A stretch of 64,000 nucleotides of DNA from an uncultured Planctomycetaceae bacterium (GCA_963813715.1 CAWFAK010000008.1:576001-640000); one strand, 5' to 3'; positions 1 through 64,000 are shown, counted from the stretch's first letter. Translations and numbers: made by a program. The notes: generated from the sequence alone by a model not told the origin.

Positions 1-1
1 C

Positions 2-1486
2 CCGGCGCCGATTGAGCCGTACGTTCTCCAAGTCGTCGCGCCAAGCGGTTATGCCGAGGTCGAGCGTACGGCAACCGAATTGCCGGGAGAACTTCGCATC
101 AAACCGTGGGCCCGCCTGACGGGGCGCCTGCTGCAATCGGGAAAATCCGTGGCAAGCGTACCGCTCATCGTCGAACCAATCAGGGTCCACGCAACGGGCC
201 TTCCTCGCGCCTACGCGATCCGGCAGGGCGTGACGAAAGTGGATGGTTCATTCGTCATCGATCGCGTGCCGCCGATCCCGTCCTCCATCCAGGCGCAGCT
301 GCATTTTGCAACGCCTTCGCCGCTCAAATCGTCACAATCGGTGCCGCTGCAATTGAAGCCGGGCGAAACCATCGACCTCACGCTGGGCGGCAACGGCAGC
401 GAGATCACCGGACAGCTCGTGGCCGAAAACCAACCCACCAATTTCGATTATCACTTCGCGATCAACTACCTCGTCGCGAAGCGGCCCGGGATCGAACCGC
501 CCAAGACTTTGACCGGAAAAGATTTTGATTGGAAGCGAGGCTGGAGCGACGCCTGGCGCACGACCGCGGAGGGACAGACGTATCTCAAAACGCTCGAGCA
601 CTGGTTCGTGAAGCCCGAGCCGGACGGACGCTTTTCGATCTCGGGAGTTCCGCCGGGCGAGTATGATTTCGGCGTGGCGTTATTCGGCGCGACCGAGGGG
701 TGCCTGGTCCATCCGGTTGCTTCCCGCGTCGTTCACGTCTCAGTGAAACCAGGACAGAAGCAGCTCGCTCTGGGCAAGTTATCGATTCCGTCGCTCACTC
801 CCCCGAAGGTCGGCGACCTGGCCGGCGCGTTCGAGTTCGAGACGCCCAACGGCACCAAGACCAGCGTGGCCGCCTTCCGCGGCAGCTACGTGCTGATCGA
901 CTTTTGGGCGACCTGGTGCGGCCCGTGCGTGGCAAAGCTCGATACGGTCGAACATCTGCGGCACCAATTTGTCGGAGATCACCCGCTCGTCGTCATCGGC
1001 GCGAATCTCGATGCCGACACGGCAACGGCACGCAACTTCCTCAAATCCAAACCGCTCCCCTGGCAGCACGCCCTCTTGGGGGACTGGGCGAACACCGATG
1101 TGCCGCGCCGCTACGCAGTCTCGAACGTCCCCGCCTACGTGCTGATCGATCCCGCAGGCCGCATCCTGGCGAGCGAGTATTCGCTCGAGGCAATCGAGGC
1201 GAAGCTCAAAACTCGTCGCCGACAAGCCGAGCAGTCCCCCGGCGAAGGCCGGCAAGCCGCAGACGAGTCTCTCGCCAAAGCCGACTCCGGTGGCGGGTCG
1301 CGGAATCCAAGCCGCCTTGAGTCGGCTCTAAAGCTCGAAAAGCTTTCGAGCGTCCTGGATTGCGGAGTCGCCGCCACGTGCCGGTGGCCGTCGCGAACCC
1401 CGATGCCGTTCGCCGTGTCGCCTCCGGAATCGGTAACACTTCCCGGGGGAATGACTCATGAATGCCAGCGGCGGCGATTGGTTTGA
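2..1486 (+). CDS. Redoxin/TlpA-family thioredoxin-domain protein (5' partial; true C-terminus probably near 1230-1330)
   Basis: Frame open from base 2; LIDFWATWCGPC thioredoxin motif and VPAYVLIDPAG(RI) cis-Pro region; preceded by carboxypeptidase-regulatory-like repeats (DGSFVIDRVPP, DGRFSISGVPPGEY). The tail after KLKT looks frameshifted. Confidence 0.8.
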   Translation, partial: PAPIEPYVLQVVAPSGYAEVERTATELPGELRIKPWARLTGRLLQSGKSVASVPLIVEPIRVHATGLPRAYAIRQGVTKVDGSFVIDRVPPIPSSIQAQLHFATPSPLKSSQSVPLQLKPGETIDLTLGGNGSEITGQLVAENQPTNFDYHFAINYLVAKRPGIEPPKTLTGKDFDWKRGWSDAWRTTAEGQTYLKTLEHWFVKPEPDGRFSISGVPPGEYDFGVALFGATEGCLVHPVASRVVHVSVKPGQKQLALGKLSIPSLTPPKVGDLAGAFEFETPNGTKTSVAAFRGSYVLIDFWATWCGPCVAKLDTVEHLRHQFVGDHPLVVIGANLDADTATARNFLKSKPLPWQHALLGDWANTDVPRRYAVSNVPAYVLIDPAGRILASEYSLEAIEAKLKTRRRQAEQSPGEGRQAADESLAKADSGGGSRNPSRLESALKLEKLSSVLDCGVAATCRWPSRTPMPFAVSPPESVTLPGGMTHECQRRRLV

Positions 1487-2219
1487 GTCTGACGCGTTTT
1501 GGGAGCGGTTTTATCCGTTCATGTTCGCCGAGCCGCAGTTTGCGCTGGCGGCGGAGAATGTGCCCAAGATCGTCGCTCTTTCGGGAGTTGGCGGCGGCAG
1601 CCTGCTCGATTTGGCGTGTGGACCGGGGCGTTATGTCGTGCCGTTTGCGCAGGCCGGCTTTCGCGTGACGGGGGTCGACCGGACCCGGTGTTTGCTCGAG
1701 CGGGGGCGCGAGCGGGCGACGCAGATCGGCGTGGAAGCCGAGTGGGTCGCTGCGGACATGCGCGAGTTCGTGCGGCCCGCGGCTTTCGACCTGGCGATTA
1801 ACGTCTTCACGTCGTTTGGCTATTTCGACGATCCGGCCGAGAATCGCCGGGTGCTGGAGAATATTTTCGCCAGCCTCAAGCCGGGCGGGACGTTCGTGTT
1901 TGAGGCCGTCGGCAAGGAAATCCTCGCGGGGAAGTTTCAGCCGACGCAGGCTGAGACGCTGGCCGACGGCACGGTGATGATCCAGCGCCGGACGGTGATC
2001 GACGACTGGTCGCGGATCGACGTCGAGTGGATTTTGCTCAACGAAGGGCGGGCATCGAGCTACCGCCTGCGTCACTGGATTTACTCCGGTCGCGAAATCC
2101 TCGATTTGTTCGCCAACGTCGGCTTCACTGGCGTCGTACTCTACGGCGGACTGGACGGGTCGCCGTACGGCCCGCAGGCGCAACGGCTGGCGGCCGTGGC
2201 CAAGAAGCCCCACGCCTAG
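1458..2219 (+). CDS. Class I SAM-dependent methyltransferase
   Basis: LLDLACGPG motif I, VTGVD, ADMREF, FDLAINVFTSFGYF, LKPGG. Confidence 0.9.
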   Translation: MNASGGDWFESDAFWERFYPFMFAEPQFALAAENVPKIVALSGVGGGSLLDLACGPGRYVVPFAQAGFRVTGVDRTRCLLERGRERATQIGVEAEWVAADMREFVRPAAFDLAINVFTSFGYFDDPAENRRVLENIFASLKPGGTFVFEAVGKEILAGKFQPTQAETLADGTVMIQRRTVIDDWSRIDVEWILLNEGRASSYRLRHWIYSGREILDLFANVGFTGVVLYGGLDGSPYGPQAQRLAAVAKKPHA

Positions 2220-2364
2220 GCCCCGCCCGGTCTCCGGCCCCTGGCGGCGTGTGCCGCGCTCCTCTTGTATGATTGGTGGAGACCTCGCTGCGCGGCCGAG
2301 AGATTTCCCGCCGGGAAATCCCCGGTTGGGCGGCATTCTTCCGACCGCGGGCAGGGCCGACTGA

Positions 2365-3754
2365 ATGAAAGCAATCGCCTGGCTGATCGTTGCCGGAATC
2401 GGCATCGGCCTTGCGGTCTGGACCTATCGAGCGGAACGCCCGAGCGAATTCACGCCAATTTCGTCCGGCGTGATCGTCGCGGCCCGCTCGTCCGCGCAGC
2501 GGTTCGACCAGCCGGTTCCCTTTCCGACAGCCAAGGCGCGGGTGCTGTCGCTTCCCGTGATGGGAATCTCCGCCATGCTCGGCATGTCGTCGGGAGGCGG
2601 AGGCGACTCGGGTCGCGGCCTGCGGTTCCAGCTTTCGGAAAAGCTGATTCAGGTGTCGCTGCCCGACGCGGGGATTCGCGAAAGCAGCCTGGCGTGGGGC
2701 AAGCTGCCGCGGATGGAGCGGAACGAAGTTCTTGCCGGCGCGGAGGCCGCTCATCAGGACCGCTTCGAGATCGACGGGACGGAGTACAAGATCACCGGCG
2801 GGCTCGCGCGCGAAGCGGGGCTGTTCACGCGCTGCTACGTGCTGCCGGAGGCCGATCGCACGGGCGAGCACGGCGACGAGGGGAACTCGAGCTTTCGGGC
2901 CGCGCTCTTGATCCCGATGGATGCCTGGCAACTCGCCAAGCGAGAGACGAATGAGCAACTCAACGGGCTGTTTCCCGCCAAAGAGTTCGATCGCGTTTCG
3001 TGCGTGCCCAGCACGTCGCCGCGGGCCTTTTCGCTGATCCTCTTGGGCCAGGGGCTGTTGCTGTTGGGAGGCTCGGGCTTCTTGATCGCAGTTTACGCGG
3101 CTGCCGCGTCCCGCGTTCGCTGGTCCGTGCTCCGCGATCCGCTCGTCGCGCTCTCCACGCATCGGCGGCTCAACTGGGGAGTGCACCTCAGTTATTTCGG
3201 GCTTTATTTAGTCACGGCGTGCCTGGTCTACCGCACGCCCGATGTTCACAACGCAATGCAGGCGATCGTGCAAGGTCAACTGCGGCAGGGAGGCGGACTG
3301 CTGCAGTATGCGGCGAGCGCCCTACTCGACGGGCAATATTGCCTGGGCCGCGCTCGTCACGTTTTCCATCAATTTCGTCGTCGGTTCGCTCGTCTTCCTG
3401 ACGCTGCCTTCGTGCGTCGTTCCGGGGAGCGGGGTAATCCTGGCCGTGTTCCGAGCGATCTCCTGGGGACTGTTGTTGGGACCGGCCACCTGGCAGCAGG
3501 CGCTCGTCATGCTGCCCCACTCGGGCACCCTCCTGCTCGAGGGGGAGGGATACATCCTTGCCACGTTTTTCGGACTGATGATGGCGCAGCTGGTTTTTCA
3601 CCGCGATTCAACGGCAAGCGTGCGCTCGAACTATACTCAAGGCATCCTGCTCAATTTGAGGGGCAGCGTTTTAGTGGCGCTCGTGCTGGCCGTGGCGGCA
3701 ATTTACGAGTCGAGCGAAGTGATTTGGATGATGAAACACTTGGGGACCGGCTGA
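2365..3754 (+). CDS. Membrane protein with C-terminal stage II sporulation protein M (SpoIIM/DUF95)-like domain; frameshift near 3320
   Basis: ORF 2365 joins ORF 3242..3754; several TM segments; LPHSGTLLLEGEGY and AAIYE resemble the SpoIIM PHG..E and AA..E motifs. Confidence 0.6.
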
Positions 3755-3782
3755 CCGCACCGCGATTTGCGAAAGGGTCTCA

Positions 3783-3989
3783 ATGCTGGAGAATCGGAGC
3801 CTCAGCATCCTGGAGGAGCCGCTGGCACCGCCTTGGTTTGGCCGGTGCCCGACTTGCCGTCGCTGGTTCGTTTTCCGGCAGGTCAGGCAGCACTCCGATT
3901 CGCTCTCGCGGACTGTGCAGATGTGGCGCTGCCAGCGCTGTGGTTACGAAGAAACGTTCGCCGACCAGCATCCTCCTCACGCGATTTAG
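3783..3989 (+). CDS. Small zinc-ribbon protein (68 aa)
   Basis: CPTC...CQRC pairs; fills the gap between two co-oriented genes. Confidence 0.5.
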   Translation: MLENRSLSILEEPLAPPWFGRCPTCRRWFVFRQVRQHSDSLSRTVQMWRCQRCGYEETFADQHPPHAI

Positions 3990-4015
3990 AATCAACGCTT
4001 AGCGAGACAACTACG

Positions 4016-6060
4016 GTGTGCGGCATCGCGGGAGTGGCTTGGACGGCGGACGCGGAACCGGCGTCGCCCGACGTCGTTTGGCGGATGACCGACGTCTTGT
4101 CGCACCGCGGCCCGGACGATGCCGCCGTCTATCATTCCGCAGCCGGCCGGCGCCTGCGCACGGCGAGCCGCTGCCGGATGGTCAGGCTGCGGCGGGAAAG
4201 GCCGGTGCCGCGCTCGGTTTCCGGCGGCTGGCGATCATCGATCTGGTCACGGGCCTGCAGCCGCTCTCGAACGAAGATGAAACGGTGTGGATCTCCTTCA
4301 ACGGCGAGATCTACAACTACCAGGAACTACGGCCCGATCTCGAGGCGCGGGGCCATCGCTTTCGCACCAACGGCGACACCGAAACGATCGTCCATCTGTA
4401 TGAGGAATACGGGCCACAGTGCGTCGACCGGCTTCGCGGGATGTTCGCGCTGGCCATCTGGGATGCGAGGCGACAACGGCTGTTTCTCGCTCGCGATCGG
4501 CTCGGAAAAAAGCCGCTGTTTTATCGGCACGACGGCGCACGCCTGCTTTTTGGCAGCGAGCTGAAGGCTTTGCTGCAGTTTCCCGGCGTGCCGCGGGAAG
4601 TCGATCCGGCGGCGCTCGACGCCTATCTGACCTATCAATACGTACCGCACCCCGAGTGCATTCTGCGGGGTTATCAGAAGCTGCCACCCGGACACTGGGC
4701 GATTTACGAGAACGGCCGGCTCGAGGTCGAGCGTTACTGGACGCCTCCTTACGCTGCGCCTCCCGCTTCCGCCAACGGAAACGGCCACGGTTTGTCACAG
4801 CAGCGGTCGTACGAGCAATGGCAAGCCGAGCTGCGCTCCACGCTCACCGAGGCCGTTCGTTTGCGGCTGCGGAGCGACGTGCCTCTGGGAGCGTTTTTGT
4901 CGGGGGGCATCGATTCGACGATCATCTCCGGCTTGATGCAGCGGCTCTCCAGCCAGCCGATTCACACGTTCTCGATCGGCTTTCCGGTCAAGAAATTCGA
5001 TGAAACGTCCTACGCCCGCGAGGCGGCGGCCTTCCTGGGCACGCAGCATCACGAGCAGATCGTCGAGCCGCACGCCCTGTCGATCCTCCCCAAGCTCATC
5101 TGGCACTACGACGAGCCGTTCGCCGACAGCTCGGCCATTCCGATGATGTATTTGTCGGAGATGACGCGACGCGAAGTGACGGTCGCTCTCTCCGGCGACG
5201 GCGGGGACGAGCTGTTTTGCGGCTACGACCGCTATCGGGCCGTGCGGATCGCGGAGCGGACCGATCGCCTGCCGGGCTGGGTCAAACGATTCCTCTCGGC
5301 TCCGCTGTGGCAGCGGTTCCCGAGTTCGGTGGAGCAAAAATCGTTTCGCCGTCGCGTGAAGCGGCTGCTGGCCGAGCTGTCGAAACCGCCCGAGCGGCGC
5401 TACCTGCGGTGGATCAACATTTTTGATGAGGGCCGCCGCCAGGCCCTGTACACGGACGACTTTCGCGCGCGGTTGGGGGCGATCGACTCGGCCGACTTTC
5501 TGCTCGACGGCCTACCGCGAATGCCCCGACCGCGACTTCATCACGCGGACAACCTGCGCGGACGTGCTGACCTATCTCCCCTGCGACATCCTCACGAAGG
5601 TCGACATCGCCACGATGGCCTACGGGCTCGAGGGCCGCTGCCCGTTCCTGGACACGCAGGTGGCCGAGCTGGCCGCCCGCATGCCGATCGAGCTGAAGCA
5701 GACGGCGTCCGGCGGCAAGCGAATCCTGATCGACACGTTCCGCGACCTGTTGCCGCCGTCGATTCAAAACCGCGCGAAGATGGGCTTCGGCGTGCCGCTG
5801 GATAGCTGGTTCCGGGGCGAATTGCGACCGCTGCTGCACGACACGCTGCTGGATTCGCGGAGCCTCTCGCGCAGGATTCTTTAAGCCCGAGAGCGTTCGC
5901 CGGCTAGTCCAGGAGCACGACGAGCGGCGCTGGGACCACAGCTATCGGCTGTGGGCCCTGCTGTGCTTCGAGCTGTGGCAGCGGACGTGGCTGGATCGAC
6001 TTCTCCGCCGCTCCGCCTCAATCGCCGGTCGCCAACATTGTGCACGCCGCAACCGTCTGA
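4016..6060 (+). CDS. asnB: Asparagine synthase (glutamine-hydrolysing) family amidotransferase; about 4 frameshifts
   Basis: GTG-start MCGIAG (Ntn Cys2), HRGPD, FNGEIYNY, LARDRLGKKPL, FLSGGIDS, LSGDGGDELF, KMGFGVP, YRLWALLCFELW spread over several frames. Confidence 0.9.
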
Positions 6061-6092
6061 GGAATGGCGACGTCCAGGACGACCTGAGAGCG

Positions 6093-6241
6093 AAAAAGAG
6101 CTGCGTCCCCTTTTGTTGCTCAACAACGCACGGAAGCGGAGCGCACGATCGGGGCTACGTTTACACGCGGCCGAAGCGGACGCAGGGCAAAAGCAGAAGA
6201 GGACGCTCGAAAATAGGTTCCTGACACCTCCTTCTTTTTTT
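6093..6241. repeat. Two short non-palindromic A/T-flanked repeats
   Basis: AAAAAGAGCTGCGTCCCCTTTT (6093-6114) and AAAATAGGTTCCTGACACCT (from 6210); the core CCTGACACCT recurs at 7999-8008. Confidence 0.45.
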
Positions 6242-6260
6242 CGGACTCGATTCCGCGTCG

Positions 6261-6764
6261 CTACCGTTTAGTGTCAGGATGAACGCCGATAACCTCCCAT
6301 TGATCCTGGCACGTGGGCTGAGCCAGGTTATCGGCAAAATGGAACTGATAGTGCGTGATCTCAAGCGAGTCCAACGTGAACCGGTACCGTTGACCGCTCA
6401 CGGTGGGCGGCCCAAACGATCTTCTCGTATTTGGAACTTCCACGCCGTTCAGCGTTTGCCAATATTCACCTTGCAGGACTCCCGCATTCGAGTTCACGTA
6501 GACATACAAGGGCGGCCACTCAACCGGCACGTTCAAACGATCGACAGTTATTTCCGGACCACCTTGCCTTTCCGTCAGATGGTCAATTTGGACGTAACAG
6601 GGCGTAGCCGTCGTACGGTAAGCCTGACCGTACGTCCCTGTCGGACAACAGTACGTCCACTGGCAGCAGCACCTTCGCATCCGACACGATCTCTTGGCCT
6701 CCGCATTGCCACCGAACCACAAAACGGCACAAATGATGATCGCAAGTACGAAAAAACGCCTCAT
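6261..6764 (-). CDS. Hypothetical secreted protein with a Cys-rich N-terminal segment
   Basis: Signal-peptide-like MRRFFVLAIIICAVLWFGGNAEA, then SCRMRRCCCQWTYCC; lower GC than neighbours. Confidence 0.6.
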   Translation of the reverse strand: MRRFFVLAIIICAVLWFGGNAEAKRSCRMRRCCCQWTYCCPTGTYGQAYRTTATPCYVQIDHLTERQGGPEITVDRLNVPVEWPPLYVYVNSNAGVLQGEYWQTLNGVEVPNTRRSFGPPTVSGQRYRFTLDSLEITHYQFHFADNLAQPTCQDQWEVIGVHPDTKR

Positions 6765-7314
6765 GGGACCACTCCGATCGTTCTGACGAGAGGTGTAATG
6801 AAAGTAACGGCCTGGATATCCATCGAAGCCGCGCCATTCTGCGGCTCTTTGCTCGCCGAAATCAAGCCGTTTTCACTGTCCTGCGTGTCTGATCCCTCTT
6901 TGTTGCCAATCTCCTGGACACCGCGCCTATGCCGTGCGGCAGGGCTGGTTTCTGTCACTTACAGTCTCGATGCCTTCCGGCGCGGCCTCGACCGAGATCC
7001 GTCGCCGCTGGAGCGCAATTCGCACCGCGAGGTTTTCTGCACCACGCTCGACGGTCCGGCGGGCGATGCTTATCCCGCGACGCCTGTGTTCGACGTCGAG
7101 CTTTGCACTTCACGCTTGAGTTCAACGACATCGACGTGGCGCTGGCTTATCGAGCAAAAAGAGGAAGCAACTCTTTATTGCTGAGTCTTCGTCGTCACAC
7201 TTCTGCACTCCCGGACTTCCGAAAAGCGGGTCGCCCGGGCCACGGCCGGTCTTCGTGGGAATGTCAAAATCGAATCCGCTTCGCCGCCCGTTTGAGGCCG
7301 CCGGGTGCCGCGGG

Positions 7315-7955
7315 CTACCGGTCGCGTGAAGCCGCAATCCGCCCCATCCGTCCGCTTCGATAGTCGTCGATCGTCTGGCGGATTTCTTCCTGCGTCCGCG
7401 TCTTGCCAGCGTTCCAGATGGTGTCCATGAACTCATGATGGCCGATCCGGCTCACTCCACGCGCGATCGCGGCCATGATGGCCCACCAGTCGCCGTGCTT
7501 CAGAGCGTGCGACGGAATCCAAAGGCCGGGCAACGCCGTGCTCATGATCAGCTCGTTATCGGCAGTTGTGATCACCGAGAACTTGCCGTCGATCAGACGA
7601 TTCCAGATCCACTCAAGTGGCTCCGTGAGGCGGACGGCGACGTACTCGATCACTGCGGCCCGCTCGAAGCATTCGCGCCGGTGTTCGTAGTCGAGCAGGT
7701 CGTTTTCCGGGAAAACGTCCAGGACAAAATTGGGCGGTCCCTTGAAAACGTCGTACGACGGCTCGGGTCGCATTGCTTGAGCGGACCGTGGTTGACCTGG
7801 ACGACGATGCCGGGACAGAACCGGGTGCCGTCATCCAATTGGACCGTCGCGTGGACGCAACAGTACAAGCCGGGCGAGAACAGCCGGTAGTAGTTGATGC
7901 ACGTTGCGAGATCGGTCAACAGCGCGGATTGACCAACATCGAGTTCACGGGACAT
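7315..7955 (-). CDS. Uma2-family (PD-(D/E)xK-like) endonuclease, divergent; frameshift near 7775
   Basis: GPPNFVLDV, FERAAVIEY, IMSTALPGLW are typical Uma2 C-terminal motifs; the PD motif appears as CPG. Confidence 0.7.
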
Positions 7956-8025
7956 AACGGCACCTCTTGGGGGGAATGACCAGCTTACCGGAACCGTGCC
8001 TGACACCTTTTCCTCTCTGCTAAGC

Positions 8026-8135
8026 GTGGCGGGGACGCTCCGCCTTGCGGAAGCCCCGTTTGCCTGTTTGCAATCGCGCCGCTGACCTTCGGCAAAGTCC
8101 CGGGGTTTCCGCAAGCGGAGCGCCTGGGCCACCCC
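8026..8135. repeat. REP doublet (REPIN-like inverted pair), family A
   Basis: GTGGCGGGGACGCTCCGCCTTGCGGAAGCCCCG ... CGGGGTTTCCGCAAGCGGAGCGCCTGGGCCACCCC; related copy at 27194-27229. Confidence 0.7.
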
Positions 8136-8357
8136 ACCAGATTACGATTGAAGGGGGACCGAGCAGGAGCCCGTTCACCGGACGGTTGGGCCCTTCCCCT
8201 GGCGTTGAAATATCCGCGGGCATTGTTAGAGTATCGAACTGAAACAGTCGAGGTATCAAATTCGGACCGAAAGTGCTCTTTGTCGGGCTTTTCCGTCAGG
8301 TTCAGACGTTGAATTTTGGACGGAAAGCATTCTGCAGCAGCGAGTTGGGATCGCAGC

Positions 8358-8627
8358 ATGAAGATGACTGAGGATCGGAAGACCGAGCTGATTCGCCAAT
8401 ATCAGCGGACCGAGGCGGACACCGGGTCTCCGGAAGTACAGATTGCCGTTTTGACCGAGCGCATCTCCAACTTGACCGAGCACTTGCAGACCCATCAAAA
8501 GGATCACGCGAGCCGGCGAGGCCTGCTGATGCAGGTCCATAAGCGTAAGCGCCTGCTTGAGTACCTGCGACGGACGGATCCCGAACGATTCCGCGACATC
8601 AAGAATAAGCTTTCGATCCGGAAGTAG
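8358..8627 (+). CDS. rpsO: 30S ribosomal protein S15
   Basis: [32 protein letters not shown]; directly upstream of pnp. Confidence 0.98.
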
Positions 8628-8855
8628 TTCGTCGCTTGGTTTCGTGTCACGTATTTCGAGCCTGGCGCATGGTGCGCAGCGGCTTGAAGTCAGGTCACTC
8701 GCATTTCGGCAGACCTGCAATCGGGCAGGCTTGTCTGCTCGGCGGCTCGCGCGAGTCGCGGCGAGGTCGGCCGGTTCGTGGTCCGCGCTGCGGGGTTGCC
8801 GCAGAGGGCGGCGCGCACGAGATCCAAGCGCCAAGAGTCATTGAGGAAAATATTT

Positions 8856-11003
8856 GTGAAAGTCACTGTTGAACGTGAAATCGGGGGCCGCACCTTTAGT
8901 CTGACAACCGGCGAAATCGCCAAGCAGGCCAGCGGGGCCGTGCTGGTGCAATTGGGAGAAACCGTCGTCTTTGTCGCCGCCCAATCGGGCCCTCCCCGCC
9001 CCGGCATCGATTTCTTCCCGCTCACCGTCGATTACCGCGAGCGCCTGGCTGCCGCCGGCCGCTTTCCGGGCGGCTTCCTCAAACGCGAAGGACGGCCGAC
9101 GACCCGCGAAATCCTGACCAGCCGGCTCACCGACCGGCCGCTGCGTCCGCTCTTCCCGGAAGGCTTCAACGACGAGGTGCAGATCCAGGGGCAATGCATC
9201 GCGTGCGACCCGGAGAACGATCCGGACGTGCTCTCCGTCACTGGGGCTAGCGCTGCCCTCTGCGTGTCGAACATTCCCTTCAACAATCCGATCGCCGCCG
9301 TCCGCGTCGGCCAGGTGGACGGACGCTGGATCATCTTTCCGACGCAGGAAGAGCTCAAGACGAGCACGCTCGACCTGATCGTCGCCGGCAGCAAAGACTC
9401 GGTGCTGATGATCGAGGGCTTCGGGCAGGAAATCCCCGAAGACAAGATGGTCGAAGCCATCATGTTCGGGCACCGCGAAATCGTGAAGCTGTGCGAGCTG
9501 CAGGATGAACTCGTGTCGAAGGCCGGCGTCAAGCCGACCGTCTTCGAGGCTCCGGCCGCCAATCCGTTCATCGCGATCCTGGAAAGCCGGCGCCTCGACA
9601 AGCTGAAGGCCCTCAAGCAGAACCCCAGCAAGGCCGAACGGCACTCGGCGACGGACGAGCTCAAGGCAGCCCTGGCGAAGGAATTCTTCCCCGAGGGGGC
9701 CGACGTCGACGCCGAAGGCCGCACCAAGCTGCAATTCAACGTCGCCTTCTACGACATCGAAGGCAAGGCCGTCCGCGGCCTGTTGCTCGAGGGCAAACGT
9801 CTCGACGGCCGGGCGACCGACGAGCTCCGCAACGTCAGCTGCGAGGTCGGCGTGCTGCCCCGCGTGCACGGGTCGGCCCTCTTCACCCGCGGCGAAACGC
9901 AGTCGCTGGCGACCGTCGCCCTGGGCACCCCCCGCGACAAGCAGCGGGTCGACGGCCTCTTCGGCGAAGTCTCCAACCGCTTCATGCTGCACTACTACTT
10001 CCCCTCCTATTCGGTGGGCGAAGTGCGGCCGATCCGCGGACCGGGACGGCGTGAAATCGGCCACGGCTGCCTGGCGGAACGCTCCGTCGAGCGGATCATC
10101 CCGGCCGAGGAACGCTTCCCCTACACGATCCGCATCATCTCCGATATCACCGAGTCCAACGGCTCCAGCTCGATGGCGAGCGTCTGCAGTGCCACCCTCT
10201 CGATGATGGACGCCGGCGTGCCCATCGTTCAGCCGGTCGCCGGCGTGTCGATCGGCCTGGTCAAAGAATCCGACGACCGCTTCACCCTGCTGACCGACAT
10301 CATGGGTGACGAGGACCACTTCGGCGACATGGACTTCAAGGTCGCCGGCACGCAGCGCGGCGTGACCGGCATCCAGCTGGACCTCAAGATCGACGGCATC
10401 AGCGAGAAAATCATCCGCGAGACGCTGCAGCAGGCACACACGGCCCGCCGCGAGCTGTTGCGGACGATGCTCGGCGTGATCCGCAAGCCGCGGGGAGACA
10501 TTTCTCCGTACGCACCGCGGCTCACGCAGATCAAGATCGATCCGGAAAAGATCGGTCTCTTGATCGGCCCGGGCGGCAAGACAATCCGCAGCATCCAGGA
10601 AGCGTCGAAAGTCACGATCGACGTGCAGGACGACGGCACGGTGACCGTGGCCGGCCTGAACGGCCCGTCGGTCGAGGAGGCCCTGGCGACCATCGAGGCT
10701 CTGACCGAGGAAATCAAGGTCGGACGCATCTACGAAGGGACCGTCAGCTCAGTGAAGGACTTCGGCGCCTTCATCGAGATTGCTCCCGGCAAGGACGGCC
10801 TGTGCCACATCAGCGAGCTGTCGGACGGTTACGTCAAGAACGTCACCGACGTTTGCCGCGTCGGCGACAAGCTGTCGGTGAAAGTCATCGCGGTCGACGA
10901 TCAGAATCGGGTCAAGCTGTCGCGGAAGGCCGTCCTGGCCGAGGCCGCAGCCCGTGCCGGCGGCAATGGTGACGGCGACGCCGAGGGCGATCGAGCGAAT
11001 TAG
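8856..11003 (+). CDS. pnp: Polyribonucleotide nucleotidyltransferase
   Basis: FFPLTVDY, RREIGHG, ESNGSSSMAS, GDMDFKVAGT, KH (IGPGGKTI) and S1 domains; GTG start with GAGG RBS. Confidence 0.98.
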   Translation: MKVTVEREIGGRTFSLTTGEIAKQASGAVLVQLGETVVFVAAQSGPPRPGIDFFPLTVDYRERLAAAGRFPGGFLKREGRPTTREILTSRLTDRPLRPLFPEGFNDEVQIQGQCIACDPENDPDVLSVTGASAALCVSNIPFNNPIAAVRVGQVDGRWIIFPTQEELKTSTLDLIVAGSKDSVLMIEGFGQEIPEDKMVEAIMFGHREIVKLCELQDELVSKAGVKPTVFEAPAANPFIAILESRRLDKLKALKQNPSKAERHSATDELKAALAKEFFPEGADVDAEGRTKLQFNVAFYDIEGKAVRGLLLEGKRLDGRATDELRNVSCEVGVLPRVHGSALFTRGETQSLATVALGTPRDKQRVDGLFGEVSNRFMLHYYFPSYSVGEVRPIRGPGRREIGHGCLAERSVERIIPAEERFPYTIRIISDITESNGSSSMASVCSATLSMMDAGVPIVQPVAGVSIGLVKESDDRFTLLTDIMGDEDHFGDMDFKVAGTQRGVTGIQLDLKIDGISEKIIRETLQQAHTARRELLRTMLGVIRKPRGDISPYAPRLTQIKIDPEKIGLLIGPGGKTIRSIQEASKVTIDVQDDGTVTVAGLNGPSVEEALATIEALTEEIKVGRIYEGTVSSVKDFGAFIEIAPGKDGLCHISELSDGYVKNVTDVCRVGDKLSVKVIAVDDQNRVKLSRKAVLAEAAARAGGNGDGDAEGDRAN

Positions 11004-11045
11004 AACTTCACAGTTGAGCGGCCGCTCGATCGTAAGACCGCCGGC

Positions 11046-11891
11046 GTGGTTTCTGAGAACCGATGGCGGACTCCTCCAGCTCGAACGATCAAGTCTTCGG
11101 CGCACGAGCCGATCGGCGAAGGTCCGGATCCGTCCGGGCCTTCCGCCGCGGCGCGCCGACCGATTCGGCCCGGACTGCGCGGACCTGCCGGGGCCGGCGG
11201 CGGCCAGCTTCGCCGGCAATTTGAAGAGGTCGCCGCGCTGGCCGGCGGCCTCGCTCACGAAATTCGCAATCCGCTCTCCACGATGGGCATGCTGCTGGAA
11301 TTGATGGCCGAGGACCTGGCGGCCGCGGAAACTCCCCGCGACCGCCGCATCCTCACGCAGCTCAAAACGCTGCAGCGCGAATGCCAGCACCTGGAGGACA
11401 TCCTCAACGCGTTTTTGCAGTTCGCCCGCGTGGGCGAGGTGGACCTGGTCGAGTCGGACGTCAACCAGCTCGTCCGCGACTTCATCGAGTTCTACAAGGC
11501 CGAGGCCCACGATCACGGCATCGAAATCAGTCCGCACCTGGCGTCCGATTTGCCCCCCGTGCGGGCCGACCGTTCGCTCTTCCGCCAAATGCTGCTGAAT
11601 CTCGCGCTGAACGCTCAGCAGGCGATGCCCGACGGCGGCATCATGGAGCTGCAGACGAGCGTGAGCGACGGCTGGATTCAACTGGCCCTCATCGACAACG
11701 GCATCGGCATGGACGAGGCGACGCAGGCCCGGCTGTTCGACGTCTTTTTCTCCACGCGAGTGGGAGGCAGCGGGCTCGGTTTGCCGACCGTTCGTAAAAT
11801 TGTCGAAGCGCACCAGGGACGCATCGCCTGTCAAAGCGAGCCGGGACGGGGAACCCGGTTTGTGATCTCGCTTCCCCCGGCCCAGCCATGA
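11046..11891 (+). CDS. Histidine kinase (HisKA + HATPase_c, no sensor domain)
   Basis: [10 protein letters not shown]-box, NAQQAM N-box, DNGIG, FFST, GSGLGL; start uncertain. Confidence 0.9.
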
Positions 11892-13375
11892 CGACCGCCA
11901 AGAAAACCGACACGGCCACCATCGACCCGCCGAAAACCGACGGCACGAAAGCCGACCCCAAGAAAGGCGACCCGGGCGATCTGTCGGGCATTCCGATCCG
12001 CGTGCTGATCGTGGATGACGACGAGGCCCACGCCCAGGCCGTCGCGGAAAGTCTCAAGCGGATCAACTGCGACTGCGCGGTGGCAACGTCCGGCGCCGGA
12101 GGCATCGCGCTGATCGAGAGCGAGAACGACTTCGACGTCGTCGTCACCGACATGAAGATGGACGAAGTCGACGGCCTGGAAATTCTCCGCAAGAGCAAGG
12201 AGGAGCTGCCCGACGCGGAGGTAATCGTCGTCACCGGGCACGGCTCGATCACGTCGGCCGTCACGGCCATGCAGCACGGCGCCAACACGTATCTTTCCAA
12301 GCCGCTCGACATCAACGAGCTGCGGGCGGCCGTGCAAAAAGCGTCGACGCGCGTGCGGCTCATCCGTCGCAATGCCGAGCTCAACCGGCGGCTCGACGAG
12401 CGATTCGGCTTTGAGGGAGTGATCGGCTCCAGCCCCCAGATGCAAAAGGTGATCGAGATTCTAAAGTCGGTCGCCCCGACCGATAGCACGGTGATGATCC
12501 ACGGCGAGAGCGGCACGGGCAAGGAGCTGGTCGCCCGGGCCCTGCATCAAAACAGCCCGCGTAAGAGCAAGCCGTTCGTTCCGCTCAATATTTCGGCGTT
12601 GCCCAGCAGCATCCTCGAAAGCGAGCTGTTCGGCCACGAGCAGGGGGCCTTCACCGGCGCCGTCGGCCGGCGGATCGGCAAGTTCGAGTTCGCCAACGGC
12701 GGCACGCTGTTCCTCGACGAAGTCGGCGAGATGCCGATGGAGACGCAAATCAAGCTCTTGCGCGTGCTCGAAGATCGCAAGGTTACGCGCGTCGGCTCCA
12801 ACGAAGAACACGAGGTCAACGTGCGGCTCGTGGCCGCGACCAACGCCGATCTCAAGGCGATGATCGAAAAGAAATCATTCCGCGGTGATCTTTACTATCG
12901 GCTGTCGGTGGTCAACATCCCGTTGCCGCCGCTGCGTGACCGCCGCAGCGATATTCCGCTCTTGATGGAGCACTTCCGCAAAGACATCTGCGGGCGGATG
13001 CATAAGGAGGTCGTCGGTTTCAGCAAGGCGGCCCGTCAGGCGCTGATTTCCTACGATTGGCCCGGCAATATCCGCCAACTCCGCAACAGCGTCGAGCGAA
13101 TGATCGTGCTTGATTCCGACAGCTTGCTGGACGTCGACGACCTACCCGACGAAATCGCCGTGCTCGCCCGCCGCGACGGCGACACCACCGGCATGCCGGC
13201 CGTCCCCGGCAGCGACTCGCTGATTGGCCGCCCCTTGAACGAAGTCGAACGCTATTACATCCACCGCGCGCTGGAGCTGACGGAAGGCAAACGCGAGGAA
13301 GCGGCCCAACTCCTGGGAATGGGCGAACGCACGCTCTACCGCAAGATCAAAGAGTACGGTCTCAAGAACTACTGA
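11888..13375 (+). CDS. Sigma-54-dependent NtrC-family response regulator
   Basis: Receiver [37 protein letters not shown]-terminal HTH; ATGA overlap with the kinase. Confidence 0.95.
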
Positions 13376-13482
13376 GACTTTTTTCGTCTGCCCGCGTGGT
13401 GTGAGACCGGGCGGCCTCGCCTCAAGCACGGACGTCCTAGCGGAAGTCCTTACGCTCATCAAAGATTGATCTGCGCTGGCCC

Positions 13483-13509
13483 CGCGACTAAGGTAATGTC
13501 TTAGTCGCG
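13483..13509. other. Perfect 10-bp stem hairpin
   Basis: CGCGACTAAG-gtaatgt-CTTAGTCGCG; no U-tract. Confidence 0.5.
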
Positions 13510-13576
13510 TGCAGGACGCGTCTCGTCCGCAGAAAGGGCTGCGCCCACCTGCTCTATCGAGGCACCCCTCTTTACT

Positions 13577-13626
13577 GACCTTCCTCTTTCGCCTGATTGC
13601 GGACCAGGCACACGAAGGAGGATGTC
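13577..13626 (+). promoter_or_regulatory. Leader hairpin sequestering the Shine-Dalgarno of the ankyrin gene
   Basis: TCCTCTTTCG pairs with CGAAGGAGGA (one G-U); inner CCTG/CAGG stem. Confidence 0.5.
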
Positions 13627-15102
13627 TTGAATCTCGAACAACAGAAGAAGCAGGCCCGCGAGCTCTTGCGGGCGATCCGGTCCGGGAACGCAAACGCGCT
13701 CTCTCGTCTGCGGCGGCACCACGCGCGCTGGGCGGCATTGGACGAAAGCGCCGTACGCCAACTCATTTCTTTGCACGATGCGCAATTCGTTCTCGCTCGT
13801 GAACAAGGGTTCGCCAGTTGGCCCAAGCTCAAGGCCTACGCCGAGCCGTCTTCGGGCGCACGGCCCACACGATTGTTCGTAGCGGATGTTGCCTGGATTA
13901 CAGACCGCGTCCATGGCTTGCTTCGAACGCGGTCTTCGGCGGGTCCTGCAGCGCTGGAGCAAATTCGAGAATGGCACCCGCGTTTCTCCGATTGGAGCGA
14001 CGAAGAAATTCGCCAAGCCCCCTTCACGGAAGAGGATGCCCGATTGGTCTACGCTAGGGAGCACGGCTTCGAAACCTGGGATGACCTGACCAGGCGTGTG
14101 AATCTCCTTGCGGCGAACCCCGCGACAGCGGCGACGGAACCGTTCATGGCTTCCTTCGTCGCGCTGAAGTCGGGCAACGCGGCCGCCTTCGAAGCTCTGC
14201 TCCGCGCGAACCCTCGTCTGGTCAACGAGCGCGGGACAAATGGGAACACGCTGCTGAATCTCGCTGTCAGCTTCGCCGGCAAGGCGGATTGGCACGGCGG
14301 GCTGTCTCCGATTGCGACTTTGCTGGCCGCCGGCGCCGATGTCAACGAGGCCAACGATCGGGGTTGGACGCCGCTCCATGCGGCCGCCTACTCCAACCAA
14401 CCGGAAATTGCGTCCTTGCTGGCGGAAAAAGGTGCGGCCCTGGACGCGGAAGCACACGGTGCGGGTGGCACTCCGTTGATTGCCGCGCTGTTTTGGGGTC
14501 ATCGTGAGGTGGCCGATTTGCTCGGTCGCCATTCGGTGGCTCCAAACAATCTCCGCGCCGCTGCCGGGCTTGGCATCCCCGAGTTGGTGGATGCCTGCAT
14601 CCAATCCGACGGCACACTAACTCCCGAAGCCTGTGCTGCCAGAGGCTTTTACCGTCCGCACAGCGGTTTCCCGGACTGGCAGCCTTCGTCAGATCCGCAG
14701 GAGGTTCTCGATGAGGCACTGGTGTGGGCCTGCAAGAGTGACCGCTTGCTCGTCCTCGAGCGGCTCGTCAAAGCGGGTGCGCGGCTGAATGCCGATCCTT
14801 ATCGAGGCACGCCTCTGATCTGGGCCGCGGCCTGCAATCGTGCGGAAACCGTCGCATGGCTGTTGGACCACGGCGCGAGCATCAATCAGAAAGCGACCTT
14901 TGGCGGACTCACACACGGGCAGGGAGTCACGGCTCTCCATATTGCGGCCCAGTCCGGACACCTGCCTGTGCTCAAGCTCCTGATCGAGCGCGGCGCCGAT
15001 CCCTCGATCAAAGAGGACCTCTACCATTCGACTGCCGAGGGGGGCGCAGCGTTCTTTGGCCAGGAAGCAGCGCGGGACTATTTGCACTCGTTGGGCACAT
15101 AG
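13627..15102 (+). CDS. Ankyrin-repeat protein
   Basis: GWTPLHAAA, GGTPLIAAL, GTPLIWAAA, VTALHIAAQ repeats; duplicated N-terminal A...AREHGF.SW/TW motif; strong AAGGAGG RBS (start TTG 13627, or ATG 13622 with an indel). Confidence 0.9.
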   Translation: MNLEQQKKQARELLRAIRSGNANALSRLRRHHARWAALDESAVRQLISLHDAQFVLAREQGFASWPKLKAYAEPSSGARPTRLFVADVAWITDRVHGLLRTRSSAGPAALEQIREWHPRFSDWSDEEIRQAPFTEEDARLVYAREHGFETWDDLTRRVNLLAANPATAATEPFMASFVALKSGNAAAFEALLRANPRLVNERGTNGNTLLNLAVSFAGKADWHGGLSPIATLLAAGADVNEANDRGWTPLHAAAYSNQPEIASLLAEKGAALDAEAHGAGGTPLIAALFWGHREVADLLGRHSVAPNNLRAAAGLGIPELVDACIQSDGTLTPEACAARGFYRPHSGFPDWQPSSDPQEVLDEALVWACKSDRLLVLERLVKAGARLNADPYRGTPLIWAAACNRAETVAWLLDHGASINQKATFGGLTHGQGVTALHIAAQSGHLPVLKLLIERGADPSIKEDLYHSTAEGGAAFFGQEAARDYLHSLGT

Positions 15103-15141
15103 CTCGGCCTTTCCGCCAGTGTCTGCCTCCGCATCAATAAC

Positions 15142-15186
15142 CACTGGCGGACAAGCCGCCAGTGCCACCCACCGCCAGTGCCACCC
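15142..15186. repeat. REP (family B) plus partial tandem copy
   Basis: CACTGGCGGACAAGCCGCCAGTG hairpin followed by CCACCC; CCGCCAGTGCCACCC repeated at 15172-15186. Confidence 0.75.
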
Positions 15187-15191
15187 AGCAC

Positions 15192-16270
15192 TCAGCGATG
15201 GGCGAGATGCGCGTACTCCGCCAACGGCAATTCGACGCGCGTTTGCGAGGCCGCGCTGCGGGCGACCGCCTCGGTGAACTCCATGTAGCGCACGCCCGTC
15301 GCGAAGTCGGTGAATCGCACCGTTTCGTAGCCGCGGATCGCCCCGACAAATTCGGCCTCGACCCGCCAGCCGCCCTGTTTCTCGGGCGGAATGTCGAATT
15401 CGAGCAGTTGCGTTTCGCCCACGCGGCCGGTGAGCAGACGCTCGGCGGGAGTCGCCTCGTAGCGCAGCGTCGCCTCGCTGCCGTAGAGATGAATCTGGTT
15501 TCCGGGCCCGAAACGGCAGACGCCGCTCAGGTGGTAAAGGCCCCGTCCGCCATTTTCCAGGTCCGTCAGAATCTGCACGCTATCGGGAATCGTGACCTCG
15601 GCCGGTCGCGCGGCGTCGCCGTGTCCGCTCGGCCGCGTCTTTGTGAAGGTCTGCGTCCGCGCGAACACGCTGACGGGCGGCGGAGCCCAGCGGAGCAACG
15701 TTTCGTGCAGGATGCCCAGCGCCAGCACGTTATAGCCGCTCTTGTCGATCTCCTGTCGCCAATGCAGCGGAGCGTCGGAATTGGCGAAGGCGTCGTTGGC
15801 GCCGATCACCACGACCTCGCGAATGTCTCCGAAAAAACCGTCGCGGAGCATGTCGCGCACGTACTCGTTCTGCACCAGTCCGAACGGGCTGGGGACGATT
15901 TGCTTGACCAGATCCGGATGACGATGCGCGGTGTCGGCCATGCGATGGGCCTCGGCGGCGTTGCGCGCATCCGCGCCTCGGTCAACACGTGCTTGCCGGC
16001 ATCGAGCGCCGCGCAGGTGATCTCGCAATGCAGGTTCGGCCAGGTGCCGATGCAGACGGCGTCGACGTCGCCATCCGCGATCAAGTCCTGCCAGCGCGGA
16101 TACGTGCGAGAAATTCCCAGCTCGCGCGCGGCGCGGGCCGTCGATTCGGGTGTGCTGTTGACGACGCCGACCAGCTCGACGTCCGCCAGCGCGCGAAAAC
16201 CGGGAACGTGCCGTTCGCGCGTGTTTTTGCCGGCGCCAATGAGCCCAATTCGCACGCGCTGTTCGGCCAT
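15192..16270 (-). CDS. Gfo/Idh/MocA-family oxidoreductase; frameshift near 15970
   Basis: [31 protein letters not shown]. Confidence 0.88.
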
Positions 16271-16399
16271 CGCAGTCCTCGCGGTGTGAGCTGCCCGGAA
16301 GTGCCGCGATTGTAACGCCGTCGACAGCCTGTCGCGATCTTCGAGGAAACTCGTGCGCCGGCCGAACGAAAGCACGCAGCCAGATCGCCGTTCGCGATC

Positions 16400-16492
16400 G
16401 CCGCTCGACGTTTCAGGCGGCGGCCCCAACATGCCGCTCGATTCAGGCGGCGGCCCCAACGTGCCGCTCGATTCAGGCAGCGACCCGAACGC
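16400..16492. repeat. About 3 tandem 30-bp units overlapping the lpxB stop codon
   Basis: GCCGCTCGATTCAGGCGGCGGCCCCAAC(A/G)T units starting at 16400, 16433 and 16463. Confidence 0.85.
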
Positions 16493-17640
16493 GGTCGACC
16501 GGAGCCAGATGGCTCAGAATGCGATCGGCCGTGCGGCCCGTCGCGCCAGGCTGGCCGATTTCCGCGCGGAGTTGTCGCAGCTCGCGGGCGACCTGGGCGA
16601 GCTGGTAAGGGCTGCCGATCCACTCGTTGACGACGGCCGCCATCTCGCGGACCGTGCGATCAGGTCGCAGCACGGGCATCCATTCGGGCATCAGGCGGCG
16701 GCCCGCGATCAAGTTGGGAAGCGTGATCGAATTGACGTGCACGAGCGGCCGCACCAGGGCATACGTCAGCGGACTGACCCGATAGAGAACCACGGCCGGC
16801 TTCGCCCGCGCCAGCATTTCCAAACTCACCGAACCCGAAACCATCACGCAACAGTCGGAGGCCTCGATGATCTCGGGCGTGCGGCCCAGGCAAAGCTCCA
16901 CGGGCAGCGACCGCGGCCGGGAGGCGAGCATCTTCTGGCAGCGCTCGCGATGGCGCTCTTTGTAGCAAGCGACGAGAAAATGCACGTCCGGGTGCCGCGC
17001 GGCCACTTGCTCCATCAGGTCGATCTGCAGCGGGAAGTTCGACTCGACCTCGTGATTCCGCGACCCGGGCAGAACGCCCACGATCCGCCGATAGTCGGCC
17101 TGGGCCTTGCGGCAGAACGCCTCGTCCAAGCGGCTCTCGGCCACGTCGTCAAAAAATGGGTGGCCAACGTATTCGGCGTGAAGCCCACGCTCGGCGTACC
17201 ACTTCGGTTCGAAGGGGAGTCCGCAGAGAATGTGGTCGACGAACTTCCGCATCCGCTTGATCCGCCACGGTCGCCCAGCCCCAAAGTTGGGGCGGCAGAT
17301 AATAAAAGACGGGGATGCCGGCCGCCTTCGCCTTGCGGGCGATCCACCAGTTGAAGCCGGGAAAATCGACCAGCACGACTGCGTCGGGCGGCGATTCGCG
17401 AAACATCCGCTCGGCCCGTTTGACGAGCGAGTAAAACTGCCAGAGCAGGGGGATGACGCGGAAGATGCCGACGACGGCCAGGTTGGTCAGTTCGTAGTTG
17501 ATGTCACAGCCGGCCTCGGCCATTTTCGGTCCGCCGTAGCCGCTGAACTCCAGATCGGGCTGACGCCGCTGGAGTGCGTGAATCAGGCGGGCCGCATGCT
17601 GGTCACCGCTGGGCTCGCCGACGGAGAAAAAGATCCGCAT
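16473..17640 (-). CDS. lpxB: Lipid-A-disaccharide synthase; frameshift near 17270
   Basis: [49 protein letters not shown]. Confidence 0.95.
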
Positions 17641-17643
17641 GAT

Positions 17644-18381
17644 TCAGGCCGCTTTCGTCCGCGGCGTGGCCGCGTCGAATTGCTGGGTCGCCCAAGCACA
17701 GCAGGAGGCGGCGTCGGCACGGAGGGCCCGCTCCACCGCCCAATTCCACGTTTCGGGAGCGACCAGTTGCTGCGGCAGCCGCAGCACGGCGATCGCATAA
17801 CCGGCCGCTTGTTGCACGGCCGCGTGCAGACGGATCGACGGCATCAGGTGCAGACTGTCGTGAACTTCCTGAAAGTCCTGGTGGCCGGGCAGGGCGCCCA
17901 GGTGCCGCTCGAAGCAGCTGAAGGCATGTCCCATCAAATCAGCGCTGCCGTGTCCGACGGGGCACAGAAAGGCGATGCAGCCGGCCGGCGGCAAACGACT
18001 GATCAACTTGAGCGTGGCGGCGTAGGCCGCGCGTGACGACAGGGACCGATGATATTCGGACGCATCGCGGACCAGCACGACGTCGAATTCGGTGCGGATC
18101 GAGGGCAGGGGATCGCTGACCGACGCGCAACTGAAGCTGCAAGTCGGCGCGTTCCGCCGGGCGTCGAGAATATTTTTGGGCGATTCGTCGATCCCCGTGC
18201 ACTGGATGCCGAGCGAGTCGAAAAATTTCGCCAGCTCGCCCCGCCCGCAGCCGACTTCTAAAACGCTGAACCCCACGCCCAGGCGCAGCGCGGACAACAG
18301 CCGCGACATGACCTTACGGGGAATGCCGGTTTGCTCGAGCAGATCGCTCGATTCCGCGCTGAGACGCTGCCAGGGTGACAT
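17644..18381 (-). CDS. Class I SAM-dependent methyltransferase-like protein
   Basis: VLEVGCGRG, CTGID, FDVVL; stop lies 3 bp before the lpxB start. Confidence 0.75.
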   Translation of the reverse strand: MSPWQRLSAESSDLLEQTGIPRKVMSRLLSALRLGVGFSVLEVGCGRGELAKFFDSLGIQCTGIDESPKNILDARRNAPTCSFSCASVSDPLPSIRTEFDVVLVRDASEYHRSLSSRAAYAATLKLISRLPPAGCIAFLCPVGHGSADLMGHAFSCFERHLGALPGHQDFQEVHDSLHLMPSIRLHAAVQQAAGYAIAVLRLPQQLVAPETWNWAVERALRADAASCCAWATQQFDAATPRTKAA

Positions 18382-18540
18382 CACGCACCTCCCAAAGGGT
18401 CGGCCGGTGCGCTCTTTCGGACGGGGAAAGGTGAAGGGCCGAGCCAAGGGGGCGAAGAATATCGCGCGCCCCCGATCCGGGCAATGGCGGAATCCGGGCG
18501 AATTTCGCCGCTGGTTCGGCGGATGGAGAGGTCGCGCTTT

Positions 18541-18663
18541 GGGTGCCACGGTTGAGCTCGCTCAACCGTGCTCTTCGCGTCCAGCACCGTTATCAGCACC
18601 TAAAAAGAGCACGGCCGAGCCGAAGTGTCTCAGCCGTGGCACCCGAATTTCCGGACACCCTCA
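18541..18663. repeat. REP doublet (family C) fused to an IS-end-like sequence
   Basis: GGGTGCCACGGTTGAGCTCGCTCAACCGTG...CACGGCCGAGCCGAAGTGTCTCAGCCGTGGCACCC, then GAATTTCCGGACACCCTCA; inverted homologue at 21986-22096 + 23280-23303. Confidence 0.85.
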
Positions 18664-18783
18664 TCCCGTGCTAAAATGAACGGGCGACGCTGCGATTCCG
18701 TTGCGGCTGCACAGAACTCCCGGATACAACCGTGGGCGCCGACCGGTGTATCCTCCAGTCACGGGTGACGAGCCAGAATTCGT

Positions 18784-19507
18784 ATGGGAAGAAATTTCGA
18801 GAATCGCAAGCAATCGATCTTCAAGAACGGCTGCTTCGAAATCCAAGCTCTACGCCAAGTACGGCAAGAAGTTGTACATGGCGGCCAAGAATGGCGTGCC
18901 CGACCCCCACGCCAATCCGGCCCTCCGCAGCATCGTCGAAAAGGCCAAGAGCGAAAACGTCCCGAGCCATGTGATCGAAAAGGCGATCCAGAAGGCGAAG
19001 GGCGGCGGGGGCGAGGACTTCCATCCGGCGCGTTACGAAGGATTTGGTCCCGGCGGCGCCTTAGTCATCGTCGATTGTCTGACCGACAACAATCAACGGA
19101 CGATCTCCGAAGTCCGCAGTTGTTTCACCAAGACCGGTTCCAAGTTGGCCGGCAATGGCGCCGTCGCGATGTCGTTCGAGCACGTGGCCGTCCTCTCCTT
19201 CAAGGGCGACAACGAAGACCAGGTGTTGGAAGCCATGCTCAACGCGGACGTCGCCGTTGAGGACGTCGAAAGCAAGGACGGCTACATTACGATCTTCGCT
19301 CCGCCTGCCGAGTTTTATAAAGCGAAAACGGCCCTGCTGGAGGCCCTCCCCGACGTCGAACTGGAAACGCAGGAAATCACCTTTCTCCCACAAGCCAGCA
19401 AAACGCTGAGCGCGGGCGACCAGTCGAGCTTCGAAAAATTCCTCGAGATGCTGCACGAGTGCGACGACGTGCAGGACATCTACCACAACGTCACGTTTCC
19501 CGGCTAG
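18784..19507 (+). CDS. YebC/PmpR-family protein; frameshift near 18826
   Basis: MGRNFENRK.., NPALR, YEGFGPGG, CLTDN..RT, DDVQDIYHN. Confidence 0.92.
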
Positions 19508-19704
19508 CAGGCCGTTGACGTCGTTGTAAACACGGGTCGCCCAGCCTCCGATCCGGATTGCTGCCGCACGCGTCGATCCGACTCCACCGACGGTTTCCCC
19601 ACGCAATTTCATTGCGGCATGCGTGTGAGAGTGGTTGCGATCGGTGCGACCGTCAGTAGAGAATGGGTGCCGACAACAACCTGCTCAAACAAGGGAGAGG
19701 GGAG

Positions 19705-20190
19705 ATGCCGAAGCCCGCGAAGAACACGATTTGCCTGTGGTACGACGGCGGCGCCGAAGAGGCGGCGCGGTTTTATGCTCGGACATTTCCCGATTCCTCT
19801 GTGGGTAAGATTGTGCACGCGCCGGCCGATTATCCGGCAGGCAAGAAAGGAGACGTGGTGACGGTCGAGTTCACCGTGCTGGGCATTCCCTGCCTCGGCT
19901 TGAACGGCGGGCCCGTGTACAAGCACACCGAAGCTTTTTCGTTTCAGGTCGCGACCGCGGACCAGGCCGAAACGGATCGCTATTGGGACGCCATCATCGG
20001 CAACGGCGGAGAAGAGAGCATGTGCGGCTGGTGCAAGGACAAGTGGGGCCTGTCGTGGCAAATCACGCCGATCGTCCTGACGAAGGCTATCGCCGATCCC
20101 GATCCCGCCGCCGCCAAGCGGGCCTTCGAGGCGATGATGCAGATGAGAAAGATCGACATTGCCACAATCGAGGCGGCACTTCGCGGATGA
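19705..20190 (+). CDS. VOC/PhnB-like (3-demethylubiquinone-9 3-methyltransferase family) protein
   Basis: KNTICLWYD..AEEAARFY, LNGGP, CGWCKDKWGLSWQI; GGAG RBS. Confidence 0.92.
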   Translation: MPKPAKNTICLWYDGGAEEAARFYARTFPDSSVGKIVHAPADYPAGKKGDVVTVEFTVLGIPCLGLNGGPVYKHTEAFSFQVATADQAETDRYWDAIIGNGGEESMCGWCKDKWGLSWQITPIVLTKAIADPDPAAAKRAFEAMMQMRKIDIATIEAALRG

Positions 20191-20224
20191 AGAATTTCGT
20201 CAGAAGCGCGGCGCCGGTCGCGGG

Positions 20225-20947
20225 TCAGGCAGCCCGGCGGCGGCCTGCTTCGGGCCGTTCGGCCGCGGAAAGCTCGGAGAGAGCGGGTAACCCTACGGCG
20301 GCCCGGGCGATGGCGTCCTGTCGCGCCATTTCGGCCTGCAGTCGCTGCGCGTAGACCTCGAGTTCTTCCCGCTCCAGGTTGGGGGGGACGACGAATGCCG
20401 GACCGCCCCGTGCATGGATCCGCGTGAACGGCTTCGGCAGCTGCATATCGGTCCAACTGCCGGGAATCCGCCAGGCGCGGCGGCACGCGTAACCGGTGGG
20501 AATAATGATGCGACCCGAGCGCGATGCCAAATAGATGATGCCCGTCTTCATCTGGCGACGCGGACCGCGCGGTCCGTCGGGCGTAATGGCCACGTGCAGA
20601 TCGCGCACGCGGTCGAGCAGCTCTCGCAGGGCGCGGCTCGCCCCCCGCTTCGAGGAGCCCCGCACCGAACTGATGCCCAATCGCCGCATGGCCTCGGCCA
20701 GATAGGAGCCATCTTGATGCGGGCTCACCAATCCGGCCATTTTCTTCGGCCGTCCGGCGAAACAAGTCATCAAAATGTCGTCGTGCCAGATGCAATACAG
20801 AAACCGGCGGTCACCCGTGTCCTCGTAGGGGCAGCACCCGTCGACTTCCGTGGCGACCTCGATCCGGCACGTTTTGAACAGCGCCCGCACGAGCACGACC
20901 GCGACGAAGGCCACGAGCTTCGTAAGATAGCGGTTGCGGATCTTCAG
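20225..20947 (-). CDS. DUF374 lysophospholipid acyltransferase-family protein (LpxJ-like)
   Basis: CIWH, VS.H.DG, VRGSS.RG, ITPDGPRGP, SWTDMQLPKPF; probable CTG start at 20947 (otherwise GTG 20914). Confidence 0.88.
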   Translation of the reverse strand: MKIRNRYLTKLVAFVAVVLVRALFKTCRIEVATEVDGCCPYEDTGDRRFLYCIWHDDILMTCFAGRPKKMAGLVSPHQDGSYLAEAMRRLGISSVRGSSKRGASRALRELLDRVRDLHVAITPDGPRGPRRQMKTGIIYLASRSGRIIIPTGYACRRAWRIPGSWTDMQLPKPFTRIHARGGPAFVVPPNLEREELEVYAQRLQAEMARQDAIARAAVGLPALSELSAAERPEAGRRRAA

Positions 20948-20979
20948 AGACCGACTCCGACGGCGGGAAGCACGAAATC

Positions 20980-21073
20980 CGAATGAAATGACGAAAAAAT
21001 GTCCAAATGACCTAAGCCCGAAGGAAGACAGTTTTCCCTTCAGGGCTTCGGGCTTCCTTCGTCATTTCATTCG
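20980..21073. repeat. Nested inverted repeat (long hairpin)
   Basis: CGAATGAAATGACGAA/TTCGTCATTTCATTCG (16 bp perfect) enclosing AAGCCCGAAG/CTTCGGGCTT (10 bp perfect). Confidence 0.75.
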
Positions 21074-21299
21074 AGCTTCGGGTTTGCGCCCGGAGATTGT
21101 ATCGACCCGCGGAAATCCTCAAATCCCAGTTGCCCAGGGCCTCAGTCCGCCTTTGCCTCAAAACCTCATTCGATTGCGCTCGGGCCTGTGAATTGTTGGA
21201 GAAACCCCCTACGGGCGGACACTGGAGCAGCAGCGCGAAGGGTGAGGGGCCGCGCGGCCATGCGGCATCCAGCGCAGTCCGTCGGGCTCGTTCGCGCGG

Positions 21300-21830
21300 T
21301 TAGGCGGGAACGTACGTCAACCGAATCAGGTCCTCGCCAATGAGATCGCTGCTCACAAGGCGGAGCGGCGGCCGGGGGCCGGTGAAGAATGGCTTGCCGC
21401 GACCAAGTACGATGGGGTGGAGGTAAAGTCGATACTCATCAATAAGACCAAGTTTGGTGAGGCTTCCTGCCAGGTCTGGTCCCGCAACGTCAATCTCCCC
21501 AACGTGCTGAGCCTTCAGCCCACGGATCACCGCCTCGATGTCATCCTCGACAAGCGTGGCGTTGGGCCCGACCGACTTCAACGAGCGCGACACGACCCAC
21601 TTCGGATGGCTCCGCCACGCCGCCGCGAACTCGCGTTCCTCCGCGACCCAATCCGGAAGGTCATCGTCCCAATAACGCATGACCTCGTACGTGCGGCGAC
21701 CGTACACCATGCCCGTCAGGTCGCGCACTTGCTCGATGAAGTGACGAAAGAGCGCCAGGTTTGGCCTAAATTCCAGATGGTCGACGTAGCCATCCAAGGA
21801 CTGGTTCAAGCCATAGACGAGCTTTGCCAT
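21300..21830 (-). CDS. Dihydrofolate reductase/RibD C-terminal family protein
   Basis: SLDGY, GRRTYE, KWVVSRSL, GLIDEYRLYLHPIVLG.GKPFF. Confidence 0.92.
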   Translation of the reverse strand: MAKLVYGLNQSLDGYVDHLEFRPNLALFRHFIEQVRDLTGMVYGRRTYEVMRYWDDDLPDWVAEEREFAAAWRSHPKWVVSRSLKSVGPNATLVEDDIEAVIRGLKAQHVGEIDVAGPDLAGSLTKLGLIDEYRLYLHPIVLGRGKPFFTGPRPPLRLVSSDLIGEDLIRLTYVPA

Positions 21831-22096
21831 GCGACAAAATCTCCACCCCAGGTTCTTCAGAAAAGCTCGAGCCGACGTTCCGCAGGAGTCGGTTGGGCAC
21901 GATCTGCTCGCCGCATGTCAGTGTAACCAATAACCCGAGGTCCGCTTTGGCCGATTGTGCCGGGTGCCATGCCCACAGCTTTGGGTGAGACCGTCCGGTA
22001 ATTCGGGTGCCACGGCTGAGACGCTTCGGCTCAGCCGTGCTCTTCCGGTTGCTGATGACGGTCGCGGCATCGTGAAGAGCACGGTTGAGCAAGCTC

Positions 22097-23279
22097 GAGG
22101 GGATCCGGGAATTAGGCGCTCTAAGAGAAAGGGTCTCCGTGGGTTAATGTTTTTTTGTCACAAAGAACATTGGCCCCACGGGAGACCCAAGGATGGGACA
22201 TTCTACCCGCGCCTCAGCAAGCCTGCATGCGTTGGTGAAGTTGATGATTCCTGTGTGCCAGCGTGCTGAGAGAGAGCACCCGCGTCGCGGTCCGGGACGA
22301 CCACCGGAGATTGCTGATTGGGTCATGCTCGTGCTCGTAACCGTCGCGATTCTCAAATACCGTCGGAACAAATCCGCCCAATACCGATTTCTCAGTCAAA
22401 ACCGAGCCAAGCTTTTGGAATGGATCGGGACCACCCGGTTCCCGTCACGCAGCACGTACTGTGAGCGTTATCGAAGGGCCCATCGCCTGTTTCAGGTTGC
22501 CGTTCGTCTTCAAGGCAGGTGTCTGTTGAAGCATCAAGTCGGCGACGCACGTTGTGTGGCTGTCGACAAAAGCCTGATTCGGTCGTTGGGTCCGAAGTGG
22601 CCAAAACGGCTGCGCATCCAAGGAAAGCTTTTGCGGGGTGTGGACCGTGAGAGCACGTGGGGCTATTGCAAGCACCATGGTTGGGTCCAGGGCTACTCCT
22701 ACGAAGTCCTACTTTCTGCGGGGAAAAAGGGACTTGTTGTGCCCCTCTTGGCGTCGGTGAATCAGGCTCACTGGAGTGAGCACCGGTCATTCCCCGAAAA
22801 GATTCCACACTTGCCTCGACCCACCAAGTACGTCTTGGCGGATAGCGGCTACGACGGCAATGACCACGCTGACGCCATCGAGCGAGATTCGCGTGGCAAC
22901 CCGACAGGCCGGCGGTTTTTATGCCCTCAAATCTACCGAGGAGGACATCGTCGCCAGCCGGGACCATTTCACGACGCACATCGTGCTCGAAGAGAAGTCC
23001 GCACTCGCCGGGAGGCGCGATATCAGTACTTCCAGACGAAGACAGCCCGGCTTCACTATTCGCGGCGAGGCAGAACCGCCGAGCCGTTCCACGAATGGTT
23101 CAAATCCACATTCCAACTTCACGAGCGAGCCTGGCACCGTGGCTTGGACAACAACCGCACCCAAGTTCTCGGCGCCCTGTTCGCCTACCAGCTACTCGTT
23201 CGCTACAACCGCCGAAAACACAAACACAACGGCTCAGTTCGCTGGATCCTCGACGGCCTCTGAATTCCCGGATCCCCTC
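22097..23279 (+). mobile_element. Insertion sequence, 1183 bp, DDE transposase
   Basis: Perfect 17-bp TIR GAGGGGATCCGGGAATT; direct repeat GAGCAAGCTC at 22087-22096 and 23280-23289; removing it restores an intact REP. Confidence 0.93.
22193..23263 (+). CDS. DDE transposase (DDE_Tnp_1; IS4/IS5/IS982-like clan)
   Basis: VAVDKS, WGYCKHHGWVQGY, VLADSGYD, Y.RR..TAEPF..WFK; uninterrupted; stop overlaps the right TIR. Confidence 0.9.
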   Translation: MGHSTRASASLHALVKLMIPVCQRAEREHPRRGPGRPPEIADWVMLVLVTVAILKYRRNKSAQYRFLSQNRAKLLEWIGTTRFPSRSTYCERYRRAHRLFQVAVRLQGRCLLKHQVGDARCVAVDKSLIRSLGPKWPKRLRIQGKLLRGVDRESTWGYCKHHGWVQGYSYEVLLSAGKKGLVVPLLASVNQAHWSEHRSFPEKIPHLPRPTKYVLADSGYDGNDHADAIERDSRGNPTGRRFLCPQIYRGGHRRQPGPFHDAHRARREVRTRREARYQYFQTKTARLHYSRRGRTAEPFHEWFKSTFQLHERAWHRGLDNNRTQVLGALFAYQLLVRYNRRKHKHNGSVRWILDGL

Positions 23280-23763
23280 GAGCAAGCTCAACCGTGGCAC
23301 CCAAGGCAAATCTTCCCTCTGAATTCCCGGACAGTCTCACGACACACGTATGCCACCTAGCGGAGCCCCACGCCCCATCGCGCGGTGGGACCACTTTCGG
23401 CGCCCCCCTTATATTAAATGTGAGGGTACCGTCACGGCGGGACCACTTTTTTGTTGTCCCGGCGGGTCCACTTGTCCCACCGGCGCATCGCCTCGGATGA
23501 GTCCGCCGGCTTGGCTGGAAGGCGATCGGCGACCTCCGCCTGGTCATGCCGCTCGATCCCGTCCCAGTCCCACTCAGGGTGGACGGGCCGGAAATAACGG
23601 CCCAAGTCTGCCGGGGATCCTTTTTCCCCCCTATGTGAAAACGGATCCCCACCACCAGCAGAAAGCCTCTTTTGTTCCGCCTGGTCCTTCCCGGCGGGCA
23701 AGTTTTGACCGCAACTCACTTCTCGCGGCGGTCGCGGGATCGTATGTGGCGATCGCCCGCCCC

Positions 23764-23869
23764 GCTGGTTCCGTAGGACAAGCTGCCAGCTTGTCCCCTT
23801 GTCCCATGTTTCAGCTTCGGAATCGGGGACTGGAGCGGGCAAGCTGGCAGCTCGCCCTACGGAACCAGC
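23764..23869. repeat. GTAG-type REP doublet (family E)
   Basis: GCTGGTTCCGTAGGACAAGCTGCCAGCTTGTCC ... GGGCAAGCTGGCAGCTCGCCCTACGGAACCAGC. Confidence 0.85.
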
Positions 23870-23880
23870 CGCCCGGGTTT

Positions 23881-24059
23881 GTCTCCGGTCCCGTCCCATT
23901 GAGAATGTGTCTGAGAATGTGTCCGGACCGGATTTTTCCCGCCCAACGGGAATTCGCGCTGCGCGTCCGGACCGACGACAGCCGAGTGGGCGATGTCGAG
24001 ATTTGCCGGGAAATGCTCGATAAAACAACGTGTCCCGTCCCGGTCCCGTGTCCGGTCCC
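23881..24059. repeat. Cluster of short GTCC(C/G)-rich repeats
   Basis: TGAGAATGTGTC x2 (23900-23923), CCGGTCCCGTCCC, AAAACAACGTGTCCCGTCCCGGTCCCGTGTCCGGTCCC. Confidence 0.55.
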
Positions 24060-24334
24060 AGCCCTGACCGGCAATCACGTTCGCTCGCGCACGCTCGGCG
24101 TCGCCGAAGCGCACTCGCGTTCAACGATCTCCGTGGTCCACGCGGGCATGGCTCCTGCTGTCGCGCGAAGGGCGCGCATCGCAACCGGCCGCGAAACACG
24201 TCGCTATTTTCATTCAGCCACAAAATGGTGGTTTGAACAAGATCGATTTTCTACGCCGCCGCTCTCGTGTCCGTTTGTCGCACGGACAGAACTACGGAGA
24301 CGAAATCGCAGAGCATTGTGGTTGGCGCAGGGCC

Positions 24335-24457
24335 TCAAGAAGCATCGATGCCGCCGTCCTCTTGACGCGGAACGGGAGCGACAAGAGCCAAGGCCTTCAA
24401 CAAAAAAATGCCAAGCTCCTCATGAAGGTCCCCGCTGCGAATGTTCTTGTCGCGCAT
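24335..24457 (-). pseudogene. 40-codon N-terminal remnant of a DUF4365-like PD-(D/E)xK nuclease
   Basis: Manual translation MRDKNIRSGDLHEELGIFLLKALALVAPVPRQEDGGIDAS*; G..(E)E and ED.GID resemble nuclease motifs I/II; not in the ORF track. Confidence 0.45.
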
Positions 24458-24620
24458 ACCGGGCGTGGCGCATGCTCACTTCTGCCGTTCGCCGAAAGCC
24501 GCCGCTCGAAATTGAAAAACGCGGATCAACGACTTCTTGCAATTACGCAACTTGTCAAATGGCGTGTTTTCCTGGCTCGCAGCGTTCCGTATCCCTTCGG
24601 GGTTCAAGGCGAATGCTCGG

Positions 24621-25588
24621 TCAGGAGCTCCGTTCGCGACGCGACATGGACACTCTATGACGCCACACGTCCCGAAGTGCCTGGGTCACGTTGTCATGCG
24701 TCGGCATCAGATGGGCCTTTGAAATCCCCTCAGCAAATAGCAGCCGCTTGAGCTCCCAAATTGCGTTAGCTGCCAACGTGTGCTTAACGAGCGACCCAGC
24801 CGGCAACAGCCTTTCGTACCGTGGCCACGCGCCATCCAAGAGATAGTTAGCATCGGCCCCTCCAATATATGTGAACAAGCCTTCTTGCGCATTCAGGAAG
24901 CCGATTTCGCTCCGGTCGACTGTCATTACCTTGACTCTCGTTTTCGAAAGGGCGAGATGTTGGAGGCTCAGTCCCCAAACGGCGATCGGGTCTTTCTGTC
25001 TTTGCGAAGCTGAATCGGCGGCGAAGAAGGCGGCTTTCTCGGCGCGATATGTCCAATCGAGAAAACGGGTCCGGATGCCGTGGTGTTGAGCGATCGCACC
25101 GGCCAGCCTCCATGGGTCGGACGCGTCGTCGGCCTCGGTAAGCAAAAATGGGAGATGGAAACCCGAATACCATTGGAAACCCCCTCCAGGGATTCGTAGT
25201 CCCAGCTCGTCGAGCATCCGAACAAATTCGAACACCGCCGCAAATTCAAATCGCTTTCGAACAATGAACGATCGGATCCTCTTCTTCCTCCAATGCGAAA
25301 TGTCGCGTCGAGCGTTTCGGCTTCTGCAGCCGCATCACTCAGATCGACCGCGGCATCATACAGCTGGAACAGTTGGTCTGATCGGACCTCCGGTCGCCAG
25401 AGGGATGGAACGAGCGCGTATCGCGATTTTGACTGTCCTCGAAAGATCCATTGGCAGTGCCACGATCCGTCCTTCAGCCAATGCCTCGAGGAGCGGCGAA
25501 GGTCGGCCAGAAATGGCGCGGCTTCGTCGTAAGAACGCTCGATGATTTGGCAAAGGTGGGGTTTCCGAGGTCCGCGTTTTTTTGCCAA
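24621..25588 (-). CDS. FRG-domain protein; frameshift near 25240
   Basis: WIFRGQ..YALVPSLWR, AQHHGIRTRFLDWT...AAFFA, NAQEGLF, GIS..HLMP. Confidence 0.88.
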
Positions 25589-25675
25589 TCCAGTGTCTCC
25601 GGTGCCGACACTTTAGTTTAACCGCCATGCGAGCGGAAACAGGGACACACTGTGTCGTGCCCAAAGCTCGGCGCC

Positions 25676-25709
25676 GGGCGCCATTCCCACGGCTCGGCGT
25701 GGGCATGTC
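25676..25709. repeat. REP (family D) immediately downstream of the RAYT gene
   Basis: GGGCGCCATTCCCACGGCTCGGCGTGGGCATGTC; inverted relative to the REP at 26348-26543. Confidence 0.75.
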
Positions 25710-25710
25710 T

Positions 25711-26284
25711 TCAACCTCGAGAGGTACGCGGAAGTGAGGATTGATCGACGCGGAGAAGCCCGCTGCCGGGACGCTCATATTCGACAGCACTTGACCACTG
25801 CCACGCGGTTGGAGTTGGACAGAGTCCCCGTCGCACTGCGTTTGCGTGGATATAGTCGATCTCGGCCCACACTGTCTGTGGTTCCATCAGGTTGCGGTCG
25901 TAGCCGCCGCCACGCTGCCAGAAGCGGTAGTGAAGTCGGCCACCCGGCTGCCGATCTTCCATCCGTGAAAGAAAGGCAGGAGCCGATCTTCGCACGTGTG
26001 ACAAGACTTTCAAGGAGACCGGCTGTTTTACTGAAGTCAAAAACTCGCTGATCGAATATCGCGGTTCCCGAGGCCACACGAGCAAATGCACATGCTTCGG
26101 CATGATCACGTAGGCCCAGAGATCAAATGTATGCTTTTCCTGCGCTTGATCGATCGCCTCAACGAGCCAGCGGCGGGTTCGCTCTTTCGACAGAAACGCA
26201 CGCCGACAGAAACAGGAAAACGTAAGTGAATGGGCTTGTCCCAGCTCGTTATACCGACGACACGTTCTTGCGGTGGCCGTTCAT
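25711..26284 (-). CDS. REP-associated tyrosine (Y1/HUH) transposase, RAYT; indel near 26265
   Basis: MNGHRK/CRRYNE.G.AHSLTFSCF.R, WAYVIMPKHVHLL (HUH), FWQRGGGYDRN, YIHAN.VRRGL (catalytic Tyr), W.WSS. Confidence 0.88.
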
Positions 26285-26347
26285 GAGGAAGAACTGCTGC
26301 GACGATCAGAACAATCTCCCGTCGCGACATTCTGCCAAGCATTCTAG

Positions 26348-26543
26348 GACATGCCCACTCAAAGCCGTGAGACTGTCCGGGAATTCGAGGCTACAAACTC
26401 TAGGAAAATCGAGGTTCGACGGATTTGGACTTACGTCGAATCTGGACATCGATTCTGAGCAGTCGTAAATCTCCGACTTTCCACGGCAATTGCTCTGCAT
26501 GAATTACCGGACTGTCTCACTCAAAGCCGTGGGCATGGCACCC
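26348..26543. repeat. REP (family D) upstream of RAYT, split by a MITE
   Basis: Reconstructs to GACATGCCCACTCAAAGCCGTGGGCATGGCACCC. Confidence 0.8.
26368..26519. mobile_element. 152-bp MITE
   Basis: TIRs TGAGACTGTCCGGGAATTC / GAATTACCGGACTGTCTCA (17/19 match); direct repeat CTCAAAGCCG at 26358-26367 and 26520-26529. Confidence 0.88.
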
Positions 26544-26610
26544 TGCGTGGTTGTGCGAAGCGGAGCTTCGGGGACGTGCAGTCCCAAGCGGAGTGTCGAC
26601 CGAGCTCAAG

Positions 26611-27095
26611 CTAGCGGGCGATTTCCAGCCGGGCGATCTGACCACCAACGTCAAAGATTCGCACGAGGCTGCCCTCTCTGTCGGGCCGCCGTGAGATTGC
26701 GTGTTATTGAAGCCGGCGGTGACCATGAAGTCCGCGTATTCGTAATGGTGCCCGTTCACGGTGAACTGCTCCATCACATGTCCCTCCGGCGGCATTGGGA
26801 CGAAATCGACCACCTTTCCTTCGACGACTTCAAAGTGACCCAATCGAATTGCTTCGCGAAGCCTCCAATAGTCCGAAAAGGTGCCCAGAAAGGTTGCCAA
26901 TACCCAAAGGATCGAGAAAGCGGCTCCACAATAGGCAATAGCCCGCTGCATGGGATTGAGTCCATGGGTCTTCGCGGTCGTGGATTACAGCGCCACGAAA
27001 ATCGCGACTAGGATTAGGCCGAACGCAGGAAACCACCAGTTTCGGTATCCTGCCTGGCCGGCGTCAAAGACAAGTTCGTAGGTCGCTGGGGTCAT
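26611..27095 (-). pseudogene. Hypothetical two-TM membrane protein, disrupted
   Basis: MTPATYELVFDAGQAGYRNWWFPAFGLILV..., in-frame TAA at codon 37, then VVEGKV.DF.PMP..GH..E.FTVNG, and a frameshifted end VRIFDVGGQIARLEIAR*. Confidence 0.6.
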
Positions 27096-27193
27096 GGCGA
27101 GCACGCATCACGGAGGTCTAGCCGGGACATTCTAGCCAAAAAGGCGGCTCCTTCTCTCGCTCCGAAGCGGTGCTTGGGACGGAGGTCAGCGCT

Positions 27194-27229
27194 CCGGGGC
27201 TTCCGCAAAGCGGAGCGCCCGGGCACCCC
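27194..27229. repeat. REP (family A), single copy
   Basis: CCGGGGCTTCCGCAAAGCGGAGCGCCCGGGCACCCC matches 8100-8135. Confidence 0.7.
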
Positions 27230-27271
27230 TGTCCCGTCAGACTGATCCGTCGGGCCCGCGCCGGGGGCCGA

Positions 27272-28757
27272 TCAGATCGCCGCGACGAGTTCTTCGCGCG
27301 GGGACTCTTGGCTGACGATTGTCGCCGGGCGGACGGGGATCGGTTCGGTTCGCACGGCGGGGCGGCGTTGGAGTAGCACGCAGGTCGCCAGGAACCAGAC
27401 TGTCGTGCCCAGCCCCAGCAGGCCGACTCGGCCGCTGTTGGGCAACAGGCAATAGTGCAGCCACACCAGGACGACGGGAATCCAGGCCACGAACTCGGAG
27501 GCTCGCAGTCGACTCAGTTCGACCAGTCGCTGGCAGACGAACGGAATCGCCGGCAGGAACAGCACGTAATAGCAGCCGCGGGCGACCGGGCAGACCACGA
27601 GCGTGGCGACGCAGGCCAGGCCGAAGACTGTTCCGCGTCCGACCGGGTCGTTCGCAAATCCGGCTCGCAGCACGAACCACAGCAGGATCGCCAGGGCCAG
27701 AATTCTTCCGGCGACGATCAACATGCCGGAGTCGCCAATCGTCCATTGGCAATCGCAACGACGCATCGTGCGGGTGATCGATCAGCGTGTCGTCCGGTCC
27801 GTAGTCGAGCTTGCGCGGTGAGGAAGTTGCCGAAGCGGTAGGCGGCATTGTCGAGACTTTGATTGCGAATGGAGCGGACGTCCTCGCCGAAGTCGGACGT
27901 GCGGACGTCGACCACTTTGGTCACGACTTTGGAGAACCAGGTGTGCAGATGGTGGAGATTGCCGTTCCAGCCGGTGAGCGCCGCGGGGATCAGGAAGGCG
28001 AAGAGCAAGAGGCCCACGGTGAGTCCGCCGCCCAGCACCGCGGGCCGCTGCCAGGCCTGTCTGAGAGGTTGTCCCTGTTTCCAGGCGACCCAAGCGAGCC
28101 GCGCTTCGTACAGCAACAAGCAGCCGACCGGCAGCAGCGGGGTGAGCTTGAGAATCCCGGCCAGCGCGAAGACCAGGCCCGCGAGCGCCCAATGGCGGGC
28201 TCGTGTTCCCGTGAGCGCGATGCGGAAGCCGAGCATCAAGCAGGTAGAGTTTGAAAACCTCGACCTGGCCGCGCTGCAGGCAATTGAAGGCGGGCAAGAT
28301 CGCGGCAGCGATGGCGGCCGTGCACAGGCACATGTTGAGCTGGGCGGGATCCTTCGCCGTGCTGGGCCGTGTGAGTCAGCACAAAGGCGAGGATTCGCCT
28401 CAGCTCGAAGTAGCAGCCAAACACCATGCCGACGCTGAGCACGAACCAGACGCCGACCTGCCCCATCGGCGGCAGGACGTGCAGCGGCGCGACCAGGATG
28501 GCGAACATCGGCGGATAGAGATACCGCCAGCCGCGCGGATTGCTCACCTGGTAGGGGTCGCGTCCGTCGAAGAACGCGGCCCCCGCTTCGGTGTAGACGG
28601 TGAAGTCGGTCCGGTGCTCGTTGATTCGCTGGTGATTCACCATGCCCCGCGGCACGACGTCCAGCCAGCCCCAAATCGCAAAGGCAATCAACAGGCCCAG
28701 GTAAATCCAACGATAGCGGAAGACTTCCTCCGCAGGACGAAATCGCGGCATCGTCAC
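27272..28757 (-). CDS. GT87/DUF2029-like polytopic glycosyltransferase; about 3 frameshifts
   Basis: TDFTVY..AG..F.G.DPY, YLYPPMFA, GQ, ILKLTP, NQSL. Confidence 0.8.
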
Positions 28758-28783
28758 GGAGTTCCTTGGTCAGCGCTTCTCGG

Positions 28784-29767
28784 TCAGTCGTGCAGTGTTT
28801 CCATCGGCCGGGGCGCGTTCGCCTGGACGGCGGCGTCGGTCGCCAGCTCGAGGTCGGCCCGGGCCACCGGATGGTCGGAGGCGGGGTTGGCGATCCACTC
28901 GGCCCGCACCGTCCGCAGTCCGCGAGTGAAGATCCAGTCGATCGGATTCTTCTTCACGGTGGGGCCGGGAATGTCGGCCAGCGCGTTGTGCACGCCGGGC
29001 GTGTGCATCAAGCGGACCATTTCGGGGTGCGTGCTGAACTCGTTGAGGTCGCCCAGGAGAATGGCCGGCTCGTTCAGCGAGAGGAACAGGTCGAACGCCG
29101 TCCGCAGCTGGATATCGTGCGTGTCCCCCTCGGTGTCCTTGTCGATGTGCACCGTCAACACGTGCACGGTCCGTCCCCAGTGGGTGAAGTTGGTCAGCAA
29201 GGCGGCCCGGAATCGCTGGCGGCTGGGAGTGGGGAGCGGAATACGGACGTAATCGCTGAGCGGCAAACGCGTGAGCAGGGCGTTGCCGTAGTGGTCGTGC
29301 CACCAGCGGCGTTCGGCGGGCACGAAGATCCAACCCATCTGGAGCCGCTCGGCGACGTCGGCGACCTGCGGGCCAGTGAATTCAAACGGCGGATTGCGGA
29401 CCTCCTGCAAGGCGGCCAGGTCGAGATCCTTCAACGCCTCGGCCGTGCGTCCCAGGTCGCGGATGCCGTCGCGGCCGACGCCGGCGTGCGTGTTGAACGT
29501 GGCGACCCGCAGCGGAGCCGACGCCGCGAGCGGCGCCAGGCGTTCCGTTTCGTGCAGCACGAGCGGCTCGACCGGATCGGCCGGCTTCTGGATGGCTCCG
29601 TCCGCGAACAGCCCGGTACCGACGGCGACCAACGCAGCCAGAATCAGCATTTTGCGGCTGGTCAGCCGCGCCCAGGTCGACGTCGGCTTTGGAGCGGTGG
29701 CGTTCGGCTGCGGGGTGTTCGGCCGGGGAGCGTTCGGCTGTGGGGTGTTCGACTTTGCTTTGGTCAT
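28784..29767 (-). CDS. Endonuclease/exonuclease/phosphatase (EEP) family protein, membrane-anchored
   Basis: LRVATFN, LQEV, GNALLTR, ILLGDLN, IDWIF, SDH. Confidence 0.9.
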   Translation of the reverse strand: MTKAKSNTPQPNAPRPNTPQPNATAPKPTSTWARLTSRKMLILAALVAVGTGLFADGAIQKPADPVEPLVLHETERLAPLAASAPLRVATFNTHAGVGRDGIRDLGRTAEALKDLDLAALQEVRNPPFEFTGPQVADVAERLQMGWIFVPAERRWWHDHYGNALLTRLPLSDYVRIPLPTPSRQRFRAALLTNFTHWGRTVHVLTVHIDKDTEGDTHDIQLRTAFDLFLSLNEPAILLGDLNEFSTHPEMVRLMHTPGVHNALADIPGPTVKKNPIDWIFTRGLRTVRAEWIANPASDHPVARADLELATDAAVQANAPRPMETLHD

Positions 29768-31745
29768 CGCGTGGTCCTTTCGTCGCTCTCGTGATAGCCG
29801 ACGGGCGTGACGAATTGTTTGGGGAATGGGCCGGGCTCGCCGAGGATGACGTCGTCCTCGTAGGGAACCAGCGGGCCCGGACGTCGGTGCATGGCCTGCA
29901 GCGGCGAGATGCGGAGGTAGTGGACGGCGACCCGTTTGACGTCCTTGCGGAACTTCAGGCGATAGAGCGTGAGCTGGCCGGCGTGGGGCACGCCCCGATC
30001 GATCGACGGGCTTTGGTCGAGCTTTTCGACCGTTCCCCAGTGCTTGAGGTGCTCCTGCTCGAACGACAGGCTGATCAACAGGATTTCGGAAGCGTGGATT
30101 TCGGCCGCGTCCAGAAATGACAGATCGTGGAGCAGAGTTGCCGAGTCACGCTGGTAGAAGAGTCCCAGCATGCCGTGAAACGGATGTGTTCCCATGTCGA
30201 CGAAGACGGGCAGCTGTTCGTGGTCCGCCCGCACGCGGACGGCCTTTAGGAATTTGACGTCGTCGCGATAGCGGTCGAGATATTCGGCGCTGTACAGGTG
30301 GCTGCCGCAGTAGGCGATCGCCAGTACGGTAAACACGGCCGCGCCGGCCCGACGCGGGTTCGGATTGAGCGCGCCCCACGTGATCAGATAGGCGGCCACT
30401 GGCGCCGCCACCATCAGGGCGTAAGGCAACCACACGGGGCCCGGAATCTGCTTGTGGAAGATGACCAGCGCGACGATCGCCGGCAGGGCGACCGTCACCA
30501 GGCTCAGGCTGGGGCTCCGCAACAGTCGCGGCCAGGTCGGGACGACCTCGCGTAGCTTTCGTGCTCCCAGAATGCCGAAGATGGCCCAGGGCGAAAGTGC
30601 GTGCAGCAGGTAATGATGGTGTTTGCCGCCGGGGATCGAAAAGACGATCGGCACGACGAAGGCCCAGCACCAGAGAAACCGCTCGGGCGACGTCGGCTCA
30701 TTCCAGCAGCGCTTCCAGGTGGCCCACAGACCGAAGGGGACGAGCACCGTCCACGGGGCACACATCCACAGCATGTTCACCGGGTAGTACCAGAGGGGAG
30801 CGTTGGTGACCGTGTAGTTCCCGCTTACCCGCCCGCCCAGGTCGAAGAACCAGAGGTCGGTCACGTCGGGATAGCGGGCGTAAATGGCCGCAGGCCAGGC
30901 GAACATCACGACGGTGTAGGCGAAGCGCCCCAAACCCAAACGTATTTGGCGATCCGGCGGAAGTCGCGCGTCCCCAGCAAAAAGACGGCGATCGGCGCAC
31001 CGGCCATCACGGCACCGAACAGAAGTCCCTTGACCAGATTCGTCACGCCCAGGACGACGAAGAATGCCAGCAACCACAGCGAGCGTTTGCCGAACAGTAC
31101 ACGGAAGAAGCCCAGGCGCGACAGGGGCGGCTCGGCCTTGCTGCTCCAGCCAATGTTCGGCAGACCGAACTCGTTCTTGACGAAGAGCGCCATCACCACG
31201 GCCATGATGCCGCAGAGGTGAATCTCGTCTTCGGAGCTCCAGGCGTAGCGGGTAAACTCGAGGGTGGTAGCCATTGCCAGTCCGGACAGCACGCCGATGC
31301 CTCGGCCAAACCACAGTGCGGCCACCCAGGCGACGCAGAGCACGGTGAGGATCGAATAGAGCGTCGGGCCGATTCGCACGATGGCTTCGGTGTCGCAGCG
31401 GCCGAAGAGCGAAGCGATCGCCACGGTCGACCATTGCGGCAGGGGCGGATTCTCCAGCCACGGGGCGGGCGGCATCGTCGCTTCGCCGGCGCTCGGACGC
31501 TTGGCGTCGATCTTGGGAACGACGAAATCGTGATCGGCGAACATCGACCGGGCCGTCTGCGGCAGCACCGCTTCGTGCAAAGAGAGCGGCCGGCCGCTGA
31601 CGATGGCGATGCCAAACACGATCGCCGAGTAGACGGTGAGCAGGCATAGGTCGCCGCGCGTCAGGCGTCCGCCGGCACACATCGCGGGTCGTGCGGAGGG
31701 CGTCTCCGCGGACAGAGCGCGAGCCTCGCTGTCTGGTGCTGCCAT
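29764..31745 (-). CDS. ArnT/GT39 (PMT)-like lipid-linked glycosyltransferase; frameshift near 30930
   Basis: HE....AR.M, WLENPPL..W, LVKG, P.WYY, K.HHYLL; many TM helices. Confidence 0.82.
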
Positions 31746-31933
31746 TTGATCGCTCCCCAGGGTTGCTCGATCAGGTCCGGCAACCGCATCACAAGCGCGT
31801 CGAGCAGGCGGAGCGAATTACGCCCCGCATGAAGTCCAACTGCCCGAAATCGAATCGCCCAAAATCGAATCGCGGAATCCAATCGCCCAGCCGGCGCTCC
31901 GCTCCAGGCATTCGCCGGCTCGTCGGGCCGCGA

Positions 31934-31962
31934 AAATTAGGCCGATTCGCCATTTCCGTCAA
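31934..31962 (-). promoter_or_regulatory. Putative sigma70-type promoter
   Basis: TTGACG-17 bp-TAATTT, about 190 bp upstream of the 31745 start. Confidence 0.45.
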
Positions 31963-31984
31963 CGGCAAGTCGGTTGATCTTTGT

Positions 31985-33761
31985 TTAGAAACGCATGCCC
32001 TCGGGCACGATGCCCCGCGCGGTCACCGTGTCATCGCGACGGCCGACGATCATGATTTCGGTCGGATCGGAACTGCGGTTGCGATCGCAGGAGATCGTCG
32101 CGACCAGCTTCCACGGAAAGCACAGGTGCACGATGTCGTTCCCTTTGACCCACATGCAGAAGTAGCCGTCGTTGCCCCACGTGTCCGGGTCCTGCGCGTC
32201 GAGCCGCAGCAGCCGCACGTTCTCGGCGTAGTGCAGCAGGAACAGGTGGTGGGCCGCTCCCAGGCTGACCAGCGATTCCCCCGGTGGCAGCTTCTGTTTG
32301 AGATCCAGGACGGCTTGCCGCGCGTCTTCGCTCGACTTCTGCCGGATGTTGACCACGACGGAGGCTTGGCTCAGCCCGAGAAAGCAGGCGACGAGGGAAA
32401 AGGTCACGGTGAGTGCGGGCGCCGTCATCCGTGCCGAAAATCGCCACACGACGGCCGCGGCCGCGACGCAGGCGACGAGATAAACGATGGCCAGGCTCGC
32501 CGGCTGCGCCAGAACCGAATCCGCCTTCCAGAAGGAGATGCCGACGAGGACTACGCCGGCCGCGACCATGACGACGGCCAACAGTCGCTGGTACCAGCAG
32601 ATGAACGCGCTCCAGCCACCGCGGTCCGATGTCCTGAGAAAGCCTTCCACGACGATTCCGACCAGGCAGGCGACGCAGGGAAACATGGGCATGTAGTAGC
32701 GCAAGCTGGCCTGCGGAGCCAGCCAGACCGACGGAAACGTGACGGCGAGGCAAATTGCCAGGTAGAGCGCGTCGTCTCGGAACGCCCGCAAGCGTTCCCG
32801 CACCCGCCGGCTCAGGAGCAGCACAAACCAGATCGACCAGGGGAGCAACGATCCGCCGAGCAACTCGGCCGGGTACGTCACCATGTGCACCAACATCGAC
32901 TTGAGCGACAGCTCGTAGAACCGCGGGCCGACGTCGTGAAAATAGAGCTTCACCGAATCGGCCAGCCCCATCCGCAGCGTGTAGGGGACCTGCCACACGC
33001 CGACGACGGCCAGTCCCGTGACGATGCCGGCCAGATGCGGGAGCGAAAACAGCTCGCGCCACCGCCGCGTCAGCAAGCAGTAGATGGTCACCGAGCCGAC
33101 GAAATAGAGGGGCGCCTGCGGTCCCTTGGTCAACGTCGCCAAGCCGCCCAGCGCGTAGCCCAGGCACCACTTGGTGTAGGGCGAAACGCCTTTGTTTTCG
33201 CACCATTTCCAGACGAAGAGCGAGCCCGACAGAAAGAGCATGAAGAGCGCATCGGTTTCGCCCAGCCGCCCCAGTTCCAGCACTTGTCCCAGGCTGGCGA
33301 GCGCCAGCGCCGCAGGTGAACGCGCCGAACCGCGAGAGAAAGCTCCGCGCGTATCCGTACGTGATGCTCACGATCAGCAGGATCGCGATGACGCTGGGGA
33401 TCCGCAGGGCGGCCGCGTCGACCGTGCCGTGGACCGCGCCGATCAGGGCGATCAGCCAGTTTTGCAGCGGCGGACGGAAAAAGACCGGCTCGCCTTGGAT
33501 GCGGGGGACGATCCAGTCGCCGTTCTGCCAGATTTCCCAGGCGATCCGTCCACGACGCGATTCTTCGCCGCGGACCGAAAGCGCGGTGACTCGGAGACCG
33601 AAGAACGAGGCCGTCAGCAGCAGGAGCAGGCCGAACTGCCACTCGAGCCACCAGGGACGCGAGCGGGCCTCCGTGCGACTGGCTTCAGTGCCGTCTGCCG
33701 CAGTCTCCGCTTCAGCCATTTGCCCCAAAGTGCCCGGAGCTTTTTCGCACGCCGACGCCAT
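31985..33761 (-). CDS. ArnT/GT39-like glycosyltransferase; frameshift near 33310
   Basis: EESRR..IAWE...GDWIVP...GEP.F.RPPL.NW, LRIPS, LTKGP, RYYMP.FP; GGGGAG RBS. Confidence 0.85.
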
Positions 33762-34052
33762 TGCTCCCCCGCTTCCTGCCGGTCGCGGTCCGTCACGAAG
33801 CCAACCCGTTCGCAAAAGCGGGGCAAATTAGTGCAATTCGACGAATGCGCGAAGGCGAGAAGACGAATTGACGGATCTGGGAAACAAAGCTAAAGAATGC
33901 CCGTTTTGAGCGGGCGGTTCTCACGCCCATCCGGAAGTCCGAGCGGAGGACTTCTCTCAGGGACTTGCCGATCGAGCGAATCCCCGGATTTGTCTCGAGC
34001 ACGTCGTTCGCGACTTCCTCCAATCCTCAGTTCAGCGGGTCGATCGCCACGC

Positions 34053-34871
34053 ATGCATCCATCTGCCGACATCATCAAGCTTCCCTCTCGCGGGCCCGAT
34101 CACGAACTGACGCTGATCATTCCCGGATATAACGAGGAGAAGCGGCTGCCGCGGACGCTCAGCCAGGTGCAGGACTATCTGGATCGCTGGGGCGTCGATT
34201 ACCGCGTGATCGTCGTCGACGACGGGAGCCGCGACGGCACGGCGGCTGCCGCCGAAGGATTTGGGCCGCACTTTCGCGTCATTTCGCTGCCGACCAATCG
34301 AGGCAAAGGGGCCGCCGTTCGCTCGGGAGTCTCGAGCGCAACGGGCCGCGTGATCGCCTTTACCGATGCCGATCTGCCCTATTCGCTGGACAGCTTGCGG
34401 GCCGGCTTCGACCTGATCCGCGCGGGTCAGTGCGAAGTGGCCTTTGGTGCCCGCGACTTCGAGGGATCGCGCCAGCTTGTGCGTCGCCGCACGTTGCGAC
34501 GGGCGGCCTCGGTCGTCTTCAGTCAGATCGTCCGCTTCCTGGTCTCCCGGGACGTCACCGATACGCAGGCGGGCCTCAAGCTGTTTAGCGCTCACGCCGG
34601 CCAGGCAATCTTTTCGCGGACCGTGATCGACGGCTTCGCGTTTGATGCCGAAGTCGTCTTCCTCACGCATCACCTGGGCCTGACGTATCGACGGATTCCG
34701 GTCGACCTGATCAACGAAGAGACCTCCAGCCTCTCGGTCTGGCGGCACACGCTGCCGATGTTGCGCGAAGTGTTTCAAATCCGGCTGCGGGCGCTCCGCG
34801 GAGCATACGAGGCCGCCGCGCCGGTGGCGGCTCGCGACTTCGACGACTCGCGCAAACGTCGGGCGGCATGA
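34053..34871 (+). CDS. GT2 polyprenol-phosphate glycosyltransferase (DPG/DPM synthase-like)
   Basis: IIPGYNEE.RL, VVDDGSRD, NRGKG.AVR.G, FTDAD, DTQAGLKLF, GFAFD.E. Confidence 0.92.
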   Translation: MHPSADIIKLPSRGPDHELTLIIPGYNEEKRLPRTLSQVQDYLDRWGVDYRVIVVDDGSRDGTAAAAEGFGPHFRVISLPTNRGKGAAVRSGVSSATGRVIAFTDADLPYSLDSLRAGFDLIRAGQCEVAFGARDFEGSRQLVRRRTLRRAASVVFSQIVRFLVSRDVTDTQAGLKLFSAHAGQAIFSRTVIDGFAFDAEVVFLTHHLGLTYRRIPVDLINEETSSLSVWRHTLPMLREVFQIRLRALRGAYEAAAPVAARDFDDSRKRRAA

Positions 34872-34913
34872 CGATCTCGCTCCCCACGGTGGGATCGACC
34901 TGAGGCACATCTT

Positions 34914-36212
34914 TTGGCTCGCGACCTGTCACTTTCCTCTCCCGGCTACCTCACGCGGACCGCTCCTTGGGCGGATCGCGCCGCTTGGACGGCCTGGGCG
35001 GCGCTGTTCGCGACGATCAGCATTCTGATTCTGGCGGGCAGCGATCACAGCGTCGTGTCCGCATACCGGGACGCGACCCGACAATGGTTCGCCGGCGGCG
35101 ACATCTACACCGACACGGGGCACGGCTTTCTCTATCTGCCGATTGCCGCCATCCTGTTCGCGCCGTTCGCCTGGCTGCCGACGGCCGCCTCGGAAATTGG
35201 CTGGCGGTTCGTCGCAATCGGCGGCTTCGCAGTCGGCATCTATCGACTGTGCCGGCTGGCTGAAGGGGGCCGCTCGGACACGAAGTTCGCCCTCTTGACG
35301 CTGGCTTCGTTGCCGCCGGCCTTAGCTTGTGCTCGCAACGGGCAATCGACCCTCGTCATGTCCGGCCTGATGATGCTGGCGTGCGTCGATCTGGCCGAAG
35401 AACGCCGTGGTTGGGCCGCCCTGTGGGCGACGCTGGCCGTCGCGCTCAAGCCGCTGGCGATCGTCCTGCTGCTGTTGGCACCGTTCCTGGATCGCCGTCT
35501 GGCGTGGCGGGTTGCCGTCGGACTGGCCGTCATTCTCTGCGTGCCGTTTCTGGCCGGTCGCCCCGCGTACGTGATGGATCAGTATTGGAAGTGCACACAA
35601 ATGTTCCGCGCATCGTCCTACTGCGGAATCATCGAGCTCTGGGCACAGCCGTTCTGCGTGCTGGGTCTGCTCGGAGTCAAATTGTCGGAATCGACGCAGA
35701 CGGTGATCCGCGTCGTCGCGGCCGGCGGTGCGATCGGACTGTGCCTCGTCGCCCGCTTCCGCTCGACTCCCGCGCGAGCCGCGGAATATCTGCTGGCGAT
35801 CTCCGCGCTTTACATTCTGCTGTTCAATCCGCGGACGGAAAACAATACGTATGCGATGCTGGGACCGGTGATCGGCCTGCCGTTGCTCGCGGCTCTTGCG
35901 GCAAACCGCCCGAGCCGCGCGGAGGTGACCTTTCTCTCGGTGCTCTTAGCAGGGATGGCGCTCGGGGACGCGCTGGTTCGCCCTCTCGCAGGCGACGGCG
36001 AGCACATTTGGTTGACCCCCTCGTTGGCCGTCGTCTTTTCGCTCTATCTGATGCATCGCCTGTTTTTCCGCGAGCCGGGCCGGGCCACGGCGCGGCGGGA
36101 AACCAACCAATCCGCGGCGGCACGACGTCTTGCGCGGTCCGCACGCGCCGATGATCGGGTCGACGTCAGGAGTTCGGTGACACTTTGGGTACGACGTTCG
36201 ACCGCTACCTGA
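34914..36212 (+). CDS. GT87/DUF2029-like polytopic glycosyltransferase
   Basis: FLYLP..A.LF.PF, NGQS, ALKP, FNPRTE.NTY; both ends uncertain. Confidence 0.82.
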   Translation: MARDLSLSSPGYLTRTAPWADRAAWTAWAALFATISILILAGSDHSVVSAYRDATRQWFAGGDIYTDTGHGFLYLPIAAILFAPFAWLPTAASEIGWRFVAIGGFAVGIYRLCRLAEGGRSDTKFALLTLASLPPALACARNGQSTLVMSGLMMLACVDLAEERRGWAALWATLAVALKPLAIVLLLLAPFLDRRLAWRVAVGLAVILCVPFLAGRPAYVMDQYWKCTQMFRASSYCGIIELWAQPFCVLGLLGVKLSESTQTVIRVVAAGGAIGLCLVARFRSTPARAAEYLLAISALYILLFNPRTENNTYAMLGPVIGLPLLAALAANRPSRAEVTFLSVLLAGMALGDALVRPLAGDGEHIWLTPSLAVVFSLYLMHRLFFREPGRATARRETNQSAAARRLARSARADDRVDVRSSVTLWVRRSTAT

Positions 36213-37304
36213 TCGCCCGCTATCTGCAGATCTTCGTGATCCTGTACCTGAGCGTGTTCGGCCTGTTCGTCGTCATCGACGGCTTCTCGAACCTCGACGA
36301 ATTTCAGGATCACGCCAAGAACGCGGTCGAGCTGTTGATGCTGATGGGGGGCTACTACGCGAACCAGTCGACCCTGTTCCTGGATATGTGCGGACCGACT
36401 CTCACCGTCGTCGACGCGATGGTGGTGTTCGCACTACTCATGCGCAACTCCGAGCTGCATCCGATCCTGGCGGCCGGCGTTCCCGCGTGGCGGCTGCTGG
36501 TGCCGATCACGCTCAGCACGGCCCTCGTCAACGGGTTCATGTGCGTTAATCAGGAGTTGATCATTCCGCGGTTGGCCGGCGTGCTGGCTCCCGGGCGCGA
36601 CTCGCTCTTCAAGGGGGCCATCGAAATCGAGCCGCTGACGGACCCGTCGAGCGGGGTCTACATCGACGGCCAGGAGCTGTCGCTCAATCCCCAGATGATC
36701 AAGAACGCGGAATTTGTGCTTCCGGCGCCCGAAATCGCCCAAGCGCCGACCAGTATCAAGGCGGGCGAAGCGGTTTACCTGGGCGCGACGGAAAGTCGGC
36801 CCGCGGGCTGGTTACTCCGCAATGTCGACAAGCCCTTCGCGAAGCTGGCCCTCACCACCGAGGGAGCGCAGAAAGTTCACGCGCTTGGAGGGGCACCCGA
36901 AGGAAATCTTCATCGTCAGCGATTTGCCGTTCGACCAGCTCTTCAATCGCCTGCAAAGCTCGAAGCTGCTGTCGACGTCGGAGTTAATTTATCGGCTCCG
37001 CAGCCCGGCGTTCGGGCAGGCGACCGCGCGATTGGCCCAGACGCTGCACGCCCGGCTGGTGCGGCCGCTCGCGAATTTGCTGGCGATGCTCGTTTCGATC
37101 CCACTGATTTTGCGGAAGGAGAGCCGCGGCTTGATCGCCAACATGGCGATCGCCTCGGGAGTGTTGGGCACGCTCTTTGGTCTGTCGGAGGCGTCGGCCT
37201 TCTGCGGACAATCGGGCATGATGTGGCCCGAACTGGCCGCCTGGGTCCCGGTGATCGTCACCGGAATGCTCTTCGCCTGGCTCACGCCTTACATGCAGAC
37301 GTAG
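36185..37304 (+). CDS. LptF/LptG-family LPS export permease; frameshift near 36890
   Basis: TFDRYL, N.EL..LAAGV..WRLL.P, H.RL..P, LAAWVP. Confidence 0.85.
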
Positions 37305-37311
37305 GCCGCGC

Positions 37312-38902
37312 TCAAGCCGCCTTGAGCGTGCGTGCGTGGCGAGCCGACTCGATCCACCCCGTGACCACGTCGAGGTCCGGCTGGTGTCCGCCGCCGCGGA
37401 TGGCCCGCTGCCCCTCGGAAGTGGAAATGAACAGGTCGACCCGATCAAGCAGCTCGAGCGCTTCGCACTTGGCCAGGTCTTCCGGCTCGCAGATGCCGCA
37501 AGCCACCAGGATCTTCACGTCGAGCACGCGCAGATTCGGCACGCGGCAGGCCAGCCGCGACTGAATCTGCCATTCGCGAACCGTGTCGGCCTTGATGTGC
37601 CCGAGCTTGAGCCGCAGGGCGACGTCTTCCGGGCTGCGGGCCAGGAGCTGCGCCACGGTGCGGACGCCGATCGCCTCGAGCTTTTGAGCCGTCCGATTGC
37701 CGACCGAAGGCGCGTCGGCCAGCGACGACGTCGGATCGAGATGGAACTTCGACAGCCGGGGGACGGGCTTCGATTGACGCGGCGCGGCTTCCGCCGTGGC
37801 GCCGCCCGCGGACTTCTTCGACGCGCCGACGGGCGTTCCCGCCTCGGTGCCATCGGCTTCGATCGCCTCTCGATTCATCTCGATCGAGACTACGGGGGCC
37901 GTAGCGGCGCTCATCGGTCGCAGGTAGGTTCCGGTGCCATGCTTGGTTCCCACCAGCCGGGGCTTGATCGCATCGAGTGTTTCCAACGTGGTGCCGAGCA
38001 CGTCTTCGGCGTGCAGCTTCCGCACGGTCTTTTCGTCTTCCGGCAGGGCCTTGGTGACTTTGCCCGACTTGCGGAATTCCTTGAAGGCCGCTTTGACGAT
38101 CCGCCGTTCGCGGGCGCCGGCCCGATTCCGCTGCCAGCGCAGCGCCGGGATACGGAACCAGGCTCGCATGCCGGCCATCGCGATGCCGCACTTGGGCGGC
38201 GTGACGCCCGAGGCGTCGATGGCCCGCTCGAGAATCCGCGCGATGCCGATTACCGCGTTGCCCAGGCATTCGGCCAAGCTCACCCGCAACTCATCGTCCA
38301 GTCCCGCGGGCGGATTCTTCCAGCCTTTTTGAATGTTGTAGTGATCGATGACGACGTCGTAGTGTTCGTGCGACAGCCGCGCGCCGTTTTTCACCAGTTC
38401 GGCCAACCAGCGGGGTCCGTTGGAGACTTTGATCTCGGGATAGCCGCCCAGGTCACGTTCGAGGATCGCGGTCAGCAGGTCGTACGAACGAAAGACGCTG
38501 CGATCACAGGCCCGGTGGACGATGCCCGCCTCTTCGGTCTGAGCCGTGTGCAGCGGCATCAGCGGATCGGCGTAATAGTGGCTGAGCACGCCGGCGGCAT
38601 ACGCGGCTTTGACCCATTGTTTGCCGTGCAGCGCGTCGACGGTGTGACGGTACCAGGTCTCCGCCGCCTCGACCGCCCCGCCCCAACACTTCTCACGCAC
38701 GTGGACGACGTGATTGCGAAAATCTTTGAATTTGTCGTCCGGGGCCGTGGCACCAGCGAGCAGCGATTCGCCGTGCTTGAGGAACATGCGGCGCCAGGCT
38801 TCCGCGTCATCGCGACGCAGGTGCCGCAGGGCGTCCAGAACCAGCTTGTGATGAGTGCTCGTGCAGCGATGCGAGAACAAGAACGTTCTGAAGCACTGAC
38901 AT
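37312..38902 (-). CDS. Zn-dependent phospholipase C/P1-nuclease-like domain + C-terminal DUF4332 (HhH) domain
   Basis: THHK, PDDKFKDF.NHV.H, LSHYYAD..MPLHT; C-terminal APSVG...A.KL..IG..TV..L, WQ.Q.RL; ATG 38902 with GGAGG RBS and an early indel. Confidence 0.75.
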
Positions 38903-39124
38903 CCGTGTCCTCCGGGGCGCAGAGTCGCCGGCGTCGCCAAACAGCATCCGTTCCGGGCGTCTCCTCAATTTTCGGCCAAAGCGACAGAGCGATCTGACTT
39001 TCGATGTCGACCGCGGCATAACCAGACCGTGTGTTTGAGTCTCTGCGACCGATAGTGGCCGCGGCCCGATCCGTCGGATAACTTAGAGAAACGCCTGGAA
39101 CCCTGCCGCCTTGCCCCCCGCCGT

Positions 39125-40464
39125 TTGTGGAGACCTTCCGTGCTCGCTGGAAATGGGCTCAAGTTCGCGCTCGTGCGGCGCAATGTTTCTTGCGTCGCTG
39201 GCGCCTCTTCCCGCCCGCGGCGACGCCGTCGATCGCCTCAAGCCCGACTACTTGAAGGCGCTGCACGCGGCGATCGAAGGCCTGAAGCAGGATCGCCAGG
39301 CCATCTCGCTGCCGAGCAAGTTCACCGACTATCGCGGGGCGATGCACGTGCACTCCGGTCTGTCGCACGACAGCCGCAGTCAGCTCTCCGAAGTGATCGC
39401 CGGGGCCAAGAAAGCCGGCATGCGCTTCCTGATGTTTACCGAGCATCCGGTGCCGCATCACGACTACTTCAAGGAGGGACATCACGGCCTGGTCGACGGC
39501 GTGCTCTTGATTCCCGGGGCCGAGTTGACCGGCTTGCTCGCCTTCCCGATGAGCAGCGTGCCCGAGGGATCGACCGATCCGCAGGCCGAGGTCGACGCCG
39601 TGCTGAAAACTCACGGCCAGATCTTTCTCTGCCACCTCGAAGAGCGGATGGACTGGGACTTGAAGCGGCTCACCGGCAGCGAGATCTACAACCTGCACGC
39701 CGACTTCAAAGACGAAACCCGCCTCATCAAGTCCATGCGGGGCCTGACCGGCCTCTTGAGCCTGTTGCCGGCGAGCCGCAAGTATCCGCAGGAGACGATG
39801 GCCAGCCTGATGGACTATCCGGCCGATTACTTGCGCCGCTACGACCAACTGTGTGAAAAGTCGCGACTGACCGGGATCGCCGCCAACGACGCGCATCACA
39901 ACAACTCGATCAAGGGCATCATGCTCGACGACGGGCGGCTGCAACTGGTCGACGCATTGGGGACCAAACTGGCCAAGATCGATTCCAAGGTCGTGGCGGC
40001 CCTCAAGCCCTACGTGCCGGACAACCTGCATCCGGGCGAGACAGCGGTGCTCCTCGACCTCGACCCGTACGAGCGGAGTTTCCACCACGTTTCCACGCAT
40101 CTGTTCCTGCCGGAACTCAGCGAGCGAGCCGTCCGCGACGCACTGACGGCGGGGCGGGCGTTCGTCTCGTTCGAGTGGATCGCCGACCCGACCGGTTTCA
40201 ACTTCCAGGCCGTGCGCGGCGCCGGACGTTTACGAGATGGGGAGCGAGGTGCCTTTCGCCAAGGGGCTGTCGGTCCGTTCGGTCTCGCCGCTGCCGGCCC
40301 GCTTTCGGCTGATTCGCAACGGCAAAGAGGTCCACAGCGCGCTCGGCCGTTCCTATTCGCATCCGCTCGAATCGCCCGGCAACTATCGCTTGGAAGTCTG
40401 GCTCAATTTGGGCGAAACGCCCGAGGTTTGGATCCTCTCCAACCCGATCTACGTCCGCGGCTGA
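39125..40464 (+). CDS. PHP-fold metallohydrolase (CehA/McbA-like), probably secreted; frameshift near 40228
   Basis: GAMHVHS..SHDS, FTEH, NDAHH, AL..GR.FV, WILSNPIY end; start approximate. Confidence 0.75.
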
Positions 40465-40487
40465 CGTCCGGCTCCCTTAAGGTGCGC

Positions 40488-43400
40488 ATGATGCGTCAAG
40501 TGCTGCAGATTCCCAAAGTCGCGAGCCAGTCTCGCCGAACGCGGGGAATCTGCGCAAGTCGCCGGCCTGACTTGTTGCGACGAGCGTCTTCCTCGGAGCA
40601 GGCCGCTGTCGGGCCGACGTCCCCTCCGGTGCGGCCGTCGAGCTTTTCGAGAAGAAAGTCCGGCCGATCCTGGTCGAAAAATGCCAGCGCTGCCACGGCA
40701 GCGCAGCTGCAAAAAGGCGGGCTGCGGCTCGATTCGCGGGAATCGCTGCTAAAAGGGGGCGAGAGCGGCCCCGTGGTGAACCCGGGGCATCCGGAAAAAA
40801 GCGAGCTGGTCCGCGCGATCAATTACGAGGCCGACGGCTTCCAAATGCCGCCGACAGGCAAGCTCGACGCCGACTCGATCGGCGCGCTGACTGAATGGAT
40901 TCGTGAGGGAGCCGCCTGGCCGGCGAGTTCGTCCGGCGGTGGCGGTCCCTCGGCGACGCGAATGGATTTTGCCAAGCGGGCCGAGCACTGGTCGTTCCAG
41001 CCGTTGCGACGCTCAGTCGTGCCGCGGGTGGCCGAAGCGGCCTGGCCGCGCAATCCGGTCGACGCCTTCCTGGCCCAGCGCCAACAGGCCGCCGGCTGCG
41101 GGCACGCCGACCCCGCGGACCGCCGCACACTCTTGCGCCGGGTCACGTTCGATCTGATCGGCTTGCCGCCGACGATCGACGAGATCAACGCGTTCTTGGC
41201 CGACGATTCGCCGCGGGCTTATGAAAAGGTCGTCGACCGCTTGCTCGCGTCGCCGCACTACGGCGTCCGCTGGGCCCGGCATTGGCTCGATCTCGTGCGG
41301 TTTGCCGAAACGTACGGACACGAATTCGACTACCCGATTCCGGAAGCGTGGCGGTATCGCGATTATCTCGTCCGCGCGTTTAACGACGATCTTCCCTTCA
41401 ACCAGTTCGTCACGGAGCACATCGCCGGCGACTTGATTCCGCGGCCTCGCCGCAATGTGCGCGACCGCACGAACGAGTCGGTCGTGGCCACCGCTTTCTG
41501 GTGGTTCGGGCAGGCCGTTCATTCGCCCGTCGATTTGCGGGTCGAGGAGTGCAATCAGCTCGACAACCAGGTCGACGTGATGGGCAAAGCGTTCCTTGGG
41601 TTGAGCATCGCGTGTGCCCGTTGCCACGATCACAAGTTCGACCCGATCCGCGCCCGGGACTATTACGCGTTGACCGGGTTCCTCCGCAGCTCGCGGCAAC
41701 AGTTCGCGTTTCTGGCCGATCCGCAGCCGGTCACGCAGTTTGCCAATTGGCGGCGGTCGTGCGAACCCCGCTGCACCGAGCTCGTCGCCCGGCTGCTCAA
41801 TCCGCAGCGCTGGAGCGACGGTTCGCCGAATGACGAAATTCTGCGTCCCTGGCGGGAGTTGAAGGAATTGGCGTCCGGGCCAGCCTTCGTCGCCCGGCGA
41901 CAGCAGCTGGCCGAGGAGTACAAACGAGTCGCACACGCGGCCGCGACGGACGAGCAAAAGAGCGTCGTCTTCGAGGATTTTTCGTCCGCGTCGTTCGCCG
42001 GGTGGCGTTCCTCCGGCAGCGCGTTCGTAAGTCGTCCGACGCGCGCGGGGGACTTCGTGCTGGGCACGTCGATCGAGCAACCCATCCTCGAGTTTGCCGC
42101 CCCCGGCGCCGCGCACAGCGGGCTGATCGCACCGCGACTGCGGGGCGCCCTCCGCTCGAAGACTTTCACGATCACGAAGCCCTTCATTCAGTATCACGCC
42201 GAGCGGCGGGGCGCGACGGATGCCGCGGCGCGGCCCTACAAAGCGGGCCAGCTCAACGTGATCGTCGACGGCTTTCAGATCATCCGGGACCCGCTGTGGG
42301 GCCAGCTGTCACTCAACGTGGAAAATGACGCCCCCGCCGCCTGGTACACGCAGAACGTCTCCAAGTTGATCGGCAGCCAGGCGTATCTGGAAATCGTCGA
42401 CGAAGACGACGGCTGGATTGCCGTCGATGCGATCCGCTTCTCGGACGATGCGCGTCCGCCCGTCGATCGGCCGAATGACCTGGTTCTGAGCCTGCTCGAC
42501 GACCCGGCGATCGACGGCCCCGCCGAAGCTGGCGGATGGTTACTCCAAGATCTTTCGCGAGACGGTCTCGCTCTGGTCGTCGGGACAACTGGCGGCCGAC
42601 CGTTTCGCGAGGTCGCGAGTTGCCTGGCTCAATTCGCTCTGCTCGCACTGCGAACGGCGGACCGTCCGCGCGAGGCGCACGAACTGGCCCGCCTGCTCGA
42701 CGAAATTCGCCGGCGTGAAGCCACGCTTGACCGCTCGCCGCGAGTGCTGGCGCTGGCCGACGGCTCGGGCGAGAACGATCACGTGCTGATTCGCGGCAAT
42801 CCCAGAAAGGCCGGCGAGGAAGTGTCGCGGCGATTTCTGGAAGTCTTTCACGGTGCCGAGATGCCCGCCGCGGAAGCGGGCAGCGGACGTCTGGAGCTGG
42901 CCCAATCGCTGACCGGTTCGGCCGCCCCGCTTGTCGCGCGGGTGATCGTCAATCGGCTCTGGCATCATCATTTCGGCCGCGGGCTCGTGGCCTCGACGGA
43001 TGACTTCGGCAAGATGGGCGAACCGCCGACGCATCCCGAGCTGCTCGATTACCTGGCTCGCGAGCTGATTCGCAGCGGCTGGTCGATCAAACGACTGCAG
43101 CGGCTGTTGGTCACGTCGGCCGCGTATCGCCTGTCGAGCCACGCAGCCGATCCGCGATCCGACGCCGTCGATCCGGAGAATCGCCTCGTGCACAAGGCCC
43201 GCGTCACGCGGCTGGAAGGCGAGGCCATTCGCGATTCGATCCTCGCCGTTTCCGGCCGTCTCGACGAACGGCTGGAGGGTCCGAGCGTCCCCGTGCATTT
43301 GGATGATTTTATGACGGGCCGCGGCCGCCCGGGAGTTTCCGGGCCGCTCGATGGCGGCGGGCGCCGCAGCATTTATCTCGAAGTCCGCCGCAACTTTTTG

Positions 43401-43771
43401 AATCCGATGTTTCTCGCTTTCGATTTCCCGATTCCCGCGACTGCCGCCGGCCGCCGCGCACAGTCCAACGTTCCGGCGCAGGCGCTCACCCTGCTCAACG
43501 ATCCGTTCGTCGCCCAGCAAGCGCGGCTGTGGGCCCGAGGCGTGCTCGCTGGTCGCCTCGACCAGGCCGAGGACGCACGTCTCGATCGCCTCTACGAAAC
43601 GGCCTTCGCACGCCGGCCGACCTCCGCGGAGAGCGCGCTCTCGCCAAGCAGTTTCTGCAGCAATCGAGTCCGAACCGGTCGAGTTCAATCCCGGAGACGA
43701 CGGACGAACGGGCGTGGACCGAACTCTGCCACGTGCTGTTGAACGTCAAGGAATTCTTGTACGTGAAGTGA
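40488..43771 (+). CDS. Planctomycete cytochrome c / DUF1549 / DUF1553 (PSD1) protein; several frameshifts
   Basis: CQRCH, KGGLRLDSRE, HWSFQP, RWARHWLD..RFAE, CARCHDHKFDPI, ARVIVNRLW.HHFGRG, PTHPELLD.LA, VPAQAL.LLN, EFLY. Confidence 0.93.
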
Positions 43772-44579
43772 TCGCGGCAAAGTGCGCGTGTGCGTTCCTC
43801 GCGTGGTGCCGTTCTCGCGGGCGTCGGTCAAGCTGGCGGACGCGCCAACATCGCCGCTCGGCTGCGCGACAAAGCGATAACCCGTCCCGCGCACGGACAG
43901 AATGTGTCGCGGCTCGGCGGGGTTGCTCTCGATAATGCGTCGCAAGCGCAGCACGAAGTTGTCGATGGTCCGCACGGTGACGTCGGGATTGTGGTTCCAA
44001 ACGTCGTCGAGGATGTCCAGCCGCGACAGGACCTTGCCTTCGTGAGTGATGAAATAACGCAAGAGCTGCATTTCCTGCGTCGTCAGGCTGCTGAACCTTG
44101 TCGCCGACGGTCACCTCGAACTTGTCGAAATCGACGTGGACGGAGCCGAAGTCGAACGTCGAGTCGGCCGCGGGCGGCGGCGGAGCCGGTCGCGGCGGTG
44201 CCTGGCCGGTGCGGGCCGTGCGGCTGAGCAGGTTGCGGACGCGGCTCAACAGTTCGGGCAGCTTGAACGGCTTGGTCATGTACTGGTCGGTGCCCGCGTC
44301 GAAGGCCAGCGTGCGGTCTTCGCTCAGCGAACGGGCCGACAGCGTGAGAATGGGGACCAGCTCGTCGATCTGCCGAATGGCGCGGCACGTTTCGTAGCCG
44401 CTCATCCCGGGGAGCATCAGGTCGAGGATCACGACGTCGATCGGCTTGGTCTCGTCGCGGAAATAGTTGAGGGCCGTCGGGCCGTCGCCCGCGTGGAGAA
44501 CGTCGTACCCCTCCTGCTCGAAGTTGAATTTCAAACCCAACGCGAGGGGATCCTCATCCTCGACGATCAGGATTCGCAT
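43685..44579 (-). CDS. OmpR-family response regulator; frameshift near 44090
   Basis: MRILIVEDE, ILDLMLPG, KPF..PELL, RTIDNF..RLR, VRGTGYRF; 3' end uncertain. Confidence 0.9.
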
Positions 44580-45488
44580 AGCTCGGCCCTGCCGGGAAGA
44601 CTCACCTCGAAGATGCTTCCCTTCCCGCTCTCGCGGTTCTGGACGGTGATCGTGCCTTTGAGCATGTGAACCAGCGTGCGGACGATGTACAGGCCCAGGC
44701 CCGTCCCCTTTTGCGTCCGCTCGAGTTCGCTGCCGCCGCGATAGAACATCTTGAAGATTTTCTTGCGCTGACTGGGCGAAATGCCCTCGCCGTTGTCGCA
44801 AATGCGGGTAACGACACGTCCCCGCGTCCCAACCCGCACGTGCACGTCGACGGCCGGCTCCGTCGCCCCGTACTTGATCGCGTTGTCGATGAGGTTGCCA
44901 AAGATCATCTCGAGCACCATCGGCCGCGCGTGGACGACGACCGGCTCGACGTCGAAATGAAAAACCCGCTCCTCGTCCCGCTTGTGATGCACGCTGGCCG
45001 ACTTCGCGCATTGCCGGAGCAGCGGCTCGAGCGGCACGTCGACCGGCTCGTAGCGGTGGCCGATCGCGTCCAGTCGGCCGACTTCCAGCAGCTGGTTGAT
45101 CAGGCTGTTGAGCCGGTTGAGCTCCGCCTCCATGACGCCGTAGAACTGCTCGCGCTGCGGCCCTTCGATCTCGCCGCATCTGCAGCGTTTCCAGGTAGAG
45201 CCGCAGGGTGGCGATCGGCGATTTGAGCTCGTGGGTCACGCTGTCGACGAAGTTGGCCTGCCGCTGGTTGAGGCGGATTTCCTTGACGGCGATCACCATG
45301 TAGACGGCGATGCCGCACAGAATCACCGAGAAACCGACCGTGCCGATCGCCAACCCGCCCCACTGCTGCTGCCGAGCCAAGAGGATGATCCAGAACACCA
45401 TCAGGAGGATGTTGAGCGTGACGAGAATGACGGACAGCGTGATCGGCAGGTGCAGCGACCGCTTCTTGCGCAGACGAAATTCCACCAT
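44567..45488 (-). CDS. Membrane sensor histidine kinase; frameshift near 45170
   Basis: Two TM helices, VTHELKSP, NLIDNAIKY, DNGEG, GTGLGL. Confidence 0.92.
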
Positions 45489-45675
45489 GTCACGCCTCGT
45501 TCGCGAGCAAAAGCCCGTCCTGTGCCGGGCCATTTGCAGGATAGCAGAGGCGTTTTTGCTTCGCGACCTCTCGTCAACTTGGGCGACGCAACTCCTCAAA
45601 GGGGGCGAGGCGGCGGCGTTGCGTCCCGGTTCGCTTTGTGCCAGAGTGCAAATTGCCATTTTTTCACGAGCCGTC

Positions 45676-46493
45676 ATGGATTATTTGCAGCTAGCGGGCA
45701 AGAACATTCTGGTCGCTGGGCCTCGCCAATCGGAAGAGCGTCGCCTGGCACGCGGGGTCGCTCCTGCGCGAAGCGGGGGCCCGCGTCCTCTGGTCGGTTC
45801 GCTCGGAGGAACGTCGCGCCAGCGTGAGCAAGCTGGTCGGTCCGGACGAGCCGCTCTTCGTTTGCGACGTCGAACGGCAAGGCGAGATCGACCGCCTGCG
45901 GCGAGCAAGTGGCGGAAGCCGCGCCGACTTTGCACGGGATCGTCCACTCGCTCGCCTACGCCGACTATTCGTTCGGCCGCCGGCCCTTCCACCAGGTGCC
46001 CCGCGCGGCGTTTCTGCAGGCCGTCGATATTTCCTGTTACTCGTTGATCGCGCTGGCCGAGGCCTTTCGCGAGCGGCTCGATCCCGCGACCGGCAGCGTG
46101 GTGACCGTCTCCATTTCGACCACACGAATGGCGGCGGAGAACTACGGCTACATGGCGCCGGTCAAGGCGGCCCTCGATTCGACCGTCTGCTTCCTGGCGA
46201 AATCGTTCGCCGAATTCTCGCGCGTGCGGTTTAACGCCGTCTGCCCCGGTTTGCTCAAGACGTCGGCCTCGGCGGGGATTCCCAACTACGTCGACAGCTA
46301 TCTGTTCGCCGAACGGGCCACGCTCCGCAAAGAGGCCGTACGCACCGAAGAAGTGGCCGCGGCGATCGCGTTCCTCTTGAGCCCGCGTTCCTCCGGCATC
46401 AACGCCCAAGGGTTGGTGCTCGACGCGGGGATGGGAATCAACTACTTCGACCGCCAGATCGTTCAGCCGCCCGCCGGCAATAAGTCGAGCTAG
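45676..46493 (+). CDS. fabI: Enoyl-ACP reductase (FabI-type SDR); frameshifts near 45720-45900
   Basis: [50 protein letters not shown]. Confidence 0.85.
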
Positions 46494-46519
46494 CGCGACC
46501 AGCTCCATTCCGGCAGGAC

Positions 46520-47818
46520 TTATTCCGAGGCGCCGGTTTGGGCGAACGCGGCCTCGTCGATCGGCGGGCTCGAGCGCAGGGCCGACACCAAAAAGACGCT
46601 CAAGGCCATGACGCCTGCGCCGCACCAATAGGGCAATGTGAGCGAGTGTTGCAGCAGCGTCAGCCCTGCGACGGGCCCGAAAATCCGCGCAATGGCCGCG
46701 ATTCCCTGGCCCACTCCCAAAATGCCGCCCTGTTCGGAGGCGTCGCTGCGACGCGACAACAGCGACTGCAGCGAGGGCGTGACCGCGGCAAACCCGAGCA
46801 CGCAGACGGGGATCACCGAATACAGAATCGGCAGCGACTCCTGGTGGGCCGCCCAGGCGACTCCCACCAGGCCGACAGCCATCAGACCTGTGCCGGCCAG
46901 GCTCATCCGGTACTCGCCCACTCGCGTCACCAACCGCCGCACGATCACGCCCTGGCTGATTGTCAGGATCGCACCGATATAGGCGAAGACGAAGAAGTTC
47001 GAGCGATCGGGCAGTCCCAACGTCTTGGTGAGCAGCGCCAGCGTCGTCTCGAACTGCGCGAACGCGAACGTCGTGAAGAACATCGAAGTCAGGATCAGCC
47101 CGATCGAGGGGCGCTCGATCGCCACCCGCAGGTTCGAGAGCAAGAACCAACCGCCGCGCGAAGGAGTTGAGCCGGGTCGCAGAGACTCGGGCAGCATCGT
47201 GATCGCCCAGATCAAGGCGATGCCGGACAGCGCCGAGGCCACGTAGCCGGCGGCCGGGCTGGGAGGCGCGGTCGGGTCGCTGGAGACGCAGGCCGCACCG
47301 ATCAGCGGACCAAAGGTGAATCCAATACCGAAGGCGGCGCCGATCAGTGCCATGCCGCGGGCCCGCTGCTGAGGACTGGTCTTGTCAGCGATGTAAGCCT
47401 GGGCCGTCGAAATCGTGGCGCCGGCGATCCCCGCACCGATGCGGGCGATGAAGAGCCAGGTGAGCGGTGCCAGGCCCAGCATTCGCGACCCCGCTTCGAG
47501 CGACGAGGCGATGCCGAAGACCGCGTAGGAGGCGGTCGAGCCGGCCAGGCCCAGGATCAAGATGGGTCGGCGGCCGACGTGGTCCGAGACGCGGCCCCAG
47601 ATCGGCGAAAAGATAAACTGCATCGCCGAGAACGAGGCCATCAGCAGGCCGAGCACGGCCCCGTTGGCATGAAAATATTCGCCGTACCGCGGCAACAGCG
47701 GCAGGACGATCGCAAAGCCCAAGAGGTCGATGAAGACCGTGACGAAGACGATGCCCAGGCTGTTGCGGCTATGCCCGTCCGCGGGTTTTGCGGCTTCCGC
47801 GGATTTCGCCTCAACCAT
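46520..47818 (-). CDS. MFS transporter (DHA1/TetA-like)
   Basis: VFIDLLGF..VLPLLP, WGRVSDHVGRRPIL motif A, AQAYIAD, G.GF..GP. Confidence 0.92.
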   Translation of the reverse strand: MVEAKSAEAAKPADGHSRNSLGIVFVTVFIDLLGFAIVLPLLPRYGEYFHANGAVLGLLMASFSAMQFIFSPIWGRVSDHVGRRPILILGLAGSTASYAVFGIASSLEAGSRMLGLAPLTWLFIARIGAGIAGATISTAQAYIADKTSPQQRARGMALIGAAFGIGFTFGPLIGAACVSSDPTAPPSPAAGYVASALSGIALIWAITMLPESLRPGSTPSRGGWFLLSNLRVAIERPSIGLILTSMFFTTFAFAQFETTLALLTKTLGLPDRSNFFVFAYIGAILTISQGVIVRRLVTRVGEYRMSLAGTGLMAVGLVGVAWAAHQESLPILYSVIPVCVLGFAAVTPSLQSLLSRRSDASEQGGILGVGQGIAAIARIFGPVAGLTLLQHSLTLPYWCGAGVMALSVFLVSALRSSPPIDEAAFAQTGASE

Positions 47819-48044
47819 GAACAAACCAGTACGCAAGAAGACACAACAAGGGAAAGACGACGAAGACCAAGGCCAGCGTCGTCACGGTCGCACGCGTATC
47901 GTCAGGCCAGCGGGCCATGGAACAGTCTGGGCATCAGCGAGCAGTCTCTGCGGGCACGCGGTCCCAACAAGCGGGCGGCGTGATTGTAACAGACAAAGGG
48001 CGGCCCCTCGTCCCGGCACGAGCACCGGGACGAGAAGACTGGCT

Positions 48045-49580
48045 TCAGCCGATCACGTCGTGATCGGTTTCGGGAACGGCCGGCGAATCGGGATCGAACC
48101 ATTCCTTCTTGAAGACGACCCGCCTCTTGTGCTTCATCGCCAGGTTGGCCGTCAACGCCATGATGGCGTCTCCCATCGCGACGGTGCCCGGGCAACGCAG
48201 GCCGCCCTCTTGCGGCGACTTGTGGATGTTGTGGCGGACGCAGTAGCAGAAGTGCTCCATCTCCTCGGTGTAGCCGCGGCTCACCGATTTGGGACCTTCG
48301 GTCGAGGCGTGCCCGCCGGTGTTGGTCTCGTAAGCTTCGAGCACCGGGCCGCTTCCCTTCGCCGAATTGACGACGTAGATCCGCTGCTCGAGCCCGCCGC
48401 CGGCGGAAGTCGGACTTTCCTCCTTGAAGAGAAGGGCGTCTTTCTCCGTCCGCACCATGAGCGTGCCGCGGCTGCCGAAGACCGTCTCGCCGTAGGGCTC
48501 GAGGCGGTTCGTGCTGACCGACGAGTAAGTCACGATGCAGATGTCGTTCGGATCCTGCTCGTAGTGCGGACCGGGGAACTCGAACGTCACGTAGATGTGG
48601 TCGTCGATCTCCCGATCGTCGTGCTGCTTGTCGACCGAGCCGACCCCTTTGACGCCGTAGAAATTCTTCCCGCCGTAGCCCTGCACGGCCAGCGGATGCT
48701 TCTTGCCGAGGAAGATGCTGCAGGCGTCCATCTGGTGACTGCCCAGCTCGGCCATCAGCCCCCCGCCCGTGTCATTGAACAGCCGCCAGTTGATCAGCCG
48801 TTCCATCGACTCGAAGCCGTACTCGTTGATGCGGCTCTCGAGCGCTTGCTGATCCGCGGGAGGAATCGGCTTGCGCCAGCTGTCGCGGCCGGGGAAGCTG
48901 TTGTTGCGGTGCCATTGGGCACGGATGAATTTGACGTCGCCCAGCGCGCCGCCCGACACGATGTGATTGGCGTTGTCGTACAGCACGCTGTAGTGCCGCT
49001 GATGCCCGACTGCCAGCAGCAGGTTCTTCTCGCGGGCCTTCTTGATCATCTGCTTGCACTGGCTGACGTCGTGCGCCATCAGCTTTTCGGTCAGCACGTG
49101 CTTGCCGGCATCCAGGGCCTCAATCGCCAGCGGAGCGTGCCGATTGAGGGGCACGGCGATGACGACCGCCTCAATGTTCTTGTCGGCGAGCAGCTTGCGA
49201 TGATCGTCGTAGACCTTGATCTTGCTGGCCCGGTCTTCGCCCAGCTTTTTGACGAGGCCCATGCGGTCTTCGTTGCCGTCGCCGACGAAGGCCCGCGCCT
49301 GGTTCGAGGGACGAATATCGGCAAGAGCCACGATGTTCATGTACTCGGGCGGGTGTTGAGTGAGGAGGATGTTCCCCTCGTCCCCCGTGCCGATGAAGCC
49401 GACGCGCACCGGCTCGCCTTCGAGCTTTTTGTAGCCGAAGTAGAGCGCGCCCAGTCCGAGGCCGCCCGCCGCGGCGGCTTTCATGAAGTCGCGACGCGTC
49501 ACGTCGCCGTCATTGAGCCCTCCGGAAACCCGGTTGAAGTTCTCCGAGCCGATTTGCACTTGTTCCGGCGTCAATTGCAT
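48045..49580 (-). CDS. Tat-exported Gfo/Idh/MocA oxidoreductase
   Basis: TRRDFMK + hydrophobic segment; [23 protein letters not shown]...[14 protein letters not shown]. Confidence 0.92.
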
Positions 49581-49609
49581 AAGCGCTTCCCCTCGATCCG
49601 GCGGTAAAG

Positions 49610-50852
49610 TCAGGTGCGTGCCGTTTGCTGCGGCACTGACCGCCGCCGGCGAAATGCCGCTGAAAGCACCTGATCGAACCCAAACCAGCGGCCCGTCGGC
49701 ATCGACGCAATGGCAAGCAGGGCAATCACTTCGATCAGGTTCTTATTGATGATGTAACTGTGCTCCGGGCCGGCCGTTTCGGCCAAGTCTTCTACGCCCG
49801 GCCACGGTGGAACCGCGAGATAAAAAGACAGTAAAAGCACCGCGGCTGCGAGCGCCGTCGCCCGGGACAGGAGCCCAGCCAAAAGCAGGCAGCCGAGCGC
49901 GATCAGCGCCCAAATCGTCATGTGGTCGATCCGCTGCTGGGACGTCCAGGGCTCGGGGACCGGGCCTCGGGCCAATTGATCGACGGTCAGCAGCTTGCGG
50001 GCGTCCTGATGAAAATCGGTCTCGAGCGCCCGGACTGGGGCCACCAGGTCGGAGCGCAGCTTCTGGATTTCGTCCCACTGCGTATCGAGGTGCTTGACCT
50101 CGAAGGCCTGCCGCACCTTGGGCAGCTCTTCGCTGTAGCGCGACAGGAGTTCCTTGTACTCGGTGATCTTGCCTTTGCGCTCTTCGACAACTTCCTTGGT
50201 CTTGTCGTCGCGGTACACGAGGCCGACGCGCTCGGGGTCGATCTTGAGTAGGACCGCCAAGCGTTCCTTGTAGCTCAGGTGCGACGACAGCTTGAAGAGC
50301 TGGTCAACCGCGCTGTTGAATCGCTTGATGTCGTCGGCAGAAGCCGATTTGAGTGCCTCGCGCCTGTTTCTGCAAGTCGGCCCGCTCCTTGGGCAAGAGG
50401 TGCATCTTGCCGTCGACGATCAGCCGCTTGGTCTCGGGATCGAAGGAGATCACCTTTTTCAGGTTGCCGTCGATCTTCAAGCCTTGCGGCAAGTGGTCGA
50501 GGCGGACGGAGAATTGGGGCGGACCGTCGACCATCGCGTCGAGCTGGGCCTTTTGCTCGTCGGTCAGGTCGGGATTCTTGGCGAGCAAGCTCGCTTTGTA
50601 GGCGTCGAAGCCGGCGGCCACTGCGTCGTAGTCGAGCCAGTGCAGGTCGTCGGGATCGCCGGTCATCTTGCGGTAGACGTTGCGCATCGGCCCACGGGCG
50701 GCGCGCAAATAGCCCGCGGAGGACCAGGGCTTGGCCGTGGACAGCGTGTTGAGCTTCCAGAGGCCTTCGTAGAGAAACTGCCAACCGATGGCCATCCGCA
50801 GCAGGACCAAAAATGCTACGGCGATTCCCGATAATCGCCAGCTATCTCGCAC
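49610..50852 (-). CDS. DoxX-family membrane protein with large soluble insert; frameshifts near 50280-50350
   Basis: [32 protein letters not shown].., INKNLIE, GFD. Confidence 0.85.
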
Positions 50853-51972
50853 GAGTCGGGACCTCCACTTGCACGTCGGTTTCGAAAAAGAGCGAAGTCT
50901 CGGGGATGCCGTGAACCACCAGGCTCAACGTGCGTCCCCGTTCCGGCGGACGAACGAAAATCGCCCCAATCTCCGGGTGATTATCGCAATAGCGCAGCGA
51001 GTTTTCGACTCCCGCGACGAAAAAGGCGGTGGACAGCGCGTCGGCGACCGCGGCCGTCCGCGCCACGACGCTGACGGACAAGAGATGTGACGGCGGCCAG
51101 CCGGTGCGCGGGTCGAGGATGTGTCCATAACGCTGCCCCGCGTGCCTGAAATATTGCACGTTCGATCCGCTCGTCGACAGCGCCTGATCGCACAGCATTA
51201 GCGTGCCCAGCCGCTCGTGCGGCAGGAGCGGATTGCGGAGACCGACCGGCCACCCATCGCGGCCGGCATGCGGCCCGCGCACAAGCACGCTGCTGTAACC
51301 GCCATGAAAGAGCCAGGCGTCGAGGCCCTCTTGCACCAGGAAATCAGCCGCGCGGTCGACCGCATGCCCCTTGCCGATCGCGCCCAGGTTCAGCTCGACC
51401 CCGGGACGATCGAATGCGATCGTTTTTTGATCCGGCTCGAAGTGCACATGAGGCATGCCGACGATCGCGAGGGTGTCGGCGATCTCGGTCGGCGTCGGAA
51501 TGCGTCCTTCCCCGCGGCACCGTCGCCAGAGCGCGATCAGCGGACCGGACGTCGGATCGAAGGCGCCGCCGGTTTCGTAGGAGAGATCGCGAGCTTGGAG
51601 CAAGAGATCAAAAAGCGTTTGCTCCACGGCGACCGGCTCGGCCGCGGCCCGCCGATTGAGCTGCGAGAGTTCGCTCTGCGGCCGATAGACGGTCATCTGG
51701 GCTTCGAGCGCGTGGATCATGTCGAGCGAGTCGGAAGCCACCATCACCTGCCGAGGCGGTCCCGGGTTCATCACGACCGCGAATTCGCAGGCCATCGCCC
51801 GCGTCTGCACGCGCACGGTGGGGCCAGCGTCGGGAATCTCGCGCCTGGATTGGTCCTCCAGCAGGGCATCGGCCAGCGACGCGCCCGATTCCTCCAACTG
51901 CCCGCGCAGCGCGCGGCCCGAGAGAAAATCACGCCGGGTTGGTGCTGCCGGGGGGCGGGGGCGGGACGACAT
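50842..51972 (-). CDS. apbE: FAD:protein FMN transferase
   Basis: AMA.EF, SELSQLN, GAFDPT, LNLGAIGKG.AVD, STSG, HILDPRTGWP, ADALSTA. Confidence 0.93.
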   Translation of the reverse strand: MSSRPRPPAAPTRRDFLSGRALRGQLEESGASLADALLEDQSRREIPDAGPTVRVQTRAMACEFAVVMNPGPPRQVMVASDSLDMIHALEAQMTVYRPQSELSQLNRRAAAEPVAVEQTLFDLLLQARDLSYETGGAFDPTSGPLIALWRRCRGEGRIPTPTEIADTLAIVGMPHVHFEPDQKTIAFDRPGVELNLGAIGKGHAVDRAADFLVQEGLDAWLFHGGYSSVLVRGPHAGRDGWPVGLRNPLLPHERLGTLMLCDQALSTSGSNVQYFRHAGQRYGHILDPRTGWPPSHLLSVSVVARTAAVADALSTAFFVAGVENSLRYCDNHPEIGAIFVRPPERGRTLSLVVHGIPETSLFFETDVQVEVPTRAR

Positions 51973-52122
51973 TGAGAATGCTGCCGGGGCGGGGGGTAGG
52001 CGGCCTCCATTATAGAGGCCGCAGCCGCCTGCGTCCCGAGTCAGCGGGTGGTCTTTTTTGACCGGGCTGAGTTTTGCCTCAGCCGGGCCGAGTCGTGCGC
52101 GATCTGCCCGTTCGGCGCATCG

Positions 52123-52503
52123 TCAAAACGCGACCGCGGTTGAGTTCATGACCATGGGCGCACCCGCCATCGGAGTTTGGGCGGTCCACATTGGCATCCC
52201 GTTGGGGCCATAGGGCATGCCGTTAGGACCACAAGCCGGGTACGTTGGCGGAGCCGGACCAAAATAGGGCGGCGAAGCGGGATTCAAATACTGCGGCGGA
52301 CAGGGAGGGACCATGCGGTAAGGATGCACGCCCGGATAGTCCTTCGCGAAGCCGTAGTAGGAGCGGGTGACGTAGAAGCGCTCCTGCGGTCCCCAGCCCC
52401 ATTGAGTGGGGTCGTACGGAGGCGCATTCAGCGGAATGCGGCACGTAATGCAGCCGGACAGTGCGGCCGACACCAACGCCGCTGAGATGAAGAGAGCGCG
52501 CAT
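52123..52503 (-). CDS. Small Pro/Tyr-rich lipoprotein
   Basis: MRALFISAALVSAALSGC lipobox; GPNGMP x2. Confidence 0.6.
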   Translation of the reverse strand: MRALFISAALVSAALSGCITCRIPLNAPPYDPTQWGWGPQERFYVTRSYYGFAKDYPGVHPYRMVPPCPPQYLNPASPPYFGPAPPTYPACGPNGMPYGPNGMPMWTAQTPMAGAPMVMNSTAVAF

Positions 52504-52646
52504 CGATAGCCTTGAATGGCCGGCGCCCTCCACCCGGAACCATCCTCTATGTCGGCAAAGTTTGAGGCGCAAATCGAGGAAATCCGAAAATTCCGCGCGG
52601 ATTCCCGCCAGTTTCTTAAAGGCGGTTCAAGCGCAGTTCTTCAGGC

Positions 52647-53850
52647 TCAGGGAACGCTCGGCGACGAGCTGCCCGATTTGGGCCCGAGCACGACCGCGCC
52701 ATTTGCGAAGCGAAACGTCAGTCCGTGCGGATCGAGCAGTCTGCGCAGAAACTCGGCCGCCGGCAATCGTGGCAGATCGACGGACACCTTGCGGTCCAGA
52801 TCGATGCCCGCGTTCCGCAGTTCTTTCGCGTTGTATTCGAGCGGCAGGCCCTGCTTCTTCAGTTCCTCGAACAGTTCTTGCAGGCTGACGCCCTCGGCCT
52901 GCAGCTTGAACGCTTCCTTCTCGACGGGCAGCGCCGACTTCTTGATCAGCGTCGGCTGAGCATTCTTGGGAGCGCGGAGTGCGGCGGCCACCATCTCATG
53001 CTGCTCGAGTGTACCGCGGACGACGAGCTTGTTGCCGTGAGCTGTCGCGTCGAGCCCCTCGATCAACGAGTGCAACATCCGTAATGTTTGGGGCGCCGAC
53101 TTGCCGCGGAGTGTGTAAGTCCGCTCGACCGCGACGTGTTCCGGCACATGGACCAGGCGCACGCCGGATTCGCGGGGCAGCCATTCGAAGGTCAGGTCGA
53201 ACTGGTTGAGTACCAGCGAGAGGGCCTCCGACGCGGTCGCCTCGGGGATCGTGGCGCCGGCCCACAGATCGTGCGGAATTTGTTCAAGGCCCGCGATCGA
53301 CAGGCCGAATTGCCGGCCGATGCGGGATACGATGTCGCTCGGGCGATCGAAGTCGCCCCACGTCACCGTGCTCCGGTGCCCGCGCAGCTTGGGAGAGCAC
53401 TTCGGTGCCCACCGCCGCCCGCTCCAATTCCCGCTCGCGGAGCGCGATTACCGTCCGCAGCCGCAGCACGGGGACGGACGGGGCGACGATCAGACAATTG
53501 CCGACCTGGGTGACGCCGAGCTGGATCGACTGGGCAATTTCGTTGACGGCGGCCCGTAGCGGGCGGTCGCCCGTTTCGATCTGCAGTTCTTGCTCGGGAT
53601 CGACCCGCCGGTCCAGCAGGATGGCGATTTGCCGCTCGTGGGAGAGCCGCCGCAAAATCGCCCGGAGCGGCACACCTTTCCAGGACCCCGAAATCGGCTG
53701 CTCGAGGGCCGTCGTGAAGCGGCGAGCGGTCCGATAGTGCGTGGGGAGCGGGTCCGGGAAGAGACTCGTCGGCGCCTCGCTGGGGGCAGCGGCAGCGGAC
53801 GCCCACAGGCAAGCGCAGAGCGTCATTTGCCTGTAAAAAGTGGATCGCAT
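52647..53850 (-). CDS. Hypothetical secreted protein with secretin/STN-like repeats; frameshift near 53390
   Basis: Signal-like N-terminus; W...PLR..L..L....I.LDRRVDP; repeated L..LF..L, L..LL.P.GLTF. Confidence 0.6.
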
Positions 53851-53890
53851 GGTTATTCCGTCGCCCAGGACTTCGCAATACAATGGTAGC

Positions 53891-55921
53891 ATGCCCGAGC
53901 AGACAGGTCCTACGCAGGCGGTTCAGGCGGTCGGCATCGACCTGGGAACGACCTATTCGGTCGTGTCCCATCTCAACGAAAGCGGCGAACCGGTCACCAT
54001 CCCCAATCAGGAAGGGGAACTGGCGACGCCGTCGGTCGTGCTGTTCGAGGGAGAGCAGCCGATCGTCGGCACCGAAGCGCTGCGAAATTCGATCCGCTTT
54101 CCGGATCGCGTGGTCGAAAACTCCAAGCGCTTCATGGGTGACGTCGGCAAGCGCTGGTGGATCAACGGCCGCCCCTATGGGCCCGTCGACATCGCCACGC
54201 TGATTCTCAAGAAACTGGTCTCGGCCGCGCAAGATAAGATCGGTCAGATCTCGCAGGCCGTCATCACGGTCCCCGCGCAGTTCAGCGACGCGCAGCGGCA
54301 CGCCACGATTCAAGCCGGCCACGCAGCCGGTCTGGAGCGGGTCGACGTCATCAACGAGCCGGTGGCCGCGGCGCTCTGCTACGTGCTGGGGAGCGAAGGA
54401 CTCTGGTTTAGCGAGCTGGCGGGTGAGCAGCGGATTCTCGTCTACGATCTGGGCGGCGGCACGTTCGACCTGTCGCTCGTCCGCTATCGCCAGGACGAGG
54501 TCACCGTCATCGCCAGCAGCGGCGATCTGCATCTGGGCGGCATCAATTGGAACGAAGCGCTCGTCGATGCGATTGCCGGCCAGTTCGCCAAGTCGTTTCG
54601 CGACGATCCGCGCACTAATCCGGAAAGCCTGCAGGCCCTGGCGCTCGAAGTCGAGCAGGCCAAGCGCGGACTATCGGTGCGTCCCCGCGCCGCGTTGACC
54701 TGCAACCACGGCGGCCACCGCAAGACGTATCAGGTGGAGCTCGAGCAGTTCCAGCGATTGACCAAGCCGCTCGTCGATCGCACCGAAGAAATCACGCTCA
54801 AGCTGCTCAAGGACAACAAGCTCGGCTGGGCCCACGTCGACGTGGTGCTGGTCACGGGCGGCGCCTCCCGCATGCCGATGATCCGCGGGCGGCTCAAACA
54901 ACTGAGCGGCCGCACGCTGAATACCACGCTCTCGCCGGACCTGTCGATCGCCCACGGCGCGACGTACTACGCCGGCATGCTGCTCGCGAACGACAAGTTC
55001 GCGCGCTCGATCCTCACGGAGGATGCCAACCGCCGCCTGGCGAAGGTGAAGCAACAAAGCGTCAACGCGCGCGAGCTCGGCATCTTGATTCGCGACATGA
55101 AGACACAGACCCGCGTGCCCCATTATCTGATTCCGGCCAACACGCCGCTGCCGACCGAATCGACGCAGCAGTTCGGCACGGTGGTCGAGAATCAGCGGCG
55201 CGTGCACCTGGTGATCGTGGAGAGCGGCACGTCGCCCGATCAGCCGTACGTGGTGCTGGGCGACTGCCGGGTCGACGGACTGCCGCCCAACCTGCCGGAG
55301 GGCTCCAAGATCGACGTGACGATCAGTTACGACCCGCAGGCCACAGTGCACGTATCGGCCAAAGATGCGGCCAGCGGCAAGTCGGCGCACACGGAGATTT
55401 TGCGACAGGAGAATATCGTCGCCCAATTGACGTCGGACCCGCGGGTGGCCAGCTCGGATTCGGTCGTGCTGGCGGAGGCAAATCCCAATCCGTTCAAGAA
55501 AACGGGGCCGGGCGCGACCGGGGTCCGCGTCCCCGACCTGGCGAACGATCGCTGGGAGGCGTTCTTCGATCAGACGCCGTCCAAGCCCATTCCGGTGTGT
55601 CACGAGTGCGGACGTCCGCTCGACGAGAAGGGGATATGTCCCACCTGCGCGGCGGCCGCCCTGGCGAAGAGCAAGCCCGTTCCAGCGGAAAAGTCACCCG
55701 TGGCCAAATCCCCCGCAGACCGAACGCCGAGCCGTCCGCAGCCCGGTGCACGAACTGCGGGCGTGAGGCCGGCTCCCAAGCCGCCGACGCAGGAAATGGT
55801 CAAACCTCCGTCCGCCCAACCGCAGCGCAAGCCGCCGTCTCCCGAGCGGCCTAAGCGCAAGCCGTCGTCGGCCCCGCAAGATGAGGGCGAAGACGAATTC
55901 TGGAAGTACGTCGGCGAGTGA
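53891..55921 (+). CDS. Hsp70-family protein (non-canonical DnaK paralogue)
   Basis: GIDLGTT, TVPAQF, INEP.AAA, DLGGGTFD, GGASRMP; no DnaK helical lid. Confidence 0.92.
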   Translation: MPEQTGPTQAVQAVGIDLGTTYSVVSHLNESGEPVTIPNQEGELATPSVVLFEGEQPIVGTEALRNSIRFPDRVVENSKRFMGDVGKRWWINGRPYGPVDIATLILKKLVSAAQDKIGQISQAVITVPAQFSDAQRHATIQAGHAAGLERVDVINEPVAAALCYVLGSEGLWFSELAGEQRILVYDLGGGTFDLSLVRYRQDEVTVIASSGDLHLGGINWNEALVDAIAGQFAKSFRDDPRTNPESLQALALEVEQAKRGLSVRPRAALTCNHGGHRKTYQVELEQFQRLTKPLVDRTEEITLKLLKDNKLGWAHVDVVLVTGGASRMPMIRGRLKQLSGRTLNTTLSPDLSIAHGATYYAGMLLANDKFARSILTEDANRRLAKVKQQSVNARELGILIRDMKTQTRVPHYLIPANTPLPTESTQQFGTVVENQRRVHLVIVESGTSPDQPYVVLGDCRVDGLPPNLPEGSKIDVTISYDPQATVHVSAKDAASGKSAHTEILRQENIVAQLTSDPRVASSDSVVLAEANPNPFKKTGPGATGVRVPDLANDRWEAFFDQTPSKPIPVCHECGRPLDEKGICPTCAAAALAKSKPVPAEKSPVAKSPADRTPSRPQPGARTAGVRPAPKPPTQEMVKPPSAQPQRKPPSPERPKRKPSSAPQDEGEDEFWKYVGE

Positions 55922-55955
55922 GCGGGCCACCGGTTGCGGGCAAACCGGGCGGCGA

Positions 55956-56129
55956 TCATTTCGTGGCGGGAGCCGTCGTGGGAGGCGTGGCCGGCTTGTC
56001 GCCCGGTTTAGCTGGGGCTCCGAGGTCAGATTTCGGCACCTCTGGGGGCTTCGGCTTCGCCGCTTCCTCACACCCGATCGCGATCGCTCCGAGACAGATC
56101 GTCAGAGCCACTGCCAATGTCTTTCGCAT
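55956..56129 (-). CDS. Small Pro/Lys-rich lipoprotein (57 aa)
   Basis: MRKTLAVALTICLGAIAIGC lipobox; AAGGAG RBS. Confidence 0.7.
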   Translation of the reverse strand: MRKTLAVALTICLGAIAIGCEEAAKPKPPEVPKSDLGAPAKPGDKPATPPTTAPATK

Positions 56130-56515
56130 GATTTGAAGCTCCTTCTGCGTTGCCCGAGTGTTGGCCAGTCCGGAGACGCCGGAGTTTCCTCGCGTTTCTT
56201 GCAAGTGGCGAGGTCCGAGCTGTCCCAAGATTAAACGAACTGTAACGAACAAAGAGTAAGACCGCGGTCGGGCGGACTTATTCCCCGAATCTTCTCTGGT
56301 CGACCGAAGCTGCCCGTCCGACGAAATTGCCTGTCTGACGGAAGTTCACTGTCGTGACGAGAGATGTTGCCGGTCTATCCGACGATCGCTCCCATTCCGG
56401 CCGAAACTTGCGGATTCTCCCGATTGGGCACAGACTCAAAGCGCGGAGGGATCCGACCCGCCGACCGCCGCGATCGAGTTTCCTGCTCATAAGGGGACTC
56501 CTTGCATGCGGCTGC

Positions 56516-56545
56516 GGGAATAAACCGGCCCGCTGGGATGTCCTA
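56516..56545 (+). promoter_or_regulatory. Possible ECF-type promoter upstream of the sigma gene
   Basis: GGGAATAAAC...TGTCCTA resembles GGAA/GTC ECF promoter elements. Confidence 0.3.
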
Positions 56546-56563
56546 GAGTTGTGAGGTTTCGCT

Positions 56564-57076
56564 ATGGACGACAGTCGATCCACTCCGAGCCTATCGGAGT
56601 TGGCCCGTCTGCATTACGCGCTAGTTTACCGCTACGCGTATCGTCTTTGCGGCTCGGCCGAAGAGGCGGAAGACCTGACGCAGCAAGCATTTCTCACGGC
56701 CCATCGGCGGTTGCATCAGCTTCGTGACCCGCAGTCCGCCAAGTCGTGGTTGTGCGCGATCGTGCGAAACACGTTCCTCACGCGTGTTTCGGCCCAGCGG
56801 GGCGCCCGGATGGTCCCGCTGCACGGCTACTGGGATCCGGTCCGGGAAGAAACGCCGTCGGCGAATTTTGACTCGAACGACCTGCAGCAGGTGCTCAACG
56901 AGCTCCCGGAGGAATTTCGAGCTCCACTGGTCTTGTACTACTTTGAAGAGTTCAGCTACAGGCAAATCGCCGACCAACTCGGCGTGCCGATCGGCACGGT
57001 GATGAGCCGGCTGGCTCGGGCCAAAACGCATCTCCGACGGCGGTTGGAGGCGCTGCAATCCGCTCCGGCGCGCTAG
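56564..57076 (+). CDS. ECF RNA polymerase sigma factor
   Basis: AEDLTQQAF, KSWL..I.RN, LPEEFR, SY.QIA..LGVPIGTVMSRL.RA. Confidence 0.95.
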   Translation: MDDSRSTPSLSELARLHYALVYRYAYRLCGSAEEAEDLTQQAFLTAHRRLHQLRDPQSAKSWLCAIVRNTFLTRVSAQRGARMVPLHGYWDPVREETPSANFDSNDLQQVLNELPEEFRAPLVLYYFEEFSYRQIADQLGVPIGTVMSRLARAKTHLRRRLEALQSAPAR

Positions 57077-57091
57077 TCGGACGGTGCTAAG

Positions 57092-58033
57092 GTGGGCATG
57101 ATGGACTGTCGACAGGCTCTGCAAATCCTCGAATTCGACGTGCCAGACGCGGACGGTCTGCCGGAGGAGATCTGTTCGGCGGAGGAACACGCGGCCGCCG
57201 TGGCGCATCTCGAGAGCTGCCCGGCGTGTGCTCGCACGGTGCGCAATCGCCGCGAGCTCGATCGCACGATTGGCCGCGTAATGCGGACCGTGGCGATCCC
57301 CCGCGGAGCCCAGCAGCGGCTGCTCGCACAAATCGCGGAACTCGAAGCGGCTGGGACGATCGCCTCAACCACGGCGAACGATCACGGCTCGTCTGACGCG
57401 AACGATGGCATCGCAGCCGGAGCGGGGCGGTCGCCCGCCGTGGACAGCGAAGTGCCGTCGATCATTCCCGCGAAGCCGCTGAGCCGACCCACGCGGCGGC
57501 GATTCCTCAAGAGCCTGATTCCATTGACAGCTTCGGCCGTGGCGCTCACCGGGTTCTTCGGCGTCGTTTGGTTCTTCTCGCCGCGGTGGAGCGTTGCTGA
57601 AGTTTCTCAATCGCTGACCGAGATCGACTTCGCCTCGCTTCAGGCTCTGCCGAACTTCACCGGCGGTGGTAAAGCGACGCAACTTCCGGGCGAGGCAGGC
57701 TGGGAACACCTCAAGTGGCAATGCGACAAGCAGGCCAAGGGGCTGCCCCTGGCCGCGAACGTGATTGCGGTCTACGGATTTGACGTCCGTACGCGGCAAC
57801 CCGAACCGATTCAGGGACTGATTGCCGTCATCCCGCGGAATCGCGTGCGCAATCCGCCGGCCGAAACGTCGTTGACCATGGCCGTGCCGACCAGCGGCTA
57901 CCTGACGGCGCGAATTGGGGAATCGGTCTGCGTGGCCTGGCAGGAAGGCGACTACGTCTACGTCTGCCTGGTGCGAGGCGGACCCGATTCGTTGTCGAGG
58001 CTACAGCAAGCCCTCGAGCAGCCAGCGGCCTAG
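57092..58033 (+). CDS. Zinc-finger (ZAS/zf-HC2) membrane anti-sigma factor
   Basis: HLESCPAC (HxxxCxxC), single TM, directly downstream of the ECF sigma. Confidence 0.85.
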   Translation: MGMMDCRQALQILEFDVPDADGLPEEICSAEEHAAAVAHLESCPACARTVRNRRELDRTIGRVMRTVAIPRGAQQRLLAQIAELEAAGTIASTTANDHGSSDANDGIAAGAGRSPAVDSEVPSIIPAKPLSRPTRRRFLKSLIPLTASAVALTGFFGVVWFFSPRWSVAEVSQSLTEIDFASLQALPNFTGGGKATQLPGEAGWEHLKWQCDKQAKGLPLAANVIAVYGFDVRTRQPEPIQGLIAVIPRNRVRNPPAETSLTMAVPTSGYLTARIGESVCVAWQEGDYVYVCLVRGGPDSLSRLQQALEQPAA

Positions 58034-58194
58034 CCGACCGTGCTTCCGCCGCAGCTTGGTTTTCGCGGCCGTCTCCCGCCTTGTCGGCCCGCAGCTGGCA
58101 AATTTCGCCTAAACTCTCTGACCGGCAGGACCGATACAGATGATACGGCGTTCGTTCGGGGCGCCGATTGACGGCGGCTTGGCAGGAGGCACAC

Positions 58195-58521
58195 ATGCGG
58201 ACGCTGATGATCGGACTGGGACTTTCGGCGATCGTGTCCTGCGGCAACATGGCCCAGGCGCAGTCGCCCGGTCAGCAGCTTTACGAAAAGGACGAAGCGC
58301 GGGCCGCCGTCCACCAGGCGACCCCCGCCGAGCGTGTGCACGAACGCGCCGCCGAGGAAGCCAAGGCACGACTGAGCCGGATCGAGTACCGGCACGCCAT
58401 GGGCATTTCGCCGCAACGGCCGACGATGTATGCGCAGCCGTTGCACCAGAACGTGCTTTACGTCGCGCCCTGGGGCATGTACGGAGCCTGTCCGGTACCG
58501 TACGCCGTCTGGGTGCCGTGA
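58195..58521 (+). CDS. Hypothetical secreted protein
   Basis: AGGAGG RBS; signal peptide ending AQA. Confidence 0.65.
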   Translation: MRTLMIGLGLSAIVSCGNMAQAQSPGQQLYEKDEARAAVHQATPAERVHERAAEEAKARLSRIEYRHAMGISPQRPTMYAQPLHQNVLYVAPWGMYGACPVPYAVWVP

Positions 58522-58621
58522 TTCCGGGTTCCGGGATTCCGCGACGGAACGGCTGACGCGCGCTCTCAGAGCGAACGAACCCGCCATGCACTGAGTCCGA
58601 CGCAACCAGTGTCGAATTCGG

Positions 58622-60247
58622 TCAGAGGACCGATTTGACCTTGGCCAGGAAGTCGGCGTTGGTGGGGAACCGCTGCAGCGTCTTGATGAGCTGCTCCATC
58701 GCTTCAACCGGGCTCATCGCCACCAGGCTGCGACGCAACATCACGATGCTCTCGAGCGCTTCGGGAGGCAGAATTTTCTCCTCGCGACGCGTGCCGGACA
58801 GGGTGATGTCGATCGACGGCCAGATGCGGCGGTCGGCCAGGTCCCGGCTGAGCACCATTTCCATGTTGCCCGTGCCTTTGAACTCCTGAAAGATCACCTC
58901 GTCCATGCGGCTGCCGGTGTCGATCAAGGCGGTGGCCGCCACAGTGAGCGAGCCGCCTTCGTCGAAGCGGCGGGCCGTTCCGAACATTTTCTTCGGAATG
59001 TCCATCGCCTTGACGTCGAGACCGCCGGACATCGTGCGGCCGGTGTTGCCGACCCACTTGTTGAAGGCCCGCGCGGTTCGCGTGATGCTGTCCAAGAGCA
59101 CGAAAACGTCGCGTCCCGACTCGGAAATTCGCTTGGCCCGCTCCATGATGAGCTGGCTGGTGCGAACGTGGCTTTCGACGTCGCGGTCCATCGAAGAGGC
59201 GATGACTTCGCCGCGCACGTTACGGCGCATTTCGGTCACTTCCTCAGGACGCTCGTCGATCAGCAGCACGATCAGGTGCACTTCCGGGTGATTGCGGCTG
59301 ACCGAGTCGGCAATCTGCTGCAGCAGAATCGTTTTGCCGGTCCGCGGCGGGGCCACGATCAGCGCCCGCTGACCCTTGCCGATCGGCGTGAGCAGGTCCA
59401 TGACCCGCATGCTGATCGGCTGCGGCCCCGTCTCGAGCTTGATGTGCTCGAACGGATTGATGGCCGTCAGTCTCGTCGAAATGCTTGATCTTGGCGATAT
59501 TCCTCGAGCGTGCGGCCGTCGACCGATTCGATCGATCCGCAAACGCGGGACCTTGCGAATTGGTGCCGGGGCCCGACGTCGCCGTGAATCAGCACACCCG
59601 GTCGCAGCTGATATTTCTCGATCAGCGAGCTGGAAACGAACGGGTCGGTTTCCTGGGCGGCATAGTCGCGCTTGATGTCGCGCAAGAAGCCGTAACCCTT
59701 GGGATGCAGCTCGAGCACGCCCTCAGCCGCGCCGGACACTTCCTGGCCGTTCGTGCGAACGGCCGGGCCGGAACGCATCTGGTTTTGCTGCATCGGCCGG
59801 GGGCCTCGGGGGCGATTGTTGCGGTTCTGGTGGTGCGGGAAATGACCGCCCCGTGGGCCACCGCCGCCGCCGCGATGCTGCTGGCTGGGTCCCTGGTCGT
59901 TGTAGCCACCCTCGTTCGGCCGACGACGACGTCGACGACGCCGACGGCGACGGGGCATTCCATTGGCGTCGTAATCGCCGCCTCCGCCTCCCCCACCGCC
60001 TCCGCTGTAGTGAGGCCGGTCGCCCCCTTGCGGGGCTGGGCCCGCCGAATCGACATCTGCTTCGGCAATATCGGGCTCGAAGTCGTCGGAGTGGTTGTCC
60101 CACGGCTTGACGGGATCATCCACGCCTGCGCCGAAGTCGTCCTCGTGGGACGGGGTTTCCTGGACGGGCTGTTCTTCCACAACTTCCGGCGCGGCGCGGC
60201 GTCCGGCGACGTCCCCTGGAGGGGGAACCGGAACTTTGTTCGGTCAT
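58622..60247 (-). CDS. rho: Transcription termination factor Rho with long N-terminal extension; frameshifts near 59470-59560 and 60190
   Basis: GYGFLR, PIGKGQRALIVAPPRTGKT, LIDERPEEVT, DTGSRMDEVIFQEFKGTGN, SGTRREE. Confidence 0.95.
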
Positions 60248-61142
60248 TCGCAAATCCAAAGAGAAAGGTTCGGCCAATTTCCTAGGCCGAAAAAACAGGG
60301 GCATCTCGAGTCCATCCGGTTCGCACCAGACATCGACCCAAGGAACAAGTTTCCATCGAGACCGATCGTTTCCGGATTCAATTCAATGACCGGAAACAAC
60401 CCTCAGGCCCGCGCGAATTCTTGCGGTGGGACGCAATTTGAGGATCGCAAACGTGACCCTGAATCGGCGACGCCGAGTCGGCCTGGTTGGCGTTGATCCT
60501 TCGACCAAAGCACGTGGCCTTGATCGTCCGAGCAATGCAAAAAGGCTGCCAGCGAGCGCTCAAATTCTTCGCTATCCCCACGCGCTCTCGTCTCGCGTGA
60601 TCGCAGAAAACTGCTTTTGCGGCCGCCCGGAACTTTAAAACTGGCGGCACGCACTGCTTATTTCGTGCTGACGATTGGGCATCGTCTGTCGCAATTCGGG
60701 CGGATGGGATCCGCCGGATTGCCGGTATTCCGGGTCGGGCCGCTGGTTCGGCTGACCCGCGTGCCTCGAAACAGTGCCGGACGGTTCTGGATCCCTACAA
60801 TCCGACCGTGCGAGCGAGCCGATTCGAGGCAGCAATCGTCCGGCAGTGTGCGCCGGACCTTGTCTTTTCCAAACGAGTCCATCGAGAAAAACGGGCCGCC
60901 CTGACACCGCGATTCCCGCACGTGCAATCTGGGCTCAGAAAGCCGAGGAAGGCACGTATTGGGCTGACGGATTCGTCACTTAGCCCGAAAGCCAAAACGG
61001 TGGGCCACCGTGACGCGAACTTCCACAAGCGGGGAAGTCACTTAGCCGGTGAGTCGCTGCCTTTTGGTTGCTCGTTCCGCAGAAGTCATCGGGGGAAAAA
61101 GCAAACAGTTCTAGGAGGCCAGCGGGCTCCAATGCTGCCCCT

Positions 61143-61170
61143 ATCATAGCTTCTGGCGGGTTTGTGTCAA
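61143..61170 (-). promoter_or_regulatory. Near-consensus sigma70 promoter pointing toward rho
   Basis: TTGACA-16 bp-TATGAT. Confidence 0.65.
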
Positions 61171-61299
61171 TTCATTCTCTTTTGACGCCTGCGAAGAAAT
61201 CGCCGAATCCGAGCCGGTCGTGCGGAACGTCCCGTAACAGGCCTCCCAACGTCCGTCACTCACATGGCTTCTGCCACGGCCAGGCGACCGGCGGCGGCG

Positions 61300-62295
61300 C
61301 TAGTCCAGACGCTTGCCCTGCAGGTCGTCGATGTTCAAAACGTGCTTGGTTCTCACGAACCGATCGGGATCTTCGCGGAAGGTTTGCCGCGACTTTTCAC
61401 TGACGAACAGGTACAGCTCGCCGTCGAAGAACGCGGCATAACGGATGTCTCCGGAGACCGCGCGGTCCGCAATATCCAGGATCACCGGATCGCAGCCGAG
61501 GACCTGCGGAGCGTAGCGATCGGGGCCGTCTTTGAACAGCTGCAATTCCTCGGCCGACGTCATGTAGTACGTGACCCCTTTGTGCTCGTACTTCCAATGA
61601 TCGTCACCCCGCATCCATTTGCGGTCGCCCACCAGCGCGACCGGGCTGAACCCACGGAGGCCGAGCGACGCACCCGCATGCCGTAGCGGGCCGGGATGTC
61701 CCACGCCCGGCGGGGACGCGGACGCAATCATCGGTCGATCTTCGATTGTGCGTCGGACCGGATTGGGAGCGATGGGGGCTGGAGTCGGCCGAGATAGGGG
61801 CGCCGGTTCGCGAAGGGCGGGCTTGGACTGCATCGCGATATGGGTCTTATGCGTCTGGGCGAATCGCGAGTCGATCCGCGCGATCAGCGAAACATAACGC
61901 TCGCGATCCCGCATCCCCGACGAGCGGTCCATCACGAAGCCGCTGGGGTCGAGGAAAATGTCCGTCGGCAGCGATTCGACGCCGAACCGTTGAATCAGGT
62001 CGGGGCGCTCATCGGCGTCAACTTTGACGGCGACGACGGACACGTCGAGTTGCCGGAGCACCGACGGATCGCCGAGGACGTCGCGGTTCATGATCTGGCA
62101 GGGACCGCACCATTTCGCGTGGAAGTGCACGAGCAGCGGCCGGTTGAGCCGCCGGGCTTCGGTTTCGGCCGAGCGAAAATCATGTTTCCAGGTCGGCGAG
62201 CCGTATTCCGTCCCCACGGCGAACGAGGTGGCCGTGGACACTGCGCAAAAGAAGACACTCCAGAATTTGAGAGACTGCATTCGCAGCGCCTTCAT
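61300..62295 (-). CDS. Secreted thioredoxin-family protein with C-terminal YHS-like domain
   Basis: Signal peptide, FHAKWCGPC, SLPTD; LRGFSPV.L, Y.F.S......F..DP.RY/F repeats. Confidence 0.85.
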   Translation of the reverse strand: MKALRMQSLKFWSVFFCAVSTATSFAVGTEYGSPTWKHDFRSAETEARRLNRPLLVHFHAKWCGPCQIMNRDVLGDPSVLRQLDVSVVAVKVDADERPDLIQRFGVESLPTDIFLDPSGFVMDRSSGMRDRERYVSLIARIDSRFAQTHKTHIAMQSKPALREPAPLSRPTPAPIAPNPVRRTIEDRPMIASASPPGVGHPGPLRHAGASLGLRGFSPVALVGDRKWMRGDDHWKYEHKGVTYYMTSAEELQLFKDGPDRYAPQVLGCDPVILDIADRAVSGDIRYAAFFDGELYLFVSEKSRQTFREDPDRFVRTKHVLNIDDLQGKRLD

Positions 62296-62677
62296 GAAGC
62301 AGAGATTTCGAGTGAACTTCGCCCCAGGACGAACGGCAGGCCGTCGGAATGGACGCCAAGAAACCGCCGAAGGGAGAGCTGGGCGGGCCCGCTACGACCG
62401 GGACGATTTGGCTCTATCTCTAGTATCGAACCGATTCCCTGCGGCAGATGCTGCCAGTGGGGTGGGTCGGACCAAATCTGGTCGGAGACTTTAGGGCAAA
62501 TTCGGCACTTGACGGCGCGAAATGTCAAAGCCGAGAAGAGTTGGCGGATTTTCCGTGCGAAGGGGCGCCGGCGCTGCGTTTGCCGGACGCGGTCAGTGGC
62601 GAGCTAGACCGGCGTGTCGCGGGGAACCGGAGAACCGATCGTACGGCTGCAGCCTGCAGGAAGGGGTCGCTCGCGGG

Positions 62678-64000
62678 TTAGACGTCGAGGTCGTCGGCGA
62701 ACGACGCCTCTTCCATGATCACCCGATAGCGTTCGGACGCGTCTTTTCCCAAGAGCTGAGAGAACGTTTTGTCCGTTTCCACCTGACTTTCGATCTCCGC
62801 CTGCAGGAGCACGCGGGCCTTCGGATCGAGAGTCGTTTCCTTGAGCTGCTTGGCGTCCATCTCGCCCAGACCCTTGAAACGGTAGACCTCGAATTTGCGA
62901 TGACTGCCGAGCCGCAGCAGGATCTCTTCCTTGGCGGCATCGTCCTGCGCGTAAAAGGTCTCGCTCGAGGTCACAATGCGGTAGAGGGGCGGCTGGGCGA
63001 TGAAGAGTTTGCCCTGTGAGATCAGCTCGCGCATGTGGCGGAAGAAAAAGGTCAAAAGCAGCGTGCAGATGTGATAGCCGTCGCTATCGGCGTCCATCAG
63101 CAGGATCACGCGGCCGTAGCGGAGTTTGTGGATGTCGAACTGCGCTCCGATACCCGTGCCGAGCGCTTCGATCAGATCCTTCACTTCTTGATTTTCGAGA
63201 ATCTTACTGAGGGACAGGGCCTCGGTGTTGAGGATTTTCCCGCGCAGCGGGAGTACGGCCTGCGTGCGGTTGTCGCGGCCCATCGCTGCTGTGCCGCCGG
63301 CCGAGTCTCCTTCGACGATGAACAGCTCCGTCTTCGCCGAGTCGGTCTGCCGGCAGTCGAGCAGCTTGCCGGGAAGATTCGTGCGGCGGGAACCGGGCGA
63401 CTTGCGGCGAACTTCGCTGGCGGCGTCGCGACTGGCGAGCCGTGCCCGCGCAGCCAGCACGATGCGGCCGATGATCGCGTCGGCGATCGAGGGATTGTTG
63501 TTGAGCCACGTTTCGAGCCCCGGCCGCACAATTCCTTCGACGAGGCCGGTTAACTCAGGATTGTTGAGTCGCTCCTTGGTCTGCCCCTGGAACATGGGGT
63601 CCGGATGGAAGACCGAGAGGACGCCGATGGCCCCTTCGCGGACGTCCTCGCCCGTGATACTCAGGCCTTTGTGCTTGATGTCATGCACTTCGAGGTAGCT
63701 GCGGACTGCCCGCACGATGCCGTTGCGGAAGCCGTTCTCGTGCGTGCCGCCGGCGTGCGTGCGAATGCCGTTGACGTAGCTGCGAATATTTTCGTCGGTC
63801 GACTCGCTCCAGCGAAGGACGACTTCGATCCGCGTGGTCCCTTCGTCTTTTTCGGTCGCGTAAATCTGCTCGTGGCTGGGACGCTTCTGGCTCTCGGTCG
63901 TCAGTTTTTCGAGGAAGCCGGCAATTCCCTCCGGGTGCACGAAGTCGATTCGCTCGTTCTTCGCCTCGTCGACAAGCGTGATCCGCAGGCCGCCATGAAT
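62678..64000 (-). CDS. Type IIA DNA topoisomerase subunit B (ParE/GyrB family), 5' partial
   Basis: GGTHE, FQGQTK, LPGKL, VEGDSAGG, PLRGKILN, DADSDG.HI, RFKGLGEM; frame open to the window edge. Confidence 0.95.
   Translation of the reverse strand: MHGGLRITLVDEAKNERIDFVHPEGIAGFLEKLTTESQKRPSHEQIYATEKDEGTTRIEVVLRWSESTDENIRSYVNGIRTHAGGTHENGFRNGIVRAVRSYLEVHDIKHKGLSITGEDVREGAIGVLSVFHPDPMFQGQTKERLNNPELTGLVEGIVRPGLETWLNNNPSIADAIIGRIVLAARARLASRDAASEVRRKSPGSRRTNLPGKLLDCRQTDSAKTELFIVEGDSAGGTAAMGRDNRTQAVLPLRGKILNTEALSLSKILENQEVKDLIEALGTGIGAQFDIHKLRYGRVILLMDADSDGYHICTLLLTFFFRHMRELISQGKLFIAQPPLYRIVTSSETFYAQDDAAKEEILLRLGSHRKFEVYRFKGLGEMDAKQLKETTLDPKARVLLQAEIESQVETDKTFSQLLGKDASERYRVIMEEASFADDLDV

Follow-up and report, generated by a model that had tools for sequence, protein, structure and literature searches.

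The window analysed is a stretch of 64 kb (64,000 nucleotides) from an uncultured Planctomycetaceae bacterium of soil. Among the 46 called genes that overlap it, six are real ORFs that end in Ala-Ala followed by a stop codon. All six had been listed in the original prediction and exist with their ends as written there, and Pfam agrees with the names it gave to LpxB, the methyltransferase, the DUF374 protein, the family-2 glycosyltransferase (GT2) and the phospholipase C-DUF4332 protein. Genes were called with a home-made, crude caller based on codon usage, in which the call of the C-terminus is independent of the choice of the start codon. Seven other ORFs of at least 60 amino acids also end in Ala-Ala in the window, all with negative coding scores. 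The relevant features are the following:

16473-17252, minus strand: 3' part of lpxB (Pfam LpxB positions 131-321), ending ..RVRVAA
16476-16481, minus strand: the two terminal Ala codons of lpxB (the tag)
17149-17640, minus strand: 5' part of lpxB (Pfam LpxB positions 1-123), in another frame
17644-18549, minus strand: SAM-methyltransferase-like gene (Pfam methyltransferase), ending ..PRTKAA
20225-20914, minus strand: DUF374 protein (Pfam DUF374), ending ..GRRRAA
33897-34871, plus strand: GT2 (Pfam GT2), ending ..RKRRAA
34914-36212, plus strand: GT87 membrane glycosyltransferase, not ending in Ala-Ala
36185-37564, plus strand: LptF/LptG-like permease, not ending in Ala-Ala
37312-38940, minus strand: Zn-phospholipase C and DUF4332 protein (Pfam), ending ..RTLKAA
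56564-57076, plus strand: ECF sigma factor, untagged, ending ..SAPAR
57092-58033, plus strand: anti-sigma-like protein without Pfam hit, located 3' of the ECF sigma gene, ending ..EQPAA

Compared with a related genome (G002), lpxB has an insertion of one base near 17268, which splits it into these two parts. The DUF374 family is usually linked to Kdo transferase. The GT87 and LptF/LptG-like permease genes are envelope genes without an Ala-Ala end that adjoin the tagged GT2 gene. In all six genes, the Ala codons are in frame before the gene's own stop, and the ends are therefore not tags added by tmRNA. A PEP-CTERM-type sorting signal was also considered for the basic cluster. This signal is defined by a hydrophobic transmembrane helix preceding the terminal basic cluster, whereas the tails found here are polar or charged (for instance ..SAAERPEAGRRRAA and ..DFDDSRKRRAA), and it was rejected.

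In the whole genome, 114 of the 5449 called proteins (2.1%) end in Ala-Ala. At this rate, 0.96 such ends are expected among the 46 genes of the window, against six observed (binomial p = 3.8e-4). When 64-kb windows were slid over the whole genome, the count of six was unique to this window, which is the richest stretch. In principle, such a cluster might result from chance combined with GC-driven usage of Ala: Ala-Ala is the commonest dipeptide at 63% G+C, the window was picked post hoc, and an expectation of about 0.05 such windows for each genome implies that a scan of 250,000 windows would hold many. Raw proteome-wide counts fit this explanation. The 114 Ala-Ala-COOH ends compare with 80.7 expected from the internal frequency of the dipeptide (1.4x), and the offsets 1 to 9 from the C-terminus hold 89-141 cases each, Ala-Ala being no commoner at the very end than at adjacent tail positions. 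Furthermore, shuffling of the last ten residues gave 93 +/- 9 such ends (z = 2.2). Raw enrichment, by whose absence the original prediction proposed to be judged, was thus nearly negative, without excess over Ala-rich tails, and was dropped as a test. However, a raw C-terminal dipeptide test would have wrongly discarded a real signal: raw end-dipeptide counts miss such tags, while conservation among orthologues finds them.

In RBH pairs with a congener (G005), Ala-Ala ends are kept in 14 of 15 cases, against 118 of 541 (22%) for proteins with another end dipeptide (Fisher p = 1.2e-8), this genome-scale comparison being limited to a single congener, of whose 9.2 Mb it used 2 Mb, with relatives that are not independent. 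For pairs with diverged tails (positions -12 to -3 less than 50% identical), Ala-Ala is kept in 9/10, against 25/331 (7.6%) for the others (p = 3e-9). The frequent endings AR (0/6), RR (0/5), GR (0/6) and SR (0/11) are never retained. In five of the 541 proteins that lack the dipeptide here, the congener carries it, which indicates that some Ala-Ala ends are not fixed. As this number is not clearly below expectation, an avoidance of accidental Ala-Ala ends was not retained.

Of the six window proteins, all but one retain an [R/K]x0-2AA end across genus, family and class, behind linkers that are variable and non-alignable. For lpxB, 27 orthologues out of 30 relatives end in Ala-Ala. The same holds for 115/120 database homologues of LpxB, 101/120 of LpxC (12 more end in VA) and 116/120 of ClpX. 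Orthologous loci of the SAM-methyltransferase-like gene end in Ala-Ala in 14 cases out of 17, with R.KAA within the genus and KVA, RVA or QRV in the others. For DUF374, 40 relatives gave 30 loci, of which 24 do so after an unalignable tail of varying length. The GT2 orthologues with at least 57% identity all carry the dipeptide (13/13), two at 45-49% identity end in RKSA, and only one of 14 paralogue-level hits has it. The Zn-phospholipase C and DUF4332 protein carries it in all 19 genomes with a match. By contrast, the anti-sigma-like protein has no basic residue before its Ala-Ala, which is found in only 7 of 15 orthologous loci (others end in PSA, PAT, SAT or RPV). Its membership of the tag set appears doubtful from these sequences, and the R/K-AA tag attributed to the window holds for the five other proteins.

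Among orthologues, all four GCN codons are used at both tag positions, TGA, TAA and TAG all occur as stop, and the 20 bases downstream of the stop are unrelated. The efficiency of termination is known to depend in part on the last two residues, and a nucleotide-level or termination-context signal (stop context or overlap with downstream regulatory DNA) might in principle keep a GCN-GCN-stop. However, since codons, stops and downstream DNA vary, a cause at the nucleotide level is rejected, and the effect is moreover specific to certain genes and to one clade; we consider this explanation extremely improbable. The chance explanation has hardly any probability left either: it is refuted by the conservation in orthologues and by the synonymous turnover of Ala codons, and it also accounts poorly for the homologues of the three families and for the concentration of the Ala-Ala ends on one pathway. 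On this comparative evidence, selection maintains the terminal Ala-Ala, usually accompanied by R/K at -3/-4, as a tag on proteins that are unrelated to each other, which supports this part of the original prediction.

The residues that precede the dipeptide were also analysed. R/K at -3 to -5 is found in a fraction of 0.535 of the genome's proteins ending in AA, and is equally frequent before LA (0.55), AS (0.55), SS (0.50) and SA (0.50). As a raw statistic, an upstream basic residue special to Ala-Ala was therefore rejected. However, among the 114 proteins, Arg occupies -4 more often than expected (30 versus 12.8) and Leu occupies -3 less often (2 versus 9.3), R, A and K being dominant at the latter position; R/K occupies -3 in 58% of the LpxB family and 60% of the LpxC family. 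Hence, the basic residues noted upstream of the tag stand as an enrichment of Arg at -4 and as the usual R/K at -3/-4, but not as a raw frequency specific to Ala-Ala.

The clade range of the tag is limited. In phylum-wide samples, none of 29 LpxB loci and none of 30 LpxC loci outside the family of this bacterium end in Ala-Ala. Outside the clade, LpxB stops right after its last helix. The comparison is weak for LpxC: two of the 30 loci are stand-alone, and the other 28 are prolonged at the C-terminus by 147-172 residues, probably through a fusion. The tag had been proposed to be lineage-wide, and this applies to the class-level clade of the bacterium but not to the phylum.

The predicted enrichment on envelope enzymes is supported, the Ala-Ala ends being strikingly concentrated on the lipid A/LPS pathway. 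Annotated proteins with this end include LpxA, LpxC, LpxB, KdtA, an LpxL-type acyltransferase, a Kdo hydroxylase, KdsB, HldE, a GT9 heptosyltransferase and DUF374. Six pathway genes were then looked up, and two of them (for LpxD and LptB) also have it, against 0.13 expected. In the profile look-up of the genome, LpxK, LpxI, KdsD and four KdsA-family genes are without the tag, LpxH gave a weak sub-threshold match alone, and no MsbA was found above the family cut-off (four candidates lack Ala-Ala and one fragment has it). ClpX also ends in Ala-Ala, with a conserved family tail ..S[A/R]AA. Other such proteins are SMC, ParA-like and ABC ATPases, kinases and a sigma-54 activator, and many tagged proteins are not membrane-associated. 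Among the papers listed by our literature searches, none concerned an Ala-Ala tag in planctomycetes or on the LPS pathway.

The genome encodes ClpX, tandem clpP and three ftsH loci, one of which is split. Comparison with the tmRNA tag, which the original prediction had suggested, was favourable: the genome's own tag, AEKQVALAA, ends in ALAA. Natural ClpX degrons ending in ..LAA-COOH bear the name 'C-motif 1', credited to Flynn et al. (2001, 2003) in PMC7652416. When aligned with E. coli ClpX (segments GYVG, SITRDVSGEG and GGRKHP), the ClpX of this genome keeps the equivalents of Y153, V154, T199, V202, R228 and H230, the six residues that contact Ala-Ala-COO- in the E. coli protein (PMC7652416). 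No SspB was found in the assembly (82.6% complete). The LpxC tail has a pLDDT of 75 then 47 (model average 91.9) but is drawn as a helix, and the linkers before the tag vary in length and sequence. The tag resembles the ssrA tag and C-motif 1 by an Ala-Ala free at the C-terminus of a putatively flexible tail, the ALAA end of the tmRNA tag and the conserved ClpX contacts. It differs from them in being encoded by the gene, in mostly lacking the hydrophobic antepenultimate Leu of ..LAA, which is avoided in favour of R, K or A, in its enrichment in Arg at -4, and in covering an entire pathway and about 2% of the proteome.

In a screen of random tags in E. coli, 91% of the top 100 tags end in Ala-Ala, Arg at -4 is favoured in ClpXP degrons, and Ser/Gly-AA tags are poor degrons (PMC10862746). 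Tails such as DSAAA and GSRAA resemble these poor tags. Ala-Ala ends conserved among orthologues of native proteins are found in Caulobacter CtrA and in Streptomyces sigma-AntA; for the latter, Ala-Ala is present in 67/71 orthologues and was identified as a ClpXP degron, whose change to DD blocked ClpXP and stabilised the protein (PMC7142297). Those two proteins are single regulators, unlike the dozen enzymes of one pathway, ABC ATPase and ClpX that are tagged here.

We therefore favour, with a probability of about 0.6, the reading that the terminal Ala-Ala with R/K at -3/-4 would be a genome-encoded, attenuated ssrA-like degron of the ClpX 'C-motif 1' type. Such a tag, which would typically consist of Ala-Ala behind R/K at -3/-4 and a flexible linker of about 10-30 residues, would be present on some 100 proteins of this class of planctomycetes that are cytoplasmic or peripheral to the membrane, with a concentration on soluble lipid A, Kdo and heptose enzymes and the ATPase of LPS export. 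Like the tmRNA tag, the tail would be taken into the pore of ClpX. ClpXP would be the most likely reader and FtsH a possible second one, and the whole pathway could be lowered together. Given the avoidance at -3 of Leu, which is a strong residue there, turnover would probably be slow or conditional and not constitutive. The tail of ClpX itself may lead to self-limitation or to competition with substrates. That the tagged proteins are degraded, as well as the protease and the physiology involved, is what we infer from the sequences. Many tagged proteins are housekeeping or essential (LpxA, LpxC, LpxD, SMC) and ClpX is tagged too; a strong degron would therefore be costly.

The tag could also be read by other partners. 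E. coli FtsH degrades LpxC and KdtA via their C-terminal tails and also accepts ssrA tags, and the E. coli LpxC tail is non-polar. A degron read mainly by membrane-bound FtsH or another AAA+ protease, and not by ClpXP, would fit the three ftsH loci and the work of the tagged LPS enzymes at the membrane, and would make a tagged ClpX easier to understand. However, the tails found here are basic or polar apart from Ala-Ala (LpxC ends in GRAA, RRAA, RAAA or SRAA), many tagged proteins are not at the membrane, and the random C-terminal screen in E. coli yielded only ClpXP-dependent tags (PMC10862746). We regard a main role of FtsH as improbable. Slightly less doubtful, but still unlikely, is that [R/K]xAA-COOH would be a docking peptide for a non-proteolytic reader (for instance a clade-specific scaffold that binds C-terminal peptides, a chaperone or a localisation factor) gathering LPS enzymes and others at a single site of the cytoplasmic membrane. 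Tagging of almost the whole pathway fits a metabolon, abundant and stable machines such as ClpX and SMC are tagged, the tag arose in one clade, and basic residues are enriched next to it. However, no candidate reader was found, and since Ala-Ala-COO- is exactly what ClpX binds, through contact residues that are intact here, and also ends the cell's own tmRNA tag, a docking peptide would have to escape ClpXP.

If the tag is a degron, it suggests, from the sequences, one built-in control of envelope synthesis. In E. coli, proteolysis of LpxC (and KdtA) is controlled by FtsH/LapB (PMC11046580, PMC6339880). The system proposed here would be similar in that LPS synthesis would be set by a proteolysis of lipid A enzymes that depends on their C-terminal tails. 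It would differ from that of E. coli, where one or two enzymes with a non-polar tail are degraded by FtsH with an adaptor, by an R/K-x-AA tag on most soluble enzymes. More tentatively, outer-membrane biogenesis in Planctomycetia might be a post-translational 'regulon', in which an attenuated R/K-x-AA degron, arisen once in this clade and carried by nearly every soluble lipid A, Kdo and heptose enzyme and by LptB, would allow one AAA+ protease to lower them all, the ..S[A/R]AA tail of ClpX acting as a competitor or self-limiter. Such a pathway could be turned down, for instance, during the cell cycle of budding cells or when the envelope is stressed. To our knowledge, little has been established on how LPS synthesis is balanced in Gram-negative bacteria other than enterobacteria, and the FtsH/LapB-LpxC solution of E. 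coli is not general. If true, a short tag shared by a dozen enzymes of one pathway would represent a different and simpler logic, namely control by a common degron, and would be the first candidate proteolytic regulon of planctomycetes, with about 100 proteins.

Genes of the source genome G000 (7.49-Mb assembly, 63.2% G+C, 18 contigs) were called with a purpose-built caller, which scored all ORFs of at least 60 aa (45,237) with a codon log-odds model trained over successive rounds, then chose non-overlapping ORFs greedily, yielding 5449 genes at a coding density of 0.75. In this assembly the window lies at C8:576001-640000. The C-terminus is fixed by frame and stop codon alone, start choice being irrelevant. 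Six of the 46 called genes that lie in or reach into the window end in Ala-Ala (AA). They are the six ORFs that the original prediction had put forward as carriers of a candidate degron enriched on envelope enzymes, and Pfam agrees with the identities proposed for LpxB, the methyltransferase, the DUF374 protein, GT2 and the Zn-phospholipase C-DUF4332 protein (PLC-DUF4332). The sixth protein, anti-sigma-like, is without Pfam family and its gene comes after an ECF sigma gene. Seven further AA-ending ORFs of the window all have negative coding scores. The tagged GT2 adjoins the LptF/G-like permease and the integral-membrane GT87, neither of which ends in AA.

Loci of the window
17149-17640 and 16473-17252: lpxB, in two frames
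17644-18549, minus strand: methyltransferase
16473-20914: lpxB-to-DUF374 gene group
22193-25235: low-coding-score stretch adjoining this group, with a DDE transposase (22193-23263) and an FRG-domain ORF
from 33897: GT2 group
58622-59542 and 59467-60180, minus strand: overlapping ORFs with the Rho RNA-binding and ATPase domains

The lpxB break, near 17268, consists of one extra base (CCACGGTC versus CCA-GGTC at the 94%-identical G002 locus) and reflects a sequencing error or, alternatively, recent pseudogene formation. Since the Rho domains lie in separate overlapping ORFs, rho is also apparently frame-broken in this assembly.

Judged by frequencies alone, the cluster would look like an after-the-fact extreme. 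AA ends 114 of the 5449 G000 proteins (2.09%) and therefore 0.96 AA-enders are expected among the 46 window genes, versus six observed (binomial p = 3.8e-4). Over the whole genome, AA-enders per non-overlapping 64-kb window are near Poisson (mean 0.92, variance 1.16), with six reached nowhere but here. The proteome-wide enrichment anticipated by the original prediction proved almost negative overall: terminal AA is 1.4x as frequent as internal AA (114 versus 80.7 expected from the internal dipeptide frequency, p = 2.4e-4), but other tail positions are equally rich in it (141, 124, 122, 108, 114, 114, 106, 89 and 126 at offsets 1-9 within the last ten residues), and per-protein shuffling of the last ten residues gives 93 +/- 9 AA ends. 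Stricter coding thresholds leave the share similar (94/4261 and 67/2875), and dipeptides ending in Lys or Arg are much more enriched at C-termini than AA (KK 5.2x, AK 3.7x). Nor are the basic residues upstream a hallmark of AA, as had been proposed: Arg or Lys occurs at -3 to -5 (counted from the C-terminus) in 0.535 of AA-enders versus 0.386 overall, and proteins ending in LA, AS, SS and SA match the AA share.

The conservation of the ending between orthologues excludes chance and composition as its cause. For the congener G005, 1312 genes were called with the G000 model in G005:C2:1-2,000,000 (2 of 9.2 Mb) and paired with the G000 proteome by reciprocal best hits, retaining pairs whose alignment came within 40 residues of both C-termini with coverage of at least 60% and identity of at least 35%. 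In the 556 pairs from this single congener (median identity 67.6%), the end dipeptide is kept in 14 of 15 G000 AA-enders versus 118 of 541 other proteins (Fisher p = 1.2e-8). When the tail has diverged (less than 50% identity over positions -12 to -3, counted ungapped from the C-terminus), 9/10 AA endings persist versus 25/331 for other dipeptides (p = 3e-9). Other common or GC-rich endings are mostly lost (AR 0/6, RR 0/5, GR 0/6, SR 0/11, RG 0/5, AS 0/6, TA 0/5, AK 1/8, RS 2/10). Five more pairs have AA in G005 only, and therefore AA ends are not all fixed.

The window proteins were followed further, in 40 relatives each (11 of the same genus, 13 of other genera of the family, 16 of other families of the class), reading the frame at each returned locus on to its stop codon.

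Endings of the window families in relatives (relatives are non-independent samples)
LpxB: AA in 27/30 loci
Methyltransferase: AA in 14/17 loci; rest KVA, RVA, QRV
DUF374: AA in 24/30 loci
GT2, orthologues of at least 57% identity: AA in 13/13, as [RK][RK]AA, RKAAA or RRTAA
GT2, more distant: two loci at 45-49% identity end RKSA; paralogue-level matches AA 1/14
PLC-DUF4332: AA in 19/19 loci
Anti-sigma-like: AA in 7/15 loci; rest PSA, PAT, SAT, RPV; basic residue absent

In these families the motif follows a linker of 10-30 residues that is variable in length and unalignable, and Arg or Lys recurs at -3/-4. Each family draws on the full set of four GCN codons at both Ala positions, stops of all three kinds (TGA, TAA and TAG) are seen (methyltransferase loci exclusively TGA) and the 20 bases 3' of the stop are unrelated between loci. 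These mixed codons, varied stops and unrelated downstream bases exclude a nucleotide-level cause and therefore point to selection on the protein end. The methyltransferase also has a Cys-Cys-x-Trp-[AS] motif (CCAWA or CCQWAA) about 12-20 residues before the C-terminus, just upstream of its R.KAA tail, kept in all genus-level orthologues and several family-level ones.

Among the 114 G000 AA-enders, Arg is found more often than expected at -4 (30 versus 12.8) and -3 (21 versus 12.5), and Leu is rare at -3 (2 versus 9.3).

Residues before Ala-Ala in three families
LpxB: -4, R 44%; -3, R 38%, K 20%
LpxC: -4, R 36%; -3, R 57%
ClpX: -4, S 98%; -3, A 53%, R 47%; tail consensus D-[G/D]-S-[A/R]-A-A

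These family motifs and the few Leu at -3 indicate that ..LAA, the ssrA ending in its strongest form, is avoided. In an AlphaFold2 model of LpxC (40-sequence alignment; mean pLDDT 91.9), confidence over the last 15 residues falls to 75, then 47.

Pfam annotation covered the 60 highest-coding-score of the 108 AA-enders outside the window and, with the window six, 66 of 114.

Pfam-annotated AA-enders outside the window
LpxA: ..HRRAA
LpxC: ..LRAAA
KdtA/WaaA: ..STVAA
LpxL-type lipid A acyltransferase: ..RRRAAA
Kdo hydroxylase: ..HAKAA
KdsB: ..QRRAAA
HldE: ..GRQAA
GT9 heptosyltransferase: ..RRPIAA
Others: GT4 MraY/WecA-like transferase, DegT-type sugar aminotransferase, GT41, pyruvyl transferase; five ABC ATPases; ClpX, SMC, ParA-like ATPase, sigma-54 activator, two histidine kinases; assorted metabolic enzymes

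The HldE-GT9 gene pair is present twice (G000:C12:3343-5913 and G000:C7:1111522-1113794), either by duplication or by assembly redundancy near a contig end, and was counted once because both copies have identical tails (..ESGRQAA and ..RHRRPIAA). A prospective look-up of pathway genes added LpxD (..RRLRDAA) and LptB (..WDDQAA). LpxK, LpxI and KdsD lack an AA end, as do the four genes of the KdsA family. MsbA had no match above its family cut-off (four candidates without AA, one fragment with it), and LpxH had only a weak match. Hence, 2 of 6 prospective look-ups are tagged versus 0.13 expected at the 2.1% background (p ~0.006); taking every look-up together, the tag is on 12 of 17 pathway families, ten of the 12 being known because they end in AA. 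A 329-aa ORF directly beside lpxA and lpxC (G000:C9:91042-92031) ends ..AALRSAA.

Database homologues of LpxB, LpxC and ClpX were clustered at 90% identity, 120 each. AA ends 115 LpxB homologues, all of at least 55% identity, and four of the five exceptions are aberrant in length. For LpxC it ends 101 (VA 12, SA 2, TA 2, PA 1), the final residue being Ala in 118. In a phylum-wide sample of 80 genomes, AA was found in 0/29 LpxB loci from other families (25-37% identity) within the 30 best, and the sole locus from the family of G000 ends AA; the other 29 stop immediately after the last helix (..RAAEEILKLI). LpxC gave AA in 0/30 loci phylum-wide (L360-L389, from other families), a weaker comparison since 28 of them have 147-172 extra C-terminal residues ending ..KFMLVD-like, probably through fusion to the fatty-acid or lipid A gene that follows; the two stand-alone loci end ..KAKVY and ..KIARVV, and in the class-level clade around G000 LpxC stands alone and has an AA tail. 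When LpxC homologues are represented by 50%-identity clusters, many down to ~43% identity end in AA or R.AA; below this such ends fade, and AA ends 19 of 79 stand-alone-length LpxC. Thus, the tag and its short extension are a feature of a class-level clade, not of the phylum.

G000 encodes a tmRNA whose tag, AEKQVALAA, also ends in AA, and the following proteases; SspB was not found in this assembly, which is 82.6% complete.

Loci of the tmRNA and proteases in G000
C17:540576-540934: tmRNA
C16:184362-185645: ClpX, outside the window, ends ..PRDDSAAA
C9:219510-220677: one of two adjacent, tandem clpP genes, matched in two pieces, apparent frame break
C2:53396-55163: one of three ftsH loci, matched in two pieces, apparent frame break

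ClpX homologues (at least 78% identity) end in AA in 116/120 cases (GSRAA 54, DSAAA 44, GSAAA 13), thus the unfoldase bears the tag expected as its own substrate signal. Aligned with E. coli ClpX (PDB 8e91), planctomycete ClpX keeps GYVG (Y153, V154), SITRDVSGEG (T199, V202) and GGRKHP (R228, H230), and according to PMC7652416 these six residues hold the ssrA tag by its terminal Ala-Ala-COO-, and human ClpX, which has Leu in place of both T199 and H230, leaves ssrA substrates undegraded. Of the 100 best degrons from an E. coli screen with randomised C-terminal 5-mers, 91% ended in Ala-Ala; these were ClpXP-dependent, Arg at the second position being favourable and Gly/Ser before AA poor (PMC10862746). 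Furthermore, AA ends 67/71 orthologues of Streptomyces sigma-AntA and is a ClpXP degron abolished by changing AA to DD (PMC7142297).

We consider the Ala-Ala tail a candidate encoded, attenuated ssrA-like degron, with a probability of about 0.6. Its presence on essential enzymes and on ClpX itself speaks against a strong, constitutive degron, as do the avoidance of Leu at -3 and the likeness of some tails to weak degrons of E. coli. The chief rival, in which the tail is a non-proteolytic docking peptide, appears improbable beside the attenuated degron. It is established that a terminal AA can act as a degron on individual native proteins and that E. coli controls LpxC by proteolysis through its C-terminus. 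Unlike those single-protein degrons, the planctomycete tag is common to most enzymes of one biosynthetic pathway and to ClpX, and a limited literature search found no precedent for such a pathway-wide, clade-restricted tag also borne by ClpX. If the tail is an attenuated degron, the protease reading it would most likely be ClpXP, possibly FtsH. Via one Ala-Ala tag, this AAA+ protease would turn down the LPS pathway together with about 100 further proteins.
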